DNA of 24,660 nucleotides from a virus. The stretch lies in UHGV virus genome UHGV-2140017; one strand, given 5' to 3'. How positions within the stretch are numbered: position 1 is the first letter of the stretch; every line of letters begins with the position of its first letter. Below are positions 1 to 24,660 of the stretch, one piece after another. A program made the translations under genes and the position numbers. The notes under the pieces were generated by a model that saw nothing but the letters and a program-made list of their open reading frames with translations, did not search any database and was not told the origin of the DNA.

Positions 1-333
1 TGCCTCCCGGTAAGTCGCCGCCAGTCCACAGACGACTCGCAATGCGCAAAAAAACATATCAGACTGGCAATGCCCCTCCGCATAGGGGGATTCACCACAC
101 GGATAATTTAGGATGTAGTCATAGGCGGCGTCAATAACTGACACTCTGTCAAAGGCATCATTACGATGCCTTTTGCACAGTGCTAATCACTGGATCTAAT
201 AAGGGGCCAGAGCAAAGCGATTACCCCGGCTACCAGCACGCCATCAGCCAGGATTGACATCATTTGCTGGTGAAGTCGATAGCAACCACCAGAAACAAAA
301 GCACCCCGGCTGCGGCCCAGCGAAGTTTACCGA

Positions 334-759
334 TCACAGGTACTGGTCCAGAGGAAGTTGCAGAGCCTGGGCAATTTTCTTCAGCTGTTTCTCTTCTTCT
401 TCCCCGATGCCGTCGTTATCAGCTACATCAAGACACAGGCAAAGAACATCGACAGCGTCATCCGTCCCGGCAACGTCAGCCAGTTCGCGCAACGCCTGAG
501 CGTTGGCTGAACGTGGTGATGCTTCATAGCGAGCGCGAATATTCGAACTCATCTGGGCAATTTCACCAGCAAATGGCGCAAATGCAGGGAGGGCCGAAAT
601 AGTCTTCTCAAGCACTGCAATCTCTTTTGCATCGCAGGTGCCATCGGCGTATGCAATCGAGTACGCTCCCCAGACCGTGGCTTCTACGGCATCGCGGTTT
701 TCCATTTTTTTCACTTCAACAACGGCTTTACGGGCTTTCTTTTTAAAAATACCGAACAT
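334..759 (-). CDS. TerB-like (tellurite-resistance TerB family) small protein; start taken at internal ATG (MFGIFKKK...)
   Basis: All-helical ~141 aa protein with two D-G-x-x-D/E acidic repeats (YADGTCDAKE, ADNDGIGEEEE) and an MFGIFKKK N-terminus resembling TerB (MSFFDKVK...). GAGA-type RBS before the ATG at 759. Family call is from memory. Confidence 0.5.
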   Translation of the reverse strand: MFGIFKKKARKAVVEVKKMENRDAVEATVWGAYSIAYADGTCDAKEIAVLEKTISALPAFAPFAGEIAQMSSNIRARYEASPRSANAQALRELADVAGTDDAVDVLCLCLDVADNDGIGEEEEKQLKKIAQALQLPLDQYL

Positions 760-890
760 AATTACGTCTCTCTTTAGTGGTGAGCCAACGCTCAGGGATG
801 GTAACCACAAGGCGACGTAATACCGTCCCTCCTGGCTCACCCTGAAAAGTTGTGGTTTTGATTTTTCCGCCGAGCGAGGCGGCTATGAGC

Positions 891-1391
891 TTAAATAGAT
901 GAAAAATCACCATGGTACTGCCTGGAAGCAGCTACATACGCCCTGTGCGCTTCTTCTTTAGTGTGGAAGCGACCAAGTCGAATTTTTTTCTTTGCAATAC
1001 TTATTTGCGCAATCCATTTTTTTCTATTGCGGGGGGAATCGTTGAAATAGACCCCTTTAAGTCCAGCTGCGTTATTGCTGTGTATCCGTCGATTGCGAGT
1101 GTTCTGGTTTTGTGTGCAGAGCCTGAGATTTGTAATACGGTTATTCAACTTGTCGCCATCAATATGATCAACAACAAGGGTTGACGGAATTTCACCGTAT
1201 TTCAAGACACAAATTATTCGGTGCACACGTATATTCTTTCCATTGAAGAATACCCTTAAATACCCAGTATCAGTCTTGACGCCAAGAGTGTCGCCAGGAC
1301 TTTTACTCCCAAAAGGTGACTTGCAATAAAGGATGCCCGTAGTTTCATCGTATGAAAAAAAGGTCCTAACCGTTTCAAGAGATAGATTCAT
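891..1391 (-). CDS. HNH homing endonuclease with C-terminal AP2-type DNA-binding domain
   Basis: HNH_3-type motif VDHIDGDKLNNRITNLRLCTQNQN followed by an AP2-like segment GVYFNDSPRNRKKWIAQI...GRFHTKEEAHRAY. AGGAG RBS 5-6 nt before the ATG. Gene is visibly AT-richer than its neighbours. Confidence 0.8.
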   Translation of the reverse strand: MNLSLETVRTFFSYDETTGILYCKSPFGSKSPGDTLGVKTDTGYLRVFFNGKNIRVHRIICVLKYGEIPSTLVVDHIDGDKLNNRITNLRLCTQNQNTRNRRIHSNNAAGLKGVYFNDSPRNRKKWIAQISIAKKKIRLGRFHTKEEAHRAYVAASRQYHGDFSSI

Positions 1392-1447
1392 GCCTACTCC
1401 TGGTAAGGGTCCTGTGGTTAAATAACGCCGAGCGTGGCGCAGATACG

Positions 1448-1470
1448 AAAAAGGCCCGCGAATGCGAGCC
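1448..1470 (-). terminator. Intrinsic terminator (minus strand) between the methyltransferase and the HNH gene
   Basis: Minus-strand hairpin GGCTCGC-ATTC-GCGGGCC (one G-U wobble) followed by TTTTTCGT. Coordinates approximate. Confidence 0.45.
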
Positions 1471-1667
1471 TGATGGATCCGCTTACTGATACGGAGCTAC
1501 CAACCTAAGTTGTCGCAGATTCAAATTGTGGCCCTGCCTTTAAGTCACTTTGCGCACAGCTGGGACATGTAGTTTTCGCATCGTGATCGGGATTCGCTTC
1601 AGACGCTGGCCCCGCAGCCATTTAAGTGCCGGTTACGTTTATCCGGCGGCTTACGCCCGGTTAAGCC

Positions 1668-2747
1668 CTAAGGTAAGGGATTTGGCTGTGGTGGCTGGTG
1701 CTCCAGCAAATTACGCATTTCACTGACCGTCTGTTCAAATCTCCCGGTTTCCAGTTCGACACCTAGTCCCCTTCGCCCGAGAAGAGCAGCCTGTTTGAGC
1801 GTTGAACCTGATCCAAAAAAGAAATCAGCTACAACATCACCCGGGCGGCTACTCGCTGTGATTATCTGCTCCAGCATATCCGCAGGCTTTTCACATGGGT
1901 GTTTACCTGGATAAAACTGAACAGGCTTATGAGTCCAGACGTCGGTATATGGCACTGTGACCGATACGCTGAATGGTCGCCGTAAACGGTAATACTCCTG
2001 CTGGAGTTCAGAATATTTTCTGCTCAACGATTGCCAGGTAGCGACAAGCTGGTGGTGAGGTTTTCCCAGTTCGTTGCGTGAGTGCTTATCCATGGCGATT
2101 TTTTGAAACAGAGCCTGCAACTTCAAATAATCGGCTTCATTCGGCAGTTGCCACTGGCTAAGGCCAAACCAGTGGGAAACCATATTTTTCTTACCTGTGG
2201 CTTCTGCAATCTGGGCCGACGTCACGCCAAGAGATTCCCGTGCATCACGGAAGTAAGAAATTAAAGGCGTCATGACGTGTTGCTTTAACTCATTACACTT
2301 TGCGGCATATCCATCGTCTTTGGGCCTGTATGGCCCCTGATAATGGTCGGCAAAAATGATACGCTCAGTGGCCGGGAAATAAGCGCGTAAGCTCTCCTTA
2401 TTGCAGCCGTTCCATCGCCCTGATGGCTTAGCCCAGATGATATGGTTGAGCAGGTTAAACCGCTCTCTCACCAACAGCTCAATATCCGCTGCCAGGCGGT
2501 GCCCACAGAACAGATACATGCTGCCGGCAGGTTTTAACACTCGCCAGAACTGTGCCAGACAGCTATCCAGCCAACGTAAATAGTCCTCGTCCCCCTTCCA
2601 TTGGTTATCCCAGCCGTTTGGCTTCACCTTAAAATAAGGCGGATCGGTAACAATAAGATCAATGGAGTTATCGGGTAGCGATGGGAGGTATTGCAGGCAA
2701 TCAGCATTGATTAATTCAATACTGGATATTTTTACAGTATTTTTCAT
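1668..2747 (-). CDS. Beta-class DNA methyltransferase (PF01555-like), predicted N6-adenine specific
   Basis: Motif IV DLIVTDPPY near the N-terminus and motif I DFFFGSGSTLKQAALLGRRGLGVELE near the C-terminus; IV-before-I order is the beta class and DPPY favours N6-adenine. ATG start. Confidence 0.85.
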   Translation of the reverse strand: MKNTVKISSIELINADCLQYLPSLPDNSIDLIVTDPPYFKVKPNGWDNQWKGDEDYLRWLDSCLAQFWRVLKPAGSMYLFCGHRLAADIELLVRERFNLLNHIIWAKPSGRWNGCNKESLRAYFPATERIIFADHYQGPYRPKDDGYAAKCNELKQHVMTPLISYFRDARESLGVTSAQIAEATGKKNMVSHWFGLSQWQLPNEADYLKLQALFQKIAMDKHSRNELGKPHHQLVATWQSLSRKYSELQQEYYRLRRPFSVSVTVPYTDVWTHKPVQFYPGKHPCEKPADMLEQIITASSRPGDVVADFFFGSGSTLKQAALLGRRGLGVELETGRFEQTVSEMRNLLEHQPPQPNPLP

Positions 2748-2889
2748 AGATCAGTAAGCGTAACTCTGATAGGCTCACTTTGCTTTTGCGCTAAAGCAGT
2801 GGGCCGTGGTTAGCTTGTGACCTGAAAGCATGAGCTGATGGCTGGTCGGGTGCTACAACACCCACCAGCCGCCCATTTTCACAGCAAAA

Positions 2890-2911
2890 GCCCCCATTAC
2901 TGGGGGCGCTT
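2890..2911 (-). terminator. Possible weak intrinsic terminator (minus strand) overlapping the stop of the small HTH gene
   Basis: GCCCCC-AGTAAT-GGGGGC hairpin on the minus strand followed by CTTTTGCTG (short U-tract). Confidence 0.3.
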
Positions 2912-3088
2912 ATAACATCCGAACTGATAATCAGATAACCCCGCCATTACCAGCTGCGTAAGTATGAGCTGGCAGCGTTCGCGGCTCAGGTGAGTATTCT
3001 GAGCAATCTCCCCAGCCGTAGCCGGTTTGTCACTTAACTCATCAAAAACAGCCTTGGCTGTTTCCGTCATATCTTGCTGATTTAGCAT
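2897..3088 (-). CDS. Small winged-helix/HTH-like protein (~63 aa), first gene downstream of the Q1 leader
   Basis: Start chosen at internal ATG (MLNQQDMTETAK...) because GAGGT lies ~7 nt upstream; the longer 83-aa ORF has no RBS. Segment AGEIAQNTHLSRERCQLILTQLVMAGL looks like a recognition helix. Confidence 0.4.
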   Translation of the reverse strand: MLNQQDMTETAKAVFDELSDKPATAGEIAQNTHLSRERCQLILTQLVMAGLSDYQFGCYKRPQ

Positions 3089-3190
3089 GTCTTTTACCTC
3101 AAATAAGTGGTGTGACATACAGATAACTCTGGTGACGGTATCCAGCAAGAACTAATTGAAAGAGAAGAAGATTTTATCGATTTTAGCCCA

Positions 3191-3216
3191 TAAAAAAACC
3201 CGCTCGCTGGCGGGTT
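3191..3216 (-). terminator. tR'-like intrinsic terminator ending a short 6S-like leader transcript downstream of Q1
   Basis: Minus-strand CCCGC-CAGCGA-GCGGG hairpin followed by TTTTTTTAT, about 30-40 nt after the predicted start site. Confidence 0.6.
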
Positions 3217-3238
3217 AATCAACGTTGAACATACAAAG

Positions 3239-3283
3239 CCCATCGTTATAGATAAAATTACACAAAAGCGGCAACTTTGCAAG
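3239..3283 (-). promoter_or_regulatory. PR'-like late promoter with putative qut region
   Basis: Minus strand reads TTGCAA-N16-TAATTT followed by ...AACGATGGG, close to my recollection of lambda PR' (TTGACT-N17-TAAATT...AACGATGGG). Lies between Q1 stop and the terminator above. Confidence 0.5.
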
Positions 3284-3298
3284 TAACGTGTCGCTAAA

Positions 3299-4129
3299 TT
3301 ATGCGATATTTATCAAATCAGACACATTTGTCACACGTTTAAGCTGTGAGTCGGTATAACTCTCTTCCTCAAAGCATTTTGTAACAAGACTTTCATAGAA
3401 AGGTTTCCAGCTGTATCGCCAGGTTCGTTCTGGCAGACCAGGCAGCTCAGAGAGCATACCCCTGTAAGCATTTGAAGACTTAGGACGACTATAACCGCGG
3501 CCTTCACAACGTTTACACACTTTGTAGACAGGCACTCCCTGCAGCTCTGACTCTTTACGGTCCAGGGTTTTTCCCGTACCGCCACACTGGCATCGCTTGC
3601 TGATTTTCCCGGTGCCGCCACATTTGAAGCAAAGAACATGGTCAACCTCTTCCACCTGACGTTTTACTTCAAAATCCGAAGGTGACTGCCTGAGGTCTTT
3701 TGCCCATTGCGGTAATCTCATTGTGTAGTGGCTTTTTTCCACCATTGAGGTTTTTTTTATGAAGCCTGAACCAGAACACTTCCTGCAATCTACGCTGTCA
3801 GCTGCAGACGAGGCATAGTCGTTATAAGCGAACCGAGCTATTATCAGCATACACAGAGGGAACTTCTTCCCTGCTGCTTTTCTTATTGATCTAGGCGCTT
3901 TTGATTTTGCATATTCAGCCAACCAACTGACGGATGCCTTTCTGTCGTGTTCGCTGATTCCAGCTTTACCCAAAAACATTGACAGGCCTATTCCTGCCTC
4001 TGCCTGGGTCATCCCCAGTGCGGCCATTACATCTGTCACAGTGAGTTGCTCGCTGGCGGTTGCACGACCGCTATCGGAAATATGCATTCCTTTGGGCGCG
4101 AAAAATTTGGGAATTGATTCAATATTCAT
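3299..4129 (-). CDS. Q: Lambda-type antitermination protein Q (late gene regulator)
   Basis: Colinear with lambda Q from memory: N-terminal SDSGRATASEQLTVTDVMAALGM, central FAYNDYASSAADSVDCRKCSGSG, C-terminal CKRCEGRGYSRPKSSNAYR and PERTWRYSWKPFYESLVTKCFEEES. Start at ATG 4129 (MNIES) has GGAG upstream; the ORF-track start at 4147 is GTG. Confidence 0.85.
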   Translation of the reverse strand: MNIESIPKFFAPKGMHISDSGRATASEQLTVTDVMAALGMTQAEAGIGLSMFLGKAGISEHDRKASVSWLAEYAKSKAPRSIRKAAGKKFPLCMLIIARFAYNDYASSAADSVDCRKCSGSGFIKKTSMVEKSHYTMRLPQWAKDLRQSPSDFEVKRQVEEVDHVLCFKCGGTGKISKRCQCGGTGKTLDRKESELQGVPVYKVCKRCEGRGYSRPKSSNAYRGMLSELPGLPERTWRYSWKPFYESLVTKCFEEESYTDSQLKRVTNVSDLINIA

Positions 4130-4147
4130 GCTCAGTACTCCATACAC

Positions 4148-5203
4148 TCAAGCTTTTACAATGACGCCGATACCCATTACCCGATCCAGAAAACGAGCCC
4201 ACAGCTCTAACTGAGTGCCATATTTCTTTTCGAACTCTGATGTATTGGCGTGTAATTCATCGTGATGCACTCTGCACAGTGGTATCACGAAGAGATCATG
4301 GGCCTTGGTGCCAGTTCCCCCCAGACCATTCCCTATTATATGGTGTGGATCGTCTGATGGTTGCCTGCAGCATTCACATGGCTGAGTTTTAACCCAACGA
4401 GTGTAAACTTCGCAGGTCCAGCGCCGGCGCTTTGGGCGGCGCATAAATGATTCGGGGCTGTTCGGATCGACACTAAGCCTCAGAATGGGTTCACTTTCAA
4501 TCTGAGGTTGCTCAATGAGTACGCTGGCGTCCGCCAGGTCTATGCCCTCAACAAGATCCTGAAGGATTTCACCTGCAGCAAATGACGGGACAATATCGCT
4601 ATCCTTATAAACGGACAGGAAAGGTTCATCAGGCAGTCTTAAGGCCTGTTGCGCCATCGTCTCGGTTATTGCGTCAGCAATGCCGGATTTCACAGCCCAC
4701 CAGCAGAGCTCCGCCATCGATAATTCGCGCTCCTTATTGTATCCAAGGCTGATCAGCACCCTTTCAATCACCCACTGAACCAGATTCTGATAAGCCAGCT
4801 CTGACAACATTTCGGTGGTCTGCTCACGTAATTCATTATCACAATGCCAGCAGACAACCATGGCGCCAGGCGGATGCCGCATAGTCACTAATTCATGGTG
4901 GTGATAGTGGGAATGCGGGTACTGGCACTCTCTGACATGTCGTAGAAGCCAGGCCTCAAGAGCGTTAATTCCACCAGCTGCGTTAATAACCCTCTCATCC
5001 CTCATGAAAAAACGCAGAATGTCCATTTCTGCAAGGGGCTGACGTGCATCGGCGATCCGCCCAGTGGGCAGTGTTTTCATCTTCTCTGGCTGACGCTCTA
5101 TCAGGACACGGCCGCCGGTAAAGAGAGACATCAATTCGCGGCCTGGTTTGAAAAGAACAACGCCCAGGCGCGGCACAATTTCCGGAGTAAGCAATGCTCG
5201 CAC
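4148..5203 (-). CDS. DUF968-family prophage protein (HNH-like zinc-binding C-terminus)
   Basis: C-terminal WVKTQPCECCRQPSDDPHHIIGNGLGGTGTKAHDLFVIPLCRVHHDELH matches my recollection of DUF968 proteins (YdfU-like). GTG start with a G-rich RBS. Confidence 0.55.
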   Translation of the reverse strand: MRALLTPEIVPRLGVVLFKPGRELMSLFTGGRVLIERQPEKMKTLPTGRIADARQPLAEMDILRFFMRDERVINAAGGINALEAWLLRHVRECQYPHSHYHHHELVTMRHPPGAMVVCWHCDNELREQTTEMLSELAYQNLVQWVIERVLISLGYNKERELSMAELCWWAVKSGIADAITETMAQQALRLPDEPFLSVYKDSDIVPSFAAGEILQDLVEGIDLADASVLIEQPQIESEPILRLSVDPNSPESFMRRPKRRRWTCEVYTRWVKTQPCECCRQPSDDPHHIIGNGLGGTGTKAHDLFVIPLCRVHHDELHANTSEFEKKYGTQLELWARFLDRVMGIGVIVKA

Positions 5204-5211
5204 AATCCCCC

Positions 5212-5736
5212 CTAAACAGTCAGATCTTTAAGCTTCTGCACGGCTTTCCCAACTTCAGCCATAGCATCTACGAACTCGTCAAACTTCCTGCTGGCCATTC
5301 CATATGCCTGGAGAATCTCCAACTTCAAGGGATCGAGCTGTTTCTTAATTTCTGCACGATCCCCGGCTTTTTTCTCCGCTTCCTCTGCCGCTTTGATCAA
5401 GGCGTCAGCCTGTTTACGTAATGCTTCCGGAGTTACTTCGAGTTGTTTATTCATTTTGCATTCCATCGTCGGCTGAGGAGGTGTCATTACAGGCGCCACA
5501 GATTTGTGACCATATTTCGGGTGGTGCAAGGTAGTAGACCTTCCATCATCTATCACGCAGAGCATCCCGCTTTCCCGGATTATTTCGATCAGGGTCTCTT
5601 TGTCTTTGCGATTGAGCCCACTGTATGCCGCCACTTTGTGCGTCAGGTGGGTTAGCGTTGCGCCTTCTGGTTGCCTCTCTACAAAACGCTTTACCCTGGA
5701 AAGCACTGGTTGCAGGTGTGGGGGAGTTATTCTCAT
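5212..5736 (-). CDS. Hypothetical protein: N-terminal winged-helix-like region, C-terminal coiled coil
   Basis: Compact spacing to both neighbours; AAGGTG RBS before ATG 5736 (MRITPP...). C-terminal 70 aa is K/E/A-rich heptad-like. No family recognised. Confidence 0.45.
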   Translation of the reverse strand: MRITPPHLQPVLSRVKRFVERQPEGATLTHLTHKVAAYSGLNRKDKETLIEIIRESGMLCVIDDGRSTTLHHPKYGHKSVAPVMTPPQPTMECKMNKQLEVTPEALRKQADALIKAAEEAEKKAGDRAEIKKQLDPLKLEILQAYGMASRKFDEFVDAMAEVGKAVQKLKDLTV

Positions 5737-5745
5737 GTTCACACC

Positions 5746-6576
5746 TTACTGCGTGACAACGCCAATGAGCTTTAAAAGCTCAGGAAATTTCGATTCGAAG
5801 AAGTGCGGTTGCGTCTCACGTGGATTTGCCGGGCTGGTGATGTTTTTACCGTACAGACAACCTTTTGCCGTAACAGACCAGAATCTTTTCACGCCATTGA
5901 TACCCGTTCGGCTGCGGCGCTCCTTCTGCTCGACTATGCCGTGACCAGCCATAAGGTGATAAGCCTGGTTCGCGGTCATTCTGATGTTGTTAGCTTTAAG
6001 CAAAGCGCTAAGAGACAGCGTTGGTCTGCTGGAACCATCCTGCGCGCCAGCTGGTGCATCAATGGAATATGAAGGCATTAAATCAGGCAGCCCTGCTACC
6101 TGCTGAAGCTTCTGATATGCCCCGAGCTTTGACGAATTAGAGAGATTGAGCATTTTGGCTGCAGATTCCAGGAGGATTATGCCAGCTTGAATACGATCGG
6201 TATTGACGGTTGCAGCCCCAGCAGTGTGGAGCGCGTCAAACGTTCTGATGACCTTCAGATTAAAAACAGCGCTGATCCACATCGCGTAGGCATACACCAA
6301 CTCACGGCAAACATAGGTACCTTGCTCATTTCCGCCGCGGATGACACTTACAGGTTCTGAAATATCCGAGTTGCTATTTTGCAACTCGCCTATCAATTGC
6401 GCAGTTTGTTCGTTGCGGAGCCAGAATGCAGGCTTATGGCGGTCAAGGGAGCCGGAAGCACGATGGAGATCGTTTAGGCAATAACGACCAAGGACATCAC
6501 GACGAACAGAAATACCATCAATAACAAAAAAAGTGTGATTATTGGATGCAGCAGCACCCATGACGTGGTTAGTCAT
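5746..6576 (-). CDS. KilA-N domain protein with ~170 aa C-terminal extension
   Basis: N-terminal FFVIDGISVRRDVLGRYCLNDLHRASG...VIRGGNEQGTYVCRELVYAYAMWIS fits KilA-N. Start at ATG 6576 (MTNHV) preceded by GGAG. Confidence 0.65.
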   Translation of the reverse strand: MTNHVMGAAASNNHTFFVIDGISVRRDVLGRYCLNDLHRASGSLDRHKPAFWLRNEQTAQLIGELQNSNSDISEPVSVIRGGNEQGTYVCRELVYAYAMWISAVFNLKVIRTFDALHTAGAATVNTDRIQAGIILLESAAKMLNLSNSSKLGAYQKLQQVAGLPDLMPSYSIDAPAGAQDGSSRPTLSLSALLKANNIRMTANQAYHLMAGHGIVEQKERRSRTGINGVKRFWSVTAKGCLYGKNITSPANPRETQPHFFESKFPELLKLIGVVTQ

Positions 6577-6664
6577 AGCTTTCTCCATACATTTTTATGT
6601 GACGAAGGGCCTGCACGCCCGTTTCGTTTGCACTCTTTGACATTACTGCCATATCGGCGAACTT

Positions 6665-7063
6665 TCAACCCACAGCTGTACATGTATCCACCACTTTTTG
6701 ATAGCAGACTATGGTGATTTCTACCCTACCTCCTTCGACGATTTCACCCCATTCAATAGCCATACGCTTAACCTGGTTGTCGTCCTCCCAGATACCGGCA
6801 TAAGTCAAAGCATCAAGAAGTGCCTTGTTGAAATTATCCAGGTCACGCCGGCGATAGTCTGGCGGATAGAGAATAATTTCTACCGCTGCTGGCGCGGTAG
6901 ATGGTTTTGGTATTGCACGCAGTTGCTCAATGATCGCTGACCGTACTGCATGTTTGAATTTACGGCCGGCTGCGCTGACAAGGTGTTTACCTTTTGCGGG
7001 CCCCTTATTTGGGGACCGCCAGTAGGTGTTCACGCTGGGTGGGAATGGAAGAATAAATTTCAT
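6665..7063 (-). CDS. rusA: Crossover junction endodeoxyribonuclease RusA (Holliday junction resolvase)
   Basis: PFPPSVNTYW and RRRDLDNFNKALLDALT motifs align with E. coli RusA (PWPPSNNRYY, RRRDLDNLQKAAFDALT). ATG start overlaps the upstream stop (ATGA). Confidence 0.9.
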   Translation of the reverse strand: MKFILPFPPSVNTYWRSPNKGPAKGKHLVSAAGRKFKHAVRSAIIEQLRAIPKPSTAPAAVEIILYPPDYRRRDLDNFNKALLDALTYAGIWEDDNQVKRMAIEWGEIVEGGRVEITIVCYQKVVDTCTAVG

Positions 7064-7536
7064 TCTGCCTCCAGCACTATTTTCAACTCAAACGGAACAT
7101 CTCCTCCGCAATAGCAGAGCGGGCCAAGGTCAGACATGAGGCTCCACAGGGTCACTGACGTATAGCCATTTTCGTCTGTTATCGGGGGCGAAAAGTCCCC
7201 GAAGATCCTCGGGTGCTGGATTCGATTCTGCTCGTGTTGTTTTTCCAAATGTCTGAGGGAAACTTCATTAAGTTTCACTTTTACGATGCTGTTGAGATTG
7301 ACCGATATTTCTCTGGCCAACAGCGAAGGGGTGATACTGATACCGCGAGAAACCCCGCGGGTGATTGTGATAACACCCTTTTTCTCCAACGCCTTGAGGT
7401 GCGTTGCTGCTGCATTGGGGGACCGGCACCCCAGCATGCCGGTCAGTTCGTAAGTTGTAGGCGGAAAACCATGTTTACGCTGATATTCGATCAGGAGGTC
7501 CAGGACCTCCTGCTGCCTTAAGGTCAAGGAAGTCAT
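7060..7536 (-). CDS. LexA-N-terminal-type DNA-binding domain protein without an S24 peptidase domain
   Basis: LTLRQQEVLDLLIEYQRKHGFPPTTYELTGMLGCRSPNAAATHLKALEKKGVITITRGVSRGISI matches the LexA winged-helix domain; C-terminal ~80 aa unrecognised, no Ser/Lys dyad motifs. ATG 7536 overlaps the methyltransferase stop (ATGA). Confidence 0.6.
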   Translation of the reverse strand: MTSLTLRQQEVLDLLIEYQRKHGFPPTTYELTGMLGCRSPNAAATHLKALEKKGVITITRGVSRGISITPSLLAREISVNLNSIVKVKLNEVSLRHLEKQHEQNRIQHPRIFGDFSPPITDENGYTSVTLWSLMSDLGPLCYCGGDVPFELKIVLEAE

Positions 7537-9503
7537 GCTGCCTGCTCCTCTCTGTTCACGCACATTTCGGGTAAATTGGCGCGAACCAGCGCTTCGGCGA
7601 ACGGCGGCGGGACGGCATTTCCACAGCGCGCAACCTGCTTATCTTTCGCGTATTTCACGCCGCGGTAATCCTGGTCAATGATGTACCACTCGGGGAAGCC
7701 CTGCGCCCGGTAAAGTTCGTGTGGCTGCAGCATGCGCATGCCGATATCAACGATGCGGTAAGTCACTCCGCCGATTTCCACCAGCCCGGTGCATTCCTCT
7801 CCGCAGTATTCCTGCAGGAACGACAGCACCTGCTGCGCTCGCTCTTCGTCATAGTCCTCGACTGCCAGAGTCGTTTTAACCTCGCCTACGTGCTGGCCAC
7901 CAGCAGTGATAGTCGGCATCGGCTCGTCAGTGCGCTGGCCATCGCGGCATGTACCACGGAGCTTGATCAGATGAGACGTAACCATTGCGGCATCAGCCTT
8001 TGTCGTCATGGTTTGCAATGGCTCGCTAACGTCACGTGGCCTGCTCTGCCCAGCGCGACCGCCAACACCAACAATCTGAGCAGTAACCAGCGCATGATGA
8101 TCGACGGTAGTAACTGAATGAGCTGGTTCATCCAAGTCAATACCGGCGCCCTGATAATTCCCGCCATAGTGTTTCGCCAGGAATGCGGATACCAGTTGCG
8201 ATTTACCGCCGCCGCCCGCGGTGATTGTTGCGCTAGGTTCGTCGGCACGGTGTCCGATGCTGGCGCCGAACTGCCGGGCGATAACCGGAGCGACGACACA
8301 GGCGCGCGATTCTTTCATGATGGTGTGAGCGGGTTTATCGAGCGGGCGTGGTTTAGCCTGGTACTCGCTGCCGCCATTGCCAGCCAGGAACGGAGCCAGC
8401 TCTGCTTCAACAATACCCATAGCGTGACCATTCCCGTCCGGGCGCCTGGACGTGCCGGCGGTCACTGTCGGCAACGGATCGGTGACTTCCTGCCCGGTAG
8501 CTCCGGTTCGGAATTTTGTCAGATGAGGTACCGCAATTGCGTAGCCGTGGGTTTTCGTAATCGTCTGTAGCGGATCGTCCAGCGCCTGTCCCCGGAAACA
8601 GTCGTATTTGCCACGTGTCGTTGTGTGATTGCACTTCACAATGAATGGCGAAGCACTTTCGATAACAAAGCGCTGAATGCCGCGGGCAATCCGTTTTAGC
8701 GTATTCTCTGCCAGTGACTTTTTGCGACCGAAGATGCTCGGCGCGGGGATTGACCAGTCTATGCATTCCGCAGCTGTACGCCATGGCTCCAGCTGGCCCG
8801 CCAGCACGGCGGCAGACTTCGGATCCCCGTGCGTGGCTTCCGGCCAGACTATCGGTTTCCCGTCCCGGCGCATCACCATGAAGAACCGCTTACGGATGGT
8901 CGGCGCGCCATAATCGCAGGCGCGCAGCTCGCGAAAATCGACGACATAACCCAGCCCGGCAATTAAGCGCTTGGCCTGCTCGCTATCCGGTGAAAACTCC
9001 AGAAACTCGCAACACTCCACCAGTGCAGGATGATCTGCTGGAATACCGGTGGTAAGCATCCCGACAAATGCATTGAAAGTTTCACCGATGCGTGCCGGAT
9101 CCGGTCGCATTTCTGCCGCGAGTAACGGACCCCATGTTTTGAACTCTTCGACGTTTTCCAGCATCATGACTCGCGGGCCAACATCCAGCGCCCAACGAAT
9201 GACGATCCATGCCAGCCCTCGAATAGCTTTCTCTACTGGTTTAGCACCTTTCGCTTTAGAAAAGTGACGACAGTCAGGCGAGAACCATGCCAGGCCGACA
9301 GGCTTGCCACTGGTAGCGGCTAATGGAGATACATCAAACACACTTTCGCAATAGTGAAGCGTGTCGGGATGGTTAGTGCGGTGCATAGCAACGGCGTTAA
9401 CATCGTGGTTAATCGCGATATCAACGCTACGCCCTATCGCCAGCTCAATACCTGTACTGGCGCCACCGCCACCAGCAAAATTATCGACAATAATCTCACG
9501 CAT
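7533..9503 (-). CDS. DNA (cytosine-5)-methyltransferase, 656 aa, with an expanded repeat-containing variable region
   Basis: C5-MTase motifs in canonical order: I DNFAGGGG, IV-like FSPDCRHFS, VI MMLENV, IX RMLQPHELYRAQGFPEWY, X ARCGNAVPP. Residues ~300-545 hold seven tandem D/E-x-P-x-x-T-[IVM]-T modules. Confidence 0.85.
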   Translation of the reverse strand: MREIIVDNFAGGGGASTGIELAIGRSVDIAINHDVNAVAMHRTNHPDTLHYCESVFDVSPLAATSGKPVGLAWFSPDCRHFSKAKGAKPVEKAIRGLAWIVIRWALDVGPRVMMLENVEEFKTWGPLLAAEMRPDPARIGETFNAFVGMLTTGIPADHPALVECCEFLEFSPDSEQAKRLIAGLGYVVDFRELRACDYGAPTIRKRFFMVMRRDGKPIVWPEATHGDPKSAAVLAGQLEPWRTAAECIDWSIPAPSIFGRKKSLAENTLKRIARGIQRFVIESASPFIVKCNHTTTRGKYDCFRGQALDDPLQTITKTHGYAIAVPHLTKFRTGATGQEVTDPLPTVTAGTSRRPDGNGHAMGIVEAELAPFLAGNGGSEYQAKPRPLDKPAHTIMKESRACVVAPVIARQFGASIGHRADEPSATITAGGGGKSQLVSAFLAKHYGGNYQGAGIDLDEPAHSVTTVDHHALVTAQIVGVGGRAGQSRPRDVSEPLQTMTTKADAAMVTSHLIKLRGTCRDGQRTDEPMPTITAGGQHVGEVKTTLAVEDYDEERAQQVLSFLQEYCGEECTGLVEIGGVTYRIVDIGMRMLQPHELYRAQGFPEWYIIDQDYRGVKYAKDKQVARCGNAVPPPFAEALVRANLPEMCVNREEQAA

Positions 9504-10449
9504 GAGCGGTCCCCCTCATGCTGCCGACCAGCCCACCAGCAACGGTGATGATTTCGCTGGTGGGCACGCGCTCCAGCCACAACTGGTTAATGTGGGCCTT
9601 CAGCTTGTTCTGCTGGGAGAACTCCAGATCCTCTGCGCCTTGTACCTGTCCAAAGACGAGTCCAACTTCCAGTGGCCAGATCCGGGATTCAGGCTCAGCC
9701 AATGATGCAACAGCATCGGGGATGATCACTTCAGGAGACTGAACTGGCGAAACTGGTGACAGGAATTTTCCTGCAGCAAACTCAGCCAGCGCCATACTTG
9801 CGCGCCCTTTTGCTTCCAGCTCAACGCGATCGATATAGCTAAAATGTTCACCGCGCCAGGTCTTATCAAATACCGCAATGGCCCCGGCAAAGAATGCGCT
9901 GGTGGGCTTCTGCTTTTCGTCGGCCGGCACAAACCACGTTGGGAGATCGAATCCAATACGACCACGAATAAACATGATGTGATCGGCATATTCCGGCCAC
10001 CATGTTTCACTTGTTGCTGACTTCACGAGGTAAATGTAACGACCACCCTTTTCACGCTGTTCGGCGGTATAGTTCATAATATGAGTCATGCCAGTGATGG
10101 CTTGTTTTTCATGGTACTGCGAACGGCTGTACGGCGGATTAGCAAAGGCCGCTCCTCCGAGTTCTACCAAACGACCAGACCAGTCCTGCGTCAGCGCATT
10201 ATCTTCAGCGGTATACCATGCCGGACATTTTGTATTGCTGTCGTCTGCAAACAGGTCCAGTACGAGCGGGCCAAACATAGCGTTAATGCCCCAGAACAGC
10301 AGATCTGGTGTCCGCCATTGATCGCCAACCTCTTTCAAATAATGCGCATTACGCTGGCGCTGTTCCTCAAGTGCCAGACAATAAGCGCTGATGGTTTTTG
10401 TTAAAGTTTGCTCTGCTGCGGTCATAGCTTCTTGTACTTCCTGACTCAT
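9496..10449 (-). CDS. Phage Dam-type DNA N6-adenine methyltransferase (PF05869-like) with C-terminal extension
   Basis: W-x-TP...FANPPYS catalytic motif with the flanking pattern of the phage Dam family; ~110 aa unrecognised C-terminal tail. ATG start overlaps the upstream stop (ATGA). Confidence 0.8.
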   Translation of the reverse strand: MSQEVQEAMTAAEQTLTKTISAYCLALEEQRQRNAHYLKEVGDQWRTPDLLFWGINAMFGPLVLDLFADDSNTKCPAWYTAEDNALTQDWSGRLVELGGAAFANPPYSRSQYHEKQAITGMTHIMNYTAEQREKGGRYIYLVKSATSETWWPEYADHIMFIRGRIGFDLPTWFVPADEKQKPTSAFFAGAIAVFDKTWRGEHFSYIDRVELEAKGRASMALAEFAAGKFLSPVSPVQSPEVIIPDAVASLAEPESRIWPLEVGLVFGQVQGAEDLEFSQQNKLKAHINQLWLERVPTSEIITVAGGLVGSMRGTAHA

Positions 10450-10640
10450 AGTTTTCCCCTGCGCTGATCAGCATGAACAAGTGCTCTCAGTAACCAGTAA
10501 CGGCGATCAAAGCTGAAAAGGTCATCTCTGAGGAGTGCATATTTTCTGCGAAAAATAACGTCGTGCTGCCACCAGTAACGCCAGTGATGCAAACACACAA
10601 GGCGCCGGAGACTTATCAAAATCTTCTTCAATCGGAGCAC
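10446..10640 (-). CDS. Hypothetical small protein (64 aa), uncertain
   Basis: Fills the gap between the PerC-like and Dam-type genes and its stop overlaps the Dam ATG, but GTG start, W/R-rich composition and no clear RBS. Confidence 0.25.
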   Translation of the reverse strand: MLRLKKILISLRRLVCLHHWRYWWQHDVIFRRKYALLRDDLFSFDRRYWLLRALVHADQRRGKL

Positions 10641-11086
10641 AAGTCACCTCCGCAGTAATTTCCGGCCAGATAGCATGACCCGGCAGAATCATTCATGTTT
10701 CTGGCGTTTCGAACAGAAGCATTCTTAAGACGCAGGTATCGCTCTCTTGCTTTAACCGTACAGTTGCTGTCACAAAGTTGCTGCCATACCGTCGCCGCAC
10801 GGCGGTAATAGCGTTTCTCTTCCAGCTTTTTGGCTGTCGCTTCAAGGGCAAGAATCTCCCCCGAAAGCCCACCAGGCAGGTACTCTTCAATATCGATGGA
10901 TCCCGCAACGAAGTAGATAAACCCACCAGTAACTTCAACGCTGGCAAGTTCCCCGTCGTAGTACAGGCGATGAACAGCGCTCTTCACTGTTACCGGTTTG
11001 GTTTCAGGAAATGCCGCAGTTATATCGCGCAGCATTTTGCCTGGATTCTTCTCAATAAATTCAAAGATCGACTTGGCTATGTTCAT
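10628..11086 (-). CDS. Putative ANR/PerC-family regulator-like protein
   Basis: C-terminal KLEEKRYYRRAATVWQQLCD resembles the RRAA-x-x-W core I recall for PerC/ANR proteins; N-terminal half looks like a winged helix. ATG overlaps the upstream stop. Confidence 0.4.
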   Translation of the reverse strand: MNIAKSIFEFIEKNPGKMLRDITAAFPETKPVTVKSAVHRLYYDGELASVEVTGGFIYFVAGSIDIEEYLPGGLSGEILALEATAKKLEEKRYYRRAATVWQQLCDSNCTVKARERYLRLKNASVRNARNMNDSAGSCYLAGNYCGGDLCSD

Positions 11087-11994
11087 CCCCGGAACCCCCG
11101 TGGAATCGTGGTTTGTACTGGACTAATTGAATTAACATCCCGCGGTCTGGTTTTGTCCCACGACTCCCTTGGCGGGCGGCCTTTAGCATCCCAACGGATA
11201 GCGCTTTGCAGATATCCCTCGAATTTTTTAGGGCCAAAAAGTGTCTCGGGGCGCATGTACTGGTATTGCTCGTCGTTGCCATGCCAGTGCTCATGCTTGA
11301 CGTCAATTACCAGTTTCAAGTCGCTAACGGTATGGCCTTCGCGGAGGCGGGCGCGAATGTTCTCCAGCGAGGTCTTAGATTTCTGGTAACGGGAACCGCT
11401 GACCAGATTCAGGTGTGCCAGAACTTCGATCGCGTTATCGGTAATAACAACTTCAGGATCCGGCTTATCTTCGGGTTCCGCAGGAGCCCGACAAGAAGGT
11501 TTTTTAGATGACGGATCTAATGACGGATCTAATGACGGATCGCCTTCAACCATTGAGGGGTCCTCCCGCAATATTTGAGGGGGTACAGACCCATTATTTG
11601 AGGCATCAGAATTTGACCCCTCAAATTTTGAACCCTCAAATTCTGAGGCATCAAATTTTGATTGTTCACGTGGCGTTGCGTAGAAGATTTTTGCTTCAGC
11701 TGCTGCACGTTCAAGCATGTCCACATTGAGTTTATAAACGTTCGAATTATTCTTTCCGCCCACGCGCCGTTCCTGCTTCTTCAGCCAGCCTTTAGCCTGA
11801 AGCTTTTTGATAGCGCTGCGGACAGTATTCTCGCTCTTGGCGCCGATCTGTCGCTGAATAGTGGTTACCGCTGGCCATGACACACCTTCGTCATTACTGA
11901 AATCTGCCAGGCGAGCCATGACCGCTATTTCTGAGATTATCAGCCCTTTGAAAGCGCATGCTTCCCATACGAGGCCGTGTAATTTACTGCTCAT
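11083..11994 (-). CDS. Phage replication initiator (O-like: N-terminal HTH, low-complexity linker, conserved phage C-terminal domain)
   Basis: N-terminal winged-helix region (ISEIAVMARLADFSNDEGVSWPAVTTIQRQIGAKSENTVRSAIKKLQAKGWL), linker encoded by the iteron DNA (DPSLDPSLDPSS), C-terminal domain typical of phage replication proteins. Position matches lambda O. Confidence 0.65.
   Translation of the reverse strand: MSSKLHGLVWEACAFKGLIISEIAVMARLADFSNDEGVSWPAVTTIQRQIGAKSENTVRSAIKKLQAKGWLKKQERRVGGKNNSNVYKLNVDMLERAAAEAKIFYATPREQSKFDASEFEGSKFEGSNSDASNNGSVPPQILREDPSMVEGDPSLDPSLDPSSKKPSCRAPAEPEDKPDPEVVITDNAIEVLAHLNLVSGSRYQKSKTSLENIRARLREGHTVSDLKLVIDVKHEHWHGNDEQYQYMRPETLFGPKKFEGYLQSAIRWDAKGRPPRESWDKTRPRDVNSISPVQTTIPRGFRG
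11508..11661. repeat. Iteron-like repeat array inside the replication initiator gene (candidate phage origin)
   Basis: Three tandem 12-bp units ATGACGGATCTA/ATGACGGATCTA/ATGACGGATCGC, then several direct and inverted copies of TTTGAGG/CCTCAAATT and two copies of GAGGCATCA(G)AATTTTGA in an AT-rich stretch. Confidence 0.55.
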
Positions 11995-12163
11995 GGCTAC
12001 CCTCTACTTCCCTGAACTTGCGTTGAAACTGATCGAGTGGGCTAAAGCACTCGTGGGAATAGCCTTCCCGCAGGTAGATGACGCGACGTGTCTCAGGCTC
12101 CCAGCGGATAACTCTGACTGGATTGCCATAGTGGTCTTTGAACTTCCGGTTAACTTCTCGCAT
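11984..12163 (-). CDS. DUF4222-like small protein (59 aa), absent from the ORF track
   Basis: Reads MREVNRKFKDHYGNPVRVIRWEPETRRVIYLREGYSHECFSPLDQFQRKFREVEGSHEQ in a different frame from the listed 115-aa ORF. GGAGGG RBS ~10 nt upstream; stop overlaps the replication gene start by 11 nt. Confidence 0.55.
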   Translation of the reverse strand: MREVNRKFKDHYGNPVRVIRWEPETRRVIYLREGYSHECFSPLDQFQRKFREVEGSHEQ

Positions 12164-12335
12164 AACGCTTTAGCCCTCCGGTTAAAGACCCCCACAACTC
12201 CGCGTGCCCGACTGTGGTTACACTCGACCCATTTACCGCATACCATGCGCTCATACCGAAACGACGAAACGCCCGGGATCGGGTACATCCGTAGTTGCGG
12301 TAATTGAAGATTTACGATTAAATTGCTCATGCGGA

Positions 12336-12887
12336 TTATTTCTCCATACACAAAGATTTATTCGCCACGACGCCCGGAGCTGCACACTCGCGGGCGTCAC
12401 TCTTTTCTGGCTGGCAAAAGACACGGAAAAGCAATGTCAAATGTTCCTGCCATTTCGCCATCACCTGATAACTGTTCTCCTCGATCTGCTCGCGTTCTGC
12501 CTGGTCAATAACACCGTCAGCTGTAGCTTTACGGAGATACTGTGAGTGCTTTCCGATCCACTCGATAGACTCCATCAGGCGCTGGTTAATATCGGCGTTG
12601 TCCACATCCTCAATGTCTGCCAGCGGCACAAAGACCCCGTTCGAGTGGCGCGCTATCGCATTGGCGATATGATTCGTCCCACCAGCACGCTGTAGAACCA
12701 TTGCCCAGCCGAGAGGGAAAATTTGATCACCATCGGCACGTAAGCGGTTAAACAATGCGTTTTCAGTAACGCCAAGCCATTCAGCTGCTTCTGCATACCC
12801 CCCGTCCAAATCAGTGATCGTTTTTTTAATCGCAGCTACCAGCCAAGCCGGCTGCTTATCAACTTTCCATTCTGGTTCTATACCCAC
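12336..12887 (-). CDS. CII-like / CP76-YdaT-type phage regulatory protein (putative)
   Basis: 183-aa ORF 28 nt downstream of cro, the cII position. GTG start preceded by AGGGGT. Family call rests on position and size only. Confidence 0.45.
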   Translation of the reverse strand: MGIEPEWKVDKQPAWLVAAIKKTITDLDGGYAEAAEWLGVTENALFNRLRADGDQIFPLGWAMVLQRAGGTNHIANAIARHSNGVFVPLADIEDVDNADINQRLMESIEWIGKHSQYLRKATADGVIDQAEREQIEENSYQVMAKWQEHLTLLFRVFCQPEKSDARECAAPGVVANKSLCMEK

Positions 12888-12915
12888 GGCTTACCCCCTA
12901 CCTCTGTGGTTTCTG

Positions 12916-13146
12916 TTACACCCCTGAAGCGCTATCGTTCTCATTAGCACCCTCGCCATAGAGCAACCAATGAGGATCGCAATGCAGGGCTGAAGACAAT
13001 TCAATGATGTAACGGGGCCTCTTTGTTAAACCCGCCTCGATCGCTTGTAATGACTGCTGGGTCATTCCGACCAATTCAGCCAATTGCGCTTGTGAGAGAT
13101 TCATCTCTTCACGTTTATTCTTTAATCTTTGAGAAATTGATCCCAT
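12916..13146 (-). CDS. cro: Cro-like HTH (XRE-family) repressor
   Basis: 76 aa with LSQAQLAELVGMTQQSLQAIEAG helix-turn-helix; divergent from cI across the operator region; GGAGG RBS. Confidence 0.8.
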   Translation of the reverse strand: MGSISQRLKNKREEMNLSQAQLAELVGMTQQSLQAIEAGLTKRPRYIIELSSALHCDPHWLLYGEGANENDSASGV

Positions 13147-13155
13147 AACACCTCC

Positions 13156-13214
13156 ACAGTTTTATCTGTATTTTTGAACAGATACTACTGTTTGTCAATC
13201 ACAGTTTAAACTGT
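13156..13214. promoter_or_regulatory. OR-type operator region: three ACAG-N6-CTGT operators with divergent PR (cro) and PRM (cI) promoters
   Basis: ACAGTTTTATCTGT (13156-13169), ACAGATACTACTGT (13178-13191), ACAGTTTAAACTGT (13201-13214), spaced ~22-23 bp. Minus-strand TTGACA -35 lies between sites 2 and 3. Confidence 0.7.
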
Positions 13215-13243
13215 GACCATGAGGCCATGGGAATGGAGGAGCT

Positions 13244-13876
13244 ATGAGCCTTGCAGAACGCGTAAAACAAAAAAGAATCGAACTTGGTCTTACTCAAGAG
13301 CAAGCAGCTGAAAAGGCAGGAATAAGGCAACAATCATGGGCCAGCATTGAGGATGGAAAAACTAAAAAGCCTCGCAACATAGTAGGAATAAGCAAAGCAC
13401 TTAAGTGCGACCCAACATGGTTGATGAACGGTGGGCCTTTCATGGCTCTGGCCGATGTGAATTCAAGGAAAGTACCTTTGATCAGTTACGTCCAGGCTGG
13501 GGCGTTAGCAGAAAAACACCCTATTGATGCATTTGATGGTAGCTTCGAATACATCATGACTGACCTTGATATTTCTGAGTTTACTTTTGCACTAAGGATA
13601 GAAGGTGATTCAATGGAGCCTGACTTTAAAGAAGGCGACATTATCATTGTTGATCCCGAGTTAGAGCCCGTTCCGGGCGAGTTTGTTGTTGCTAAAAATG
13701 GTGAAAATGAGGCTACTTTTAAAAAGTACCGTCCTACATTTACCGATATTTCAGGCCGCCAGCAATATGAACTGGTCCCCCTTAATGACGACTACCCCAC
13801 CATTAATAGCTCTGAACGCCCGTTGAAAATTATCGGCGTAATGGTCGAACATAGAATTTACAGGCGAAAAAGGTAA
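13244..13876 (+). CDS. cI: CI-type phage repressor (HTH plus LexA-like S24 peptidase autocleavage domain)
   Basis: N-terminal HTH LTQEQAAEKAGIRQQSWASIEDGKTKKP; C-terminal S24 features (GDSMEP with catalytic Ser, downstream Lys in ATFKKY). GGAGG RBS. Confidence 0.9.
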   Translation: MSLAERVKQKRIELGLTQEQAAEKAGIRQQSWASIEDGKTKKPRNIVGISKALKCDPTWLMNGGPFMALADVNSRKVPLISYVQAGALAEKHPIDAFDGSFEYIMTDLDISEFTFALRIEGDSMEPDFKEGDIIIVDPELEPVPGEFVVAKNGENEATFKKYRPTFTDISGRQQYELVPLNDDYPTINSSERPLKIIGVMVEHRIYRRKR

Positions 13877-13891
13877 ATCCTTCCTCACATG

Positions 13892-13914
13892 AACCGGCCG
13901 GCGCCGGTTTTTTT
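13892..13914 (+). terminator. Intrinsic terminator immediately downstream of cI
   Basis: AACCGGC-CGGC-GCCGGTT hairpin (7 bp) followed by a 7-T run. Confidence 0.7.
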
Positions 13915-13976
13915 ACGTCTTTAGTTTCATAAAAAACAATAAATTACAGTTTTTTTAGTATAGTTCATCACTCAAT

Positions 13977-14019
13977 ACAGTTTTGACTGTTGACTCATTA
14001 ACAGTTTTATCTGTATTAT
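13977..14019 (+). promoter_or_regulatory. OL-type operators overlapping a PL-like promoter directed into the 14123 gene
   Basis: ACAGTTTTGACTGT (13977-13990) and ACAGTTTTATCTGT (14001-14014, identical to the first OR site), overlapping duplicated TTGACT -35 hexamers and a TATTAT -10 candidate (~14014-14019). Confidence 0.65.
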
Positions 14020-14122
14020 TAATCCATCAACAGCGAATAGGCAGGACGCCCACGAAGTAGCCGCCCGGGGCATATGAAGACCGGGATGATTCGCTAACAG
14101 ATAAACCAAATAGGAACAGATC

Positions 14123-14356
14123 ATGGCGAGCAAAGGCATTGAAAACCTTATCAAGGACGCACTAGCAAACGGCTGTCATGTAGTCCGTAAAGCGCATCGC
14201 TTCGAGGTAAGCAAGAAAGGCCAAAAATCAATCACTCTTATTATTTGTGAAGATGGCACAGCTTACCGCGGGGATATTGATCTGACGATAGCCATAGCTA
14301 TTCGCACTCAGAAAGAAATGCGCAGCATCCTCGGCCTGCCGGCCAAGGCAAGTTAA
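14123..14356 (+). CDS. Hypothetical 77-aa protein, first gene of the PL-side transcript (lambda N position, not N-like)
   Basis: ATG with AGGAA RBS ~6 nt upstream. Mildly basic, no arginine-rich motif; no family recognised. Confidence 0.5.
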   Translation: MASKGIENLIKDALANGCHVVRKAHRFEVSKKGQKSITLIICEDGTAYRGDIDLTIAIAIRTQKEMRSILGLPAKAS

Positions 14357-14532
14357 TGACCACAGGTATCTTCGGGAGGGGTTGCGGGGCTGGATTGACC
14401 ACCAGCAACAGAAACTCACCCGACACACAGCAGCCGTTTAGCCCACGGCGTCGGGGGTCCAGTATTCCTGGATTAATACTGTAGGGGTTGAGCCGGTTGG
14501 TCGCCGGCGCCCCGCCCGAAGATACTTGATGC

Positions 14533-14558
14533 AACAAAAAAGCGCCCCATAGGACGCT
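14533..14558 (-). terminator. Intrinsic terminator (minus strand) downstream of the 156-aa gene
   Basis: Minus-strand hairpin AAGCGTCC-TATG-GGGCGCTT (8 bp with one G-U) followed by TTTTTTGTTG, ~30 nt after the stop at 14590. Confidence 0.55.
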
Positions 14559-14589
14559 TCGCTCTTTAACAATCTGGATATCTTTAACA

Positions 14590-15060
14590 TCAGTAACTGG
14601 CTGGAGGTGCAGAGTCTGTATCAAACACATTCTGACAGGAGGGACATCTGCTTTGATTGAAACTCGCATACATACTCACCTGTTGAGGTTGCAGTATGGA
14701 TACTTTATTTGCAGCAAAACAATGTGGACAAAGATGCACGGTTATTTCCGTATCACCCACAATCTGCTTCTTGGAATACACCAGAGAACCAGAATCAAAC
14801 TTATTCAGAACATAGCCTTCGGTTTGGCTTTTGAAGTCTTCAAACTCTGCAATTTTTGCTTTGAGAAGCATTACCTTCTCGTCACGAGAACGGATGGCAT
14901 CACCAAGAGAGAAACATTCAGCTTGGAGGGTGATTAGTTTGTTCTGAAGCTCAATAGTTGCAGCTTTAACTTCAGCATCAGTTTTCGCGTCATTAATGAC
15001 TTTTGCAAGACCCGCAGTCTCCTTTATCGCGGTCATAGCCGCGGATAGTTCAGCTATCAC
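14590..15060 (-). CDS. Hypothetical coiled-coil protein with C-terminal zinc-ribbon, convergent with the PL transcript
   Basis: N-terminal ~90 aa amphipathic coiled coil (KLITLQAECFSLGDAIRSRDEKVMLLKAKIAEFEDFK); C-terminal CPHC-x28-CPSC pairs. Own terminator. Start ambiguous (GTG at 15060 or ATG at 15036). Confidence 0.55.
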   Translation of the reverse strand: MIAELSAAMTAIKETAGLAKVINDAKTDAEVKAATIELQNKLITLQAECFSLGDAIRSRDEKVMLLKAKIAEFEDFKSQTEGYVLNKFDSGSLVYSKKQIVGDTEITVHLCPHCFAANKVSILQPQQVSMYASFNQSRCPSCQNVFDTDSAPPASY

Positions 15061-15893
15061 TATGAATACTCATCATGTTGTTGGGGATATCCAGATTAAC
15101 CGAATCCTTGTTGTTGGGGAATAACCAGGATCCACCTCGCCTGATGTGGGTAAAAGCAGGCACACAACATGAAAGCGCATTCCATCTTCCATCGGTCGTG
15201 GGGACTGGTTTGTAACTGAAGGAGTGCGCTTCCAGTTGTGAACGGCAATATTCGCAACCGTTGTATGGCACATGCAGCGTTAGCGGCCTGAGAGTTCCCT
15301 TGATCCATGCGCTCTCAGAACAACCGGAAATGTGCAAGCTAAGTGTTTCAGGCACGACGTGCGCCCCACCAGCGCGGCGAAAAGGTGTGACGCCCGGGAA
15401 GAGTCCGGGACACAACGATGAGGGCATTGACGAGCAAGGCACAGAGTCTGGTTCGATTCCAGACGCCAGGATAGTTCTATATCTGGTGATGGGCAGGGAA
15501 AAGGTCCGTTCGATTCGGGCACCGGCAGTGCTCTCTTCGTTGTGGTAATTGCGGCTATGCGCACGTGGCGAGCCAACCCGTTCATGGAATGCGTTTCCGG
15601 GCAGTGTACGTCGCCGGTTATGGCTTAACCCGGCAGGTGGAGGCACCACCGCCACAACCTAGTTAACTGTGCTGTGTGTAGTCTTGGCGGTTATCCGTTT
15701 TCCACTATCCAAAGGAGGAAGAGGATAACGTTCTGATGGATAACCGCCCTTTTTACACAATACACAAGAGCATCACCGGGCGACGGGCTCATTACCCAAT
15801 CCACCCGGGCGGCGTCCTAACCGCAGGTGCTCTTCTGTGTTGTGTACGGAGAAATTCCCGGCGGTGGCAGCCGCCTTTCGAGAGGGTAAAACC
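15061..15893. other. ORF-poor, GC-rich, hairpin- and repeat-dense segment (candidate structured ncRNA or long regulatory leader)
   Basis: Only overlapping R/P/S-rich ORFs in all six frames. Contains a tRNA T-arm-like element with a GGTTCGATTCC loop (~15447-15463), an 11-bp perfect inverted repeat followed by T5, several GC hairpins and imperfect direct repeats. Coordinates +/-2 nt. Confidence 0.3.
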
Positions 15894-16265
15894 ATGAGTA
15901 ATGATCGCATGACAGTCGTGCCTGATTTCCTGGGCGAACTGGACGCCGGCGTATTCATGAACAAGATTGCGGCGGCTCTTAATACCACCGCACTCGGCGT
16001 TCTGAATAACGGCAACAAAGGCAAGGTAGTCCTCACCTTTGATTTTGAGCGTATGGGCAACTCTGTTGAAGAGAAGCGCGTCAAGATTAAGCACAAGCTG
16101 AACTACAGCACCCCTACTCCCCGCGGCAAAGCGTCGGAAGAGGACACCACCGAAACACCAATGTGGGTTAACAAAGGCGGCAAGCTCACTATCCTGCAGG
16201 AGGATCAGGGGCAACTCTTCGGTATCACCGGCACGGTGGACGGAAAGCTTAAAGCGGCTCAGTGA
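15894..16265 (+). CDS. Hypothetical protein (123 aa), first gene of the plus-strand operon
   Basis: ATG (MSNDRMTVVPD...) with GAGAGGG RBS; the ORF-track start at 15837 is GTG. Sits immediately upstream of YfdQ/YfdR-like genes. Confidence 0.55.
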   Translation: MSNDRMTVVPDFLGELDAGVFMNKIAAALNTTALGVLNNGNKGKVVLTFDFERMGNSVEEKRVKIKHKLNYSTPTPRGKASEEDTTETPMWVNKGGKLTILQEDQGQLFGITGTVDGKLKAAQ

Positions 16266-16321
16266 TCCGCCCGCACAAATTCACTGATACCACTTCGCTA
16301 ATCAGTTAATAAGGAATTTTT

Positions 16322-17149
16322 ATGTCTCAGTTAGACAGCGGTACTTTTCAGCAAGTCAAAGACCTGGTGCTTTCCGGTTATCACCTGAACGATATCCCCG
16401 GCCTGGCCTGCCCAACCGCCCTGTTACCTCAAAATACAAGCGTTGAAAGCCTGGAGCGTTTTGCTTTTGAGCGCTTTCGTTTCCGTGGCGCCATGGACAC
16501 AACCAGCATTGATGATTTCGTTCGCTATTCTGTCGCCTATGCCCAGGAAGAAGAAAAAGCACGTTGCTTTATTGATGCCGATAACATGCTGGCTCGTTCT
16601 ATCTTCAATATCGGCACGTTGGACAACCCAGGCCACGCTGATAACGTCGCCTCGATCAAGCTTAAGAAGACAGCGCCCTTCCGCGCGTTACTGTCGATCA
16701 ACGGCGATCACCTTAATCAGAAGAAAATCGCCGAATGGCTCGAAGACTGGAGCGACTATCTCACTGCGTTCGATGCTGACGGACAGACAATGAAAATTGC
16801 ACAGGCAGCGCAGGCGGTTCGCCGTGTCACTATCCAGCAAACTAATGCCGCCGATCATGAAGACGGTGATTTCAGCGGCAAAAAATCGCTGATGCAAAGT
16901 ATCGAAGCCAGCAGTAAAGATGTTATGCCGGTCGCGTTTGAGTTTAAGTGTGTACCCTATGAAGGCCTGGGCGAACGTCGTTTCAGTCTGCGCAACAGTC
17001 TGCTGAAAAGTAGCGACCCGGTTTTCGTTCTGCGTATTGTCCAACTGGAGGCCCAGGAAGAAGCGATCGCCAATGAGTTCCGTGATCTGCTGGTTGGCAA
17101 GTTCGACGGCAAGCCGGTAGAAACCTTTATCGGCAACTTCAAAGCCTGA
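16322..17149 (+). CDS. YfdQ-like prophage protein (DUF2303 family, tentative)
   Basis: 275-aa ORF directly upstream of a YfdR-like HD-domain gene, matching the CPS-53 yfdQ-yfdR order and size as I recall them. Call is by synteny and length only. Confidence 0.45.
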   Translation: MSQLDSGTFQQVKDLVLSGYHLNDIPGLACPTALLPQNTSVESLERFAFERFRFRGAMDTTSIDDFVRYSVAYAQEEEKARCFIDADNMLARSIFNIGTLDNPGHADNVASIKLKKTAPFRALLSINGDHLNQKKIAEWLEDWSDYLTAFDADGQTMKIAQAAQAVRRVTIQQTNAADHEDGDFSGKKSLMQSIEASSKDVMPVAFEFKCVPYEGLGERRFSLRNSLLKSSDPVFVLRIVQLEAQEEAIANEFRDLLVGKFDGKPVETFIGNFKA

Positions 17150-17281
17150 TTGCTCTCCATTAAATCCCCGTCGTTGCGGGGATTTATTAAAGCGTAATCC
17201 TGCAATTAATCGCCACCTGGCGAGGGATTCCTACACCCAAAAATCAGCGCTGTGCAGAGCGCAATTAAATGGAGAAATACG

Positions 17282-17809
17282 ATGAGCTTTATACAAACGT
17301 TCACAGGCAAGCACTTTAACTATCTCGCTATCCAGCTGGATGCCATTGAGATCGAAGATATCGCTAACGCGCTCTCGAATATTTGCCGCTTTGCTGGCCA
17401 TCTTCCGGAGTTCTACAGCGTCGGTCAGCACAGCGTGTTAACCAGCCACCTGGTACCACAGGAGTTTGCACTTCAAGCACTGCTGCACGATGCCGCAGAG
17501 GCTTATTTGCAGGATATTCCAGCACCGCTTAAACGCCTGCTCCCGGACTACCGCGCCATTGAGGATCGGGTTGATGCTGCTATCCGTCAAAAATTTGGCC
17601 TTCCATCTGAGCAGCACCCGACCGTGAAGTATGCCGACCTTGTGATGCTGGCCAGCGAACGTCGCGACTTTGAAATCGACGACGGCACCCACTGGCCGAT
17701 GCTCGAAGGCATTATTCCCACCGACCAATTTGTGATTAATCCCGTCCGCCCTGGTCAATCTTACGGCATGTTCATGAACCGCTTTAACCAACTGATGGAG
17801 CGGCGCTAA
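17282..17809 (+). CDS. HD-domain phosphohydrolase, YfdR-like (putative 5'-deoxynucleotidase)
   Basis: HD-domain residues in SNICRFAGH and ALLHDAAEAY; overall colinear with E. coli YfdR from memory. ATG 17282 (MSFIQTF) preceded by GGAG. Confidence 0.7.
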   Translation: MSFIQTFTGKHFNYLAIQLDAIEIEDIANALSNICRFAGHLPEFYSVGQHSVLTSHLVPQEFALQALLHDAAEAYLQDIPAPLKRLLPDYRAIEDRVDAAIRQKFGLPSEQHPTVKYADLVMLASERRDFEIDDGTHWPMLEGIIPTDQFVINPVRPGQSYGMFMNRFNQLMERR

Positions 17810-18009
17810 TGCCACACGTGAAAGTGAAAGAATTGGTTGCTGCAGCGTACGCTACGGCACCTGACCTACCACCAGCAGCAGCCCAATTAATGCAAGACAT
17901 AGCGTCAAGGCTGGATGTGACCTTTGTCGCCCTTACAGAGGCAATGGACCAGAACACCGCTATGGCCGCGATGATAGCGAACCTGAGCGAGGAAAACAGA
18001 AATGGCTAA
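17809..18009 (+). CDS. Hypothetical small protein (66 aa)
   Basis: ATG overlaps the upstream stop (TAATG); its stop overlaps the ParB-like start. No family recognised. Confidence 0.4.
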   Translation: MPHVKVKELVAAAYATAPDLPPAAAQLMQDIASRLDVTFVALTEAMDQNTAMAAMIANLSEENRNG

Positions 18010-18787
18010 AAACTCGATCGATGCTTATGGCGCCAGCGGCAAGACAAACGTTCTGATGTTCGAGCCGGAAAATCTGCATATTGTCACTGACAGGGCTCAC
18101 CCGCTTTACGATGAACGTATTCACTTACCTCTCAGTGAAGCCATGGTGCTGAACATCATAGACCAGGGTGTTCCGGAGCCGATTATTGTCTGGAAAGACC
18201 CGGAAACTGGATACTCCTGCGTGGTTGATGGCCGTCAGCGTGTCCGTCATACCCTGGAGGCTAACAGACGCCTGGCCAAAGAGGGTAAAACTCCGCTGCT
18301 GGTTCCGGCTGTCACTAAACGCGGTTCTGCTGTTCGCATGGCACAGGCAATGGTCAGCGCAAACGAAATCCGCCAGGCCGACACACCGCTGGGCAGGGCC
18401 AAAAAGATGGCTGATGCGCTGGAGCGCGGGCATGACGAGGAAGACCTCGCGCTGATGTTCGGCGTCAGTGTCCCCACTGTACGCGCTACGCTATCCCTTC
18501 TGGATGCCACTCAGGCAGTCAAAGACGCGGTAGAGTCCGGCGCAGTGACCGTTACCCAGGCACGGCAACTGGCATCACTGAAACCCGAAGAACAGCGGGA
18601 AAAGGTAGCCGAAGTCGAAGCGGCGACCGCTGGCACTACCGGTCATGAAAAAGCGCGTCGTCAGCGCCAGGTCCTCGGCGATAAGAAACCGCGCCTTAAA
18701 ACTCGCAAAGAAATCACAAAAGCCCTCGAAGCTGCCAACGGTGAATACGCTGATGCTCTGCGCTGGGTACTCGGGGAGGCTGTATGA
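18002..18787 (+). CDS. ParB-like N-terminal (ParB/Srx) domain protein with HTH
   Basis: PIIVWKDPETGYSCVVDGRQRVRHTLEA fits the ParB N-terminal motif; LALMFGVSVPTVRATLSLL looks like an HTH. GAGGAAAA RBS. Confidence 0.6.
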   Translation: MAKNSIDAYGASGKTNVLMFEPENLHIVTDRAHPLYDERIHLPLSEAMVLNIIDQGVPEPIIVWKDPETGYSCVVDGRQRVRHTLEANRRLAKEGKTPLLVPAVTKRGSAVRMAQAMVSANEIRQADTPLGRAKKMADALERGHDEEDLALMFGVSVPTVRATLSLLDATQAVKDAVESGAVTVTQARQLASLKPEEQREKVAEVEAATAGTTGHEKARRQRQVLGDKKPRLKTRKEITKALEAANGEYADALRWVLGEAV

Positions 18788-19191
18788 GCAACGACGGATT
18801 AACACTTAACCAACTGGCAGAGCGTAACGCAGTATTGGTCGCTGAGGTCGAGAAATTACGTGCTGAGCGTGATCAGCTGGCTGCGGAGAATGCGGGGCTG
18901 AAGCAGTTAATCGCCGAGAACTGGAATATGCGTGACCTGCTTCGTCAGTTAATGGCTGGACGCCCGGGCGGGGTATATTTCAACAAATGGGAGAAGCTAA
19001 TCATTGGGGTGCTGAACGAAACCCACGCAACCGATCGCATCGTAGCCGGGATTAAGGCTGATGGGGTGGAGGAGTTCGTATCCAACACCGTGCATAAGAT
19101 TTTTGATGAAAGCGAAGTAGTGTCAGCTTTGGCTTACCTTTCCCTGGCTAATTCACACGTGAAGCAGCTGCGCGAGGGGAACGACAAATGA
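18784..19191 (+). CDS. Hypothetical protein (135 aa) with N-terminal coiled coil
   Basis: ATGA overlap with the upstream stop; N-terminal LNQLAERNAVLVAEVEKLRAERDQLAAENAGLKQLIAE heptad pattern. Confidence 0.45.
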   Translation: MSNDGLTLNQLAERNAVLVAEVEKLRAERDQLAAENAGLKQLIAENWNMRDLLRQLMAGRPGGVYFNKWEKLIIGVLNETHATDRIVAGIKADGVEEFVSNTVHKIFDESEVVSALAYLSLANSHVKQLREGNDK

Positions 19192-19379
19192 GCAAACTAA
19201 ACACGAAGCAACTCGAGATTCTTTCAGTAATAGCTTCCGGTGAGCGTCCCTACGCAACCTGGCGGCAATCACTCAAAGCGCTACAGAGAAGGGGGCTGAT
19301 TACCCTCACTAGCTGCGGATACTCAATTACGACAGCAGGTTTGTCAGCGCTAAAGCAGGAGGTGCCGCATGACAACTGA
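19188..19379 (+). CDS. Hypothetical small protein (63 aa)
   Basis: ATGA overlap with the upstream stop; part of a translationally coupled chain. No family recognised. Confidence 0.4.
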   Translation: MSKLNTKQLEILSVIASGERPYATWRQSLKALQRRGLITLTSCGYSITTAGLSALKQEVPHDN

Positions 19380-19878
19380 TATCACCGAACTTGCGCAGCG
19401 CAACGAACTGCTGATTGCAAACGGGCAGCAGACAGCCGACCTGCTACGCCACCTGGCAGATAACGAAATTGATTCTGACTATTTTGCCGTTGTGTCGGAG
19501 TGCGAAAGCTACGGGAAAGAAACTGACGCTGAGTTATCGATCACGGAGTTTGCCCTCCGTGCCGCTGGCTATGTTGATGCGCTGGTAGAGGCACTGGAGA
19601 AGGCGCAGGCAGGCGAGAAGCAATGGCGCGAAGTTGTCGATGCGTTCTGCACTGATGACGCCGACTGGCACAATCTGACTAACTCAAACAATGAGCTGAT
19701 TGCTCTTTTGTCTCAGGCCTTGTGCAAGCAAGCAGACCGCATCGCCGAGCTGAAGTCCCGCACTGTGAAGTTGCCGCGCCCTGGGTTCATCACCATCTCA
19801 GGTGAGCGCATGGCCGTTTATTTGAAAGGTGATGTTGATGCAGCAATGTTGGCTGCAGGCATTGAGGAGGCTGAGTAG
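19369..19878 (+). CDS. Hypothetical protein (169 aa)
   Basis: ATG start overlapping the upstream gene by 11 nt; acidic, helical. No family recognised. Confidence 0.45.
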   Translation: MTTDITELAQRNELLIANGQQTADLLRHLADNEIDSDYFAVVSECESYGKETDAELSITEFALRAAGYVDALVEALEKAQAGEKQWREVVDAFCTDDADWHNLTNSNNELIALLSQALCKQADRIAELKSRTVKLPRPGFITISGERMAVYLKGDVDAAMLAAGIEEAE

Positions 19879-20211
19879 ATGGATAAGCCACTTAACAAGC
19901 GCGAACGCGAATATATCAAACCGGCTGTCATTTATGACTGGGAAATTCATCTTTGGCCAGGCCGCAAAGATGGTGTCTGGGATGGCGATAAGATACTGCC
20001 AGTAAAGGTTGGTGCTATGGCTGAATCACTGATTAAAAGGGGATATCTGGAGAGGCTTGGGAGTGTAATTCGTGCCACCGAAAAGACGAAGGCGCTGAAG
20101 TGCCGCGCAGGTAACTGTTTATATGGTCGCCTTTATGACGATAACGATGTTGATTCGGGGAAGTGCCCTGATTGCGATGGCGGCATGATGTTTGAAGGAG
20201 CCAACCAATGA
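19879..20211 (+). CDS. Hypothetical protein (110 aa) with C-terminal zinc-ribbon
   Basis: Starts right after the upstream stop; C-terminal CRAGNC-x16-CPDC cysteine pairs. Confidence 0.45.
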   Translation: MDKPLNKREREYIKPAVIYDWEIHLWPGRKDGVWDGDKILPVKVGAMAESLIKRGYLERLGSVIRATEKTKALKCRAGNCLYGRLYDDNDVDSGKCPDCDGGMMFEGANQ

Positions 20212-20777
20212 CAAATAATCAGTTAACCAGAGAACGGCTGGAAAAAATTAAATCATGGCGTGAAACCTACGGTGCTGGAAGCAACGTAATGCTGCCAGCG
20301 GAAGAGGCTGAGGAACTGGCCCGCATGGCGCCGGCCGCAATGGACAGCGAGCCAGTTGAGATGCCTCTCGACTACCTGCAGGGGCACAAAGACGGTCTGG
20401 AGTGGGCCGCCCAACTGGCAGAGTCCAATCACCCTCAGACCGGAGACTGGCTTTACGATGACCCTATCGAGCTGGCAAAAGCTATTCGCAAAGGTCCAGA
20501 TATGCCGCCAGCGCAGCCGGTAGCGGACAGCGAGCCGGTGGCGTGGCTTCTGTCAGGCGGTGGCGCTAAAAACGTGGTGTGCTTTGATAGTGGCAATGCA
20601 TATGCAGACCCATTGCGTGAGGTGACGCCGCTCTATCGCCACGCACAGCCAGCGCCGGTAGTGCCAGATGAAATAAAGCACCGCATCGGTGGATTGGATT
20701 GGGGATGGGAAGGCGAGTTTAATCGCGGCTGGAACGCCTGCCGCGCCGCCATGCTCAACGGAGGTAACGATGAGTAA
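20208..20777 (+). CDS. Hypothetical protein (189 aa), possibly Ead/Ea22-like
   Basis: ATGA overlap with the upstream stop. Repeated EPV-x-W segments recall Ea22-like early-region proteins; weak memory-based call. Confidence 0.35.
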   Translation: MTNNQLTRERLEKIKSWRETYGAGSNVMLPAEEAEELARMAPAAMDSEPVEMPLDYLQGHKDGLEWAAQLAESNHPQTGDWLYDDPIELAKAIRKGPDMPPAQPVADSEPVAWLLSGGGAKNVVCFDSGNAYADPLREVTPLYRHAQPAPVVPDEIKHRIGGLDWGWEGEFNRGWNACRAAMLNGGNDE

Positions 20778-21285
20778 TTTTAACGGATTTACTGGCAACA
20801 ATGACCCTGTTTACTACTCACGCAAAACCGAAAAAGCAGATGGTGCCCTCACTGGTGAGGATACCAAGCAGGCCGGCAACTCTCCGGTAATTCCAGAGGG
20901 TTACGTGATGGTGCCGAAGGAGCCCACAAAAGAGATGATTGATGCCGGGTGGCTGCACTTCATGGGCACCAAGAACCCTTCATCAAAAGTCACATACAAA
21001 GCCATGCTCGCAGCCGCCCCGCATGACACCCCCGCTCTCAACTCGCTACAGAGCGTCGATAGCGTTGCTGGTAAATGGATTCCGGTAAGCGAGCGGATGC
21101 CGGAGGATGAGCAGGAGGTGCTCACCATAAACAGAATGGGGCATTGCTTTGTATCATTCTTCGATAAGCACTCAGGGCTGTTTTTCGACAGGATTGATGC
21201 GCCAGCAGCATGCTGCATAGAGCACGTGCTGGTAACCCACTGGATGCCGCTGCCAGCCGCACCGCAGGAGGTGCAAGGTGATTAG
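20770..21285 (+). CDS. DUF551-domain phage protein
   Basis: C-terminal KWIPVSERMPEDEQEVLTI...VTHWMPLPAAP fits the DUF551 signature; N-terminal VMVPKEPTKEMIDAG is common in this class. ATG 20770 preceded by GGAGGT. Confidence 0.6.
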   Translation: MSNFNGFTGNNDPVYYSRKTEKADGALTGEDTKQAGNSPVIPEGYVMVPKEPTKEMIDAGWLHFMGTKNPSSKVTYKAMLAAAPHDTPALNSLQSVDSVAGKWIPVSERMPEDEQEVLTINRMGHCFVSFFDKHSGLFFDRIDAPAACCIEHVLVTHWMPLPAAPQEVQGD

Positions 21286-21420
21286 TATATTGTTCTTCCT
21301 TGATGACGAATTGTTTTACTGGATATTCATCAGTGGGGTGGGTTCATCTGGCTTATTCATCGGTGAGGTTGGCGATGCCTAAATCCCCCGCAGAACGTAA
21401 AGCCTCCAGTTGAAATCAAA

Positions 21421-21444
21421 CCCCTCTCCTGAGGGGTTTTCTCG
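21421..21444 (+). terminator. Intrinsic terminator upstream of ninB (tR2-like position)
   Basis: CCCCTC-TCCT-GAGGGG hairpin followed by TTTTCTCG; the reverse complement also ends in a T-rich tract, so possibly bidirectional. Confidence 0.55.
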
Positions 21445-21631
21445 TATATGCTCATTTTGCTTTTATCCCCGGGAAGGGCGATAATTACCTGGTCAGTCTG
21501 GGCAACTGACGACTTTACCCCGGCGCCAAGTGGGGACACATGGCGCACAAAACCTTAAAGCAATACCTGTCACCGATGGCGAAAGTCACCGGCGATTTTC
21601 TGCATTCTGCGGTTTCCGTTAAGGAGGCCGT

Positions 21632-22087
21632 ATGACTCTTCCAGTAGACGGCATCAAACTCCATCGCGGCAACTTCGCGGCCATCGGCCAGCAGATTCAA
21701 CCATTGCTGGATGCCGGGCAATGTTTCCGCTTGCAGATTAAGCCATGGCGCGAGAAGCGCAGCCTGTCGCAGAACGCCCTCAGCCACATGTGGTACACGG
21801 AAATCAGCGAATACCTGATTAACTCCGGGCGTACCGACGCAACCCCTGAGTGGGTTAAGCGCAACCTCAAAAAGACCTATCTCGGCTGCGAAGAGGTGAC
21901 CTACACCGACTTCATTACCGGTGAGAAGACCACCACCTGGGAGCCTCGCCACACTGCCGACCTTGATACCGGGGAAATGCACATTTTTCTGGTGAAGGTT
22001 GAAATGTGGTGCGCCCAGTTTGGCCTGGCCCTGACTATCCCAAGCGGTTGCGAGTACCAGCAACTGCGCGATAAGCAGGAGGCGTGA
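21632..22087 (+). CDS. ninB: NinB recombination protein (Orf family)
   Basis: KRSLSQNALSHMWYTEIS aligns with lambda NinB (NRSLDQNRKLWACLGDVS); AAGGAGG RBS; followed by ninE/ninG homologues. Confidence 0.8.
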   Translation: MTLPVDGIKLHRGNFAAIGQQIQPLLDAGQCFRLQIKPWREKRSLSQNALSHMWYTEISEYLINSGRTDATPEWVKRNLKKTYLGCEEVTYTDFITGEKTTTWEPRHTADLDTGEMHIFLVKVEMWCAQFGLALTIPSGCEYQQLRDKQEA

Positions 22088-22257
22088 TGAGCTGCCTTCT
22101 CGCAAAAGTCGTTGAGCGCGGCATCTTCCGCATTCCTGCTCGCCGCAAGCGCAAAGCCGAAGTTAAACCTTCCGACATCCCGACCCTGAAAGGCTATACG
22201 GCCCGTCTGGTCGACAAGAAGTGGCTTTGCCTGAGAGCAAGGAGGCAACATGCTTAA
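22087..22257 (+). CDS. ninE: NinE-like small protein (56 aa), absent from the ORF track
   Basis: MSCLLAKVVERGIFRIPARRKRKAEVKPSDIPTLKGYTARLVDKKWLCLRARRQHA; C-terminal half resembles lambda NinE (...[20 protein letters not shown]). TGATG overlap with ninB stop; 8-nt overlap with ninG. Confidence 0.5.
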   Translation: MSCLLAKVVERGIFRIPARRKRKAEVKPSDIPTLKGYTARLVDKKWLCLRARRQHA

Positions 22258-22831
22258 TCGTACTCAGCGCCGCTGCAAAATCTGTCGGGCGAAGTTTACC
22301 GCGACATTTGAGAATCAACGCTGGTGCTGCCCTGAGCATGGCGCTGAATTCGCCATGCAGGAACTGGAGAAGAAGCGCGAAAAGCAGGCCCAGGCAAAAG
22401 CGAAGAAAGAGCGCGCAACCTGGCGCAAGCGCAAAGCCGCGGTGAAACCTCTCAGGCACTGGGAAGATATGACCCAGCGTGTTGTTAACGACTATATCCG
22501 CGAACGAGACCATGATCTGCCGTGCATCAGCTGCGGCACGTTCGACACGGTTCAGTGGGAGGCCGGACACTACCGCTCCCGCGGGAAAGCATCTCACCTG
22601 CGCTACAACGAGGACAACATTCACAAGCAGTGCCATCACTGCAACGTGCAGATGTCAGGTAACCAGCAGCAGTACCGCATCGGCCTGGTAGAGAAAATCG
22701 GCGCTGAGCGCGTCGAGGTCCTCGAAAACAACAACACCCCTCACCGATACACCATCGAAGAACTGGAAGGCATCAGGCGCCATTACAGCGCGCTACGCCG
22801 TGCGCTCATAAAACAACGGGAGGCCGCATGA
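22250..22831 (+). CDS. ninG: NinG (Rap) recombination endonuclease
   Basis: RRCKICRAKFTATFENQRWCCPEHG and ERDHDLPCISCGT...QWEAGHYRSRG...LRYNEDNIHKQCHHCN are colinear with lambda NinG from memory. Confidence 0.85.
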   Translation: MLNRTQRRCKICRAKFTATFENQRWCCPEHGAEFAMQELEKKREKQAQAKAKKERATWRKRKAAVKPLRHWEDMTQRVVNDYIRERDHDLPCISCGTFDTVQWEAGHYRSRGKASHLRYNEDNIHKQCHHCNVQMSGNQQQYRIGLVEKIGAERVEVLENNNTPHRYTIEELEGIRRHYSALRRALIKQREAA

Positions 22832-23052
22832 GCAAAATCCAATACCCAATGTCCACTGCTGCTGTTTTTGATGACGTGGTCTATCCCATCCGCCTGAGCG
22901 GACAGCATCAGATAGAGAGCGAAGTTATGGGCGCGATCAGTTGGTTCTGCCGGTGGAACAATGAGGAAATAGCCGTCGTTAAGGCGCATGTGCTGTTTAG
23001 CTGCTGGGGTCTTTACCTGACGTATGACCAGCTTATGGCGGAGGCCGCATGA
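22828..23052 (+). CDS. Hypothetical nin-region protein (74 aa)
   Basis: ATGA overlap with ninG stop; coupled to downstream ORFs. No family recognised. Confidence 0.4.
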   Translation: MSKIQYPMSTAAVFDDVVYPIRLSGQHQIESEVMGAISWFCRWNNEEIAVVKAHVLFSCWGLYLTYDQLMAEAA

Positions 23053-23267
23053 AGATCACCTATAGCGACGAAGGGGCTTACGCTCGCATCTGGCTGACCG
23101 GTCCATTTTGGCAACTGGCTAAGGCAAGGCGTATTGCGGATGCGGGTCTGGACGAGTCCCCGGTCAATACCTGGGAGTCTCGCGGCATCACCTTCCAGAT
23201 CACCCTGTACGGGAAAAGCGCATATGTGCTCAGGGCGTATAAGGCCATGGCGAGGGCATCCAAATGA
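23049..23267 (+). CDS. Hypothetical nin-region protein (72 aa)
   Basis: ATGA overlap with the upstream stop. No family recognised. Confidence 0.4.
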   Translation: MKITYSDEGAYARIWLTGPFWQLAKARRIADAGLDESPVNTWESRGITFQITLYGKSAYVLRAYKAMARASK

Positions 23268-23404
23268 GCCGTGACGTTATCGAACGCATCCGCGACCGCT
23301 GGATAAAGCTTCGCCTTTTACGCAGCAGCGGCACCGTACTGGTTGACTACCGCATCCTCAAGAATTTCGTTCGCATCTATCAGACCCTGGGAGAGAAAGC
23401 ATGA
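23264..23404 (+). CDS. Hypothetical 46-aa protein, absent from the ORF track
   Basis: MSRDVIERIRDRWIKLRLLRSSGTVLVDYRILKNFVRIYQTLGEKA; ATGA overlaps at both ends link it into the ninG-to-Q2 chain. Confidence 0.35.
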   Translation: MSRDVIERIRDRWIKLRLLRSSGTVLVDYRILKNFVRIYQTLGEKA

Positions 23405-24093
23405 TTAACACTCAATACCTCCAGTATGTTCGCCAGCAGCTGATAGTGGCCACCGCCGATCTGAGCGGCGCGACGAAAGGGCAACTGGTAGCCTTTGCTG
23501 AGAATGCTCAATTCGCGGCGACGGCGCGCAGCCGGGGAAGGAAGAAAGTAGCCGATCCGGTCACCGGGCGCATGGTAAACCCATCAAACCCGCCAATCCC
23601 CGGACAGCAGTCCCGCGCGAAAGGTTCCGCAATCGCCCTCGTTATGCCCGTTGAGTACTCGACAGCCAGCTGGCGCCGCGCGCTGCTGTCGCTGGAAGAG
23701 CATCAGAAAGCGTGGCTGCTCTGGAACTACAGCGACAATATCCGCTGGGAGAACCAGGAGACGATCACCCGGTGGGCATGGGAGCAATTCAAAGAAAAGC
23801 TGGCCGGTGTGCGCATTGCAAAGAAAACAGTCGATCGCCTGCGTCAGCTTATCTGGCTGGCGGCGCAGGATGTGAAAGCCGAGCTGGCAGGCCGGGAGAC
23901 TTATGAATACCAAAAGCTTGCTTCTGTGGTCGGCGTGACCCCGAAGAACTGGTCAGAAACGTTTACGGAGCGGTGGGAGGAGATGAAAAGGACCTTGCTG
24001 AGCCTTGATAGCGATTCTCTTTTGCAGGTTACGCGATCACGTTCACAACAAAAGGCGACAAATTTAGACTCAAGTCTTGCAAAACTGGATTAA
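23401..24093 (+). CDS. Putative Q-like late antiterminator (QuuQ-type by position and size), cysteine-free
   Basis: 230-aa W-rich protein in the Q position: after ninB-ninE-ninG, directly upstream of a promoter-like element and a hairpin+T6 terminator. No cysteines, so not a lambda/82/21-type zinc-finger Q. Possible C-terminal HTH (QKLASVVGVTPKNWSETF). Confidence 0.4.
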   Translation: MINTQYLQYVRQQLIVATADLSGATKGQLVAFAENAQFAATARSRGRKKVADPVTGRMVNPSNPPIPGQQSRAKGSAIALVMPVEYSTASWRRALLSLEEHQKAWLLWNYSDNIRWENQETITRWAWEQFKEKLAGVRIAKKTVDRLRQLIWLAAQDVKAELAGRETYEYQKLASVVGVTPKNWSETFTERWEEMKRTLLSLDSDSLLQVTRSRSQQKATNLDSSLAKLD

Positions 24094-24106
24094 ATGAGTC
24101 ATATTT
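24077..24106 (+). promoter_or_regulatory. Candidate late promoter downstream of the Q-like gene
   Basis: TTGCAA-N17-CATATT followed by TTTGAGTCACC, overlapping the end of the Q-like gene. Weak -10. Confidence 0.35.
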
Positions 24107-24182
24107 GAGTCACCTTTGATATGCTGCCTTAACTTTAAGTGGCGGCATGAAGATGATAGTCGCACACCAGTTTGCAAAGTTA

Positions 24183-24208
24183 GCCTCGGCATCCGCCGGG
24201 GCTTTTTT
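24183..24208 (+). terminator. Intrinsic terminator closing a ~100 nt leader RNA (tR'-like)
   Basis: GCCTCGGC-ATCC-GCCGGGGC hairpin (8 bp, one G-U) followed by TTTTTTAT. Confidence 0.6.
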
Positions 24209-24454
24209 ATGTCCGCAATCCGGTCAGGGCTCTTGAGTGAATGCGTGCCGCACTACACGTTGAAGCTCATACGCGAGAGTCCTGAGCCAAATTGCTGATT
24301 TTGCTCAGCAGCGCCAGATAATGGCCTGACCTGATGACGGGCTCATAATCCAATCCATCAGGGGCGTTGTTAGCGCAACGCCAAAGGCCGCCATATCCCC
24401 TGCCTTGGGACCCTTACGGCTACCGCGCCGTCATTTTTACCCTTGGTATTCCTT

Positions 24455-24476
24455 CCCGCCTTGAGCGGGTTTTTTA
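24455..24476 (+). terminator. Second intrinsic terminator in the late leader
   Basis: CCCGC-CTTGA-GCGGG hairpin followed by TTTTTTATTAT. Confidence 0.5.
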
Positions 24477-24590
24477 TTATCAGGTCCCGCAGGAATCATC
24501 ATCGACATGCTTCGTTGTTAAATCCAGCCTGACGGGCCTGACCCCTTTTAAAACACACAGCTTCCCGATCTTTCATCGGAGGCGGTAACT

Positions 24591-24660
24591 ATGGCTAAAC
24601 GTATGCAAGACAAAGAGAGCATTGCCGGGATGTCCTGGCTGGTTCTGCTGATCATTGCTT
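24591..24660 (+). CDS. 5' end of first gene after the Q2 leader (truncated by window end); possibly a holin-like membrane protein
   Basis: ATG preceded by GGAGG at ~8 nt; MAKRMQDKESIAGMSWLVLLIIA is a charged N-terminus followed by a hydrophobic segment. Only 23 codons visible. Confidence 0.4.
   Translation, partial: MAKRMQDKESIAGMSWLVLLIIA

What the first reader, a model, noticed from the sequence alone, without database searches (positions are those of the whole stretch)
891..1470. AT-rich free-standing HNH-AP2 homing endonuclease inserted downstream of the late-side methyltransferase
The HNH gene is visibly AT-richer than its GC-rich neighbours, has its own strong RBS, and sits just after a terminator-like hairpin that ends the methyltransferase transcript. 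This is the signature of a recently acquired selfish homing endonuclease, not a restriction partner for the adjacent methyltransferase.
Basis: seen in the sequence. Interest (0 to 1): 0.4.

Follow-up and report, generated by a model that had tools for sequence, protein, structure and literature searches.

The report
Selfish HNH-AP2 nuclease gene in prophage
A small nuclease gene of a well-known selfish type (a free-standing HNH-AP2 "homing endonuclease") sits in the untranslated leader of a cargo gene in a Klebsiella lambda-like prophage; this is an ordinary thing in phages, although related phages show its insertion site unusually clearly.

Summary
Window 891-1391 (minus strand) encodes a 166-aa HNH_3 + AP2 protein. 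It has an AGGAG ribosome-binding site 5 nt upstream. It is the lowest-GC gene in the window (41.3% against a mean of 51%). An intrinsic-terminator-like hairpin lies just upstream at 1471-1452.

The window is a Klebsiella lambdoid prophage, 99% identical to phage Kp4866-6. The gene order is Q, small ORF, orphan methyltransferase, HNH, tciA/tciB, lysis genes.

The HNH gene is tied to tciA, not to the methyltransferase:
- In four diverged lineages (70-100% protein identity; Klebsiella, Cronobacter, Franconibacter, metagenomes) it lies about 130 nt upstream of tciA, whatever lies further upstream.
- At least 120 viral contigs carry the uninterrupted "type A" leader. None of the 80 examined has this gene.
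- The insert is flanked by a duplicated GC-rich hairpin, and in 7 of 7 viral contigs it comes with a variant "type B" leader.

The catalytic residues are invariant, dN/dS is 0.03-0.19, and the predicted fold matches I-HmuI plus AP2.

"Recently acquired" is not supported. The gene is present in all 7 records of this prophage lineage, and its low GC is shared by all four lineages. Nuclease activity and homing were not tested.

Verdict: a new member of a known kind, of low to moderate interest.

The parts
891..1391 (-). Free-standing HNH_3 (HNN-type) + AP2 endonuclease gene, 166 aa
   Evidence: ORF. Pfam HNH_3 1.1e-19 and AP2 2.2e-5. PHROG 99 'HNH endonuclease' 6.6e-61. PADLOC 'HEase' 4e-10. AlphaFold2 pLDDT 92, top PDB matches I-HmuI 1u3e and AP2 domains 7et5 and 1gcc. 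H57, D75, H76 and N88 are invariant in 40 homologues; N97 is kept in 38 of 40.
1397..1401 (-). Ribosome-binding site AGGAG, 5 nt before the ATG
   Evidence: Read from the sequence. Conserved as CC(A/G)GGAGTA(G/A)GC-ATG in all HNH+ loci.
1411..1440 (-). Upstream copy of the duplicated 5' end of the tciA leader. It comprises a type-A-like GC-rich hairpin (GCGCC-ACGCTC-GGCGT, 1440-1425) and AACCACAGG (1419-1411). In this window it carries a deletion of about 24 nt relative to L003, L005 and L006.
   Evidence: Window 1412-1471 is 97% identical to the empty-site phage L001 at 3556-3615. Alignment. Direct repeat D3, 868-881 / 1426-1439. The motif occurs only twice in the window, against 0.02 expected by chance.
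1444..1471 (-). Intrinsic-terminator-like hairpin plus T tract, upstream of the HNH gene
   Evidence: Scan. The same block precedes the leader in the HNH-less phages L001, L010, L039 and L040.
760..885 (-). 'Type B' structured leader of tciA. This is the downstream copy: hairpin CCGCC-TCGCTC-GGCGG at 882-867, AACCACAA at 857-850, then a long stem that sequesters the tciA Shine-Dalgarno sequence. It is always linked to the HNH gene.
   Evidence: Alignments. All 7 type-B leaders in viral contigs are preceded by the HNH. 80-92% identity between HNH+ lineages, while tciA falls to about 50%. Folds.
334..759 (-). tciA (TerB-domain, P1 TciA-like) gene. It is the constant downstream neighbour whose leader is the insertion site.
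   Evidence: Pfam TerB. PHROG 632. tblastn matches P1 tciA at 84%. It is the neighbour in every HNH+ locus.
183..338 (-). tciB-like (DUF3927) small gene, part of the tciAB cargo module that travels with the leader
   Evidence: Gene calls in L003-L009. ORF at L002 4883-5038, which is window 183-338. It lies inside the 1.35-kb block shared by L006 and L008.

Best explanation
This is a free-standing homing-endonuclease gene of the phage HNN-AP2 class, with an I-HmuI-like His-Me nuclease at the N-terminus and an AP2 DNA-binding domain at the C-terminus. It is inserted in the non-coding leader of the tciA-tciB cargo module, near the start of the late operon of a Klebsiella lambdoid prophage.

Shown:
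- The domain architecture and an intact catalytic motif.
- Purifying selection on the protein.
- A precise presence/absence polymorphism at one site: after ...ACCACAGAGCCTTT of the leader.
- A flanking duplication of about 30-40 nt that includes a GC-rich hairpin, so that a complete leader follows the insert.
- Strict linkage of the gene to a variant (type B) leader.
- The same cassette in at least four otherwise unrelated phage backgrounds.

Inferred:
- The gene has no promoter of its own that the scan could find and lies behind three terminators. It is probably made from the Q-antiterminated late transcript, using its own AGGAG site.
- When an HNH+ phage and a related phage with the common type A leader replicate in one cell, the enzyme nicks or cuts the type A allele near the junction it interrupts (CCTTT|CAGGGG). 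The AP2 domain possibly reads the adjacent GC-rich inverted repeat.
- Recombinational repair from the HNH+ genome then copies in the gene together with the linked, presumably uncuttable, type B leader. This would be intronless homing with co-conversion of flanking sequence.

The neighbouring methyltransferase belongs to a separate module and is unrelated to this gene.

The confidence of 0.7 applies to 'selfish free-standing homing-endonuclease gene inserted in the tciA leader'. Membership of the HNH-AP2 family alone is about 0.95. The specific target and homing scenario is about 0.5.
For: Family and fold:
- Pfam HNH_3 1.1e-19 and PHROG 99 6.6e-61.
- phmmer to I-HmuI 1u3e at 1.2e-6, with DH...NN...N aligned.
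- AlphaFold2 pLDDT 92. Foldseek's top hit is I-HmuI. AP2 domains superpose at 1.2-1.5 A over 51-54 columns.
- H57, D75, H76 and N88 are invariant; N97 is kept in 38 of 40.
- dN/dS is 0.03-0.19 between lineages.

Insertion:
- The empty site in phage 5 LV-2017 matches both flanks through a shared 28-nt segment.
- The repeat is confirmed.
- At least 120 viral contigs carry the uninterrupted type A junction. None of the 80 analysed has this gene.
- 13 genome loci with tciA (L010-L022) also lack it; the 14th, L023, was truncated so its upstream region could not be assessed.
- Only 1 of 41 phage records with tciA has it.

Site specificity and mobility:
- The position is the same in the window, L003, L005 and L006-L009, although these differ in Q family, replication module, lysis genes and even tciA allele (39% identity).
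- An identical HNH protein occurs in L006, L007 and L008. L006 and L008 share only a 1.35-kb block.
- Both tciA types carry leader A when HNH-less and leader B when HNH+.

Literature:
- HNN-AP2 genes are described as freestanding phage homing-endonuclease genes (PMC2248197; PMC10448857).
- AP2 domains favour G/C-rich motifs (PMC10448857; bioRxiv 10.64898/2026.02.23.707548).
Against: - No cleavage, target site or homing event was tested, so the target assignment is pure inference.
- The HNH-less tciAB module is itself spread across many backgrounds: leader A precedes the two tciA types 38:38. Ordinary lambdoid module shuffling could therefore explain the HNH distribution without any nuclease-driven drive.
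- One locus, L013, has a type B leader without the gene.
- The copy in this window has Cys at position 61, where 26 of 40 homologues have Trp.
- The Kp4866-6 record has a 1-nt deletion that frameshifts the gene. Some copies may therefore be decaying.
- The flanking duplication is not a usual footprint of homing.
Confidence: 0.7

Rival explanations
1. Passive or domesticated passenger. The gene was inserted once, long ago, and now spreads only because it is physically linked to the tciAB cargo module, which lambdoid phages exchange by ordinary recombination. The protein may be kept for another job, such as cutting competing phages (exclusion), or binding through its AP2 domain to the GC-rich hairpins that flank it in order to regulate tciA.
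For: - The tciAB module with leader A is widespread in unrelated backgrounds without any HNH.
- The block shared by L006 and L008 includes tciA and tciB, not just the HNH.
- The gene is fixed in this prophage lineage.
- The lineages are old, with saturated dS.
- Barth et al. note that bioinformatics alone cannot tell active homing from domestication (PMC10448857).
Against: - The HNH + leader B unit is joined to two tciA alleles that are only 39% identical, so it also moves independently of tciA.
- The nuclease motif is strictly conserved under purifying selection, which a pure DNA-binding regulator would not need.
- Exclusion of competitors by cutting them is mechanistically the same as homing.
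Confidence: 0.22
2. The restriction half of a restriction-modification pair with the adjacent N6/N4 methyltransferase (1668-2747).
For: - The two genes are adjacent and on the same strand.
- Some type II restriction enzymes are HNH nucleases (general knowledge).
- The methyltransferase matches a PADLOC type II methyltransferase model at 2.3e-144.
Against: - The HNH occurs without this methyltransferase in L003 and L005-L009.
- The small-ORF + methyltransferase module lies directly before the holin gene, with no HNH, in phiNP and mEp460. About 1000 E. coli genomes match only the methyltransferase part of the query.
- A terminator separates the two genes.
- The PADLOC matches of the HNH are to 'homing endonuclease' models, not to restriction-enzyme models.
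Confidence: 0.02
3. A packaging-associated HNH like HK97 gp74, which assists terminase in cutting cos.
For: HNH proteins in lambdoid/HK97-like phages can serve in packaging (PMC10448857, discussion).
Against: - The gene lies between Q and the lysis genes, not next to terminase.
- L003 and L007 carry a separate PF01844 HNH of 116-119 aa directly upstream of the terminase or at the end of the lysis region.
- The gene belongs to a different Pfam family (HNH_3 plus AP2).
- It is absent from most relatives.
Confidence: 0.02

Closest known systems
Freestanding HNN-AP2 endonuclease genes of phages (Xanthomonas phages Xp10, OP1 and Xop411; also T1, T5, Rtp, RB43 and ICP1 'IPA-HNH' genes)
   Same: It has the same two-domain architecture: an N-terminal HNN-type His-Me nuclease without zinc-binding cysteine pairs, and a C-terminal AP2 domain. 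The size is similar (about 160-170 aa). It is a freestanding intergenic gene with patchy presence and signs of decay in some copies. tblastn finds 39-44% identical full-length relatives in Xp10, OP1, Xop411 and T1-like coliphages. The class is described in PMC2248197 and PMC10448857.
   Different: Here the host genome is a temperate lambdoid prophage, and the site is the 5' leader of a cargo gene rather than a position near replication or structural genes. In contrast to the Xoo phages, where no conserved flanks were found (PMC2248197), this lineage is strictly site-specific and has a flanking duplication.
I-HmuI (SPO1 intron-encoded HNH nicking endonuclease, PDB 1U3E)
   Same: It is the best solved-structure match by both sequence (E 1.2e-6, residues 43-102) and fold (Foldseek E 1.7e-4). 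The motif HR..(V/I)..DH.DG.K.NN...NLR..T...N is shared.
   Different: I-HmuI is encoded inside a group I intron and uses a C-terminal helix-turn-helix domain, not AP2. No intron is detectable here: Rfam has no group I intron hit, and the empty-site leader is only about 125 nt.
T4 Seg/Mob-type 'intronless homing' (for example SegF and SegG; recalled from memory, not read here)
   Same: It is a freestanding endonuclease gene between genes. The proposed mechanism is the same: cut the endonuclease-less allele of a co-infecting relative, then spread by repair with co-conversion of nearby markers. Here the co-converted marker would be the linked leader B.
   Different: The T4 Seg proteins are GIY-YIG enzymes in a virulent phage. 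Activity is demonstrated there and only inferred here.
Lambdoid 'morons' (extra genes between Q/pR' and the lysis genes, such as stx; recalled from memory)
   Same: It is extra DNA present in some relatives and absent in others. It has a deviant base composition and lies in the classic cargo region downstream of Q, bounded by terminator-like hairpins.
   Different: Morons usually bring their own promoter and benefit the lysogen. No promoter was found here, and the product belongs to a selfish-nuclease family.

Membership tests
HNH_3 / HNN-type His-Me endonuclease (I-HmuI-like) | Significant match to the family profile | tested here: met
   Pfam PF13392 at E 1.1e-19, 70.2 bits against a cut-off of 24.8. 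PHROG 99 at 6.6e-61.
HNH_3 / HNN-type His-Me endonuclease (I-HmuI-like) | Catalytic Asp-His, and the Asn residues of the beta-beta-alpha-metal motif, are present | tested here: met
   D75-H76, N88 and N97 align with the DH...N...N motif of I-HmuI. H57, D75, H76 and N88 are invariant in 40 homologues; N97 is kept in 38 of 40.
HNH_3 / HNN-type His-Me endonuclease (I-HmuI-like) | Beta-beta-alpha fold resembling a solved member | tested here: met
   AlphaFold2 pLDDT 92.1. The top Foldseek PDB match is 1u3e (E 1.7e-4, probability 1.00). The global TM-score is only 0.42 because the C-terminal domains differ.
HNH_3 / HNN-type His-Me endonuclease (I-HmuI-like) | Metal-dependent DNA nicking or cleavage | not testable with these tools
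   Needs a biochemical assay.
AP2 DNA-binding domain | Match to the Pfam AP2 profile above the curated threshold | tested here: not met
   PF00847 at E 2.2e-5, 25.1 bits, below the 33.3-bit cut-off. Precomputed Pfam does list PF00847 for most close homologues.
AP2 DNA-binding domain | Three-stranded sheet packed on one helix, superposable on solved AP2 domains | tested here: met
   The model has strands 114-116, 126-132 and 135-142 and a helix at 145-163. It superposes on 7et5 at rmsd 1.2 A over 51 columns, and on 1gcc at rmsd 1.5 A over 54 columns with target TM-score 0.68.
Free-standing homing endonuclease gene | Not inside an intron or intein; an intergenic gene with its own translation signals | tested here: met
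   It lies between the terminator and the tciA leader, with an AGGAG ribosome-binding site. Rfam gives no intron match.
Free-standing homing endonuclease gene | Presence/absence polymorphism at one defined site among related genomes | tested here: met
   Empty sites were found in L001, L010, L011, L014, L039-L041 and in at least 120 viral contigs. Occupied sites were found in 4 lineages at the same position.
Free-standing homing endonuclease gene | The enzyme cuts the endonuclease-less allele, and the gene is copied in by repair (super-Mendelian inheritance) | not testable with these tools
   There is only indirect support. The gene is linked to a variant leader in both tciA backgrounds, and the cassette occurs in unrelated backgrounds.
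Type II restriction-modification pair | Nuclease and methyltransferase co-occur across genomes | tested here: not met
   Each occurs without the other.

The most novel reading that the evidence does not exclude
The nuclease's target may be the DNA that encodes a conserved, so far undescribed, structured leader RNA of tciA. This leader is about 125 nt, has a GC-rich hairpin and a long stem that sequesters the Shine-Dalgarno sequence, and has no Rfam family.

Under this reading, the type B leader that always accompanies the gene is an immune allele. It has been re-coded by compensatory changes that keep the RNA fold while destroying the DNA recognition site. The cassette would then carry its own replacement copy of the element it interrupts, and conflict with the homing endonuclease, rather than drift, would explain the covariation between the A and B leaders.
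Probability: 0.2. Interest if true: 0.5.

Novelty: new member of a known kind. Interest (0 to 1): 0.25.

Why it matters
Free-standing HNH-AP2 nuclease genes are very common in phages: 4352 phage records have a match. Very few of them have a defined target, and most studied cases are in virulent phages.

This locus offers a clean natural experiment in temperate enterobacterial phages. There are many empty sites, a few occupied ones, a defined junction and a linked variant allele. A cleavage assay and a mixed-infection homing test could therefore be designed directly from the sequences.

It also corrects the annotation logic. The nuclease is not a restriction partner of the neighbouring methyltransferase. 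Beyond that, it is an expected kind of selfish element.

Tried and rejected
- **Restriction-modification partner:** rejected on distribution.
- **HK97 gp74-type packaging HNH:** rejected on position and family. Separate PF01844 HNH genes exist near terminase in L003 and L007.
- **Group I intron or other known RNA around the gene:** Rfam found nothing at 760-1500. The only hits in 1-4300 were STnc100 at 1-129 and a weak terminator-driven Trp_leader hit at 3190-3279. The type A leader in L041 gave only sub-threshold, terminator-driven hits.
- **tRNA genes or remnants near the insert:** ARAGORN found none in the window, although L001, L003 and L039 have tRNAs upstream of the same terminator.
- **Own sigma-70 promoter for the HNH gene:** none between the terminator and the ATG. 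The only nearby hit (1242-1213) lies inside the ORF, and the total number of hits in the region is below the shuffle expectation.
- **An isogenic empty site** (the same methyltransferase-terminator junction without the HNH): all 6 viral contigs with that junction carry the gene.
- **The 17-nt type B pattern:** it also hit 7 unrelated contigs by chance, which I discarded after inspection.
- **MAFFT alignment of A and B leaders:** it is out of structural register in the centre. I therefore did not run a formal pseudoknot covariation count. The interleaved CCACAGAG/CTCTGTGG (type A) versus AACCACAA/TTGTGGTT (type B) pairing was seen by eye only.
- **Anti-phage defence system membership:** PADLOC gives only 'homing endonuclease' models for the HNH, and nothing for tciA.

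Full report
**What is in the window**

The window is a lambdoid prophage of Klebsiella. Positions 300-2800 are 99.1% identical to Klebsiella phage Kp4866-6, and six IMG/VR contigs match more than 5 kb at 97-100%.

The left 4.2 kb is read on the minus strand. In the direction of transcription it contains:
- the antiterminator Q (4147-3299; Pfam Antiterm);
- a tR'-like terminator (3216-3197);
- an 83-aa winged-helix ORF (3148-2897), followed by a terminator (2907-2890);
- an N6/N4 DNA methyltransferase (2747-1668);
- a terminator (1471-1452);
- the HNH ORF (1391-891);
- a gene for a TerB-domain protein 84% identical to P1 TciA (759-334);
- a tciB-like gene (338-183).

In Kp4866-6 the holin and endolysin genes follow.

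**Checking the observation**

The 166-aa ORF matches Pfam HNH_3 (1.1e-19) and, below threshold, AP2 (2.2e-5). Its GC content is 41.3% and its GC3 is 39.5%. It is the lowest of the 28 ORFs I tabulated (mean 51.1%, z = -2.5), and only 0.6% of 501-nt windows are as low. The neighbours sit at 49-51%, so "GC-rich neighbours" overstates the contrast.

AGGAG lies 5 nt upstream of the ATG. A terminator-like hairpin with a T tract lies 60 nt upstream.

**What the protein is**

- The nuclease part aligns to the SPO1 homing endonuclease I-HmuI (1u3e, E 1.2e-6) across the HR...DH.DG.K.NN...NLR...N motif.
- In an alignment of 40 homologues, H57, D75, H76 and N88 are invariant, and N84, N97 and N100 nearly so.
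- An AlphaFold2 model built from that alignment has a mean pLDDT of 92.
- Foldseek against the PDB ranks I-HmuI first. The C-terminal 50 residues superpose on plant AP2 domains: 7et5 at rmsd 1.2 A, and 1gcc at 1.5 A with target TM-score 0.68.
- PHROG 99 "HNH endonuclease" (6.6e-61) and PADLOC "homing endonuclease" models agree.

This is the "HNN-AP2" class of freestanding phage endonuclease genes described for Xanthomonas phages and others (PMC2248197), and for ICP1 and many other phages (PMC10448857). tblastn finds matches in 4352 phage records, typically at about 40% identity. Close relatives are rare: clusters at 98%, 83%, 80%, 73% and 70% identity, and then nothing above 43%.

**Where it sits, and the empty site**

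In every locus that carries a close relative, the gene lies about 130 nt upstream of a tciA-tciB pair. These loci are Cronobacter L003, Franconibacter L005 and L029, and metagenomic L006-L009. The upstream neighbours differ between them: a PF06530-type Q with a T5orf172 gene and a tRNA, PF03589-type Q proteins of two lengths, and, in the window, the methyltransferase.

Klebsiella phage 5 LV-2017 (L001) has the same terminator and the same tciA (97% protein identity) but no HNH gene. Window 142-881 matches L001 2839-3583, and window 1412-1471 matches L001 3556-3615. A 28-nt stretch of L001 therefore matches both flanks of the insert. The core of this repeat (868-881 / 1426-1439) is found by the repeat finder. 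It occurs only twice in the window, against 0.02 expected by chance.

In the direction of transcription, the occupied site reads:

terminator - GCGCCACGCTCGGCG(C/T) hairpin - AT-rich spacer - ACCACAGAGCCTTT - about 30 nt including the RBS - HNH - CCGCCTCGCTCGGCGG hairpin - AT-rich spacer - AACCACAACTTTTCAGGGTGAGCC... - rest of the leader - tciA.

The empty site has a single GCGCCACGCTCGGCGC - ACCACAGAGCCTTTCAGGGGTGAGCC....

The window's upstream copy carries an extra deletion of about 24 nt relative to L003, L005 and L006.

**Two leader alleles**

The roughly 125-nt tciA leader comes in two sequence types.

- **Type A** precedes tciA in HNH-less loci: L001, L010, L011, L014, L016, L023, L024 and L039-L041. 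Of the 80 I analysed, none has this HNH gene, and 38 precede each of the two tciA protein types, which are only 39% identical to each other.
- **Type B** is found in all HNH+ loci. In viral contigs, 7 of 7 genuine type B leaders are preceded by the gene.

The association holds in both tciA backgrounds. JLK-2012 and Evi (HNH-less) have leader A, while L005 and L006 carry the same tciA type and have the HNH plus leader B. The one exception is L013, which has a type B leader directly after a terminator and no HNH gene.

Between the window and L005, L006 or L008, identity is 56-82% across the HNH gene and 80-92% across the leader. It falls to about 50% in tciA and rises again in tciB.

L006 and L008 encode identical HNH proteins but share only a 1.35-kb block. 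That block runs from about 100 nt upstream of the HNH start to the end of tciB. Everything else in the two loci is unrelated.

**Is the gene functional, and is it recent?**

Pairwise dN/dS between lineages is 0.03-0.19, with dS saturated for the most distant pairs. The protein has therefore been kept under selection for a long time at this site.

All lineages have 40-41% GC, against 51-54% in their flanks. The low GC is thus an enduring property of the gene and not evidence of recent arrival.

Within the window's own prophage lineage the gene is always present. All six viral contigs with the methyltransferase-terminator junction, and Kp4866-6, carry it. I could not find an isogenic empty site.

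There are hints of decay in some copies:
- the Kp4866-6 record, which is flagged UNVERIFIED, has a 1-nt deletion in an A run that frameshifts the gene;
- L038 is disrupted;
- a 97-aa truncated homologue exists in K. michiganensis;
- the window's copy has Cys61 where 26 of 40 homologues have Trp.

**Relation to the methyltransferase**

The small-ORF + methyltransferase pair is a separate module. In Citrobacter phage phiNP and in mEp460 it lies between Q and the holin gene, with neither the HNH nor tciA. About 1000 E. coli genomes match only the methyltransferase part of the query.

The terminator at 1471-1452 belongs to the conserved block in front of the tciA leader. The same terminator follows tRNA genes in phages that lack the methyltransferase. 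It is therefore not specifically the methyltransferase's terminator.

**Most likely mechanism**

The gene is a freestanding homing-endonuclease gene. I infer the following steps.

- It is translated from the Q-antiterminated late transcript. No promoter was found between the terminator and the ATG.
- Its product attacks the common type A allele in related phage genomes present in the same cell.
- Recombinational repair then copies in the gene together with leader B.
- Interruption of the sequence at CCTTT|CAGGGG, together with the divergent leader B, would make the carrier immune.
- The AP2 domain may read the GC-rich inverted repeat 20-35 bp from the junction. AP2 domains favour G/C-rich motifs (PMC10448857; bioRxiv 10.64898/2026.02.23.707548).

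The geometry, with the nuclease at one end and the DNA-binding domain about two helical turns away, resembles I-HmuI. That comparison rests on general knowledge of the 1U3E structure.

None of the activity steps is shown. The main rival is that the gene is a passenger of the tciAB cargo module, which spreads perfectly well without it.

**The leader itself (side observation)**

RNAfold and RNAalifold predict a 5-bp GC-rich hairpin followed by a long stem. The base of that stem pairs CCUUU (type A) or CUUUU (type B) with the tciA Shine-Dalgarno sequence.

Several pairs differ between A and B by changes on both sides. For example, the hairpin-closing G-C becomes C-G (13 against 4 sequences) and column pair 58/130 changes from G-C to A-U.

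By eye there is also an interleaved pairing: CCACAGAG/CTCTGTGG in A against AACCACAA/TTGTGGTT in B. There is a further complementarity between the central loop and the nucleotides just before the start codon: GTGACTTT/AAAGTCAC in A against ATTACGTC/GACGTAAT in B. I did not test either of these formally. No Rfam family matches.

**Verdict**

Three corrections apply:
- it is tied to the tciA leader rather than to the methyltransferase;
- it is old rather than recent;
- its activity is untested.

Noticed in passing
window 760-885 (minus strand); also L001, L010-L016, L039-L041 and more than 100 viral contigs: The 5' leader of tciA is a conserved non-coding element of about 125 nt with two sequence types, A and B. 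Predicted features are a GC-rich hairpin and a long stem that sequesters the Shine-Dalgarno sequence, with compensatory differences between A and B. A pseudoknot-like pairing and a loop/start-codon pairing are possible. No Rfam family matches. It could be an undescribed translational control element.
   Followed up: partly
window 1-129 (minus strand): A match to the Rfam sRNA family STnc100 (RF02076): 53.6 bits against a gathering score of 47, E 7e-10. The match is cut off by the window end. It lies downstream of tciB and before the lysis genes.
   Followed up: no
L024 10-400; L043, L067, L071 and L078 (about 90 nt upstream of the type A junction): A second, unrelated HNH-AP2 gene (30-32% identity to the window protein) is inserted in the same Q-to-tciA interval but at a different point, just before the tR'-like terminator. 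The region therefore looks like a hotspot for this gene class.
   Followed up: partly
L002 (Kp4866-6) about 5960, equivalent to window about 1259; L038 4078-4574; protein P0006: Some copies of the HNH gene look damaged. There is a 1-nt deletion in an A run in the UNVERIFIED Kp4866-6 record, a disrupted copy in L038, and a 97-aa truncated homologue in K. michiganensis. These may be sequencing errors or real decay.
   Followed up: partly
window 1209-1211 (codon 61 of the HNH gene): The window's copy, and the 100% identical L027, L035 and L036, has Cys at position 61 of the conserved HRxIW box. L030 and 26 of 40 homologues have Trp there. The effect on activity is unknown.
   Followed up: no
window 1668-3216: The 83-aa winged-helix ORF plus the orphan type II-like methyltransferase form their own module, with a terminator-like hairpin after the ORF and after the methyltransferase. 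The tR'-like hairpin at 3216-3197 lies upstream of the 83-aa ORF. The same pair lies between Q and the holin gene in phiNP and mEp460. The 196 nt between the methyltransferase stop and the terminator (1472-1667) has no match outside this prophage lineage.
   Followed up: partly
L012, L016, L024: Enterobacterial phage sequence (tciA at 89-100% identity) appears in records labelled Pseudomonas lundensis, a Bacillota MAG and Kocuria sabuli. This probably reflects contamination or mis-binning in those assemblies.
   Followed up: no
window 13244-13876 and 3001-3500: Two other stretches have GC content nearly as low as the HNH gene (43% and 42%). I did not examine them.
   Followed up: no

What the first reader, a model, noticed from the sequence alone, without database searches (positions are those of the whole stretch)
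3191..24476. One immunity region flanked by two outward-facing antiterminator modules of different families
On the minus side the cro operon ends in a clear lambda-type Q with a lambda-like PR'/qut (AACGATGGG) and a tR'-like terminator. On the plus side the operon ends in a different, cysteine-free Q-like protein with its own promoter-like element and terminators. PL-type genes (ParB-like, DUF551, Ea-like) are also co-oriented with PR-type nin genes on the plus side. Either two prophage modules are fused head to head around one repressor, or a mosaic phage carries two late-control units. The YfdQ/YfdR-like synteny recalls the E. coli CPS-53 element, so this may be a recurring architecture.
Basis: partly seen in the sequence, partly recalled or inferred. 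Interest (0 to 1): 0.6.

Follow-up and report, generated by a model that had tools for sequence, protein, structure and literature searches.

The report
Two prophage halves joined at repeat
The two outward-facing late-gene switches are real in the sequence, but they belong to two different, individually ordinary Klebsiella prophages whose halves are joined inside a 466-base gene cassette that both carry, so this is a recombination or assembly junction and not a new kind of phage control circuit.

Summary
A Q-lambda-family antiterminator (3299-4129, minus) with a lambda-like late promoter, AACGATGGG and a terminator faces left. A cysteine-free Q82-family antiterminator (23401-24093, plus) with its own terminators faces right. 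One CI/Cro region with repeated operators lies between them.

The architecture is a composite. Window 1-20331 is 99.99-100% identical to a common icd-integrating prophage "A". In 22 of the 24 longest contigs carrying it, including complete chromosomes, its PL arm runs on into xis-int-icd. Window 20205-24660 is 100% identical to the nin-Q end of the PR operon of lambdoid prophages "B".

The switch lies in an exact shared cassette R1 (19866-20331), which occurs in PL arms and PR arms of different phages. Every public contig carrying this exact B piece breaks at R1. The junction was found nowhere else. The window is an entire 24,660-base JGI/IMG contig whose ends also lie in inter-prophage repeats.

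I cannot tell an in-cell recombination from an assembler mis-join, and put it at roughly 40:50. A single phage with two late switches is topologically implausible. CPS-53 has no second Q. Interest is low.

The parts
1..134 (-). STnc100-like unit with its own promoter-like TTGACG-18-TAAATT (134-105). It lies just upstream of prophage A's holin and is a repeat shared among Klebsiella prophages. It forms the left contig end.
   Evidence: Rfam RF02076 scores 53.6 bits against a gathering score of 47. Promoter scan. Copies of 97% identity lie between Q and holin in L025 and L051. The first 100 nt match L051 exactly.
334..3148 (-). Accessory genes between Q_A's leader and the lysis genes: a 63-aa ORF (2897-3088), an N6/N4 DNA methyltransferase (1668-2747), an HNH/AP2 endonuclease-like gene (891-1391) and a TerB-like gene (334-759). 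Extra terminators sit at 2907-2890 and 1471-1452.
   Evidence: Gene calls and Pfam marks on identical contigs. Homing-endonuclease hit in PADLOC. Terminator scan.
3190..3282 (-). Late promoter and leader of prophage A. Elements are -35 TTGCAA (3282-3277), -10 TAATTT (3260-3255), a -10-like pause element AACGAT (3247-3242, within AACGATGGG 3247-3239) and the terminator hairpin 3216-3197 with a U tract.
   Evidence: Sequence. The 9-mer is unique, with 0.16 expected. Terminator scan. Folding gives -18.9 kcal/mol, z -2.75.
3299..4129 (-). Q_A, an antiterminator of the Q-lambda family. It carries a roughly 56-aa insertion with an extra CxxCxGxG motif.
   Evidence: PF03589, E 3e-45. PDB 7UBM lambda Q, E 3e-43, full length in two blocks. 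Start at 4129 taken from gene calls on identical contigs.
4148..13146 (-). PR-type early operon of prophage A. Gene order is Cro, YmfL/CII-like, DUF4222, replication protein (Phg_2220_C), a 152-aa gene, Dam, Dcm, a LexA-DBD protein, RusA, KilA-N, a 176-aa gene and DUF968.
   Evidence: Pfam. NCBIfam YmfL. The same order occurs in E. coli and Klebsiella prophages and in phage Kp4866-6.
13156..14019 (.). The single immunity region. It holds OR operators (13156-13169, 13178-13191, 13201-13214), cI (13244-13876, plus), the cI terminator (13891-13910), OL operators (13977-13990, 14001-14014) and the PL-like promoter TTGACT-18-TATTAT (13990-14019).
   Evidence: ACAG-N6-CTGT gives 6 hits against 0.26 expected. 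Repeat families. Promoter and terminator scan. Pfam HTH plus Peptidase_S24.
14123..19865 (+). PL-type arm of prophage A. Genes are a 77-aa gene, YfdP (15894-16265), YfdQ/DUF2303 (16322-17149), YfdR-like (17282-17809), a 66-aa gene, ParB-HTH (18002-18787) and genes of 135, 63 and 169 aa. A minus-strand insert 14590-15655 lies within it.
   Evidence: 99.99-100% identical to canonical prophage A contigs. Pfam.
19866..20331 (+). R1, the shared cassette in which the sequence switches from A to B. It comprises the 110-aa gene (19879-20211) plus the first 41 codons of the next gene. The crossover interval directly shown is 20205-20331 (127 nt identical in both parents). The first discriminating base is 20332.
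   Evidence: A-type identity ends at 20356, with one mismatch at 20332. B-type contigs start at 20205, 20213 and 20277, which is 20332 minus k for k = 127, 119 and 55. The left boundary 19866 recurs in L051, L056 and L057. The A contig L005 ends at 19920, which is 19866 + 54.
20332..23404 (+). Distal PR-operon (nin) segment of a lambdoid prophage B. It holds a split DUF551 gene (20208-20777 and 20770-21285), NinB/YbcN (21632-22087), NinE (22087-22257), NinG (22250-22831), genes of 74 and 72 aa, and YlcG (23264-23404).
   Evidence: 100% identical to L014 and L016, and 99.95% to L009. Pfam, PHROG and NCBIfam. The same genes lie in PR arms of canonical prophages L059, L060 and L071.
23401..24093 (+). 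Q_B, an antiterminator of the Q82 family. It has no cysteine.
   Evidence: PF06323, E 1.7e-87. The exact protein lies upstream of holin, endolysin and terminase in canonical lambdoid prophages. Homologues are annotated as Q in Klebsiella phages and Gifsy-1.
24095..24660 (+). Late leader of prophage B. Elements are the direct repeat TGAGTCA-N4-TGAGTCA (24095-24112), a candidate extended -10 TGATATGCT (24117-24125), the terminator 24182-24203, a tRNA remnant, terminators 24416-24431 and 24455-24469, and the holin start at 24593. The last 90 nt are an exact repeat of prophage A's own holin region and form the right contig end.
   Evidence: Sequence and alignment. Terminator scan, 3 found against 0.9 expected. 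Fold. Intact tRNA-Thr at the same place in L006. Exact suffix matches.

Best explanation
The window is a composite of two unrelated, individually canonical temperate phages of Klebsiella. It is not one element built with two late switches.

Piece A (1-20331):
- It is the early region of an icd-integrating prophage of the ST64B / Kp4866-6 / CPS-53 type.
- CI (S24 autopeptidase) holds OR and OL.
- PR runs leftward through cro, replication, Dam/Dcm, RusA and DUF968 to a Q-lambda-family Q. Its own PR'-pause-terminator cassette opens A's lysis and morphogenesis genes further left.
- PL runs rightward through yfdP-yfdQ-yfdR and ParB. In the normal phage it ends in xis-int-att.

Piece B (20205-24660):
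- It is the far end of the PR operon of a lambdoid prophage: DUF551, NinB, NinE, NinG, YlcG and a Q82-family Q with its own leader and terminators in front of holin.

The join:
- The two pieces meet inside R1, a 466-base cassette (19866-20331) that is identical in both phages and sits in the same orientation relative to PL of A and PR of B.
- An exchange in R1 therefore automatically puts B's nin-Q-lysis end downstream of A's PL arm and removes A's xis-int.
- That exchange was made either by the assembler or by homologous recombination between two resident prophages (inversion or deletion). I slightly favour the assembler, about 0.5, because this is a whole short-read contig bounded by inter-prophage repeats. 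I put in-cell recombination at about 0.4.

Shown: the identities of both pieces, the repeat and its boundaries, the families of both Q proteins, and the operator, promoter and terminator motifs.
Inferred: the activity of each cassette and the origin of the join.
For: - Window 8002-20356 is 99.99% identical to CP166215.1 (L004). There, and in 22 of the 24 longest contigs carrying the 169-aa gene, the arm continues 110 aa - 236 aa - Exc - Int - icd.
- Window 1-11391 is 100% identical to L029, which runs on into holin, endolysin, terminase and portal.
- Window 20205-24660 is 100% identical to L014.
- The exact Q_B protein normally follows cI|cro-cII-O-P-...-NinE-NinG-YlcG and precedes holin and terminase.
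- The same NinB, and the same B-type split DUF551 gene, lie in PR arms of canonical prophages.
- The only A/B mismatch before the break is at 20332. All B contigs begin exactly k bases before it, and an A contig from the same sample ends at 19866 + 54.
- The left edge of R1, 19866, is a recurrent mosaic boundary, and the identical 110-aa protein occurs in both PL arms and PR arms.
- The junction is absent from GTDB representatives, IMG/VR (22, 26, 27), JGI metagenomes (33, 34), E. coli complete genomes (6), GenBank phages and plasmids.
- The junction-spanning 189-aa protein is on record only on one 24,660-base JGI/IMG contig, which is this window.
- Both contig ends lie in repeats.
- An isolate scaffold links A's arm to another lambdoid remnant through a 16-N gap placed inside R1.
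- Q families and the definition of the cassette: and PMC9388147.
Against: - Nothing here shows which process made the join. A real recombinant and a mis-join give the same sequence.
- The contig has no Ns. Assemblers usually break at an unresolved 466-base repeat rather than mis-join, which argues for real read support in that sample.
- An intact B parent with this exact R1 copy was never seen assembled, so B's left side is inferred from graph break points and from related prophages.
- The promoter and pause element of the Q82-type cassette are only candidates.
Confidence: 0.88

Rival explanations
1. Origin of the join, version 1: assembly chimera. The sample held prophage A and prophage B, in one genome or in two strains. 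The assembler walked from A's PL arm through the shared 466-base cassette into B's nin-Q end. The two-Q layout would then exist only in the contig.
For: - The window is a whole 24,660-base JGI/IMG contig. Its two ends sit in other inter-prophage repeats.
- R1 is exact. At 466 bases it is probably longer than the reads of a short-read library (the library behind this contig is not known).
- All six public contigs with this exact B piece start at 20332 minus k. An A contig from the same sample stops in R1, which indicates an unresolved two-in, two-out repeat.
- A scaffolder made an analogous A-to-lambdoid link over a 16-N gap inside R1 in GCA_902161885.1.
- No other record of the junction was found.
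- Canonical A is common, including in complete chromosomes.
Against: - There are no Ns at the join.
- Modern assemblers normally stop at such repeats unless read pairs or coverage support a path.
- No read data are available.
Confidence: 0.5
2. Origin of the join, version 2: real homologous recombination between two resident prophages. This would be an inversion if R1 copies are inverted on the chromosome, or a deletion if they are direct. The product is a locked-in, non-excisable double-ended prophage. On SOS induction, CI cleavage would fire PR towards Q_A and A's late genes. PL could read through into NinB-NinG-Q_B and turn on B's late genes.
For: - The switch lies in perfect homology, in the orientation that recombination requires.
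- The contig is continuous.
- R1-type cassettes are shuffled between arms and phages in nature.
- OL/PL sits directly upstream of the arm.
- Large rearrangements between resident prophages are established knowledge in enterobacteria.
Against: - No independent occurrence was found in any collection, and no reciprocal junction was seen.
- Q_B's exact protein is never on a contig longer than 0.2 Mb.
- The one apparent second example is an N-gap scaffold link.
- Terminator-like sites at 21423-21436 and 21600-21612, and a convergent minus-strand block at 14590-15655, lie between PL and Q_B. Read-through to Q_B is therefore unproven.
Confidence: 0.38
3. A single functional mosaic phage that carries two late-control units around one immunity region.
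For: Only the layout itself: two complete Q-promoter-terminator cassettes and one repressor.
Against: - There is no int, xis or att in the window. The canonical relative has them exactly where the B piece begins.
- On contigs identical to each outer end of the window, each arm runs on into its own lysis cassette, terminase and portal. That gives more than 70 kb with two outward late regions.
- In circular form, A's late genes are reached through att-int on the PL side. One crossover with B therefore gives an unpackageable cointegrate. A double crossover through the lysis cassettes is excluded by their opposite orientation (inference).
- No phage or viral contig shows the layout.
Confidence: 0.03
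4. A recurring CPS-53/KpLE1-like architecture in which a yfdQ-yfdR arm normally leads to a second antiterminator.
For: The yfdP-yfdQ-yfdR synteny is real and widespread.
Against: - In E. coli K-12 CPS-53 the arm ends yfdS-yfdT-ypdJ-torI-att with no Q.
- In the E. coli relative L001 it ends in exonuclease-int.
- In the Klebsiella prophage it ends in xis-int-icd.
Confidence: 0.02

Closest known systems
Lambda Q / PR' / qut / tR' late-gene cassette (Q-lambda family, Pfam PF03589; PDB 7UBM, 4MO1)
   Same: - Q_A aligns with lambda Q over its whole length (E 3e-43), including the zinc-ribbon Cys pairs.
- The gene is followed by a sigma-70-type promoter, an AACGAT -10-like element at the start of the transcript (identical to lambda's AACGATGGG) and an intrinsic terminator. 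This is the cassette layout described in PMC9388147.
   Different: - Q_A has a roughly 56-aa insertion with an extra CxxCxGxG motif.
- The leader is about 58 nt, against lambda's 194-nt 6S RNA (lambda figure from my own knowledge).
- About 3 kb of accessory genes and two more terminators lie between the leader and the holin.
- The Q-binding element was not identified.
Phage 82-type Q cassette (Q82 family, Pfam PF06323), as in Gifsy-1 and many Klebsiella lambdoid phages
   Same: - Q_B matches PF06323 end to end (293 bits).
- It sits after NinG-YlcG and before terminators and the holin, as it does in canonical prophages.
   Different: - No solved structure or sequence relative exists in the PDB.
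- The promoter and pause element are only candidates.
- In this contig the cassette lacks its own cI/cro/O/P upstream and is fed, if at all, from another phage's PL arm.
ST64B / Klebsiella phage Kp4866-6 / Citrobacter phiNP-type temperate phages, with E. coli CPS-53 (KpLE1) as a decayed relative
   Same: The gene order is the same: late genes, then (leftward) Q, DUF968, methylases, replication and cro, then cI (rightward) followed by yfdP, yfdQ and yfdR. Identity is 97.7% to Kp4866-6 over 72-12910.
   Different: Those elements end the yfdQ/R arm in recombination-directionality and integrase genes at att. Here that end is replaced by the nin-Q end of another phage.
Rearrangements between resident lambdoid prophages, and engineered locked-in prophages such as Mud-P22 (my own knowledge, not tested here)
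   Same: There is an exchange in a short identical module shared by two prophages. If real, the product lacks int/xis and would replicate and express late genes in place.
   Different: No independent evidence exists that this exchange happened in a cell. No reciprocal junction and no second genome were found.
Chimeric contigs formed at repeats shared between genomes or prophages in short-read metagenome assemblies
   Same: - The join lies at an exact repeat that is probably longer than the reads of a short-read library.
- The contig ends lie in other repeats.
- All sister assemblies break at the same place.
- An N-gap scaffold link occurs at the same repeat elsewhere.
   Different: The join is gap-free, and its read support is unknown.

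Membership tests
Q-lambda family antiterminator cassette | Protein matches Pfam PF03589 above the gathering score | tested here: met
   152.7 bits against a cut-off of 26.7
Q-lambda family antiterminator cassette | Full-length similarity to lambda Q, including the zinc-ribbon cysteines | tested here: met
   7UBM chain Q, E 3e-43. Residues 7-128 and 185-273 align to lambda 1-125 and 117-206. A 56-aa insertion lies between the blocks.
Q-lambda family antiterminator cassette | Q gene followed by a promoter, a promoter-proximal -10-like pause element and a terminator (PMC9388147) | tested here: met
   TTGCAA-16-TAATTT-7-AACGATGGG, then the hairpin and U tract at 3216-3190. This is sequence level only.
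Q-lambda family antiterminator cassette | Q-dependent read-through into late genes | not testable with these tools
   Late genes follow on identical contigs. Activity needs reporter or RNA-seq experiments.
Q82 family antiterminator cassette | Protein matches Pfam PF06323 above the gathering score | tested here: met
   293.2 bits against a cut-off of 25, covering profile positions 1-218 of 220
Q82 family antiterminator cassette | Promoter with a pause element and a terminator downstream of Q | tested here: inconclusive
   Terminators are clear. Only a candidate extended -10 and the direct repeat TGAGTCA-N4-TGAGTCA were found. No pause element was identified.
Q82 family antiterminator cassette | Lysis genes downstream | tested here: met
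   The holin ATG is at 24593. On contigs identical to the window over 20205/20277-24660, holin, GH108 endolysin and terminase follow.
Lambdoid immunity region (CI/Cro with OR and OL) | Divergent cI (HTH plus S24 peptidase) and cro, with a repeated operator at both promoters | tested here: met
   Pfam. ACAG-N6-CTGT occurs 3 times at 13156-13214 and 2 times at 13977-14014. The window has 6 hits against 0.26 expected.
CPS-53/KpLE1-like element with a second antiterminator | yfdP-yfdQ-yfdR arm | tested here: met
   PF27127, PF10065 and a YfdR-like protein. The K-12 order is the same.
CPS-53/KpLE1-like element with a second antiterminator | A Q gene at the end of that arm in CPS-53 and its relatives | tested here: not met
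   CPS-53 ends yfdT-ypdJ-torI-att. Relatives end in xis/int.
Single packageable temperate phage genome | Integration module or other prophage ends, one late region, and recurrence in phage collections | tested here: not met
   The window has no int or xis. Two late regions are inferred from contigs identical to the window's outer ends. No such layout occurs in GenBank phages or IMG/VR.
Junction of two prophages at a shared repeat (recombinant or chimera) | Each flank near-identical to a different canonical element | tested here: met
   99.99-100% on both sides
Junction of two prophages at a shared repeat (recombinant or chimera) | Switch point inside sequence identical in both parents | tested here: met
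   A 127-nt overlap (20205-20331) is shown directly. The full 466 nt (19866-20331) is inferred from contig break points and recurrent boundaries.
Junction of two prophages at a shared repeat (recombinant or chimera) | Read-level support that tells a real exchange from a mis-join | not testable with these tools
   No reads are available. The window is the whole contig.

The most novel reading that the evidence does not exclude
The join is real, and the element is a natural locked-in composite prophage. One SOS-sensitive CI would control two different Q switches, Q-lambda type to the left and Q82 type to the right. With no integrase, the element would replicate in place on induction and express two outward-facing lysis and packaging sets. 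It could then package and transfer the host DNA on both flanks, as engineered Mud-P22 locked-in prophages do and as seen in lateral transduction.
Probability: 0.08. Interest if true: 0.5.

Novelty: already known. Interest (0 to 1): 0.15.

Why it matters
It matters mainly as a caution. Short gene cassettes such as R1 sit in the PL arm of one phage type and the PR arm of another. They let recombination, and assemblers, fuse halves of unrelated prophages into layouts that look like new regulatory designs.

Both antiterminator cassettes are ordinary members of known Q families. Neither adds to the open questions about Q82.

The element would have some interest only if the join were shown to exist in cells. 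It would then be a natural non-excisable prophage with two late operons under one repressor, and a possible driver of lateral transduction.

Tried and rejected
Looking for the junction elsewhere. None of these searches found the A-left to B-right join:
- Exact-pattern scans for the R1 core and for a B-specific 22-mer in GTDB representative genomes gave 0 hits each.
- The same patterns gave 3 and 8 loci in IMG/VR and 16 loci in JGI metagenomes.
- Megablast of the window or its right third against E. coli complete genomes, GenBank phages and plasmids found no place covering 80% of the query.
- The exact look-up of the junction-spanning 189-aa protein in the contig index found nothing. The cluster look-up showed only the window's own contig.

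Extending the contig:
- This is impossible, because the window is the whole contig.
- I extended instead through identical contigs.

An apparent second example:
- L066/L069 looked like an independent hybrid.
- I rejected it as proof when the link turned out to be a 16-N scaffold gap inside R1.

Other ideas rejected:
- STnc100 as Q_A's true late promoter. A lambda-like PR' lies directly after Q_A, and the STnc100-like unit also follows Q genes of other families elsewhere.
- A linear-plasmid prophage (N15/phiKO2-like) or a plasmid origin. The same prophage sits in icd in chromosomes, and the plasmid search gave only patchy hits.
- A structured RNA or a defence system in 13850-15950. Rfam at E<=1 and PADLOC gave nothing.

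Not resolved:
- I could not retrieve the phage 82 or phage 21 PR' sequences from the papers held. The Q82-side promoter and pause element therefore stay as candidates.

Full report
WHAT IS IN THE WINDOW

The ORF map and profile searches give a clear gene order.

On the minus strand, reading leftward from 13146:
- Cro (12916-13146)
- a YmfL/CII-like regulator
- DUF4222
- a replication protein with the Phg_2220_C domain
- Dam, then a 656-aa Dcm
- a protein with only the LexA DNA-binding domain
- RusA, KilA-N, DUF968
- a 276/282-aa protein (3299-4129/4147) that matches Pfam PF03589 (Antiterm) at 152.7 bits

On the plus strand:
- CI (13244-13876; HTH plus S24 peptidase)
- a 77-aa gene
- YfdP, YfdQ (DUF2303) and a YfdR-like protein
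- a ParB-HTH protein and several small genes
- a split DUF551 gene
- NinB/YbcN, NinE, NinG, two small genes and YlcG
- a 230-aa cysteine-free protein (23401-24093) that matches PF06323 (Phage_antiter_Q) at 293 bits

According to PMC9388147, PF03589 is the Q-lambda family and PF06323 is the Q82 family. These are two of the three unrelated families of lambdoid Q antiterminators. A Q cassette is defined there as the Q gene followed by a promoter, a sigma-dependent pause element, a terminator and the late genes.

CHECK OF THE OBSERVATION

The left-hand Q aligns with lambda Q (PDB 7UBM) from end to end (E 3e-43). It has a roughly 56-aa insertion that carries an extra CxxCxGxG motif.

Directly after its stop codon, the minus strand reads TTGCAA (3282-3277), 16 nt, TAATTT (3260-3255), 7 nt, then AACGATGGG (3247-3239). 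This is followed by a GC-rich hairpin and U tract at 3216-3190. The 9-mer occurs once in the window, with 0.16 expected. The roughly 58-nt leader folds into the terminator at -18.9 kcal/mol, z -2.75. From my own knowledge of lambda, AACGAT at +1 to +6 of PR' is the pause-inducing element. The geometry here (a -10 hexamer, 7 nt, then AACGAT) is nearly the same.

The right-hand Q is followed by:
- the direct repeat TGAGTCA-N4-TGAGTCA (24095-24112)
- a candidate extended -10, TGATATGCT (24117-24125)
- a strong terminator at 24182-24203, and two more at 24416-24431 and 24455-24469, making 3 found against 0.9 expected
- the holin start at 24593

There is a single immunity region. The palindrome ACAG-N6-CTGT occurs three times between cro and cI. 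It occurs twice just after the cI terminator, where it overlaps a TTGACT-18-TATTAT promoter. The window has 6 hits against 0.26 expected. Two points are weaker: 'Ea-like' was not confirmed by any profile, and the promoter on the Q82 side is only a candidate.

THE TWO HALVES BELONG TO DIFFERENT, CANONICAL PROPHAGES

Left half (prophage A):
- Exact-protein look-ups returned many contigs with the left part of the window.
- Window 8002-20356 is 99.99% identical to a complete 6.15-Mb chromosome (CP166215.1, L004) and 99.94% to a 268-kb scaffold (L003).
- In these, and in 22 of the 24 longest contigs that carry the 169-aa gene, the plus-strand arm continues 110 aa, 236 aa, 77 aa, 92 aa, Exc (xis), integrase, then icd and host genes.
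- Window 1-11391 is 100% identical to L029. There the minus-strand arm continues into holin, GH108 endolysin, terminase, portal and capsid.
- This is an ordinary temperate phage, which I call prophage A. It is related to Klebsiella phage Kp4866-6 (97.7% over 72-12910), ST64B, phiNP and an E. coli prophage with the same order ending in exonuclease-int.
- E. coli K-12 CPS-53 is a decayed relative. Its yfdP-Q-R-S-T arm ends in torI and att, with no Q on that side.

Right half (prophage B):
- Window 20205-24660 is 100% identical to L014 and L016, and 99.95% to L009.
- The exact Q_B protein is otherwise found after cI|cro-cII-O-P-...-NinE-NinG-YlcG and before holin, endolysin and terminase in canonical lambdoid prophages.
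- The identical NinB, and the same split DUF551 gene with a different N-terminus, lie in PR arms of canonical prophages on contigs up to 621 kb.
- An E. coli prophage of Klebsiella type has the same order, with Ea22-like and DUF551 genes inside the PR operon.
- The plus-strand genes right of about 20.3 kb are therefore the far end of another phage's PR operon. I call this prophage B.

THE JOIN

Against canonical A, the window has one mismatch, at 20332 (C instead of T), and then loses all similarity at 20357.

The public contigs with the exact B piece begin at 20205, 20213 and 20277. These positions are exactly 127, 119 and 55 bases before 20332, matching the k values in the names of two of these contigs (k127, k119) and, for the third, an assumed k of 55. 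An A contig from the same sample as one of them ends at 19920, which is 19866 + 54.

Position 19866 is also where three independent contexts begin to match the window. Two are PR arms of lambdoid or P22-like prophages and one is the PL arm of another A-type phage. The identical 110-aa protein occurs in both kinds of arm.

R1 (19866-20331) is thus a mobile cassette shared by A and B. It comprises the 110-aa gene plus 41 codons of the next gene, and it is exact over 466 bases. The A-to-B switch lies inside it: 127 bases of overlap are shown directly, and the rest is inferred.

R1 points away from cI in A and away from cro in B. One exchange in it therefore places B's nin-Q-lysis end after A's PL arm and removes A's xis-int. 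This fully explains the co-orientation of 'PL-type' and 'PR-type' genes and the two outward-facing Q cassettes.

IS THE JOIN REAL?

I looked for the junction in several collections:
- GTDB representative genomes
- IMG/VR
- JGI metagenomes
- E. coli complete genomes
- GenBank phages
- plasmids

None has it.

The junction-spanning 189-aa protein is on record once, on a JGI/IMG contig of exactly 24,660 bases. The window is therefore a whole contig and cannot be extended.

Its first 100 bases are an exact repeat of an STnc100-like unit found in other prophages. Its last 90 bases are an exact repeat of prophage A's own holin region. This is the pattern of a short-read contig bounded by repeats.

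One isolate scaffold (GCA_902161885.1, L066/L069) at first looked like an independent example, linking A's arm to a lambdoid remnant. The link proved to be a 16-N gap placed inside R1, next to a 151-base exact repeat. It shows that scaffolders make such links. It does not show that cells do.

On the other side, the window's join is gap-free, and assemblers usually stop at unresolved repeats. A true recombinant would look exactly like this. I therefore leave the origin open, at about 0.5 for an assembly chimera and about 0.4 for a real inversion or deletion between resident prophages.

WHY IT IS NOT ONE PHAGE WITH TWO LATE SWITCHES

- The window has no integrase.
- Each arm runs on into its own complete lysis and morphogenesis set on contigs identical to that outer end of the window (1-11391 on the left, 20205/20277-24660 on the right). 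The whole would exceed 70 kb.
- In circular form, A's late genes are reached from the PL side through att. A single A x B crossover therefore gives a cointegrate.
- The two lysis cassettes are 97% alike but in opposite orientation relative to R1, so they cannot provide a second crossover. This is inference.

HOW IT WOULD WORK

Each cassette should work as its family does (PMC9388147). Q binds near the late promoter and loads onto RNA polymerase paused by sigma at the -10-like element. It then makes polymerase ignore the leader terminator and later ones.

For Q_A these later terminators include 2907-2890 and 1471-1452, ahead of a methyltransferase, an HNH/AP2 gene and a TerB-like gene, before the holin is reached.

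If the join is real, CI cleavage would fire both arms. Whether PL transcription reaches Q_B is unproven. A convergent minus-strand block (14590-15655) and weak terminator-like sites at 21423-21436 and 21600-21612 lie in between.

VERDICT

The layout is a junction of two ordinary prophages in a shared cassette, possibly made by the assembler. Both Q cassettes are standard members of known families. Novelty is already known, and interest is low.

Noticed in passing
window 1-134 (minus); also L025 3753-3858, L051 15842-15951, L069 about 15990-16090: An STnc100-like sRNA unit (Rfam RF02076, above the gathering score) with its own TTGACG-18-TAAATT promoter sits between the Q region and the holin in several Klebsiella prophages whose Q genes belong to different families. 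It may be an orphan late-leader or a small RNA gene that travels with the lysis cassette.
   Followed up: partly
window 15060-15893: About 800 bases between the minus-strand 156-aa gene and yfdP have no convincing gene. The 199/201-aa ORF called there has a junk-like translation and no family hit. From 15539 the region is conserved at about 77% with an E. coli prophage. Rfam at E<=1, Pfam and PADLOC found nothing.
   Followed up: partly
window 20208-21285: The 189-aa and 198/171-aa ORFs are two frames of one DUF551 gene. It is a single 324-aa protein in L007 and 303-309 aa in many Klebsiella records. The same split is present in the independent contigs L014, L016 and L009, so it is a natural allele and not a sequencing error of this contig.
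   Followed up: partly
window 24290-24400; L006 10894-10969: Downstream of Q_B's leader terminator the window keeps only a remnant of a tRNA. The related prophage L006 has an intact tRNA-Thr(TGT) at the same place, and other phages match this stretch (HK620; KpF5 annotates a tRNA-Thr).
   Followed up: partly
window 3299-4129 (minus), residues 129-184: Q_A carries a roughly 56-aa insertion relative to lambda Q that duplicates the CxxCxGxG zinc-ribbon motif, with a weak DnaJ_CXXCXGXG hit. The same 276-aa form is common in Klebsiella prophages.
   Followed up: no
L069 10667-10682 (GCA_902161885.1, contig CABGTM010000006.1): A public isolate assembly joins prophage A's PL arm to a different lambdoid remnant and then to chromosomal GH31/MFS genes. 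The join is a 16-N gap placed inside the R1 cassette and is probably a scaffolding error in the deposited genome.
   Followed up: yes
window 334-3148 (minus): Four accessory genes and two extra terminators lie between Q_A's leader and the lysis genes. The genes are a 63-aa ORF, an N6/N4 DNA methyltransferase, an HNH/AP2 homing-endonuclease-like gene and a TerB-like gene. The late transcript would need about 3 kb of antitermination before reaching the holin.
   Followed up: no
window 3048-3061: One extra exact match to the operator palindrome ACAG-N6-CTGT lies inside the small ORF just after Q_A's leader terminator. About 0.26 matches are expected in the whole window, so it may be chance.
   Followed up: no
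window 7060-7563 (minus): A 167-aa protein in the PR operon has a LexA DNA-binding domain but no S24 peptidase domain. It could be an uncleavable LexA-like regulator.
   Followed up: no
window 24467-24660 versus L029 11611-11803: The pre-holin region and holin start of prophage B are 97% identical to those of prophage A. In this contig the two copies would face each other as a large inverted repeat around the early region. This is a second source of assembly ambiguity and of possible recombination.
   Followed up: partly

What the first reader, a model, noticed from the sequence alone, without database searches (positions are those of the whole stretch)
3530..3745. Lambda-type Q carrying a ~65-aa insertion with extra CxxC-GGTGK zinc knuckles
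Alignment by eye with lambda Q is colinear at both ends, but between the first and last zinc-binding motifs this protein has an extra segment (...HVLCFKCGGTGKISKRCQCGGTGKTLD...) with two further CxxCGGTGK knuckles. An added metal-binding module in the DNA/RNAP-contacting part of Q could change qut specificity or regulation.
Basis: partly seen in the sequence, partly recalled or inferred. Interest (0 to 1): 0.4.

Follow-up and report, generated by a model that had tools for sequence, protein, structure and literature searches.

The report
Ordinary long-form lambda-family Q antiterminator
The extra cysteine-rich segment is real, but it is the standard second zinc-binding module of the common "long" form of lambda-family Q antiterminators (phage phi80 Q, E. 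coli prophage YdfT/QuuQ), so the finding is ordinary.

Summary
Window 3299..4129 (-) encodes an intact 276-aa Q antiterminator of the Qlambda family (Pfam PF03589).

The segment is not special to this protein. All 91 long-form Qs aligned have the same four cysteine knuckles, with all eight Cys conserved. They include phi80 Q (gp17), ES18 gp73, SfV Q, mEp237 and mEp010. About half of a 60-row sample of the 250 phage records with a family Q show the long form. The SfV/YdfT-type long Q occurs in 2,471 of 5,426 complete E. coli genomes. The PHROG family profile is itself 253 positions long.

The truly extra parts are knuckle 1 (CRKCSGSG), a 44-residue beta-hairpin and knuckle 2 (CFKCGGTG). CQCGGTGK is a CxC and aligns with lambda's own first knuckle.

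A lambda-like late cassette follows the gene: promoter, candidate Q-binding site in the spacer, AACGAT pause element and terminator. Natural swaps show the hairpin tip assorts independently of the promoter-spacer sequence, which argues against a role in qut specificity.

By position, the module sits beside residues that in lambda Q contact the RNA polymerase beta' zinc-binding domain. Its function is untested.

The parts
3299..4129 (-). Q antiterminator gene, 276 aa plus stop. The true start is ATG at 4129 (MNIESIPKF...), with GGAG 8 nt upstream. The mechanical ORF start GTG at 4147 is not used.
   Evidence: PF03589 152.9 bits. phrog_127 E 2.4e-95. lambda Q 7ubm_Q E 3e-43, aligned from residue 1.
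3995..4129 (-). Residues 1-45, the counterpart of the lambda Q N-terminal segment that refolds into the RNA-exit-channel 'torus/nozzle'.
   Evidence: Alignment to lambda Q 1-45 with invariant G39. Role of lambda residues 1-44 from PMC9388147.
3602..3793 (-). Segment absent from lambda/P22/HK97 Q (residues 113-176): knuckle 1, beta-hairpin and knuckle 2.
   Evidence: MAFFT alignments A1 and A3.
3764..3787 (-). Knuckle 1, C115-R-K-C118-S-G-S-G (CxxCxGxG).
   Evidence: C115, C118 and G120 invariant in 84 homologs.
3632..3763 (-). Residues 123-166, a predicted long beta-hairpin (strands 123-135 and 154-166). The tip carries LPQWAK...SPSDFE, which resembles phi80 PPYWSK...RPSDWE.
   Evidence: AlphaFold2 model, mean pLDDT 84.4, this region 80-89. 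phi80 alignment. Linker length varies 17-53 residues across the family.
3608..3631 (-). Knuckle 2, C167-F-K-C170-G-G-T-G.
   Evidence: C167, C170 and G172 invariant.
3572..3592 (-). Knuckle 3, C180-Q-C182-G-G-T-G (CxC). It is the counterpart of lambda Q C118/C121.
   Evidence: CxC in 66 and CxxC in 25 of 91 long-form Qs. Always 9 residues after knuckle 2.
3494..3517 (-). Knuckle 4, C205-K-R-C208-E-G-R-G, the counterpart of lambda Q C144/C147.
   Evidence: Invariant C205 and C208. The knuckle 3 to 4 spacing is 22 residues, as in lambda.
3277..3282 (-). Predicted PR'-like -35 hexamer TTGCAA.
   Evidence: Read from sequence. Same layout as lambda, SfV, phi80 (annotated pR') and close homologs. 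The generic promoter scan did not call it.
3261..3276 (-). Promoter spacer aGTTGCCGCTTTTGTG, the candidate Q-binding element. GTTGCCG lies at 3269..3275.
   Evidence: GTTGCCG(C/T)TTTT is conserved at the same place downstream of Q genes P0005 (76% identical) and P0049 (about 50%), and differs in lambda, SfV, phi80 and P0036. phi80 has its Q site annotated at the equivalent position.
3255..3260 (-). Predicted -10 hexamer TAATTT.
3242..3247 (-). -10-like sigma-dependent pause element AACGAT, followed by GGG. Identical to the lambda PR' element and the probable transcript start region.
   Evidence: Same AACGATGGG in lambda, P22, HK97, SfV and homolog loci; AACGCTGGG in phi80.
3190..3216 (-). Intrinsic terminator (tR'-like): stem AACCCGC...GCGGGTT plus a T7 run, about 57 nt after the pause element.
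   Evidence: Terminator scan. Near-identical terminator after SfV Q, annotated there.

Best explanation
SHOWN:
- The gene is an intact long-form member of the Qlambda family, the phi80-Q type, in a Klebsiella-type lambdoid prophage.
- It keeps every part of lambda Q: the N-terminal nozzle-forming segment, the helical HTH body, the lambda-type zinc ribbon (knuckles 3 and 4) and the invariant C-terminal Thr.
- Directly downstream is a lambda-like late cassette: -35, candidate QBE in the spacer, -10, AACGAT pause element and terminator.
- The 64 'extra' residues are a family-wide module of knuckle 1, a variable beta-hairpin and knuckle 2.

INFERRED:
- Knuckles 1 and 2 sit at the base of the hairpin and bind a second Zn, forming a second zinc ribbon in tandem with the lambda-type one.
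- The protein works as lambda Q does. It binds the QBE with body and arm, captures sigma70-RNAP paused at AACGAT, loads, and lets RNAP read through the terminator at 3216..3190 into the late genes.
- The extra ribbon is an accessory module placed next to the surface that in lambda Q touches the RNAP beta' zinc-binding domain. The flanking contact residues SAA (108-110), R179 and GTGK (184-187) are conserved; lambda H122 is Gly here.
- The module most likely stabilises the arm or adds a generic contact to RNAP or the DNA backbone. It probably does not read QBE bases.
For: Identity and fold:
- PF03589 at 152.9 bits against a 26.7 cutoff.
- phrog_127 matched full length to a 253-position profile.
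- lambda Q colinear at both ends.

Module is family-wide:
- Eight Cys invariant in 84 homologs.
- 91 of 91 long forms share the knuckle 2-3 spacing of 9 residues and the knuckle 3-4 spacing of 22 (23 in one), with a knuckle 1-2 linker of 17-53.
- phi80 gp17 (269 aa) has the same four knuckles and a similar hairpin tip. So do ES18, SfV, mEp237, mEp010, Erwinia, Proteus and Klebsiella phages.
- 31 of 60 evenly sampled phage hits are long. The SfV/ydfT type is in 2,471 of 5,426 E. coli genomes. The best 120 of 315 profile hits are all 254-281 aa.

Cassette: and the phi80 annotation.

Position relative to lambda contacts: the lambda zinc ribbon residues 110-112, 117 and 122-126 contact beta' ZBD, and arm tip 133-137 contacts sigma R4 (PMC9388147). 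The insertion falls between lambda residues 114 and 115, within that stretch of contact residues.

Against a QBE-specificity role for the hairpin:
- Window and P0036 share the hairpin (75% over residues 123-166; 93% over 136-150) but have 44-49% identical flanks and unrelated promoter spacers.
- Window and P0049 share the GTTGCCG spacer motif but only 25% of the hairpin.
- P0036 and mEp237 are 78-91% nt identical with the same spacer, but have a replaced hairpin tip.
Against: - No coordinates of the model were available, so the Cys pairing (1+2 / 3+4) is inferred only from the predicted hairpin and the alignment to lambda.
- Zinc content is not measured.
- No experiment or solved structure of any long-form Q was found; the PDB holds only lambda Q for this family.
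- The RNAP-facing role rests on position alone.
- The knuckles, as opposed to the hairpin tip, are invariant, so the natural-swap argument says nothing about them. They could still contribute to DNA binding.
- The promoter was not called by the generic sigma70 scan.
- Guo & Roberts 2004 on phi80 Q could not be read.
Confidence: 0.85

Rival explanations
1. One reading: the added zinc module is a specificity device that changes which qut/QBE site, or which regulation, this Q responds to.
For: The module lies in the Q arm, which in lambda contacts QBE positions 11-13 through residues near the Zn ligands. The promoter spacer here differs from those of lambda, SfV and phi80.
Against: Hairpin type and spacer sequence assort independently in natural variants. 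Knuckles 1 and 2 are invariant across Qs with many different spacers, so they cannot by themselves encode differences. Short-form Qs of lambda and P22 likewise have their own spacers without the module.
Confidence: 0.12
2. The four CxxCxGxG motifs form a DnaJ-type cysteine-rich domain with nested zinc centres (knuckles 1+4 and 2+3). It would act as a protein-binding or chaperone-like domain, as the 'molecular chaperone' names of some homologs suggest.
For: PF00684 DnaJ_CXXCXGXG matches residues 167-214 at E 1.7e-6. TIGR02349 DnaJ gives a weak hit. Homologs P0074 and P0078 are named 'molecular chaperone'. Small phage 'DnaJ cysteine-rich' proteins appear among weak BFVD matches. HMMER also aligns lambda's first knuckle to knuckle 1, which fits a 1+4 pairing.
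Against: PF00684 scores 28.7 bits, below its 32.7 cutoff, and there is no J domain. Knuckle 3 is CxC. The knuckle 1-2 segment is itself a predicted hairpin that brings knuckles 1 and 2 together. Knuckles 3+4 with 22-residue spacing equal the solved lambda ribbon. The whole protein is a Q.
Confidence: 0.1
3. It is not an insertion at all. The four-knuckle form is ancestral, and the lambda/P22/HK97 lineage lost knuckle 1, the hairpin and knuckle 2, for example by recombination between the repeated CxxCxGxG-coding motifs.
For: The short forms aligned here (lambda, P22, HK97) are almost identical to one another, and all sampled short hits are 615-618 nt. Long forms span 35-96% identity and many genera: Escherichia, Salmonella, Klebsiella, Erwinia, Yersinia, Serratia, Photorhabdus, Xenorhabdus, Proteus and Morganella. 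lambda's single first knuckle aligns equally with knuckle 1 or knuckle 3.
Against: No outgroup was available, so one gain and one loss are equally parsimonious on an unrooted tree. Only Enterobacterales sequences were recovered.
Confidence: 0.5

Closest known systems
Phage phi80 Q (gp17, AFV29194.1, JX871397 41137-41946)
   Same: Long form, 269 aa. Same four knuckles, including CxC at knuckle 3. Long hairpin with a similar tip (PPYWSK...RPSDWE against LPQWAK...SPSDFE). Same compact downstream cassette, TTGCAT-N17-TAGATT-N7-AACGCTGGG-terminator, with an annotated Q site just after the -35.
   Different: Only 42% identical overall. The promoter spacer differs (TCGCGGA... against GTTGCCG...). The window protein has a 9-residue C-terminal tail.
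Lambda Q (PDB 7UBM/7UBN/7UBJ/7UBL/4MO1)
   Same: Same family and fold. N-terminal nozzle segment, HTH body, zinc ribbon with 22-residue spacing, and AACGAT pause element downstream.
   Different: Lambda lacks residues equivalent to 113-176 (knuckle 1, hairpin, knuckle 2). It has CxxC at its first knuckle. Its PR'-to-tR' transcript is longer.
SfV Q / E. coli prophage YdfT (QuuQ of Qin; the synonymy is from my own knowledge)
   Same: Four-knuckle long form. The initial transcribed region and terminator are almost identical to the window's. A DUF968/HNH gene lies upstream.
   Different: About 37% identical. The hairpin is shorter by about 17 residues. Knuckle 3 is CxxC. The promoter spacer differs.
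Klebsiella phage Kp4866-6 (OK490421, unannotated)
   Same: 98.6% nt and 99.6% aa identical, effectively the same gene.
   Different: None of note. The record carries no annotation.
DnaJ cysteine-rich domain (PF00684)
   Same: Repeated CxxCxGxG knuckles, four per protein.
   Different: Below the Pfam threshold, no J domain, one CxC knuckle, and different spacing with a probable tandem rather than nested arrangement.

Membership tests
Qlambda family (Pfam PF03589) | Sequence match to the family model above the curated threshold | tested here: met
   152.9 bits against a 26.7 cutoff, E 2.7e-45. phrog_127 E 2.4e-95.
Qlambda family (Pfam PF03589) | Colinear with lambda Q, including the N-terminal segment that forms the RNA-exit-channel torus | tested here: met
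   Residues 1-122 align to lambda 1-125 and 179-267 to lambda 117-206. G39 and T267 are invariant.
Qlambda family (Pfam PF03589) | Cys4 zinc ribbon 'arm' (lambda C118, C121, C144, C147) | tested here: met
   C180, C182, C205 and C208 align to the lambda ligands with the same 22-residue spacing. The first knuckle is CxC here. Zn binding itself was not tested.
Qlambda family (Pfam PF03589) | Fold: helical body with HTH plus arm | tested here: met
   [not shown]
Qlambda family (Pfam PF03589) | Q-dependent cassette: Q gene followed by PR', QBE, sigma-dependent pause element, terminator and late genes | tested here: met
   TTGCAA-N16-TAATTT-N7-AACGATGGG, then the terminator at 3216..3190. This is a sequence prediction only.
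Qlambda family (Pfam PF03589) | Antitermination and antipausing activity, NusA-assisted loading | not testable with these tools
   Needs a reporter or in vitro transcription assay.
Long-form (phi80 / YdfT-type) Qlambda subfamily | Four knuckles with fixed knuckle 2-3 spacing (9) and knuckle 3-4 spacing (22), and a variable knuckle 1-2 hairpin | tested here: met
   The window has 48 / 9 / 22. All 91 long forms have 17-53 / 9 / 22 (23 in one). phi80 Q aligns throughout.
DnaJ cysteine-rich domain (PF00684) | Match above the Pfam gathering score | tested here: not met
   28.7 bits against a 32.7 cutoff.
DnaJ cysteine-rich domain (PF00684) | Four canonical CxxCxGxG repeats | tested here: inconclusive
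   Three are canonical (knuckles 1, 2, 4). Knuckle 3 is CxCGGTG.
DnaJ cysteine-rich domain (PF00684) | Nested zinc centres (motifs 1+4 and 2+3) | not testable with these tools
The secondary structure suggests 1+2 / 3+4.
DnaJ/Hsp40 chaperone | J domain and C-terminal substrate-binding domains | tested here: not met
   No such Pfam or NCBIfam hits. TIGR02349 scores 23 bits against a 377 cutoff.

The most novel reading that the evidence does not exclude
The knuckle 1-hairpin-knuckle 2 zinc ribbon of long-form Qlambda-family proteins could be an exchangeable adaptor. It would contact a host component at the loading complex (RNAP beta' zinc-binding domain, NusA or sigma R4) and tune Q loading. Its hairpin tip would be shuffled between Q genes independently of QBE specificity. 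No structure or experiment found here describes it, although it is present in about half of the phage family members sampled.
Probability: 0.25. Interest if true: 0.4.

Novelty: already known. Interest (0 to 1): 0.12.

Why it matters
For this window it matters little. The gene is a routine late-gene antiterminator, effectively identical to one in a deposited Klebsiella phage, with the architecture of phi80 Q and E. coli YdfT.

There is a modest general point. All solved Qlambda-family structures are of the short lambda form, while the second zinc ribbon carried by the long-form members has no solved structure. It lies next to the surface that in lambda Q contacts the RNAP beta' zinc-binding domain. 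A structure of a long-form loading complex would show whether it adds an RNAP or DNA contact.

Tried and rejected
- Megablast of the Q gene against complete E. coli genomes gave no match. The census was done with the SfV-type long Q instead.
- The papers by Guo & Roberts 2004 (phi80 Q) and Vorobiev 2014 are not held. Literature searches for QuuQ and for Q plus DnaJ or zinc finger gave nothing relevant.
- A first regex count of knuckle spacing was confounded by CxCC motifs. It was redone on alignment columns.
- The module-only search (residues 111-190) of 1.84 billion representatives gave 16 hits. Most lie at position ~112-190 of Q-length proteins or in short proteins that look like fragments. 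Three are longer proteins (334-881 aa) matched only as short repeated stretches. So no clear second protein context was found.
- A CII-type TTGC-N6-TTGC site (a paQ-like antisense promoter) was sought in the Q gene and not found. The 3 window matches are at chance level.
- The profile search meant to see distant or short forms listed only long forms among its best 120, so it did not resolve whether the long or the short form is ancestral.
- A chaperone (DnaJ) identity was rejected.

Full report
**1. What is there**

The finding lies in a minus-strand ORF, window 3299..4147. Homology fixes the start at ATG 4129 (MNIESIPKF...; GGAG 8 nt upstream), giving 276 aa.

- The protein matches Pfam PF03589 (Antiterm, the Qlambda family) at 152.9 bits against a cutoff of 26.7.
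- It matches the DnaJ CXXCXGXG model at 28.7 bits, below the 32.7 cutoff.
- It matches PHROG 127 'anti-termination protein Q-like' over its full length, residues 1-268 to profile positions 1-252 of 253.
- NCBIfam gives nothing above threshold.

Against PDB sequences the only real hits are lambda Q chains. For 7ubm_Q (E 3e-43), residues 1-122 align to lambda 1-125 and residues 179-267 to lambda 117-206. The protein is therefore colinear with lambda Q at both ends. A three-way MAFFT alignment puts 64 residues (113-176, nt 3602..3793) opposite a gap in lambda.

**2. Corrections to the observation**

The protein has four knuckles:

| Knuckle | Residues and sequence |
|---|---|
| 1 | C115RKC118SGSG |
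| 2 | C167FKC170GGTG |
| 3 | C180QC182GGTG |
| 4 | C205KRC208EGRG |

- Knuckle 3 is CxC, not CxxC.
- By alignment, knuckles 3 and 4 are the counterparts of lambda's C118/C121 and C144/C147, with the same 22-residue spacing.
- The added parts are therefore knuckle 1, a 44-residue linker and knuckle 2. Knuckle 1 lies outside the coordinates given.
- The shared GGTGK of knuckles 2 and 3 shows in the DNA as a 19-nt direct repeat, 84% identical, 36 nt apart.

**3. Is it unusual? No**

*Known phages.* The same architecture is present in every long-form relative examined: phi80 Q (gp17, 269 aa), ES18 gp73, SfV Q, mEp237, mEp010, Erwinia phage 59, Proteus phage Brookers and Klebsiella phage ST405-OXA48phi1.3.

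*Database homologs.*
- In 84 homologs (39-96% identity) all eight Cys are invariant, among only 19 invariant columns.
- Over 91 long forms, knuckles 1, 2 and 4 are always CxxC. Knuckle 3 is CxC in 66 and CxxC in 25.
- The knuckle 2-3 spacing is always 9 residues and the knuckle 3-4 spacing is 22 (23 in one).
- Only the knuckle 1-2 linker varies, from 17 to 53 residues; it is 48 here.

*Frequency.*
- A tblastn of phage genomes found 250 records. In an evenly spaced sample of 60, 31 are long (717-849 nt) and 28 are the 615-618-nt lambda/P22/HK97 type.
- The SfV-type long Q, annotated ydfT, occurs in 2,471 of 5,426 complete E. coli genomes.
- A profile search returned 315 proteins, and the best 120 are all 254-281 aa.
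- The gene itself is 98.6% nt and 99.6% aa identical to one in Klebsiella phage Kp4866-6.

Whether the long form gained the module or the lambda lineage lost it cannot be decided here, because no outgroup was available. The short forms aligned here are one tight group and the long forms are diverse.

**4. Structure**

An AlphaFold2 model built on the 84-sequence alignment has mean pLDDT 84.4.

- It predicts the helical body and a long beta-hairpin (strands 123-135 and 154-166) between knuckles 1 and 2. Short strands flank each knuckle.
- Foldseek against the PDB gives only lambda Q below E 1e-3 (7ubn_Q TMt 0.76; 7ubm_Q 0.81).

Because the two hairpin strands pair, knuckles 1 and 2 should meet at its base. 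I infer a second zinc ribbon (1+2) in tandem with the lambda-type ribbon (3+4). The DnaJ-like nested alternative (1+4, 2+3) cannot be excluded without coordinates.

**5. Context and probable mechanism**

Directly after the stop codon the minus strand reads TTGCAA-aGTTGCCGCTTTTGTG-TAATTT-tatctat-AACGATGGG. An intrinsic terminator follows (stem 3216..3197 plus T7).

- Lambda, P22, HK97, SfV and phi80 have the same layout. The phi80 record annotates its pR' and Q site there.
- AACGATGGG is identical to lambda's sigma-dependent pause element.
- The spacer motif GTTGCCG(C/T)TTTT recurs downstream of Q genes P0005 (76% identical) and P0049 (about 50%). It is absent from the others, as expected for a cognate Q-binding element.

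This is the canonical Q cassette described in PMC9388147. In lambda Q the arm (residues 114-152) is the zinc ribbon.

- Residues near the Zn ligands contact QBE positions 11-13.
- The arm tip (133-137) contacts sigma R4.
- Residues 110-112, 117 and 122-126 contact the RNAP beta' zinc-binding domain.

The extra module enters between lambda residues 114 and 115, inside that last surface. The flanking contact residues are conserved here: S108-A109-A110, R179 and G184-T-G-K187 (lambda H122 is Gly). By inference, the module is an accessory placed beside the RNAP-facing side of the arm.

**6. Does it set qut specificity?**

Natural variants argue against this for the hairpin.

| Comparison | Hairpin | Rest of protein or gene | Promoter spacer |
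|---|---|---|---|
| Window vs P0036-type | 75% identical over 123-166; 93% over 136-150 | Flanks 44-49% identical | Unrelated (tttcccgaatctgtg) |
| Window vs P0049 | 25% identical | Flanks 53-58% identical | Same GTTGCCG motif |
| P0036 vs mEp237 | Tip replaced (24-42% nt over residues 136-165) | 78-91% nt identical along the gene | Same spacer |

The hairpin tip is thus a cassette that assorts independently of the presumed QBE. The invariant knuckles cannot encode differences between Qs. A search with the module alone (residues 111-190) found 16 representative clusters. Most are Q-length proteins matched at the same position, or short proteins that look like fragments. Three are longer proteins matched only as short repeated stretches.

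**7. Verdict**

The feature is real, well conserved and almost certainly functional as a second zinc site. It is nonetheless the normal architecture of a large, long-known branch of the Qlambda family, and the window's gene is already in GenBank. Residual interest lies only in the long-form module having no solved structure; the PDB holds only lambda Q for this family.

Interest 0.12; novelty: already known.

Noticed in passing
L013:1501-2313 vs L004:401-1228; window 3632..3763: The hairpin tip is swapped as a cassette inside Q genes. The P0036 gene and mEp237 Q are 78-91% nt identical except for codons ~121-165 (24-69%). The window's tip (KSHYTMRLPQWAKDL...) is 93% aa and 76% nt identical to P0036, although the rest of the proteins is far more divergent (20-73% per 15-residue block).
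   Followed up: partly
window 3190..3247 (-) vs L003 (SfV) downstream of Q: The initial transcribed region and terminator are almost identical to SfV's (AACGATGGGCTTTGTATGT...AACCCGCC..GAGCGGGTTTTTTT), and the next ORF start is similar. Yet the Q proteins are ~37% identical and the promoter spacers differ. A mosaic joint appears to lie at about the -10.
   Followed up: partly
L013, L004, L005: the 40 nt between the Q stop codon and the -35: mEp237-type loci carry a stem-loop with compensatory changes just upstream of the late promoter (AGCTTACG..CGTGAGCT / AGCCTGCG..GCGGGCT / AGCTCA..TGAGCT). It is absent from the window and its function is unknown.
   Followed up: no
window 3302..3328 (-), residues 268-276: A clade-specific 9-residue C-terminal tail (NVSDLINIA) follows the family-invariant Thr267. 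In lambda the C-terminus refolds against the RNAP flap-tip helix and the torus. The tail has low pLDDT.
   Followed up: no
window 2897..3148 (-), 2890..2907 (-), 1668..2747 (-), 891..1391 (-): Several features lie between the terminator and the rest of the late region: an 83-aa ORF with a weak, below-cutoff winged-helix match, a second intrinsic terminator, an N6/N4 DNA methylase and an HNH-AP2 endonuclease. They look like moron-type genes under Q control.
   Followed up: no
window 4148..5203 (-): A DUF968 protein (with a weak, below-cutoff HNH-nuclease match) ends immediately before Q. The same neighbour precedes Q in SfV (annotated HNH endonuclease there) and in the P0005 and P0049 loci.
   Followed up: no
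proteins P0074, P0078, P0125, P0071, P0070: Some long-form Qs are named 'molecular chaperone' in public records, probably because of the DnaJ-like motif. P0071 (320 aa, 'phage endolysin') and P0070 (373 aa) look like fusions of a Q part with another domain.
   Followed up: no
[not shown]
   Followed up: no

What the first reader, a model, noticed from the sequence alone, without database searches (positions are those of the whole stretch)
7868..8610. C5-cytosine methyltransferase with seven tandem TRD-like modules (possible hyper-multispecific enzyme)
Between catalytic motifs VI and IX the 656-aa enzyme carries seven successive modules beginning D/E-x-P-x-x-T-[IVM]-T (DPLQTITK, DPLPTVTA, KPAHTIMK, EPSATITA, EPAHSVTT, EPLQTMTT, EPMPTITA), each followed by a short hydrophobic stretch. 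This resembles the conserved core of C5-MTase target-recognition domains; multispecific Bacillus phage enzymes (SPR, phi3T) carry several TRDs in series, and seven would be unusually many. Motif IV also reads P-D-C rather than canonical P-C-Q.
Basis: partly seen in the sequence, partly recalled or inferred. Interest (0 to 1): 0.65.

Follow-up and report, generated by a model that had tools for sequence, protein, structure and literature searches.

The report
Phage cytosine methylase with seven recognition-like repeats
A Klebsiella prophage gene encodes a DNA cytosine-5 methyltransferase whose variable middle is a real array of seven ~33-48-residue repeats, each resembling the core of a target-recognition domain, so the enzyme may methylate several DNA sequences to defeat host restriction; this is untested, and seven repeats is normal for its large, uncharacterised family.

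Summary
ORF 7533-9503 (-) encodes a 656-aa C5-MTase (PF00145). It has seven [DEK]-P-x-x-[TS]-[IVM] motifs at aa 310-533, against 0.015 expected by chance. Motif IV reads S-P-D-C.

The repeats are true homologous units. A family-derived module HMM scores them 16-38 bits; the best of 500 shuffles scores 5.

Each junction reads strand / G-x-x-G-Q loop / P-x-x-T-[IV]-T / G-G loop / strand. M.HhaI's TRD core has the same order (GQ237, R240, T250-L251, GGG). The TRDs of the Bacillus phage multispecific enzymes have the same 30-48-aa spacing.

Relatives 85-98% identical differ by exact one-unit, in-register indels (8, 7 or 6 units). Signature unit types are never duplicated within a protein.

Seven is not exceptional. 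The family has more than 2,400 50%-identity clusters in phages of Proteobacteria and Actinobacteria, with 2-12 units (mode 7-8). Most close Klebsiella relatives have eight.

AlphaFold2 gave no confident fold for the array in two attempts. No family member has a known specificity.

Multispecificity is therefore the best-supported inference, at about 50%, and is not shown. I rate this a new variant of a known kind.

The parts
7533..9503 (-). Complete gene for the 656-aa C5-cytosine DNA methyltransferase
   Evidence: ORF list; PF00145 at E 6.5e-19 and 69 bits against a cutoff of 22; 97% identical to Klebsiella phage Kp4866-6
9462..9479 (-). Motif I F-A-G-G-G-G (aa 9-14), SAM binding
   Evidence: Sequence; nearly invariant in the 122-sequence alignment
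9258..9281 (-). Motif IV S-P-D-C-R-H-F-S (aa 75-82). Cys78 aligns with the catalytic Cys of P-C-Q; Asp replaces the Pro before Cys
   Evidence: phmmer alignment to 3g7u, 'fspdcrhfs' against 'ggppcqgfs'; S75, P76, D77 and C78 invariant in 122 sequences; the same motif in distant phage homologues
9150..9158 (-). Motif VI E-N-V (aa 116-118)
   Evidence: Invariant E116, N117, V118
8880..8909 (-). Motif VIII G-A-P-T-I-R-K-R-F-F (aa 199-208)
   Evidence: Aligned to 3g7u 'ygaptirtryf'; R204 and R206 invariant
8481..8576 (-). Repeat unit 1 (aa 310-341, DPLQTITK...)
   Evidence: 33.4 bits with the family module HMM
8337..8480 (-). Repeat unit 2 (aa 342-389, DPLPTVTAG... with a long loop after the T-V-T)
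   Evidence: 23.0 bits
8241..8336 (-). Repeat unit 3 (aa 390-421, KPAHTIMK...)
   Evidence: 28.5 bits
8130..8240 (-). Repeat unit 4 (aa 422-458, EPSATITAGGGG...). It contains the junction at about window 8187/8188 where 8-unit relatives carry an extra 117-nt unit
   Evidence: 31.4 bits; protein alignment; DNA alignment with GGTGGCGG[T/G]AAA microhomology
8025..8129 (-). Repeat unit 5 (aa 459-493, EPAHSVTT... followed by the GGRAGQSRPR loop)
   Evidence: 37.9 bits
7926..8024 (-). Repeat unit 6 (aa 494-526, EPLQTMTT... followed by the RGTCRDGQ loop); this is the unit missing in the 619-aa relative P0042
   Evidence: 37.6 bits
7857..7925 (-). Repeat unit 7 (aa 527-549, EPMPTITAGG...), the last unit
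   Evidence: 15.8 bits
7692..7856 (-). Confidently modelled helix (aa 553-567), beta-hairpin and motif IX (G-M-R-M-L-Q-P-H-E-L-Y-R-A-Q-G-F-P, aa 588-604)
   Evidence: AF2 pLDDT 78-94; alignment to 3g7u and DNMT1 motif IX
7602..7625 (-). Motif X C-G-N-A-V-P-P-P (aa 627-634)
9496..10449 (-). Upstream, overlapping gene for a Dam-like N6-adenine MTase (same operon)
   Evidence: PF05869 at E 7e-43; the same gene order in L013 and L014
1668..2747 (-). Third MTase gene of the same prophage early region (N6/N4 type)
   Evidence: PF01555 at E 8e-40

Best explanation
This is an orphan, prophage-encoded DNA cytosine-5 methyltransferase. It has one catalytic domain (motifs I-VIII and IX-X; Cys78 as nucleophile, Glu116, Arg204 and Arg206). 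Its variable region is a flexible array of seven diverged mini target-recognition units. The functional unit probably runs strand / G-x-x-G-Q(R) loop ('Loop 1') / P-x-x-T-[IV]-T / G-G loop ('Loop 2') / strand.

Inferred mechanism: one unit at a time docks against the catalytic domain and the major groove, as the single TRD of M.HhaI does and as the alternative TRDs of the Bacillus phage enzymes do. The enzyme would then methylate several different short sequences.

The gene sits in the CI-repressed early operon with two further MTases. On that basis it would be expressed on induction and pre-methylate progeny phage DNA against the restriction systems of future hosts.

Shown here: enzyme class, reality and homology of the repeats, TRD-like anatomy, cassette-like gain and loss, and prophage context. 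Inferred: DNA contact by each unit, one specificity per unit, and the anti-restriction role.
For: - Enzyme class: PF00145 matches above its cutoff. Catalytic motifs are invariant across 122 homologues. The AF2 catalytic domain has pLDDT 80-98, and its Foldseek hits are 3g7u, DNMT1 and M.HhaI at E ~1e-8.
- Repeats are real: 7 motifs against 0.015 expected; module HMM scores of 16-38 bits against a shuffle maximum of 5.
- TRD-like anatomy: M.HhaI residues 232-270, VGKGGQGERIYSTRGIAITLSAYGGGIFAKTGGYLV, carry GQ..R, then TL, then GGG, then a strand, in the same order as each unit junction. PMC2790894 describes the TRD as Loop 1 + conserved TL + Loop 2.
- Match to known tandem TRDs: SPR, rho11s, H2 and the phi3T-like enzyme have 3, 4, 4 and 2 [SA]-x-T-[ILV] units at 30-48-aa spacing, each followed by a hydrophobic strand.
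- Scaffold versus loops: in the module profile, P2, T5, [VI]6, T7, L14, V15, L19 and G28 are conserved, while the positions between them vary.
- Natural one-unit, in-register indels: 8, 7 or 6 units in Klebsiella proteins 85-98% identical, including a 117-nt in-frame indel; 3, 4 or 5 units in Vibrio relatives.
- Non-redundancy: strict signature unit types are never duplicated in a protein. Observed 0, against 10.7±2.7 expected in 150 representatives and 75±6 in 283 proteins.
- Variable order: some signature types occur in both orders, for example C/I 17:19 and A/C 50:19.
- Context: a lambdoid early operon with Dam-like and N6/N4 MTases.
Against: - No member of this family has an experimentally known specificity in anything I could search.
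- AF2 gives pLDDT 22-35 for aa 288-549 despite 30-120 aligned sequences per column. It gives 25-47 for the array of a 3-unit Vibrio homologue. No fold or DNA-facing geometry could be shown.
- The module HMM hits the Bacillus TRDs only marginally (i-E 0.01-0.15 at Z=1), and a unit profile finds nothing in the PDB. The link to proven TRDs therefore rests on a short motif and on architecture.
- The units are much more regular than Bacillus TRDs, which is also what a structural repeat would look like.
- Units within one loose 'type' are no better conserved than the catalytic domain (0.31-0.48 against 0.52 identity).
- Bisulfite methylomes of 14 K. pneumoniae strains show only CCWGG and MTCGAK (PMC9684165). 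This is weak evidence, because I did not check whether those strains carry the gene, and a prophage early gene should be silent in lysogens.
Confidence: 0.5

Rival explanations
1. The repeats together form one elongated beta-hairpin or solenoid-like DNA-binding domain. It would give a single specificity, perhaps long or degenerate, or non-specific DNA tracking or processivity. The number of units would tune affinity or reach and would not set the number of targets.
For: - The units are very regular, with a 33-aa mode and a shared consensus, like structural repeats.
- Several signature types keep a fixed order: B early, G then H late, and C before K.
- The terminal units are the most conserved; type F has 0.63 identity.
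- Similarity to proven TRDs is statistically marginal.
Against: - A stable repeat domain with 30-120 sequences per column would normally be modelled by AF2, but it was not, in two runs.
- The unit count is open-ended (2-12), and close relatives differ by single units.
- Signature types are never duplicated, although tandem duplication is the usual way structural repeats grow.
- Every unit retains the full Loop 1-TL-Loop 2 set that a single TRD needs only once.
Confidence: 0.3
2. The array is a flexible, mostly disordered spacer or protein-interaction region with no role in DNA recognition. Specificity would come only from the last unit and the segment before motif IX.
For: - pLDDT is below 50 over the whole array in both AF2 models.
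- The last unit plus the hairpin before motif IX is the part most like the corresponding segment of the Bacillus phage (SPR-type) enzymes, 'EPxxTVxTxDRxG...'.
Against: - Spacers do not keep an invariant P-x-x-T-[IV]-T plus a hydrophobic strand pattern across thousands of proteins from Proteobacteria to Actinobacteria.
- Linker signatures such as GYGERxGQAPR and GGRAGQSRPR recur in distant hosts.
- Indels are always in register.
Confidence: 0.1
3. The enzyme is catalytically atypical: inactive, or carrying out chemistry other than plain C5 methylation. The basis is that motif IV is P-D-C rather than P-C-Q and that the motif II Glu is replaced by Asn32-His33.
For: - S-P-[DE]-C and N32-H33 are invariant family features that depart from the PF00145 consensus.
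- The protein scores below the NCBIfam dcm cutoff, 45 against 100.65 bits.
Against: - The nucleophile Cys78, ENV, R-x-R and motifs I, IX and X are all conserved.
- The family is very large and under clear purifying selection.
- The fold matches active C5-MTases.
- This rival is not exclusive of the others.
Confidence: 0.08

Closest known systems
Multispecific C5-MTases of temperate Bacillus phages (M.SPRI, M.Phi3TI, M.Rho11sI, M.H2I, M.SPBetaI) and M.BssHII
   Same: - Phage- or prophage-encoded orphan C5-MTase with one catalytic core.
- The region between motifs VIII and IX holds several consecutive short units, each with a T-[ILV] dipeptide, a loop and a hydrophobic strand, spaced 30-48 aa apart. 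I verified this on the real SPR, rho11s, H2 and phi3T-like sequences.
- The last unit leads into motif IX in the same way: 'EPxxTVxTxDRxG..Y.I...R.LTP.E'.
- The number of units varies between related enzymes.
   Different: - The catalytic cores are only distantly related. Motif IV is S-P-D-C-[KR]-H-F-S, not S-P-C-Q-S-F-S, and the motif II Glu is Asn-His.
- This enzyme has 7 units, and its family 2-12. I counted 2-4 T-[ILV] units in the Bacillus enzymes; from my own knowledge, up to five targets have been reported for M.BssHII.
- The units are far more regular, with a 33-aa consensus.
- The hosts are Proteobacteria and Actinobacteria.
- Specificities are unknown.
- The sequence match of the units to Bacillus TRDs is marginal.
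M.HhaI (GCGC) and other monospecific C5-MTases with solved TRDs
   Same: - The catalytic fold matches (Foldseek E ~1e-7).
- The element order of one unit junction matches the M.HhaI TRD core: GQ237..R240 (Loop 1), T250-L251, S-A-Y-G-G-G (Loop 2), then a beta-strand (PMC2790894).
   Different: M.HhaI has one such unit inside a compact ~80-aa small domain. Here the unit is repeated seven times, and no compact domain could be modelled.
3g7u, the putative DNA modification MTase of E. coli prophage CP-933R
   Same: It is the best solved-structure match by both sequence (E 8e-9) and fold (E 1e-8), and it is also a prophage-encoded orphan C5-MTase.
   Different: It is 376 aa with the canonical G-P-P-C-Q motif. 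Only the conserved catalytic motifs align; the query's repeat array is skipped in the alignment (aa 211-589 of the query against about 150 residues of 3g7u), so 3g7u has no comparable array.

Membership tests
DNA (cytosine-5) methyltransferase, PF00145 | Profile match above the curated threshold | tested here: met
   PF00145 at 69 bits against a cutoff of 22, E 6.5e-19, in three stretches. The NCBIfam dcm superfamily model TIGR00675 scores only 45 bits against a cutoff of 100.65.
DNA (cytosine-5) methyltransferase, PF00145 | Motif I F-x-G-x-G; motif IV catalytic Cys (canonically P-C-Q); motif VI E-N-V; motif VIII (Q)-x-R-x-R; motifs IX and X (G-N-[AS]-V) | tested here: met
   F9-A-G-G-G-G, C78, E116-N-V, R204-K-R206 and G628-N-A-V-P are present and invariant in 122 homologues. 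One deviation: the residue before the Cys is Asp (P-D-C), and the motif II Glu is Asn32.
DNA (cytosine-5) methyltransferase, PF00145 | Rossmann-like catalytic fold of C5-MTases | tested here: met
   AF2 pLDDT is 80-98 for aa 1-287 and 550-655. The top 50 Foldseek PDB hits listed are cytosine-5 methyltransferase-fold enzymes, including 3g7u, DNMT1, MET1, M.HhaI and M.HaeIII.
DNA (cytosine-5) methyltransferase, PF00145 | Transfers a methyl group to C5 of cytosine in DNA | not testable with these tools
   This needs LC-MS, bisulfite or restriction-protection assays.
Multispecific C5-MTases (SPR/phi3T type) | Several TRDs arranged contiguously in the variable region between motifs VIII and IX | tested here: inconclusive
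   Seven contiguous units lie in that position, with TRD-like elements and spacing. However, similarity to proven TRDs is limited to a short motif (HMM i-E 0.01-0.15), and no fold was obtained.
Multispecific C5-MTases (SPR/phi3T type) | Individual TRDs can be removed or exchanged without destroying the enzyme | tested here: inconclusive
   Natural one-unit deletion and insertion variants are common and keep an intact frame. Whether those variants are active is unknown.
Multispecific C5-MTases (SPR/phi3T type) | Methylates two or more unrelated target sequences, one per TRD | not testable with these tools
   No methylome or biochemical data were found for any family member.
Multispecific C5-MTases (SPR/phi3T type) | Close sequence relationship of the catalytic core to the Bacillus phage enzymes | tested here: not met
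   The core motifs differ (S-P-D-C-K-H-F-S against S-P-C-Q-S-F-S). The window protein's phage homologues and the SPR query's homologues are separate sets apart from generic PF00145 similarity. This is a separate lineage.

The most novel reading that the evidence does not exclude
The 33-aa unit is an autonomous, portable DNA-reading cassette. Each signature type (for example GYGERxGQAPR, GGRAGQSRPR, RGxCRDGQ, FRTGATGQ) would specify its own short target, so family members would methylate 5-12 different sequences with one active site. The non-redundant, reshuffled unit sets would then be a readable 'code' of phage anti-restriction specificity. That would be far beyond the 2-5 targets known for Bacillus enzymes, and it would offer a natural scaffold for programmable cytosine methylation.
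Probability: 0.2. Interest if true: 0.85.

Novelty: new variant of a known kind. Interest (0 to 1): 0.6.

Why it matters
To my knowledge, multispecific C5-MTases are known only from a handful of Bacillus phages studied in the 1980s-90s, with 2-5 targets. If this family works the same way, tandem-TRD multispecificity is not a Bacillus curiosity. It would be a widespread phage anti-restriction strategy, found in more than 2,400 50%-identity clusters with 2-12 units, in Klebsiella, Burkholderia, Vibrio, Pseudomonas, Rhizobiales, Rhodobacterales and actinophages.

The natural 6-, 7- and 8-unit Klebsiella variants that are 85-98% identical form a ready-made deletion series. They could assign a target to each unit with three methylome experiments.

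There is also a practical side. Such enzymes could explain why some Klebsiella phages and induced prophage DNA resist many restriction enzymes, which is relevant to phage therapy and to 5mC-dependent restriction. The small units might be engineered as specificity cassettes.

Tried and rejected
- megablast of the gene against 5,426 complete E. coli genomes found no match; this is a Klebsiella/Raoultella prophage gene.
- A profile of the eight re-registered units searched against all PDB sequences returned only chance hits, such as IGFBP-4 at E 0.18.
- The family module HMM searched against the SPR, rho11s, H2 and phi3T enzymes hit the right places (the PTITT and EPAFTVNT units) but only marginally. 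It is not usable as proof of homology.
- AlphaFold2 on the window protein with a 122-sequence alignment left the array unmodelled. I checked that this was not due to an empty alignment. I repeated the run on a 3-unit Vibrio homologue with a homogeneous alignment, and the array was again unmodelled.
- I tested whether unit 'types' are conserved cassettes that are better preserved than the catalytic domain. This was rejected for the loose Louvain types: 0.31-0.48 against 0.52 identity, with a between-type baseline of 0.31. I therefore based the order and redundancy statistics on strict signature motifs only.
- I considered a closed beta-propeller-like fold. It is unlikely, because the unit count is open-ended (2-12) and close relatives differ by single units.
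- DNA-level repeat search found only ~70% similarity over ~27 nt at the motif, so these are not recent tandem duplications.
- Six full-text literature searches found no paper describing this family or its specificity. The Trautner 1996 TRD-size paper is not held.
Full report
**1. What is there**

Window 7533-9503 (-) is a 656-aa ORF. It matches PF00145 (C-5 cytosine DNA methylase) at 69 bits against a cutoff of 22. The match covers only the N-terminal core and short C-terminal stretches. The NCBIfam dcm model is below its cutoff.

These map to window 7905-8576. The strict pattern [DEK]P..[TS][IVM][TMK] occurs 7 times, against a mean of 0.015 and a maximum of 2 in 20,000 shuffles. Aligned on each other, the units share E/D-P-x-x-T-[IV]-T, a loop of variable length, a hydrophobic strand, and a Gly/Gln-rich linker. 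At the DNA level they are only ~70% alike over ~27 nt, so the duplications are ancient.

Motif IV reads S-P-D-C-R-H-F-S, with Cys78 aligned to the catalytic Cys of G-P-P-C-Q-G-F-S in 3g7u.

**2. Enzyme class**

Motifs I (FAGGGG), IV (Cys78), VI (ENV), VIII (R204/R206), IX and X (GNAVPP) are present and invariant or nearly so in 122 homologues.

AlphaFold2 models aa 1-287 and 550-655 at pLDDT ~80-98. Foldseek against the PDB returns 3g7u (prophage CP-933R MTase), DNMT1, MET1, M.HhaI and M.HaeIII at E 1e-8 to 1e-6.

P-[DE]-C and Asn32-His33 in place of the motif II Glu are family signatures. They are not lesions of this gene.

**3. Context**

The window is a lambdoid Klebsiella prophage. The protein is 97% identical to that of Klebsiella phage Kp4866-6 and 85-98% identical to many Klebsiella/Raoultella proteins. 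There is no match in E. coli genomes.

The gene lies in the leftward early operon, opposite a CI-like repressor gene (13244-13876 +). The operon order is:
- CII-like protein
- replication protein
- Dam-like PF05869 MTase (9496-10449, overlapping the start of the C5-MTase gene)
- the C5-MTase
- a LexA-DNA-binding-domain protein
- RusA
- KilA-N
- DUF968
- a PF01555 N6/N4 MTase (1668-2747)

The same order is seen around an 8-unit relative. Three MTases in an induction-dependent operon fit self-protection of progeny DNA. [quoted passage not shown]

**4. The family**

An exhaustive phmmer search of 1.84 billion 50%-identity representatives finds 8,213 hits at E<=1e-3 and 2,495 at E<=1e-30. Lengths range from ~460 to >1,100 aa.

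Phage members occur in Burkholderia, Vibrio, Pseudoalteromonas, Pseudomonas, Ruegeria, Rhizobium and Aeromonas, and more distantly in Gordonia, Mycobacterium and Arthrobacter phages. The proteobacterial phage homologues read in full carry S-P-D-C; the Gordonia one carries S-P-E-C.

An HMM iterated from the units has the consensus EPLPTVTAGNHHALVAAFLVKYYGGSVGQSVDEPLD. It finds 2-12 units per protein, with mode 7-8 in 283 proteins and a start-to-start spacing mode of 33 aa. With this family HMM, the seven units of the window protein score 15.8-37.9 bits, against a maximum of 5.0 in 500 shuffles.

Seven is therefore the family norm. Among the 120 closest clusters, 89 have eight units, 30 have seven and 1 has six.

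**5. Are the units TRD-like?**

PMC2790894 describes the C5-MTase TRD as two recognition loops around a conserved T-L dipeptide.

I verified M.HhaI residues 232-270 against the PDB: VGKGGQGERIYSTRGIAITLSAYGGGIFAKTGGYLV. The order is G-Q237..R240, then T250-L251, then G-G-G, then a strand. Each unit junction here has the same order. One example is GVGGRAGQSRPRDVSEPLQTMTTKADAAMVTSHL. The Q-to-T distance is 8-13 residues, against 13 in M.HhaI.

I retrieved the real Bacillus phage enzymes. SPR has T-[ILV] units at aa 280, 310 and 358. rho11s and H2 have them at 289, 336, 377 and 422. The phi3T-like enzyme has them at 315 and 362. Each is followed by a loop and a hydrophobic strand.

The last unit runs into motif IX in the same way in both groups: 'EPxxTVxTxDRxG...Y.I....R.LTP.E'.

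In the module profile, P2, T5, [VI]6, T7, L14, V15, L19, G24 and G28 are conserved. The positions between them vary, giving a scaffold-plus-loops pattern.

The caveat is that direct statistical similarity to the Bacillus TRDs is marginal (i-E 0.01-0.15), and a unit profile finds nothing in the PDB.

**6. Do the units behave as cassettes?**

- Klebsiella proteins 85-98% identical to the window protein differ by exact single units. P0001 (695 aa) has an extra VVPTLIQTGYGERPGQAPRVPGLDKPLGTVVAGGGKHAV. P0042 (619 aa) lacks RAGQSRPRDVSEPLQTMTTKADAAMVTSHLIKLRGTC.
- At the DNA level the 8-to-7 difference is one 117-nt in-frame indel between GGTGGCGG[T/G]AAA microhomologies. It lies in register between neighbouring units, and it removes exactly one Loop 1-T[IV]-Loop 2 set.
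- Vibrio relatives come in 3-, 4- and 5-unit forms (~472, ~504 and ~540 aa), with junctions inside the conserved ALVT strand.
- Using strict linker signatures (GYGERxGQxPR, GGRAxQSRPR, RG[ST]CxxGQ and others), no signature is ever duplicated in one protein. The observed count is 0. Random dealing would give 10.7±2.7 among 150 representatives (minimum 3 in 2,000 shuffles) and 75±6 among 283 proteins.
- Some signatures keep a fixed order, while others occur in both orders or replace each other at one slot, for example BIJAGH and BIJCGH.

Non-redundancy and in-register loss and gain are expected if each unit supplies a distinct function. They are not expected of a purely structural repeat. The shuffle control ignores phylogenetic relatedness, so the size of the effect is indicative only.

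**7. What did not work**

AF2 left aa 288-549 at pLDDT 22-35, although 30-120 sequences cover those columns. A 3-unit Vibrio homologue with a homogeneous alignment gave pLDDT 25-47 for its array. This is compatible with units that order only when docked on DNA, but that is an inference.

Loose clustering of units into 'types' showed within-type identity of 0.31-0.48, which is not above catalytic-domain identity of 0.52. I therefore make no claim that cassettes are better conserved than the core.

Bisulfite methylomes of 14 K. pneumoniae strains list only CCWGG and MTCGAK (PMC9684165). This is weak evidence, because carriage of the gene in those strains was not checked and a prophage early gene should be silent in lysogens.

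**8. Verdict**

The protein is a bona fide C5-MTase of a large, uncharacterised phage lineage. Its variable region is an array of TRD-core-like units that are gained and lost as cassettes.

- The most likely mechanism (about 0.5) is that of the Bacillus phage multispecific enzymes: one active site served by alternative recognition units, giving several methylated targets for anti-restriction.
- The main rival (about 0.3) is a single composite DNA-binding domain.
- Spacer (about 0.1) and atypical chemistry (about 0.08) are minor rivals.

The lineage is not a member of the Bacillus enzyme family by descent of its core, but it probably works like it.

Novelty: a new variant of a known kind. I found no description of it in the searchable literature. 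REBASE could not be consulted.

Noticed in passing
window 1668-2747 (-), 7533-9503 (-), 9496-10449 (-): One prophage early region carries three DNA methyltransferase genes of three classes: PF01555 N6/N4, C5, and PF05869 Dam-like. This looks like an anti-restriction arsenal.
   Followed up: partly
window 7060-7563 (-): A 167-aa protein has a LexA DNA-binding domain (PF01726, E 4.5e-20) but no S24 peptidase domain. Its start overlaps the C5-MTase stop by 31 nt. The pairing is conserved next to the 8-unit relative (L013/L014). It could be a regulator or an SOS-mimic; its function is unknown.
   Followed up: no
P0321 (1148 aa), P0378 (1124 aa), P0381 (1019 aa): Some family members carry a Hint/intein domain (PF13403) inserted in the methyltransferase.
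   Followed up: no
window ~9405-9410 (aa 32-33) and the homologues in alignment A3: The motif II glutamate that binds the SAM ribose in canonical C5-MTases is replaced by an invariant Asn32-His33 (A-I-N-H-D), alongside the S-P-D-C motif IV. The core is unusual but conserved.
   Followed up: partly
P0104 (679 aa), alignment A1 columns 130-155: One close relative has 8- and 13-aa insertions in the catalytic domain between motifs VI and VIII, in a region that AF2 models confidently in the window protein.
   Followed up: no
NC_019704.1 Enterobacteria phage mEp237 36084-36440 (hit H30): The mEp237 'DNA methyltransferase' shares only the C-terminal 119 aa (81% identity) with this protein. That suggests mosaic exchange of the C-terminal part between phage MTase genes.
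   Followed up: no
window 5746-6588 (-) compared with L013 6046-6900 and L014 6046-6870: The slot after rusA holds a KilA-N protein here and in L014, but an AntA-domain protein in L013. This is ordinary lambdoid mosaicism next to the MTase operon.
   Followed up: no
window 10628-11086 (-): A 152-aa ORF between the replication gene and the Dam-like gene has no convincing family match; the only hit is a sub-threshold DsrD-like winged-helix match at E 7.6e-4.
   Followed up: no

What the first reader, a model, noticed from the sequence alone, without database searches (positions are those of the whole stretch)
11984..12351. Hidden DUF4222-like gene in an alternative frame; the listed 115-aa ORF is probably spurious
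The 115-aa ORF at 12004-12351 has S/R-rich wrong-frame composition and no RBS. A 59-aa ORF in another frame (11984-12163, minus) has a strong GGAGGG RBS, a compact fold-like sequence with a REGY-x-HEC core that I recall as DUF4222-like, and a stop overlapping the replication gene start. The ~170 bp between it and the CII-like gene is then non-coding leader.
Basis: seen in the sequence. Interest (0 to 1): 0.4.

Follow-up and report, generated by a model that had tools for sequence, protein, structure and literature searches.

The report
Two overlapping prophage genes: ymfM and DUF4222
The 59-codon DUF4222 gene is real, but so is the longer reading frame it sits inside, a relative of the E. coli cell-division inhibitor gene ymfM, so one stretch of DNA encodes two proteins and it is unclear which one causes the published ymfM effect.

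Summary
The 59-aa ORF (11984-12163, minus) is a bona fide DUF4222 gene: Pfam 62 bits against a cut-off of 27, dN/dS 0.05, a GGAGGG Shine-Dalgarno site, and a stop lying 11 nt inside the replication gene. NCBI's PGAP pipeline already annotates this gene in relatives.

The "spurious" 115-aa ORF is the homologue of e14 ymfM/sfiC of E. coli K-12. Its likely start is the ATG at 12330, giving 108 aa.

The ~170 bp "leader" is not non-coding. It encodes a conserved N-terminal domain of about 60 aa:
- dN/dS is 0.36, against about 1.2 in the other two frames.
- The domain occurs as a free-standing 53-67-aa gene elsewhere.
- AlphaFold2 gives it pLDDT of about 90.

The C-terminal tail that overlaps DUF4222 is not constrained as protein sequence and is predicted disordered. 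Even so, its frame is kept open. In 29 species there are 0 stops where 55 are expected, while control loci in which the two genes are separate show 14 stops against 12.9 expected.

Both genes are therefore real and overlap. The K-12 reference genome annotates only ymfM, and the published ymfM clone also carries the DUF4222 ribosome-binding site, start codon and codons 1-53. The assignment of SfiC division inhibition to YmfM is therefore not frame-resolved.

The parts
12336..12887 (-). CII-like / YmfL-family regulator gene. It lies immediately upstream and its stop codon is TAA 12336-12338.
   Evidence: Pfam Phage_CP76 3e-9. NCBIfam NF041471 phage_reg_YmfL, 191 bits against a cut-off of 90. phrog_101 3e-62.
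12342..12345 (-). GGAG 11 nt upstream of the ymfM-like ATG. It lies inside the 3' end of the ymfL-like gene. Together with the ymfL-like stop 5 nt before the ATG, this suggests coupled initiation.
   Evidence: Read directly from the sequence. K-12 e14 has the same layout, with an ATGA stop/start overlap.
12004..12330 (-). ymfM/sfiC-family gene: 108 codons plus TAG, from ATG 12330 to TAG 12004-12006. The mechanically listed 115-aa ORF (GTG 12351) is this frame extended upstream.
   Evidence: phrog_1170 2e-13, and K-12 YmfM hits the same family at 5e-70. BLASTP against K-12 YmfM gives 38% identity at E=3e-16. The ATG is conserved in relatives. The frame is open in all related loci.
12145..12330 (-). 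Conserved N-terminal domain of the YmfM-like protein (residues ~1-62). Predicted as three beta strands plus a long helix.
   Evidence: dN/dS 0.355 in this frame against 1.25 and 1.13 in the others, a 3-nt indel only, and minimum substitutions of 44/40/67 by codon position. Free-standing 53-67-aa homologues exist. AlphaFold2 pLDDT is ~90 for residues 10-62. Profile-profile probability is 97.7% against the e14 type.
12007..12144 (-). C-terminal tail of the YmfM-like protein, read in the frame displaced +1 nt from DUF4222. It is Ser/Thr/Ala-rich and predicted disordered. It is not constrained as amino-acid sequence but is kept free of stops.
   Evidence: dN/dS ~3 in this frame within the overlap. 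pLDDT <50 for residues 65-108. 0 stops against ~2 expected per lineage. Codon pairs co-vary so that T[AG]A and TAG never arise.
12174..12179 (-). GGAGGG Shine-Dalgarno site for DUF4222. In the YmfM frame it encodes the conserved ...NRR... motif.
   Evidence: Read from the sequence. Where a Rha/ANT gene follows the N-terminal module instead, the same GGAGGG serves that gene.
11984..12163 (-). DUF4222 gene: 59 codons plus TAA, nested in the ymfM-like gene, with its stop lying inside the replication gene.
   Evidence: Pfam PF13973, 62.4 bits against 27. phrog_1343 3e-31. dN/dS 0.05. Intact in 79 distinct loci, with an ATG, GTG or TTG start. AlphaFold2 pLDDT 83.8 with an SH3/Tudor-like barrel.
12000..12006 (-). 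Junction with the replication gene. The YmfM-frame stop TAG (12004-12006) is built from DUF4222 codon 53 (GTA) plus the next G. It overlaps the GAGGG Shine-Dalgarno site (12000-12004) of the replication gene, which is in the same frame as ymfM.
   Evidence: Codon 53 is always NTA (GTA, ATA or TTA) followed by G or A in all 59 distinct DNAs. Sequence read directly.
11083..11994 (-). Replication initiator gene (HTH_36 plus Phg_2220_C), the downstream partner of both overlapping ORFs.
   Evidence: Pfam 3e-23 and 1e-8. phrog_428 2e-63.

Best explanation
The interval holds two genuine protein-coding genes of the early-right operon of a lambdoid Klebsiella prophage, written in two frames of the same DNA.

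Gene 1 runs from ATG 12330 to TAG 12004 (108 aa). It belongs to the ymfM/sfiC family known from the E. coli e14 prophage. It has a folded, selectively constrained N-terminal domain of about 60 aa. It is followed by a disordered tail of about 46 aa whose sequence is simply whatever the +1 frame of DUF4222 dictates.

Gene 2 runs from ATG 12163 to TAA 11984 (59 aa). It is a DUF4222 protein, a small SH3/Tudor-like barrel. It has its own Shine-Dalgarno site and start codon and is strongly constrained.

Shown here: both frames are conserved and open, each has its own kind of constraint, and the two modules can exist apart.

Inferred mechanism:
- Ribosomes leaving the ymfL-like gene start ymfM.
- They read past the DUF4222 start and terminate on the Shine-Dalgarno site of the replication gene.
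- DUF4222 ribosomes terminate 8 nt inside that gene.
- Both ORFs therefore deliver ribosomes to the replication gene start (translational coupling). This would explain why the ymfM frame is kept open and ends at a fixed place even though its tail sequence is free to vary.

Inferred functions:
- The YmfM-like protein is a candidate FtsZ-ring / cell-division inhibitor, by homology to e14 YmfM.
- The DUF4222 protein is a small regulatory or replication-accessory protein like RgdR.
For: DUF4222 is real:
- Pfam 62.4 bits.
- dN/dS 0.05, with 44-47 of 51 third codon positions variable.
- Intact in all relatives.
- It lies directly upstream of, and overlaps, a replication gene in Klebsiella, Pectobacterium, Yersinia, Providencia and the RgdR locus of E. 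coli O157.

ymfM is real:
- Homology to K-12 YmfM.
- N-terminal dN/dS of 0.355 against 1.13-1.25 in the other frames.
- Free-standing N-terminal modules of 53-67 aa. In the Citrobacter koseri locus L084 and the metagenome locus L085 the order is ymfL-like, then the module, then Rha/ANT, then DUF4222, then rep. Four of 37 surveyed species have the modules separated and two (Yersinia) have them adjacent.
- AlphaFold2 pLDDT of ~90 for residues 10-62.

The overlap is maintained by selection:
- The YmfM frame is open in 59/59 distinct DNAs.
- Across 29 species loci there are 0 stops against 55.3 expected. These loci form 8 clusters at 80% nucleotide identity. P(open) is 0.05-0.17 per lineage.
- Controls with separate genes show 14 stops against 12.9 expected, and 0, 3, 1, 5, 3, 2, 2, 0 stops in a second set.
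- Codon pairs co-vary. GTG16, ATA19 and CTG31 occur only before CGN. GTC, ATC and CTC occur before AGR. Val-Ile sites are always GTY. Controls use GTG-ATT at the same site.
- The YmfM stop is always made from an NTA codon 53.
- Deeply diverged lineages with about 50% DUF4222 identity (L094, Pectobacterium L095) keep the same nested layout.
Against: - There is no direct expression evidence (ribosome profiling, peptides) for either product in this phage or in e14.
- The periodicity of variable columns in the N-terminal part is modest (29/27/38, chi-square p=0.06), and dN/dS of 0.36 is a weak constraint.
- Related sequences are not independent, so the stop-avoidance statistics depend on how many lineages are counted (4 to 17 clusters, depending on the threshold).
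- Two control lineages with separate genes (L084, L098) and the two Yersinia 'adjacent' loci also lack +1-frame stops.
- The coupling mechanism and both functions are inferred, not shown.
Confidence: 0.85

Rival explanations
1. One reading: only DUF4222 is a gene. The long ORF is a chance shadow frame and the ~170 bp upstream is untranslated leader.
For: - Gene callers and PGAP usually call DUF4222 and leave the rest unannotated.
- Only 11 database clusters exist for the long frame, against more than 100 for DUF4222.
- The tail has wrong-frame composition and dN/dS of ~3.
Against: - Coding-type constraint upstream: 0.355 against ~1.2.
- A conserved ATG right after the ymfL stop.
- Free-standing homologues of the upstream part.
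- A confident fold.
- 0 stops against 55 expected inside DUF4222, with calibrated controls.
- No RNA family, promoter or terminator in the 'leader'.
Confidence: 0.06
2. The N-terminal module is a real small gene, but its read-through across DUF4222 is an inherited accident with no selective value. The tail is neutral and the open frame reflects shared ancestry.
For: - The tail is dispensable where the module stands alone (53-67 aa).
- Tail sequence is unconstrained and predicted disordered.
- Some non-nested DUF4222 genes also lack +1 stops (L084, L098, Yersinia).
Against: - Synonymous sites in the overlap are saturated (dS 1.6-2.1), yet unsafe codon pairs never appear, while the same codons are used freely in safe contexts.
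- The stop position is fixed through three different codon-53 amino acids.
- Lineages with ~50% DUF4222 identity still keep the frame open.
Confidence: 0.07
3. One fusion protein: a programmed -1 ribosomal frameshift joins the N-terminal module to DUF4222.
For: - The DUF4222 frame is -1 relative to ymfM.
- Single-nucleotide indel variants that fuse the two exist in databases (L082; P0115, P0118).
Against: - There is no conserved X XXY YYZ slippery heptamer before the DUF4222 start in the window or in K-12 (read).
- DUF4222 keeps its own Shine-Dalgarno site and an ATG, GTG or TTG start in all loci.
- It is a free-standing gene in many genomes.
- The fused forms are sporadic and look like indel errors.
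Confidence: 0.02

Closest known systems
ymfM (b1148, SfiC) of the e14 cryptic prophage of E. coli K-12, annotated as 'cell division inhibitor YmfM'
   Same: - Same position, directly after the ymfL/CII-like gene and before the replication gene.
- Same PHROG family, phrog_1170.
- 38% identity over the full length, with N-terminal domains homologous at 97.7% probability.
- The same nested DUF4222 ORF in the same relative frame. In K-12 this ORF is at NC_000913.3 1204001-1204180, starts with TTG, and is not annotated in that record.
   Different: - The N-terminal domain is a different allelic type: type A (...PQLR..PxxG...FRYERMVxGxWVxCNHSRA...) against e14 type B (...VEYCYAVNVPG...FAEWAVGDFN).
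- Division inhibition has been shown only for the e14 DNA segment, and with constructs that also carry DUF4222 codons 1-53 with its ribosome-binding site.
- Nothing has been tested for the Klebsiella version.
RgdR (ECs1581) of E. coli O157:H7 prophage CP-933C / Sp7, the only characterised DUF4222 protein. It activates LEE1 and type III secretion and represses motility.
   Same: - The DUF4222 domain (Pfam 2e-23) is 41% identical to the window protein over 49 residues.
- It is prophage-borne and small.
- It lies directly upstream of, and overlaps by 4 nt, the element's replication gene, a DUF927 primase.
- It too was missed by the original EDL933 annotation.
   Different: - RgdR is 99 aa with N- and C-terminal extensions and an RGD motif at residues 20-22 that affects its activity. 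The window protein is 59 aa and has VNR at the aligned place.
- RgdR sits in a P4-like element, not a lambdoid immunity/replication region.
- No ymfM-like gene is annotated over it in the Sakai record. The alternative frames there were not examined.
Overlapping (overprinted) gene pairs of small phages and lambdoid phages, for example lambda Rz/Rz1 and phiX174 B within A and E within D (from general knowledge)
   Same: One DNA segment is read in two frames. One product is well constrained, while the other is compositionally odd, disordered and fast-evolving in the overlapped part.
   Different: - Here the two halves also occur as separate, non-overlapping genes in related prophages. The overlap is therefore an extension of gene 1 across gene 2 rather than a de novo gene.
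- Selection seems to act on keeping the frame open and on where it stops, not on the tail sequence.
The lambda cII-O interval (oop RNA, po promoter, untranslated spacer). This is the model behind the 'leader' idea (from general knowledge).
   Same: The position is the same, between the CII-like gene and the replication initiator gene.
   Different: - No Rfam match at E<=1.
- No promoter-like or terminator-like site within 12004-12351. The one terminator-like match near the finding (11960-11975, plus strand) lies just inside its low end and is no more than the shuffles give.
- The interval is fully coding.

Membership tests
Pfam PF13973 (DUF4222) | Score above the curated gathering threshold (27 bits) across the whole 53-position model | tested here: met
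   62.4 bits, E=2.9e-17, residues 3-54 against model positions 4-53 of 53.
Pfam PF13973 (DUF4222) | Family-invariant residues (G13, V18, I29, R32, Y35, C39, P42, F50 in window numbering) and a small size of 55-75 aa | tested here: met
   These columns are invariant in alignment A2 of 41 diverse members that includes the window protein. The protein is 59 aa.
Pfam PF13973 (DUF4222) | Purifying selection on the reading frame | tested here: met
   dN/dS 0.047-0.060. Variable columns are 14/14/47 of 51 by codon position.
RgdR subfamily of DUF4222 (regulator of type III secretion) | ~99-aa protein with an RGD motif at residues 20-22, which affects activity | tested here: not met
   The window protein is 59 aa. 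The RGD motif lies just N-terminal of the aligned stretch (window 8-56 against RgdR 24-70). Extrapolated, it would fall at about window residues 4-6 (VNR), which is not RGD.
RgdR subfamily of DUF4222 (regulator of type III secretion) | Low-affinity DNA binding and transcriptional effects on LEE1 and motility | not testable with these tools
   This requires experiments. The SH3/Tudor-like model is compatible with it but not diagnostic.
YmfM / SfiC family (phrog_1170; E. coli b1148) | Sequence similarity to K-12 YmfM, including the part not shared with DUF4222 | tested here: met
   phrog_1170 at 2.1e-13. BLASTP 38% identity at E=3e-16. N-terminal profiles give 97.7% probability at E=1.9e-12. The N-terminus alone hits phrog_20047 at 1.4e-4.
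YmfM / SfiC family (phrog_1170; E. coli b1148) | Position immediately downstream of the ymfL/CII-like gene with a coupled start, and upstream of the replication gene | tested here: met
   Window: the ymfL-like stop at 12336-12338 is followed by the ATG at 12330. K-12: ATGA overlap.
YmfM / SfiC family (phrog_1170; E. coli b1148) | Inhibits FtsZ-ring formation and causes filamentation when expressed | not testable with these tools
   This has been shown only for the e14 segment. That construct is not frame-resolved.
Dual-coding (overlapping) gene pair | Both reading frames intact across diverged relatives, beyond chance | tested here: met
   DUF4222 is intact in 79 of 79 loci. The YmfM frame shows 0 stops against 55.3 expected in 29 species, while controls show 14 against 12.9. 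Codon-pair covariation supports this.
Dual-coding (overlapping) gene pair | Amino-acid-level purifying selection on both products inside the overlap | tested here: not met
   Within the overlap, only the DUF4222 frame is constrained (0.05). The YmfM frame gives ~3. The YmfM constraint lies upstream of the overlap.
Non-coding leader or small RNA between cII and the replication gene (lambda oop-like) | An RNA family match, or promoter/terminator signals, together with absence of coding constraint | tested here: not met
   No Rfam match at E<=1. No signals in 12004-12351. Coding constraint is present.

The most novel reading that the evidence does not exclude
The SOS-inducible division inhibition assigned to YmfM (SfiC) in E. 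coli is caused wholly or partly by the nested, unannotated DUF4222 protein. The ymfM tail would then exist only to carry ribosomes to the replication gene.

Every published construct and deletion I could read removes or expresses both ORFs together.
Probability: 0.2. Interest if true: 0.65.

Novelty: new member of a known kind. Interest (0 to 1): 0.5.

Why it matters
For this window, the correct annotation is two genes, not one, and there is no leader.

More widely:
- The same nested pair is present in e14-type prophages of 2009 of 5426 complete E. coli genomes. A survey of the type-A module found it in at least 30 species of Enterobacterales, across about 15 named genera, plus one metagenome bin labelled Geobacteraceae that may be mis-binned.
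- The two main annotation sources disagree. The curated K-12 reference record lists only ymfM. PGAP lists only DUF4222 for the identical sequence.
- The 2020/21 identification of ymfM as sfiC used an ORF clone that also contains the DUF4222 ribosome-binding site, its TTG start and 53 of its 59 codons, and a deletion that removes both. Which protein blocks Z-ring formation can therefore be tested with two silent point mutations.
- The case is also a clean natural example of selection keeping a frame open and fixing its stop without constraining the encoded sequence.

Tried and rejected
- **Programmed -1 frameshift.** No conserved slippery heptamer was found. DUF4222 has its own start codon and Shine-Dalgarno site in every locus. 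The fused database proteins (L082, P0115, P0118) are sporadic 1-nt indel variants.
- **Small RNA, promoter or terminator in the 'leader'.** Rfam gave no match at E<=1. The consensus scans found nothing inside 12004-12351 beyond chance.
- **PDB sequence search with a DUF4222 profile.** No hit at E<=10.
- **NCBIfam.** No model exists for either small protein.
- **Locus search with the very diverse DUF4222 alignment A1.** It failed because no stretch was conserved enough. Single queries and the YmfM alignment A4 were used instead.
- **Papers not held.** The published J Bacteriol version of the ymfM paper (PMC8117526) and the e14 analysis (PMC331406) are not in the library. I could not check whether they contain frame-resolving controls.
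- **The first type-B dN/dS run** was invalid because of an unaligned 3-nt indel. It is not used.
Full report
**1. What is in the sequence**

On the minus strand the window carries a lambdoid immunity/replication block:
- a cI-like repressor, 13244-13876 on the plus strand;
- a cro-like gene, 12916-13146;
- a CII/YmfL-family gene, 12336-12887 (NCBIfam phage_reg_YmfL, 191 bits);
- the two ORFs of the finding;
- a replication initiator, 11083-11994 (HTH_36 plus Phg_2220_C);
- a PerC-like gene.

The DNA is 99% identical to Klebsiella phage Kp4866-6.

GGAGGG lies at 12174-12179, 10 nt before the ATG. The TAA of the short ORF falls 8-10 nt inside the replication gene.

**2. The short ORF is a real DUF4222 gene**

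- It scores 62.4 bits on Pfam PF13973 (cut-off 27, E=2.9e-17) and 3e-31 on phrog_1343.
- In 80 related viral contigs plus two E. coli loci the ORF is intact in all 79 distinct sequences, starting with ATG, GTG or TTG.
- Nei-Gojobori dN/dS in its frame is 0.05, and 44-47 of 51 third positions vary.
- Database searches return more than 100 clusters, nearly all named 'DUF4222 domain-containing protein'. PGAP annotates it in related E. coli prophages. This half of the finding is correct, but it is already known to automated annotation.
- The one characterised family member I found is RgdR (ECs1581) of E. coli O157:H7. It is a 99-aa prophage protein that activates LEE1 and type III secretion, represses motility and binds DNA weakly and non-specifically. 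It is 41% identical to the window protein over 49 residues.
- In every context examined, the DUF4222 gene lies directly upstream of a replication gene and overlaps it by 4-11 nt. These contexts are the window, Pectobacterium, Yersinia, Providencia, Citrobacter and the RgdR locus, where the partner is a DUF927 primase.

**3. The long ORF is not spurious: it is ymfM**

In E. coli K-12 the e14 prophage has ymfL, then ymfM (b1148, 112 aa, annotated 'cell division inhibitor YmfM'), then the replication-gene remnant.
- The window ORF hits the same PHROG family as K-12 YmfM: phrog_1170 at 2e-13, against 5e-70 for K-12.
- It is 38% identical to K-12 YmfM over its full length (E=3e-16).
- Inside K-12 ymfM, in the same relative frame, there is an unannotated 59-codon ORF. 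It starts with TTG and is preceded by GGAGA (NC_000913.3 1204001-1204180). It is 80% identical to the window's DUF4222 protein.
- The likely start of the window gene is the ATG at 12330, not the GTG at 12351. That ATG is conserved in relatives, lies 5 nt after the ymfL-like stop, and has GGAG 11 nt upstream.

**4. The 'leader' encodes a conserved domain**

The ~167 nt upstream of the DUF4222 start come in at least three allelic types, A (the window), B (e14) and C. All begin M-(N/S)-(S/N)-L and all are open in the ymfM frame. Profile-profile comparison relates type A to B at 97.7% probability and A to C at 90%.

For 13 type-A sequences from several genera:
- dN/dS is 0.355 in the ymfM frame, against 1.25 and 1.13 in the other two;
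- the only internal indel is 3 nt;
- minimum substitutions per codon position are 44, 40 and 67.

Codon-usage likelihood also favours this frame: -0.07 against -0.45 and -0.50.

The same module exists as a free-standing gene of 53-67 aa (P0111-P0114).
- In a Citrobacter koseri prophage and in a metagenomic contig, a Rha/ANT gene sits between the module and DUF4222. The order is ymfL-like, module (59 or 63 aa), Rha/ANT, DUF4222, rep. There the conserved GGAGG serves the Rha/ANT start instead.
- PHROGs has a separate 63-aa family for such modules, phrog_20047.

AlphaFold2, with only 10 sequences, gives pLDDT of ~90 for residues 10-62 (three strands and a long helix) and below 50 for residues 65-108. 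No solved structure resembles the model. No RNA family, promoter or terminator was found in the interval.

**5. The overlap is maintained**

Inside the overlap the ymfM frame shows no amino-acid constraint (dN/dS ~3, an artefact of the constraint on DUF4222). Yet the frame never closes.

*Resampling.* When synonymous codons of each DUF4222 protein are resampled with local codon usage, about 2 stops are expected in the +1 frame. The probability that the frame stays open is 0.05-0.17 per lineage.

*Observed, nested arrangement.*
- 0 stops in 59 distinct DNAs.
- 0 stops in 10 lineage representatives. These include two with only ~50% DUF4222 identity, L094 and Pectobacterium L095, where the gene caller left a 189-nt 'gap' that in fact holds a type-A ymfM.
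- In a one-genome-per-species survey, 30 of 37 species carrying the type-A module have the nested arrangement, with ymfM ORFs of 108-134 aa. One of them, L110, is cut by its contig end at 83 aa. Across the 29 measurable loci there are 0 stops against 55.3 expected. These loci form 8 clusters at 80% nucleotide identity.

*Observed, controls.* Where the two genes are separate, the counts behave as the null model predicts: 14 stops against 12.9 expected, and 0, 3, 1, 5, 3, 2, 2, 0 in a second set. The stops are typically at Val28-Ile29, written GTG-ATT.

*Codon pairs in the nested loci*.
- The Val-Ile and Val/Leu-Asn sites are always NTY.
- GTG16, ATA19 and CTG/CTA31 occur only before CGN.
- GTC, ATC and CTC occur before AGR.
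- The 'unsafe' codons are used freely where the next base makes them safe.

*The stop.* The ymfM stop is made from DUF4222 codon 53, which is GTA, ATA or TTA. That is three different amino acids with an invariant third base, followed by G or A. In the window this TAG overlaps the GAGGG Shine-Dalgarno site of the replication gene, which is in the same frame as ymfM.

**6. How it most likely works**

*Shown.* There are two conserved ORFs in two frames. Each is separable from the other. DUF4222 is constrained as a protein. ymfM is constrained as a protein upstream of the overlap, and within it only as an open frame with a fixed end.

*Inferred.*
- The genes form a translationally coupled chain: ymfL, then ymfM, then rep.
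- ymfM ribosomes pass over the DUF4222 start and terminate on the rep Shine-Dalgarno site.
- DUF4222 ribosomes terminate just inside rep.
- This would explain selection on openness and stop position without selection on tail sequence. It fits the stand-alone modules, whose stops also overlap the next gene's start.

*Function by homology.*
- The YmfM-like protein is a candidate inhibitor of Z-ring formation.
- The DUF4222 protein is a small regulatory or replication-accessory factor like RgdR.

Both functions are untested here.

**7. Relation to the literature**

- Ansari et al. cloned 'the open reading frame' of ymfM into pBAD24 and deleted ymfM. That ORF (1203822-1204160) contains the DUF4222 GGAGA, its TTG start and codons 1-53 of 59. 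The whole Pfam domain spans residues 3-54.
- The earlier library clone carried both ORFs intact.
- No frame-resolving control appears in the preprint. I could not read the journal version.
- No paper in the searchable library mentions ymfM and DUF4222 together.
- The curated K-12 reference record annotates only ymfM. PGAP annotates only DUF4222 on the identical sequence of another MG1655 assembly.
- The stronger phenotype of the construct that puts the vector's start signals on the ymfM frame (57 um, against 8.9 um for the library clone) mildly favours YmfM as the inhibitor. The conditions differ, however, so I put the alternative at about 0.2.

**8. Verdict**

The finding is real and half right. 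The hidden DUF4222 gene exists, and PGAP already annotates it in relatives. The long ORF and the 'leader' are also coding. The locus is an ordinary member of two known families arranged as an overlapping pair. Its interest lies in the evidence that the overlap is maintained by selection, and in the ambiguity this creates for a published gene-function assignment.

Noticed in passing
L001 3502-3681 (= NC_000913.3 1204001-1204180, + strand): E. coli K-12 MG1655 e14 carries an intact DUF4222 ORF of 59 codons inside ymfM. It starts with TTG and is preceded by GGAGA. The reference record does not annotate it. PGAP annotates it, and not ymfM, on the identical sequence of another MG1655 assembly (NZ_CP032667.1).
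   Followed up: yes
window 11508-11671: Iteron-like repeats lie inside the replication initiator gene. There are four to five ~15-nt-spaced copies of TTTGA(G/C)(G/C)C(A/C)TCAAAT with dyad symmetry, and three copies of ATGACGGATCTA. This may be the phage origin lying within the initiator gene, as in lambda O.
   Followed up: no
window 11861-12307 (+ strand): A 148-aa ORF antisense to DUF4222 and the start of the replication gene matches two PHROG families (phrog_13771 at 3e-23, phrog_14536 at 4e-12). It has no Pfam hit. This probably shows that PHROGs contains families built from shadow ORFs of this conserved region.
   Followed up: no
L084 3001-4059 and L085 3001-4050; also L108, L112, L117, L123: In some Citrobacter, Pseudocitrobacter, Erwinia, Trabulsiella and Mixta prophages, about 700 nt separate the ymfM N-terminal module from DUF4222. 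In L084 and L085 this spacer is a Rha/ANT (antirepressor-like) gene. It was not examined in L108, L112, L117 and L123. The conserved GGAGG at the end of the module becomes the Shine-Dalgarno site of the inserted gene.
   Followed up: partly
L082 (IMGVR_UViG_2690315794_000004) about 1330-1700; proteins P0115, P0118, P0141, P0142: Sporadic single-nucleotide indels fuse the ymfM N-terminal module in frame to DUF4222 or produce frame hybrids. They look like mutations or assembly errors rather than a regular product.
   Followed up: partly
L102 (Mangrovibacter plantisponsor NZ_QGTS01000033.1) about 1668-1700: The DUF4222 ORF is cut by a stop after 11 codons, while the ymfM frame over it stays open (113 aa). 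This is either a pseudogenised DUF4222 or a sequencing error.
   Followed up: no
L099 3720-6148 (E. coli O157:H7 Sakai, prophage Sp7): rgdR (ECs_1581) overlaps by 4 nt the start of the DUF927 primase gene ECs_1582. It therefore shows the same 'DUF4222 immediately before the replication gene' linkage as the lambdoid loci, which may bear on what RgdR does for its own element.
   Followed up: partly
L002 1964-2504 (E. coli strain 1943, NZ_CP023359.1): The YmfL-family gene upstream of the nested pair is annotated as frameshifted. In that locus the ymfM frame runs open for 743 nt upstream.
   Followed up: no

What the first reader, a model, noticed from the sequence alone, without database searches (positions are those of the whole stretch)
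14026..14122. Structured leader between PL and its first gene (possible nut/put-like element)
The ~100 nt between the PL -10 and the ATG at 14123 contains a long-range inverted repeat AGCGAAT...ATTCGCT enclosing an internal GC-rich hairpin (CCCGG-N12-CCGGG). No N-like arginine-rich protein is encoded, so if antitermination operates here it may be RNA-based as at HK022 put sites, or the structure may act as a processing or stability element.
Basis: inference. Interest (0 to 1): 0.35.

Follow-up and report, generated by a model that had tools for sequence, protein, structure and literature searches.

The report
Conserved structured RNA heading prophage PL transcripts

Summary
Alone they are not beyond chance (fold z = -0.86). 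Comparison makes them significant. Only window 14025-14100 is conserved (85-97%), in 49 phage records and in 1862 of 5426 complete E. coli genomes, always just after a PL-like promoter.

In 191 distinct copies both helices keep pairing through many compensatory changes. That defines a closed three-way junction at 14032-14095: helix P1, an invariant GGC/GCC hairpin whose loop always holds GGA, helix P2, and a possible 3-bp pseudoknot.

It has no Rfam match. A covariance model finds nothing in HK022 or HK639, so it is not a put RNA, and it contains no nut site. It does occupy the nutL/putL position, and a phage with the same operators carries boxA, boxB and N there. About 5% of copies precede a nut site plus N, and 17% precede a boxA, so it is not simply an N substitute.

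My best guess (about 0.35) is a cis-acting leader that engages a conserved host factor to keep early-left transcription going. CsrA binding to the GGA hairpin is the main rival. It looks like an undescribed RNA family.

The parts
13244..13876 (+). cI/LexA-type repressor gene (HTH + Peptidase_S24) immediately upstream
   Evidence: Pfam PF00717 at E=6.6e-22 and HTH_3. A cI-like ORF lies upstream of the element in 193 of 211 copies.
13891..13910 (+). intrinsic terminator of the repressor gene
   Evidence: 8-bp stem followed by a T run.
13977..14019 (+). PL-like promoter (-35 at 13990-13995, -10 at 14014-14019) with operator-like repeats ACAGTTTTGACTGT (13977-13990) and ACAGTTTTATCTGT (14001-14014)
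   Evidence: The same operators and promoter occur in Yersinia phage vB_YenM_29.18.
14026..14031 (+). predicted 5' end of the PL transcript (AUCAAC), with +1 inferred at A14026
   Evidence: Alignment with lambda PL: TATTAT-taatcc-ATCAAC here against GATACT-gagcac-ATCAGC in lambda. That lambda's transcript starts at that A (35582) is from my own knowledge. In copies with good promoters the -10 ends 12-15 nt before P1.
14032..14037 (+). P1, 5' strand (AGCGAA)
   Evidence: Pairs with 14090-14095. Five of the six pairs show changes on both sides.
14040..14050 (+). hairpin 1, GGC-AGGAC-GCC: the stem is near-invariant and the loop always contains GGA
   Evidence: Loop variants are AGGAC, AGGAA, AGGAU, AUGGA, GGGAC, AAGGAAA and ACGGAUA. 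The motif GCAGGACGC also opens lambda-type PL leaders.
14051..14063 (+). near-invariant junction CACGAAGUAG-CCG; G14060, C14061 and C14062 are the 5' strand of the possible pseudoknot
   Evidence: Near-invariant in A3, which was collected with a pattern that left 14039-14056 unconstrained; substitutions there are rare. The pseudoknot's third pair is CG 129, UG 45, UA 5, GC 4 and other 8.
14064..14085 (+). P2 hairpin: CCCGG (14064-14068), loop GGCAUAUGAAGA (14069-14080, consensus GGCRUAYGAAnn; its first three bases are the pseudoknot 3' strand), CCGGG (14081-14085)
   Evidence: All five pairs show changes on both sides; 27 helix variants.
14086..14089 (+). near-invariant AUGA junction
   Evidence: U, G and A are invariant in A2, whose collection pattern did not include them; the leading A is at least 90% conserved.
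14090..14095 (+). P1, 3' strand (UUCGCU)
14123..14356 (+). 77-aa ORF (phrog_12911, function unknown), an insertion between the element and the next conserved leader domain
   Evidence: In 8 of 11 loci the second domain starts 8 nt after P1; in the other 3, including the window, it starts 231-273 nt after.
14361..14531 (+). second structured leader domain, closed by GGUAUCUUCGGG / CCCGAAGAUACU
   Evidence: Fold of -80.9 kcal/mol, z = -4.4. Present directly after the element in ST64B-type loci. No Rfam match.
14533..14572 (+). hairpin GCGCCCCAUAGGACGC (a perfect terminator when read on the minus strand) followed by boxA CGCUCUUUAACAA (14560-14572)
   Evidence: The same module follows the element within 85 nt in 19 other distinct loci.

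Best explanation
The element is a cis-acting leader RNA at the 5' end of the early-left (PL) transcript. I propose that once CI repression is lifted it is the first RNA to leave the polymerase. It folds into a P1-closed three-way junction: a GGA-loop hairpin, the P2 hairpin, and probably a small pseudoknot. It is then recognised by a highly conserved host component, either the elongating RNA polymerase or Nus machinery or an RNA-binding protein. This keeps transcription of the long, poorly translated, moron-interrupted left operon going, mainly by suppressing premature Rho-dependent termination. In that sense it would work like nutL or putL without belonging to either family. Shown: the fold, its conservation, its position, its independence from the downstream gene, and the absence of a conserved phage-encoded partner. 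Inferred: the partner, and any effect on elongation.
For: 1. The structure is under selection, as the pair counts, controls and helix variants show. G.U pairs outnumber A.C mismatches 35 to 11 at internal helix positions, which points to the PL-sense strand as the functional one.
2. It is promoter-proximal. In copies with good promoters the -10 ends 12-15 nt before P1. That is the slot of putL (PMC9378689) and of nutL.
3. Yersinia phage vB_YenM_29.18 has the same operators and promoter and the same first 25 nt of transcript. It then carries boxA, a boxB-like hairpin and a Pfam N_peptide gene (E=4e-13) in place of the rest of the element.
4. boxA lies downstream on the sense strand in 21 of 126 distinct loci, against 0 upstream-sense and 2 downstream-antisense, and 19 of those 21 are within 85 nt of the element.
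5. The first downstream ORFs fall into 41 unrelated clusters, so the element serves the transcript rather than a particular gene.
6. No protein family other than the cI-like repressor co-occurs within 5 kb on either side, and the core is near-invariant from Xenorhabdus to Escherichia. Both facts argue for a conserved host partner.
7. In the window about 1.5 kb of leader (14357-15837) has no sense-strand gene and contains a convergent gene. That is the kind of RNA Rho would normally terminate.
8. Element-bearing SfII, SfV and SfIV are reported to lack N (PMC3851460), and no N-like ORF was found in 201 of 211 copies.
Against: No experiment bears on it. Strict sense-strand intrinsic terminators occur within 2.5 kb downstream in only 15 of 83 loci, and the window has none that is convincing. 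Any termination being suppressed would therefore have to be mostly Rho-dependent, which cannot be predicted from sequence. The element co-occurs with full nut plus N systems in 10 of 211 copies and with boxA in 17% of distinct loci; a self-sufficient processive antiterminator would make those redundant. There is one copy per phage and none in the PR operon. It shows no similarity to put.
Confidence: 0.35

Rival explanations
1. CsrA-binding leader. Hairpin 1 presents the CsrB-type motif CAGGA(C/A/U)G in a loop, and a second GGA (GGAUGA) lies 41 nt downstream. A CsrA dimer would bind the 5' end of PL mRNA and set its stability, its exposure to Rho or its translation, coupling lytic early expression to host physiology.
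For: The hairpin-1 stem is fixed while the loop varies, yet the loop always keeps GGA: AGGAC, AGGAA, AGGAU, AUGGA, GGGAC, AAGGAAA, ACGGAUA. N-type PL leaders, including lambda's, start with the same GCAGGACGC. In 32 of 44 distinct cases they carry a second hairpin, with varying stem sequence, that has GGA in its loop just upstream of boxA. The CsrB repeat consensus, the 10-63 nt two-site spacing and the flhDC and pgaA precedents are from my own knowledge, not tested here.
Against: The second GGA is not itself the constraint. In ZF40-type copies it becomes UAGAUGA through a compensatory change that preserves P2 pairing, and its two Gs are paired in P2. CsrA sites would not explain the near-invariant CACGAAGUAGCYG, the GGCRUAYGAA loop, the AUGA, or the two covarying helices. 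Lambda's own second hairpin loop (AUGAA) has no GGA. I found no paper linking CsrA to PL leaders.
Confidence: 0.25
2. Trans-acting or decoy RNA. The 5' fragment is released and accumulates from the strong PL promoter, and it titrates or mimics a host RNA or protein.
For: It is a compact, autonomous, highly conserved fold that is independent of the downstream sequence, and it is made first and abundantly on induction.
Against: No terminator or conserved processing site follows it; the downstream sequence changes immediately after P1. Its near-fixed distance from the promoter and its frequent pairing with boxA point to a role in cis.
Confidence: 0.1
3. Passive 5' stabiliser or processing element. 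The fold simply protects PL mRNA from 5'-end-dependent decay or defines a cleavage site.
For: Its 5'-proximal position.
Against: About 6 unpaired nt precede P1 (AUCAAC). Protective 5' hairpins need almost no 5' overhang (my own knowledge). A passive hairpin would not need more than 35 near-invariant unpaired nucleotides conserved across roughly 100 host species.
Confidence: 0.1
4. Ligand-sensing riboswitch-like aptamer that gates early-left expression.
For: A three-way junction with a possible pseudoknot and invariant junction nucleotides resembles a small aptamer.
Against: There is no conserved expression platform; what follows P1 differs by class, being a gene, a boxA, or other RNA domains. 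No Rfam riboswitch matches even at E<=10.
Confidence: 0.05
5. A diverged member of the HK022 put family.
For: It has the same slot and a similar size of about 70 nt, and most carriers lack N.
Against: The covariance model finds no match in HK022 or HK639 at E<=10. HK022 and HK639 putL resemble each other but not this element. put is two side-by-side stem-loops with no closing helix (PMC9378689), whereas this is a P1-closed junction. The window has no second, PR-side copy.
Confidence: 0.02
6. Not an RNA element at all: a conserved DNA linker at a mosaic recombination boundary, or a protein-binding DNA site.
For: It lies at the junction between the immunity module and the variable left-operon modules, and the flanks on both sides are unrelated among carriers.
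Against: Compensatory changes in 10 base pairs, and the excess of G.U over A.C, cannot be explained by conservation at the DNA level.
Confidence: 0.02

Closest known systems
HK022 / HK639 putL (polymerase-utilisation RNA, a processive antiterminator)
   Same: A structured RNA of about 65-70 nt immediately downstream of PL in lambdoid phages that mostly lack N. No phage protein partner is evident.
   Different: No sequence or structure match (model R1). put is two open stem-loops forming a V, whereas this is a closed three-way junction with a possible pseudoknot. There is a single copy, in the PL operon only. Some carriers also have a nut site plus N, or a boxA. Activity is untested.
lambda-type nutL (boxA + boxB, used by N)
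   Same: The same slot in the PL leader. A phage with identical operators carries nutL and N there. The element's first hairpin (GCAGGACGC) is shared with the 5' leader that precedes boxA in lambda and many other N-type phages.
   Different: The element has no boxA and no boxB-like pentaloop hairpin, and the window encodes no N among the ORFs scanned. Where a nut site is present it lies downstream of the element, not within it.
5' leader of lambda PL transcripts (+1 to +33, upstream of nutL)
   Same: It starts AUCAGCAGGACGC, against AUCAACAGCGAAUAGGCAGGACGC here. It has CCAUGAAGG against CCACGAAGU here. Most N-type relatives have a second hairpin with GGA in its loop.
   Different: The lambda-type leader has no P1, P2 or pseudoknot and is not scored by the model (5.5 bits). 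I know of no assigned function for it.
CsrA-binding GGA hairpins (CsrB/CsrC repeats; flhDC and pgaA leaders)
   Same: CAGGA(C/A/U)G presented in a hairpin loop near a 5' end, with a second GGA at a compatible distance.
   Different: Here the GGA hairpin is embedded in a larger invariant fold, and the second GGA is dispensable when pairing is kept. The resemblance rests on recalled consensus sequences; binding was not tested.
rrn / CRISPR-array boxA (Nus-factor) antitermination leaders
   Same: A perfect boxA CGCUCUUUAACAA lies in the same leader, in the window at 14560-14572 and directly after the element in about 17% of distinct loci. Both precede long untranslated RNA.
   Different: The boxA is a separate module and is absent from most carriers. 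The element itself has no rrn boxB or boxC similarity and no Rfam match.

Membership tests
HK022-type put RNA | Sequence and structure homology to putL/putR | tested here: not met
   Model R1 finds no match at E<=10 in the whole HK022 (L009) and HK639 (L130) genomes. In the alignment only scattered columns agree.
HK022-type put RNA | Two adjacent stem-loops (V shape) with no closing helix | tested here: not met
   The covariation supports a closing helix P1 around two hairpins. The put architecture is taken from PMC9378689.
HK022-type put RNA | Located just downstream of PL (putL) | tested here: met
   P1 starts 12-15 nt after the -10 in copies with good promoters.
HK022-type put RNA | Second copy downstream of PR (putR) | tested here: not met
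   One match in the window and one place per phage record. In the HK639 record only putL is annotated as put-like.
HK022-type put RNA | Cis-acting read-through via the RNA polymerase beta' zinc-binding domain, with no protein factor | not testable with these tools
   Needs reporter or in vitro transcription assays.
lambda-type nut site | boxA (CGCUCUU(U)A) within the site | tested here: not met
   No boxA within 14026-14122. The nearest is at 14560-14572.
lambda-type nut site | boxB hairpin with a GNRA-like pentaloop next to boxA | tested here: not met
   The hairpin-1 loop is AGGAC and the P2 loop is 12 nt. Genuine boxB-like hairpins in the Xenorhabdus copies lie downstream of the element.
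lambda-type nut site | Cognate N protein encoded as an early PL gene | tested here: not met
   No N_peptide or other N family among the 29 window ORFs scanned. Iterative HMM searches find N-like ORFs in 10 of 211 copies, none in the window.
CsrA-binding leader | GGA in the loop of a short hairpin | tested here: met
   All seven hairpin-1 loop variants keep GGA.
CsrA-binding leader | Second GGA 10-63 nt away that is accessible to the dimer | tested here: inconclusive
   GGAUGA is present in most copies, but its Gs pair in P2, and the motif is lost through compensatory change in ZF40-type copies.
CsrA-binding leader | Specific CsrA binding and csrA-dependent expression | not testable with these tools
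   No papers found.
Any Rfam 15 family | Covariance-model match | tested here: not met
   No hit over the element at gathering score. Nothing better than E=0.55, all spurious snoRNA or osmY matches, at E<=10.
Riboswitch | Conserved expression platform (terminator or RBS sequestration) coupled to the aptamer | tested here: not met
   The sequence after P1 differs by class and shows no common platform.

The most novel reading that the evidence does not exclude
This is a previously unrecognised class of host-machinery-binding leader RNA. It is present in about a third of complete E. coli genomes (including K-12 e14) and in prophages of roughly 100 Enterobacterales species. Either it renders RNA polymerase termination-resistant by itself, as a second, structurally unrelated put-like solution, or it makes the lytic early-left programme answer to a global regulator such as CsrA. 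Its GGA hairpin is shared with the never-explained first 33 nt of lambda's own PL transcript.
Probability: 0.3. Interest if true: 0.85.

Novelty: new variant of a known kind. Interest (0 to 1): 0.68.

Why it matters
Early-operon control in lambdoid phages is a founding model of gene regulation, with two known solutions for the left operon: N with nut sites, and put RNA. This element is a third conserved RNA module in the same slot. It is far more widespread than put, it is present in laboratory E. coli K-12, and RefSeq annotates nothing under it. If it acts on elongation, it is a new natural polymerase- or Nus-directed RNA and a potential synthetic-biology part. If it binds CsrA or another global regulator, it links host physiology to the lytic programme. 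Either way it gives a testable handle on how the many N-less lambdoid phages (SfV, SfII, SfIV, ST64B, ZF40, mEp237) express their left operons, and on what the conserved start of lambda's own PL transcript is for.

Tried and rejected
- **Rfam:** a gathering-score scan of the whole window and an E<=10 scan of 13900-14200 found nothing for the element.
- **Single-sequence thermodynamics:** not significant.
- **put homology:** rejected after building model R1 and reading the HK022 and HK639 PL regions.
- **Hammerhead, K-turn and sarcin-ricin-like motifs:** compared by eye with the conserved junctions. None fits, and no Rfam ribozyme model hits.
- **Betaproteobacterial matches:** three pattern hits (L159, L174, L185) score 16.7 bits or less and lie where the sequence reads as part of a gene on the other strand (my reading, not tested), so I treat them as chance.
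- **Intrinsic terminators:** a strict scan downstream gave only 15 of 83 loci on the sense strand, so it does not support classical antitermination.
- **Phage-encoded partner:** all-against-all clustering of 6140 flanking ORFs found none beyond the cI-like repressor.
- **Leader peptide:** the invariant AUG (14087) is followed by a stop after 2-5 codons in 95 of 149 distinct copies, against 26 of 149 in another frame. There is no Shine-Dalgarno sequence, the AUG lies between two helices, and 36% of copies have longer frames. It is left unexplained.
- **Literature:** searches for the sequence itself, for ymfJ/ymfK, for put-like elements, for CsrA with lambdoid phages, and for SfV/ST64B antitermination found no description of the element. 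King et al. 2011, the HK639 put paper, is not held.

Full report
**Setting**

The window carries a lambdoid immunity region in mirror orientation to lambda.
- A cro-like gene lies at 12916-13146 on the minus strand.
- A cI/LexA-type repressor gene (HTH + Peptidase_S24) lies at 13244-13876 on the plus strand, with its terminator at 13891-13910.
- A promoter-like site, TTGACT-18-TATTAT at 13990-14019, follows. It is overlapped by ACAGTTTTnnCTGT operator-like repeats.
- The leader in question follows, and then a 77-aa ORF at 14123-14356.

This matches the lambda order cI, OL/PL, first left-operon gene, so calling the promoter PL is reasonable. Aligned with lambda PL (GATACT-gagcac-ATCAGC in lambda, TATTAT-taatcc-ATCAAC here), the transcript should start at A14026, which is the first base of the finding. 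That lambda's PL transcript starts at that A is from my own knowledge.

**The observation**

- AGCGAAT (14032-14038) pairs with ATTCGCT (14089-14095), a perfect 7-nt repeat 50 nt apart.
- CCCGG (14064-14068), 12 nt, then CCGGG (14081-14085) is there too.

The minimum-free-energy fold uses both and adds a GGC-AGGAC-GCC hairpin. Its energy is ordinary for this composition: z = -0.86, and 40 of 200 shuffles fold as well. On the window alone the structure could not be called real.

**Conservation**

blastn of 13880-14360 gave an unusual picture. Only about window 14025-14100 is conserved, at 85-97% identity.
- It matches 49 phage records from Escherichia, Shigella, Salmonella, Klebsiella, Citrobacter, Yersinia, Pantoea, Pectobacterium and Enterobacter. 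These include SfV, SfII, SfIV, ST64B, ZF40, mEp237, phiNP and YeP1.
- It matches 1862 of 5426 complete E. coli genomes, including the e14 prophage of K-12, where it lies between ymfK (cohE) and ymfJ.
- In every hit row listed (40 of 1865 records), no annotated RefSeq feature lies under the match.

In the annotated examples it lies downstream of the cI-type repressor or of exclusion genes inserted after it. It precedes the first left-operon gene, and that gene differs from phage to phage.

**Structure**

I collected copies in two independent ways.
- An exact 22-mer from the 5' core, searched against viral contigs, gave 128 instances, of which 104 distinct copies went into alignment A2.
- A degenerate pattern covering only the 3' half, searched against one genome per bacterial species, gave 103 hits, of which 100 are genuine.

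Both sets show the same two helices with abundant compensatory change.

| Set | Cells paired | Paired when partners are slid 1-3 columns | Shuffles reaching it |
|---|---|---|---|
| A2 (104 viral-contig copies) | 96% | 25-46% | 0 of 500 |
| A3 (100 genomes, one per species) | 94.5% | 25-44% | 0 of 500 |

- P1 occurs as AGCGAA/UUCGCU, GUCAUC/GAUGAC, ACCACC/GGUGGU, AUCGAA/UUCGAU, AACGAA/UUCGUU and others.
- P2 occurs as CCCGG/CCGGG, CCGAC/GUCGG, CCUGG/CCAGG, CUACC/GGUAG, CCAGC/GCUGG, CCCCA/UGGGG and others.
- In all there are 41 P1 variants and 27 P2 variants in 76 combinations among 191 distinct sequences.
- 186 sequences keep at least 5 of 6 P1 pairs, and 190 keep at least 4 of 5 P2 pairs.
- RNAalifold predicts the same three helices independently.
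- G.U pairs outnumber A.C mismatches 35 to 11 at internal helix positions, so the PL-sense strand is the functional one.

A third interaction is possible. The GCY just 5' of P2 could pair with the first three loop bases (GGC), giving an H-type pseudoknot. Its third pair is C-G in 129 sequences, U-G in 45, U-A in 5, G-C in 4 and unpaired in 8. This is suggestive and rests on only a few independent changes.

Between the helices lie near-invariant stretches: A, then GGC-loop-GCC, CACGAAGUAG-CYG, the P2 loop GGCRUAYGAAnn, and AUGA. In the set collected without constraining the 5' half, the hairpin-1 stem stays GGC/GCC. Its loop varies as AGGAC, AGGAA, AGGAU, AUGGA, GGGAC, AAGGAAA and ACGGAUA, so it always contains GGA.

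The element in the window is therefore 14032-14095, preceded by six unpaired bases of transcript.

**What it is not**

- No Rfam 15 family matches, either at gathering score or at E<=10.
- It is not a put RNA. Model R1 scores the window copy at 94.7 bits and finds nothing in the complete HK022 and HK639 genomes at E<=10.
- The putL sequences of those two phages resemble each other and not this element.
- put is described as two side-by-side stem-loops forming a V (PMC9378689), whereas this RNA is closed by P1.
- It contains no boxA or boxB.
- The three betaproteobacterial pattern hits are chance, so the family is confined to Enterobacterales prophages.

**Context**

*Position.* In copies with a good promoter match, the -10 ends 12-15 nt before P1.

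*Neighbouring genes.*
- The upstream ORF is a cI/LexA-like repressor in 59 of 82 distinct cases.
- The first downstream ORFs fall into 41 unrelated clusters.
- Clustering all 6140 ORFs within 5 kb of 211 copies found no family present in more than about half of them, apart from the cI-like repressor in 193 of 211.
- There is therefore no candidate phage-encoded partner. Together with the near-invariant core across distant hosts, this points to a host partner.

*The nutL slot.* Yersinia phage vB_YenM_29.18 has the window's operators, promoter and transcript start (UCCAUCAACAC-GGCAGGACGCC). It then diverges into boxA (GUGCUCUUUAACA), a boxB-like hairpin and a gene matching Pfam N_peptide at E=4e-13. 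The element thus sits in the nutL slot.

*It is not an N replacement.*
- Ten of 211 copies, all of the Xenorhabdus/Photorhabdus class, have the complete element followed by boxA, a boxB-like hairpin (for example GCGCUGAAAAAGCGC) and an arginine-rich N-like gene.
- A strict boxA lies downstream on the sense strand in 21 of 126 distinct loci, and in 19 of those it is within 85 nt of the element. The controls are 0 upstream-sense and 2 downstream-antisense.
- The window has this module at 14533-14572. It is displaced because the 77-aa ORF and a second structured domain (14361-14531, z = -4.4) lie in between.
- Other classes carry different conserved RNA segments after P1.
- In the remaining 201 copies no N-like ORF was found.
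- A published comparison states that SfII, SfV and SfIV lack N whereas SfI, Sf6 and SfX have it (PMC3851460). The first three carry the element.

**Relation to lambda**

Lambda's PL transcript begins AUCAGCAGGACGCACUGACCACCAUGAAGGUGA-CGCUCUUA. It shares three things with the element:
- the start AUCA.CAG;
- the nine bases GCAGGACGC, which are hairpin 1;
- CCAUGAAGG, against CCACGAAGU here.

They cover many different immunity types, all starting CCAUCAGCAGGACGC. In 42 of the 44 distinct spacers there is a hairpin of at least 4 bp, with a stem sequence that differs between spacers. In 32 of them its loop contains GGA.

The element thus appears to be the elaborate member of a wider group of PL 5' leaders that share GGA-presenting hairpins. 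Lambda itself does not score with the model.

**Mechanism**

The shown facts call for a function with four properties.
- It belongs to the PL transcript rather than to any gene.
- It needs a precise fold and about 35 fixed unpaired bases.
- It uses a partner conserved across Enterobacterales.
- It is compatible with nut and boxA modules, and often adjacent to them.

I consider a cis-acting effect on elongation the most likely, at about 0.35. The nascent RNA would bind the polymerase or Nus machinery, or a protein that shields the leader, and would prevent premature, mainly Rho-dependent termination. The window's leader would need this: about 1.5 kb (14357-15837) has no sense-strand gene and holds a convergent gene.

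Against this reading:
- Strict sense-strand intrinsic terminators are rare downstream, in 15 of 83 loci, and the window has none that is convincing.
- The element coexists with N in some phages.
- There is no PR-side copy.

The main rival, at about 0.25, is CsrA binding. Hairpin 1 matches the CsrB repeat consensus CAGGA(U/C/A)G as I recall it. GGA loops recur throughout PL leaders, and a second GGA (GGAUGA) lies 41 nt away. However, that second GGA is replaced through a compensatory change in ZF40-type copies, so the constraint there is pairing rather than the motif. CsrA sites would also not explain the rest of the fold.

The other readings are less likely.
- **Passive 5' stabiliser:** disfavoured by the six unpaired 5' bases and the extent of invariance.
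- **Riboswitch:** disfavoured by the lack of any common expression platform.
- **Released decoy RNA:** possible, but nothing marks a 3' end.
- **DNA-level conservation only:** excluded by the covariation.

**Novelty**

Full-text searches found no description of this element. They covered the core sequence, ymfJ/ymfK, put-like elements, CsrA with lambdoid phages, structured-RNA surveys, and SfV/ST64B antitermination. The library omits most subscription journals, and the HK639 put paper could not be read, so prior mention cannot be excluded.

As far as I could determine, this is an undescribed RNA family in the slot used by nutL and putL. I rate it a new variant of a known kind, namely phage early-leader regulatory RNAs.

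**Verdict**

Noticed in passing
window 14361-14531 (+): A second strongly structured noncoding domain, closed by GGUAUCUUCGGG / CCCGAAGAUACU (-80.9 kcal/mol, z = -4.4). It has no Rfam match. It occurs in 11 of 168 distinct loci. In 8 of them it starts 8 nt after the element; in the other 3, including the window, it is displaced by 231-273 nt, in the window by the 77-aa ORF.
   Followed up: partly
window 14533-14572 (+): A perfect boxA, CGCUCUUUAACAA, sits right after a hairpin that on the minus strand is a canonical terminator for the convergent gene at 14590-15060. The same hairpin-plus-boxA unit follows the element directly in many relatives, which suggests Nus-factor (rrn or CRISPR-array type) protection of the untranslated leader.
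   Followed up: partly
window 15060-15840, especially 15162-15432: About 780 nt of GC-rich sequence with no credible ORF in six frames. The stretch 15162-15432 is about 92% identical in many Klebsiella phages, and the wider query (14357-15840) matches 139 phage records in all, Stx2c-converting phages among them. There is no Rfam match at E<=1. It could be a large noncoding RNA or a decayed gene upstream of the YfdP/YfdQ/YfdR-like genes.
   Followed up: partly
L234 (lambda 35582 leftward) and loci L235-L334: N-type lambdoid PL leaders of many immunity types all begin CCAUCAGCAGGACGC. They then have a hairpin whose stem sequence varies and whose loop contains GGA in 32 of 44 distinct cases, 12-40 nt (mostly 21-28) before boxA. 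I know of no function assigned to this part of the lambda N leader.
   Followed up: partly
window 14087-14098 and homologous positions: The invariant AUG of the AUGA junction opens a 2-5 codon frame (MIR*, MR*, MRWRD*) in 95 of 149 distinct copies, against 26 of 149 in the +2 frame. There is no Shine-Dalgarno sequence. It may be a by-product of P1 and its flank, or a mini-ORF.
   Followed up: partly
loci of the P1 classes CCACC and GUCAUC (for example L012, L014, L036, L004): A further conserved leader segment follows the element: UUAAC-GCGCAGCAGGU..AACGUUCCG, then a hairpin (CGCCAGCCUGGCG and variants) and AUAAGGCAA. After it comes an ORF of about 40 aa, MIDFARKPVRQQAVRLN.IEVLIRKLCYLLAQKG, of unknown function.
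   Followed up: no
window 3299-4147 (-), 22250-22831 (+), 23401-24093 (+): There are two different Q antiterminator genes: PF03589 at the end of the minus-strand PR operon, and PF06323 on the plus strand preceded by NinG at the right end. The window therefore seems to join this prophage to part of another lambdoid prophage, or to a rearrangement.
   Followed up: no
window 1-129 (-): Rfam STnc100 sRNA (53.6 bits, gathering score 47), cut off by the window end, downstream of the Q gene on the minus strand.
   Followed up: no
window 14123-14356 (+) and 14590-15060 (-): The 77-aa first PL ORF (phrog_12911) and the convergent 156-aa ORF (phrog_1244, with a weak TerY-C-like metal-binding match) look like inserted morons of unknown function inside the leader.
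   Followed up: partly

What the first reader, a model, noticed from the sequence alone, without database searches (positions are those of the whole stretch)
14123..15060. cI-proximal convergent gene pair: uncharacterised 77-aa PL gene plus a self-terminated coiled-coil/zinc-ribbon gene
Directly after the cI terminator and OL/PL, the first PL-driven gene is a 77-aa protein that is not N-like. Converging on it is a 156-aa gene on the opposite strand (N-terminal coiled coil, C-terminal CPHC...CPSC ribbon) with its own terminator. An opposite-strand, self-terminated gene abutting the repressor locus is where lambdoid prophages carry lysogen-expressed exclusion or abortive-infection genes (rexAB, sieB, bstA-type). 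Neither protein matches a family I recognise, so this is the most plausible place for an undescribed defence or conversion function.
Basis: partly seen in the sequence, partly recalled or inferred. Interest (0 to 1): 0.6.

Follow-up and report, generated by a model that had tools for sequence, protein, structure and literature searches.

The report
Rip1-family antiphage gene beside prophage repressor
The opposite-strand 156-aa gene next to the prophage repressor is a relative of Rip1, a pore-forming antiphage protein described in 2026, so it is a real but already known kind of defence gene. The neighbouring 77-aa gene is an unrelated early phage gene of unknown function.

Summary
Downstream of an S24 cI repressor come its terminator, two operators and a PL-like promoter. 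Then come a 77-aa ORF (14123-14356, +) and a converging 156-aa ORF (14590-15060, -) with its own terminator.

The 156-aa protein is not an orphan. A profile of its family matches the solved Rip1 ('ring interacting pore 1', PDB 9oox) over its full length (E 5e-18). Its AlphaFold model matches the Rip1 chains (Foldseek probability 1.0). It shares the family's four cysteines and ILQ motif with HK620 HkaP and Pseudomonas phage D3112 orf25. Like those genes, it lies antisense to its neighbours in a variable cargo slot.

As summarised in a 2026 review, Rip1 senses ring-shaped late proteins of an invading phage (small terminase, portal) and forms a membrane pore. I infer the same here; expression and activity are untested.

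The 77-aa gene is an independent module. Each gene occurs without the other. The 77-aa domain also occurs in virulent T4-like Klebsiella phages and in conjugative plasmids, and once fused to the anti-CBASS enzyme Acb1. Its function is unknown.

In passing I found an unannotated tRNA-mimic RNA with strong covariation at 15410-15545.

The parts
13891..13910 (+). Intrinsic terminator ending the cI repressor transcript
   Evidence: 8-bp GC-rich stem followed by a T run. It lies directly after the cI stop at 13876.
13977..14019 (+). OL operators (13977-13990, 14001-14014) overlapping the PL-like promoter (TTGACT-18-TATTAT, 13990-14019)
   Evidence: ACAG-N6-CTGT palindromes: 6 in the window against 0.26 expected. 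Promoter matches 10 of 12 consensus positions.
14123..14356 (+). 77-aa early (PL-proximal) gene of family phrog_12911, function unknown. It is an independent module, not a partner of the Rip1-like gene.
   Evidence: ORF. phrog_12911 E 7.8e-37. No Pfam, NCBIfam or PADLOC match. AlphaFold model pLDDT 83, helix/four strands/helix, with only generic fold neighbours. Found without a Rip1-like gene in L010, L013 and L014. Also in T4-like phage KP27 and 533 plasmids, and once fused to Acb1.
14363..14530 (+). Conserved, strongly folded noncoding block in the PL transcript between the two genes. Candidate leader or regulatory RNA.
   Evidence: MFE -88.1 kcal/mol, z -3.49, 0 of 200 shuffles as stable. 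Conserved in all four related loci whatever the cargo. Present in ST64B between the repressor and the yfdP homologue at 78.7% identity, where no 77-aa gene exists. A few compensatory changes (GCCGG/CCGGC, ACCGA/TCGGT, GCTGG/CCAGC), but too little diversity for statistics. The overlapping 42-aa ORF (14356-14484) loses its ATG in relatives.
14539..14560 (-). Intrinsic terminator of the Rip1-like gene
   Evidence: 9-bp stem, 4-nt loop, T run. The same sequence follows a different reversed cargo gene in L008 and follows the Rip1-like gene in PhiR29_2.
14561..14572 (+). Exact match to 12 of the 13 bases of the rrn-type boxA (GCTCTTTAACAA), on the PL-transcript strand, immediately 3' of the terminator hairpin
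   Evidence: Single exact match in the window. Conserved in L008 and PhiR29_2, absent when the slot is empty. The boxA consensus is from my own knowledge. Function not tested.
14590..15060 (-). 156-aa Rip1-family (ring interacting pore 1) antiphage gene: N-terminal helices plus a C-terminal beta/four-cysteine domain
   Evidence: Family profile against PDB: 9oox Rip1, E 5.2e-18, full length. Single sequence E 2.7e-9. Foldseek 9oox_L and 9oox_M, E 4.6e-7 and 9.6e-7, probability 1.0, TM 0.74. AlphaFold pLDDT 89.9. Invariant Q46, L66, Y83, C111, C114, ILQ122-124, C139, C142 across the family, including HK446 Rip1.
15061..15169 (-). Upstream module of about 110 nt that travels with Rip1-like genes. 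It contains two CCCCAACAAC repeats and a -10-like hexamer. Presumed promoter and regulatory region.
   Evidence: Conserved upstream of Rip1-like genes in the Klebsiella window, E. coli PhiR29_2, Edwardsiella and Citrobacter, and partly in Serratia. Also kept upstream of a different cargo gene in L008. No sigma-70 consensus scoring 8 of 12 or better within 200 nt.

Best explanation
The 156-aa gene (14590-15060, - strand) encodes a member of the Rip1 ('ring interacting pore 1') family. Rip1 is a single-protein antiphage sensor and effector carried by prophages.

Proposed mechanism, transferred from the characterised Rip1 proteins:
1. The lysogen makes the protein from its own small transcription unit, which has a conserved upstream module and its own terminator and lies antisense to the repressed PL operon.
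2. The protein alone is harmless.
3. When another phage infects and reaches late gene expression, its ring-shaped oligomeric proteins (small terminase, or portal) are bound by the C-terminal beta/four-cysteine domain.
4. About twelve Rip1 protomers assemble around the ring. Their N-terminal helices form a membrane pore, and the cell is permeabilised before the invader completes assembly.

The gene sits in a cargo slot of the early-left leader of a YfdP/YfdQ-type (CPS-53-like) Klebsiella prophage. That slot holds different reversed genes, or nothing, in sibling prophages.

The 77-aa gene (14123-14356) is a separate, PL-driven early accessory module of unknown function. My best guess is an early host-directed or counter-defence factor. 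It is not part of the Rip1 system.

Shown here: homology in sequence and fold, conserved motifs, gene orientation, the terminator, slot variability, and independent distribution of the two genes.
Inferred: expression in the lysogen, the triggers, pore formation, and any role for the 77-aa protein.
For: Homology to Rip1:
- Profile of 43 family members against PDB sequences: 9oox 'ring interacting pore 1 (Rip1)', E 5.2e-18, query 5-150 aligned to chain 15-159 of 164.
- Single sequence: E 2.7e-9.
- AlphaFold model (pLDDT 89.9) against PDB by Foldseek: the only hits with E<=0.001 are 9oox_L and 9oox_M (4.6e-7 and 9.6e-7, probability 1.0, TM 0.74 on target).
- HK620 HkaP and D3112 orf25 hit the same Rip1 chain (2.4e-10 and 2.1e-20).
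- The window protein aligns with D3112 orf25 over its full length (28% identity, E 9e-19).
- Invariant across all of them: CxxC...CxxC, ILQ, Y83, Q46.

Gene arrangement:
- D3112 orf25 lies between the small and large terminase genes on the opposite strand. This is the position the review gives for the original Pseudomonas Rip1 (PMC13434031).
- Opposite-strand, cargo-like placement recurs in HK620 and HK630 (PL operon), PhiR29_2, Edwardsiella and Citrobacter (repressor-proximal) and Serratia (beside the tail sheath gene).
- Own terminator; upstream module that travels with the gene.
- Slot variability.

Mechanism, as summarised in PMC13434031:
- Rip1 is non-toxic alone.
- Escape mutants map to portal or small terminase.
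- Twelve Rip1 protomers surround an 11-mer terminase ring.
- Amphipathic N-terminal helices, pore formation and dye release from liposomes.

Independence of the 77-aa gene.
Against: - Identity to the solved HK446 Rip1 is only 24%, and 28% to the Pseudomonas-type protein. Trigger specificity, and even activity, could differ.
- No sigma-70 consensus promoter was found upstream, so expression in the lysogen is unproven.
- My simple hydrophobic-moment scan gave only modest amphipathicity for the N-terminal helices (maximum 0.34).
- No defence-system library recognises the protein (PADLOC). The primary Rip1 paper could not be read, so mechanistic details rest on a review and a PDB title.
- The window holds no experimental data.
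Confidence: 0.72

Rival explanations
1. The two converging genes form one two-component system. The PL-driven 77-aa protein would be an antidote or regulator of the Rip1-like protein. For example, it could neutralise Rip1 when the prophage is induced, so that the phage's own terminase or portal does not trigger it. In virulent phages it could serve as an anti-Rip1 factor.
For: - The genes are adjacent and convergent. Among the contigs carrying the identical 77-aa protein, most places shown or collapsed as similar also have the 156-aa gene next to it (L009, L011 with 14 similar places, L012).
- A Rip1-carrying prophage does need some way to avoid self-activation (inference).
- The 77-aa domain occurs in virulent T4-like Klebsiella phages, and a T-even small terminase triggers HK446 Rip1 (title of 9oox).
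- The domain is fused once to a known anti-defence enzyme, Acb1.
Against: - The 77-aa gene occurs without any Rip1-like gene in L010, L013 and L014, on 533 plasmids and in KP27.
- Rip1-like genes occur without it in PhiR29_2, Edwardsiella, HK620, HK630 and D3112.
- Rip1 alone is reported sufficient for defence and non-toxic (PMC13434031).
- The co-occurrence seen is largely clonal, because those contigs carry identical proteins.
Confidence: 0.08
2. The 156-aa protein shares the Rip1 fold but works for the phage's own life cycle, for example as a packaging, assembly or lysis-timing accessory that binds the terminase or portal ring. It would not be a defence protein.
For: - In Mu-like Pseudomonas phages the homologue sits between the terminase subunit genes.
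- The family's known ligands are packaging proteins.
- No lysogen promoter was detected here.
Against: - The gene lies consistently on the opposite strand to the flanking lytic operons, in at least three different genomic positions.
- It is sporadically present or absent among otherwise near-identical prophages, which fits accessory cargo rather than a core function.
- The review reports expression and deletion analyses showing antiphage activity.
Confidence: 0.08
3. The 77-aa protein is the functional analogue of lambda N: an antiterminator that lets PL transcription pass the converging gene's terminator and reach yfdP and the genes beyond.
For: - It is the first gene after PL, where lambdoid phages place N.
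- A boxA-like sequence lies downstream in the same transcript.
- No other promoter for yfdP was found between 15061 and 15836.
Against: - No match to any Pfam family, and the N-terminus MASKGIENLIKDA does not look like an arginine-rich RNA-binding motif (by eye).
- Sibling phages with the same operon lack the gene altogether: PhiR29_2, which still has the Rip1-like gene and terminator, and ST64B.
- The family also occurs in T4-like phages and on plasmids, where N-type antitermination is not expected.
Confidence: 0.05

Closest known systems
Rip1 (ring interacting pore 1): HK446 Rip1 (PDB 9oox) and the Pseudomonas aeruginosa prophage Rip1 (Patel et al. 2026, Nature 651:1060, as summarised in PMC13434031)
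   Same: - Full-length sequence and fold homology.
- Similar size (156 aa here, 164 aa in the solved chain).
- N-terminal long helices plus a C-terminal beta domain with CxxC...CxxC and an ILQ motif.
- Prophage-borne, single gene, antisense to its neighbours.
   Different: - Only 24-28% identical.
- It belongs to a distinct Enterobacterales subgroup that is 53-93% identical within itself.
- It sits beside the repressor in a YfdP-type prophage, not between the terminase genes.
- Triggers, oligomer state and activity are untested.
HK620 / HK630 HkaP
   Same: - Same family (32% identity; hits 9oox at 2.4e-10).
- Same placement in the PL operon on the opposite strand, converging on an early gene.
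- Annotated 'putative superinfection exclusion protein' in the HK620 record.
   Different: - HkaP lies downstream of an N gene and hkaQ.
- Here there is no N, and the converging gene is the unrelated 77-aa ORF.
- I found no experimental work on HkaP in the held library.
Lambda SieB / RexAB and Salmonella-phage BstA (repressor-proximal exclusion or abortive-infection genes expressed from the lysogen)
   Same: Positional and conceptual analogues: accessory genes near the immunity region that protect the lysogen by aborting infection. This comparison rests on my own knowledge of those systems.
   Different: No sequence relationship was found. No Pfam family passed threshold for either protein, and there were no PADLOC hits. 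The sensing logic also differs: Rip1 recognises oligomeric rings of late phage proteins.
Other terminase- or portal-sensing defences (Avs1-4, TerI)
   Same: They sense conserved packaging proteins of tailed phages (bioRxiv 10.64898/2026.04.30.721860).
   Different: Avs proteins are large STAND NTPases with separate effector domains. Rip1-type proteins are about 160 aa and combine sensor and pore-forming effector in one protein.

Membership tests
Rip1 (ring interacting pore 1) | Full-length sequence homology to an experimentally characterised Rip1 | tested here: met
   Family profile against 9oox Rip1, E 5.2e-18, residues 5-150 aligned to 15-159 of 164. Single sequence E 2.7e-9. 28% identity and E 9e-19 to D3112 orf25.
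Rip1 (ring interacting pore 1) | Fold: N-terminal long helices followed by a C-terminal beta domain | tested here: met
   AlphaFold model pLDDT 89.9, helices 3-24 and 28-79, then six strands. Foldseek 9oox_L and 9oox_M, probability 1.0, TM 0.74; no other PDB hit below E 0.2.
Rip1 (ring interacting pore 1) | Family-wide conserved residues (CxxC...CxxC, ILQ, Tyr in the first strand) | tested here: met
   Q46, L66, Y83, C111, C114, I122, L123, Q124, C139 and C142 are invariant across the window protein, HK446 Rip1, HkaP, D3112 orf25 and four Enterobacterales homologues.
Rip1 (ring interacting pore 1) | Prophage-borne single gene placed as cargo, antisense to flanking phage operons | tested here: met
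   Window; HK620, HK630, PhiR29_2 and D3112; Edwardsiella, Serratia and Citrobacter. The slot is empty or holds other cargo in sibling prophages.
Rip1 (ring interacting pore 1) | Expressed from the lysogen | tested here: inconclusive
   The gene has its own terminator and a conserved upstream module. No sigma-70 consensus promoter scoring 8 of 12 or better was found. No expression data are available.
Rip1 (ring interacting pore 1) | Assembles as a roughly 12-mer ring around an oligomeric phage protein (small terminase 11-mer, or portal) | not testable with these tools
   Known for HK446 Rip1 with T6 small terminase (9oox title; PMC13434031).
Rip1 (ring interacting pore 1) | Forms membrane pores and aborts infection only when triggered; non-toxic alone | not testable with these tools
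   Reported for Rip1. Here only a Gly/Ala/Ser-rich N-terminus with modest amphipathicity.
Lambda SieB / RexAB / BstA-type exclusion genes | Sequence membership in those families | tested here: not met
   No Pfam family passed threshold for either protein. No PADLOC hit at E<=0.1.
Lambda N-type antiterminator (for the 77-aa protein) | N-family sequence or an arginine-rich N-terminal RNA-binding motif | tested here: not met
   No Pfam hit at E<=0.1. The N-terminus is MASKGIENLIKDA. The gene is absent from sibling phages with the same operon.
HicA toxin or frataxin/CyaY (for the 77-aa protein) | Significant sequence or fold match | tested here: not met
   [not shown]

The most novel reading that the evidence does not exclude
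The 77-aa PL-proximal protein is the first noticed member of an uncharacterised early-expressed counter-defence or host-takeover domain that is shared between mobile elements.

It is found:
- as the first PL gene of temperate Enterobacterales phages;
- in an early-promoter cluster of virulent T4-like Klebsiella phages;
- on more than 500 plasmids, nearly all predicted conjugative;
- once fused in frame to the anti-CBASS phosphodiesterase Acb1.

In this prophage it might also act as the antidote that stops the resident Rip1-like pore from being set off by the phage's own packaging proteins at induction.
Probability: 0.2. Interest if true: 0.6.

Novelty: new member of a known kind. Interest (0 to 1): 0.35.

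Why it matters
- It extends the newly described Rip1 pore-forming defence to a large, unannotated subgroup in Klebsiella and other Enterobacterales. No Pfam, NCBIfam or PADLOC model recognises it, and every homologue found was named 'hypothetical protein'.
- It shows that the subgroup occupies a repressor-proximal cargo slot with a portable terminator and upstream module.
- For Klebsiella phage therapy, resident Rip1-like genes could explain lysogen resistance that maps to terminase or portal.
- The locus also points to three uncharacterised elements that can each be tested: the 77-aa early domain, a structured PL leader RNA, and a tRNA-mimic RNA.

Tried and rejected
- **HMM libraries.** Pfam, NCBIfam and PADLOC gave nothing significant for either protein. 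The weak TerY_C, DUF2719 and zinc-finger hits are below threshold and reflect only the four-cysteine motif.
- **RNA libraries.** Rfam at gathering and at E<=10 gave nothing in 13850-16000. ARAGORN found no tRNA or tmRNA.
- **42-aa ORF at 14356-14484.** Rejected, because its ATG is ATT in three related loci.
- **199-201-aa ORF called by gene finders at 15050-15655 (-).** Rejected. It overlaps a covarying RNA on the other strand. A 313-nt indel (not a multiple of 3) removes part of it in L013. It has no family hits.
- **SPN9TCW_003** (a reversed gene next to the same RNA element) is not a Rip1 homologue (hhalign probability 0.6%).
- **Plasmid leading-region idea for the 77-aa homologues.** Not confirmed. 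On an IncHI1B plasmid the gene sits beside yfaE among hypothetical genes.
- **Frataxin and HicA resemblance of the 77-aa model.** Generic only.
- **Genome-wide hits of the RNA 18-mer outside Enterobacterales.** I treat these as unrelated. The six Escherichia, Enterobacter and Lelliottia loci I checked fall in a conserved coding region that I read as hisA. None of the others matched the covariance model.
- **Primary Rip1 paper.** Not in the held library.
- **The HK620 biosensor paper** gives no expression data for hkaP.
- **Covariation analysis of the 170-nt leader block.** Limited by low diversity; only about three sequence variants exist.
Full report
**1. The observation**

The window is the early region of a lambdoid prophage of the YfdP/YfdQ (CPS-53/KpLE1-like) type. 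Homologues are named mostly from Klebsiella and Citrobacter. The map around the finding is as follows.

- A cII-like gene at 12336-12887 (-) and cro at 12916-13146 (-).
- An S24-peptidase cI repressor at 13244-13876 (+), with its terminator at 13891-13910.
- Five 14-bp ACAG-N6-CTGT operators at the immunity region: three at OR and two at OL. With one match elsewhere, the window has 6 against 0.26 expected.
- A PL-like promoter, TTGACT-18-TATTAT, at 13990-14019.
- The 77-aa ORF at 14123-14356 (+).
- The 156-aa ORF at 14590-15060 (-), with a terminator at 14560-14539.

Both ORFs belong to conserved phage protein families: phrog_12911 (E 7.8e-37) and phrog_1244 (E 5.4e-50). The coiled-coil-like N-terminus and the CPHC...CPSC motif are present.

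**2. The 156-aa gene**

Pfam, NCBIfam and PADLOC give nothing significant. Of 199 homologues in the 5.8-billion-protein collection, the 120 best are listed; essentially every source name among them is 'hypothetical protein', and none has a Pfam domain. Their N-termini confirm the GTG start, and 20 columns are invariant, including four cysteines.

An AlphaFold model built on 43 homologues is confident (pLDDT 89.9). It has helices 3-24 and 28-79, then a six-stranded domain.

- Foldseek against the PDB returns only two significant hits, both chains of 9oox: 'Escherichia phage HK446 Rip1 in complex with the phage T6 small terminase' (E 4.6e-7 and 9.6e-7, probability 1.0, TM 0.74).
- The relationship is visible in sequence alone. 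The family profile hits 'ring interacting pore 1 (Rip1)' at E 5.2e-18 over the full length. The single sequence hits it at E 2.7e-9.
- HK620 HkaP and Pseudomonas phage D3112 orf25, both found by tblastn, hit the same chain.
- All of them share Q46, L66, Y83, C111, C114, ILQ122-124, C139 and C142.

**3. What Rip1 does**

This section comes from the literature, not from tests here. A 2026 review (PMC13434031) summarises Patel et al., Nature 651:1060. I could not read the primary paper.

- Rip1 is a prophage protein of P. aeruginosa, encoded between the small and large terminase genes.
- It is not toxic alone.
- Infected lysogens round up.
- Escape mutants map to the portal (Pseudomonas phages) or the small terminase (E. 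coli phages).
- Twelve Rip1 protomers surround an 11-mer terminase ring.
- The N-terminal part forms amphipathic helices, the C-terminal half contacts the ring, and the complex forms a pore that releases dye from liposomes.

D3112 orf25 occupies exactly that position, on the opposite strand.

**4. Genomic behaviour**

Rip1-like genes lie antisense to their neighbours in several unrelated places:

- beside the repressor in PhiR29_2, Edwardsiella and Citrobacter prophages;
- beside a tail sheath gene in Serratia.

An upstream module of about 110 nt, with two CCCCAACAAC repeats and a -10-like hexamer, travels with the gene in four to five genera. No consensus sigma-70 promoter is present.

In prophages that carry the identical 77-aa gene, the slot between it and yfdP takes four states:

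- the Rip1-like gene;
- a different 157-aa gene whose product has hydrophobic stretches suggesting about two membrane spans (by eye), with the same terminator and upstream module (L008);
- a short remnant (L010);
- nothing (L013).

This is the behaviour of accessory cargo in a hotspot.

**5. The 77-aa gene**

It is a small family. There are 51 clusters in the word-indexed search and 234 representatives at E<=1e-3 in the exhaustive profile search, mostly stand-alone proteins of 70-80 aa.

It is not tied to Rip1:

- It occurs without a Rip1-like gene in L010, L013 and L014.
- Rip1-like genes occur without it in PhiR29_2, Edwardsiella, HK620 and D3112.

It also occurs elsewhere:

- behind an early-type promoter between nrdD and nrdG in the virulent T4-like Klebsiella phage KP27;
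- on 533 plasmids, 502 of them predicted conjugative;
- once as an in-frame fusion to the anti-CBASS enzyme Acb1 (PF23474, E 3.9e-37).

Being PL-driven, it should be repressed in the lysogen. My best guess is an early host-directed or counter-defence accessory protein, held with low confidence. N-like antitermination and a dedicated Rip1 antidote are less likely rivals.

**6. The intergenic region**

A 170-nt block (14363-14530, +) immediately after the 77-aa stop folds strongly (-88 kcal/mol, z -3.5). It is conserved whatever the cargo. It also occurs in ST64B between the repressor and the yfdP homologue, where no 77-aa gene exists. There are a few compensatory changes, but too little diversity for statistics.

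Directly 3' of the terminator hairpin, on the PL strand, is an exact GCTCTTTAACAA. It travels with the reversed cargo cassette.

No other promoter for yfdP was found. PL transcription therefore probably has to run antisense through the Rip1-like gene. Such read-through could both need antitermination and silence rip1 at induction. Both ideas are inference.

**7. Noticed beyond the finding**

Between the Rip1-like gene and yfdP lies a 313-nt indel block (15234-15546), absent from L013. Its core (15410-15545, +) is a structured RNA:

- a closing helix of about 20 bp;
- two hairpins with the tRNA T-loop sequence UUCGAUU;
- a variable hairpin.

On 36 sequences, 13 of 36 pairs show compensatory changes. 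97.9% of cells are paired, against 35-52% when partners are slid. The covariation score is 0.288 against 0.04-0.08, and 0 of 500 shuffles reached it.

Rfam 15 and ARAGORN find nothing. RefSeq leaves it unannotated in 79 E. coli genomes.

In 71 of 116 viral contigs it lies 250-750 nt upstream of a yfdP homologue on the same strand. Only 3 of the 116 carry a Rip1-like gene. It therefore belongs to the early-left leader of this phage type, not to the defence gene. A covariance model finds full copies only in Enterobacterales.

**8. Verdict**

The 156-aa gene is a new member of the known Rip1 family. Confidence that it belongs to the family is about 0.9. Confidence that it works the same way, combined with the 77-aa gene being an independent module, is about 0.7. 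The 77-aa gene is an independent, uncharacterised early module. Interest is modest, because the defence family was described in 2026. The residual novelty lies in the 77-aa domain and the two leader RNAs.

Noticed in passing
window 15410-15545 (+), inside the indel block 15234-15546: Unannotated structured RNA with a closing helix of about 20 bp, two tRNA-like T-arms (loop UUCGAUU) and a variable hairpin. Covariation is strong: 13 of 36 pairs are compensatory, 97.9% of cells are paired, and 0 of 500 shuffles reached the score. No Rfam or ARAGORN hit. Found in at least 116 viral contigs and 79 E. coli genomes, usually 250-750 nt upstream of yfdP in the early-left leader. Possibly a tRNA mimic, a processing site or a decoy.
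   Followed up: partly
window 14363-14530 (+): Conserved 170-nt noncoding block after the 77-aa gene that folds strongly (z -3.5) into a closed multi-hairpin structure. Also present in ST64B directly after PL, where there is no 77-aa gene. Candidate leader or antitermination RNA. Too few variants for covariation statistics.
   Followed up: partly
window 14561-14572 (+): Exact GCTCTTTAACAA (rrn-type boxA, 12 of 13 bases) on the PL-transcript strand, right after the hairpin that terminates the Rip1-like gene on the other strand. It travels with the reversed cargo cassette (L008, PhiR29_2).
   Followed up: partly
L008 6540-7013 (-), same slot as window 14590-15060: In a sibling prophage the slot holds a different 157-aa gene with the same terminator and the same upstream module. 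Its product has hydrophobic stretches suggesting about two membrane spans (by eye). No Pfam or PADLOC hit. It is possibly another exclusion gene.
   Followed up: partly
window 15050-15655 (-): Gene callers predict a 199-201-aa ORF here in related contigs. It is almost certainly spurious. It lies antisense to the covarying RNA, is interrupted by a 313-nt indel in L013, and has no family hits.
   Followed up: yes
protein P0177 (294 aa, metagenomic representative): In-frame fusion of the 77-aa domain (residues 45-118) to an Acb1 anti-CBASS 2H phosphodiesterase (PF23474, E 3.9e-37). This is the only functional hint for the 77-aa family.
   Followed up: partly
[not shown]
   Followed up: no
L134 (ST64B) 2718-2802 (+); L003 (PhiR29_2) 4017-4124 (-): Weak, shortened covariance-model hits (21-22 bits). 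They suggest these phages keep only the long closing stem of the T-arm RNA, without the T-arm domain.
   Followed up: no
window 1-129 (-): Rfam hit to the gammaproteobacterial sRNA STnc100 (53.6 bits against a gathering score of 47), cut off by the window edge.
   Followed up: no
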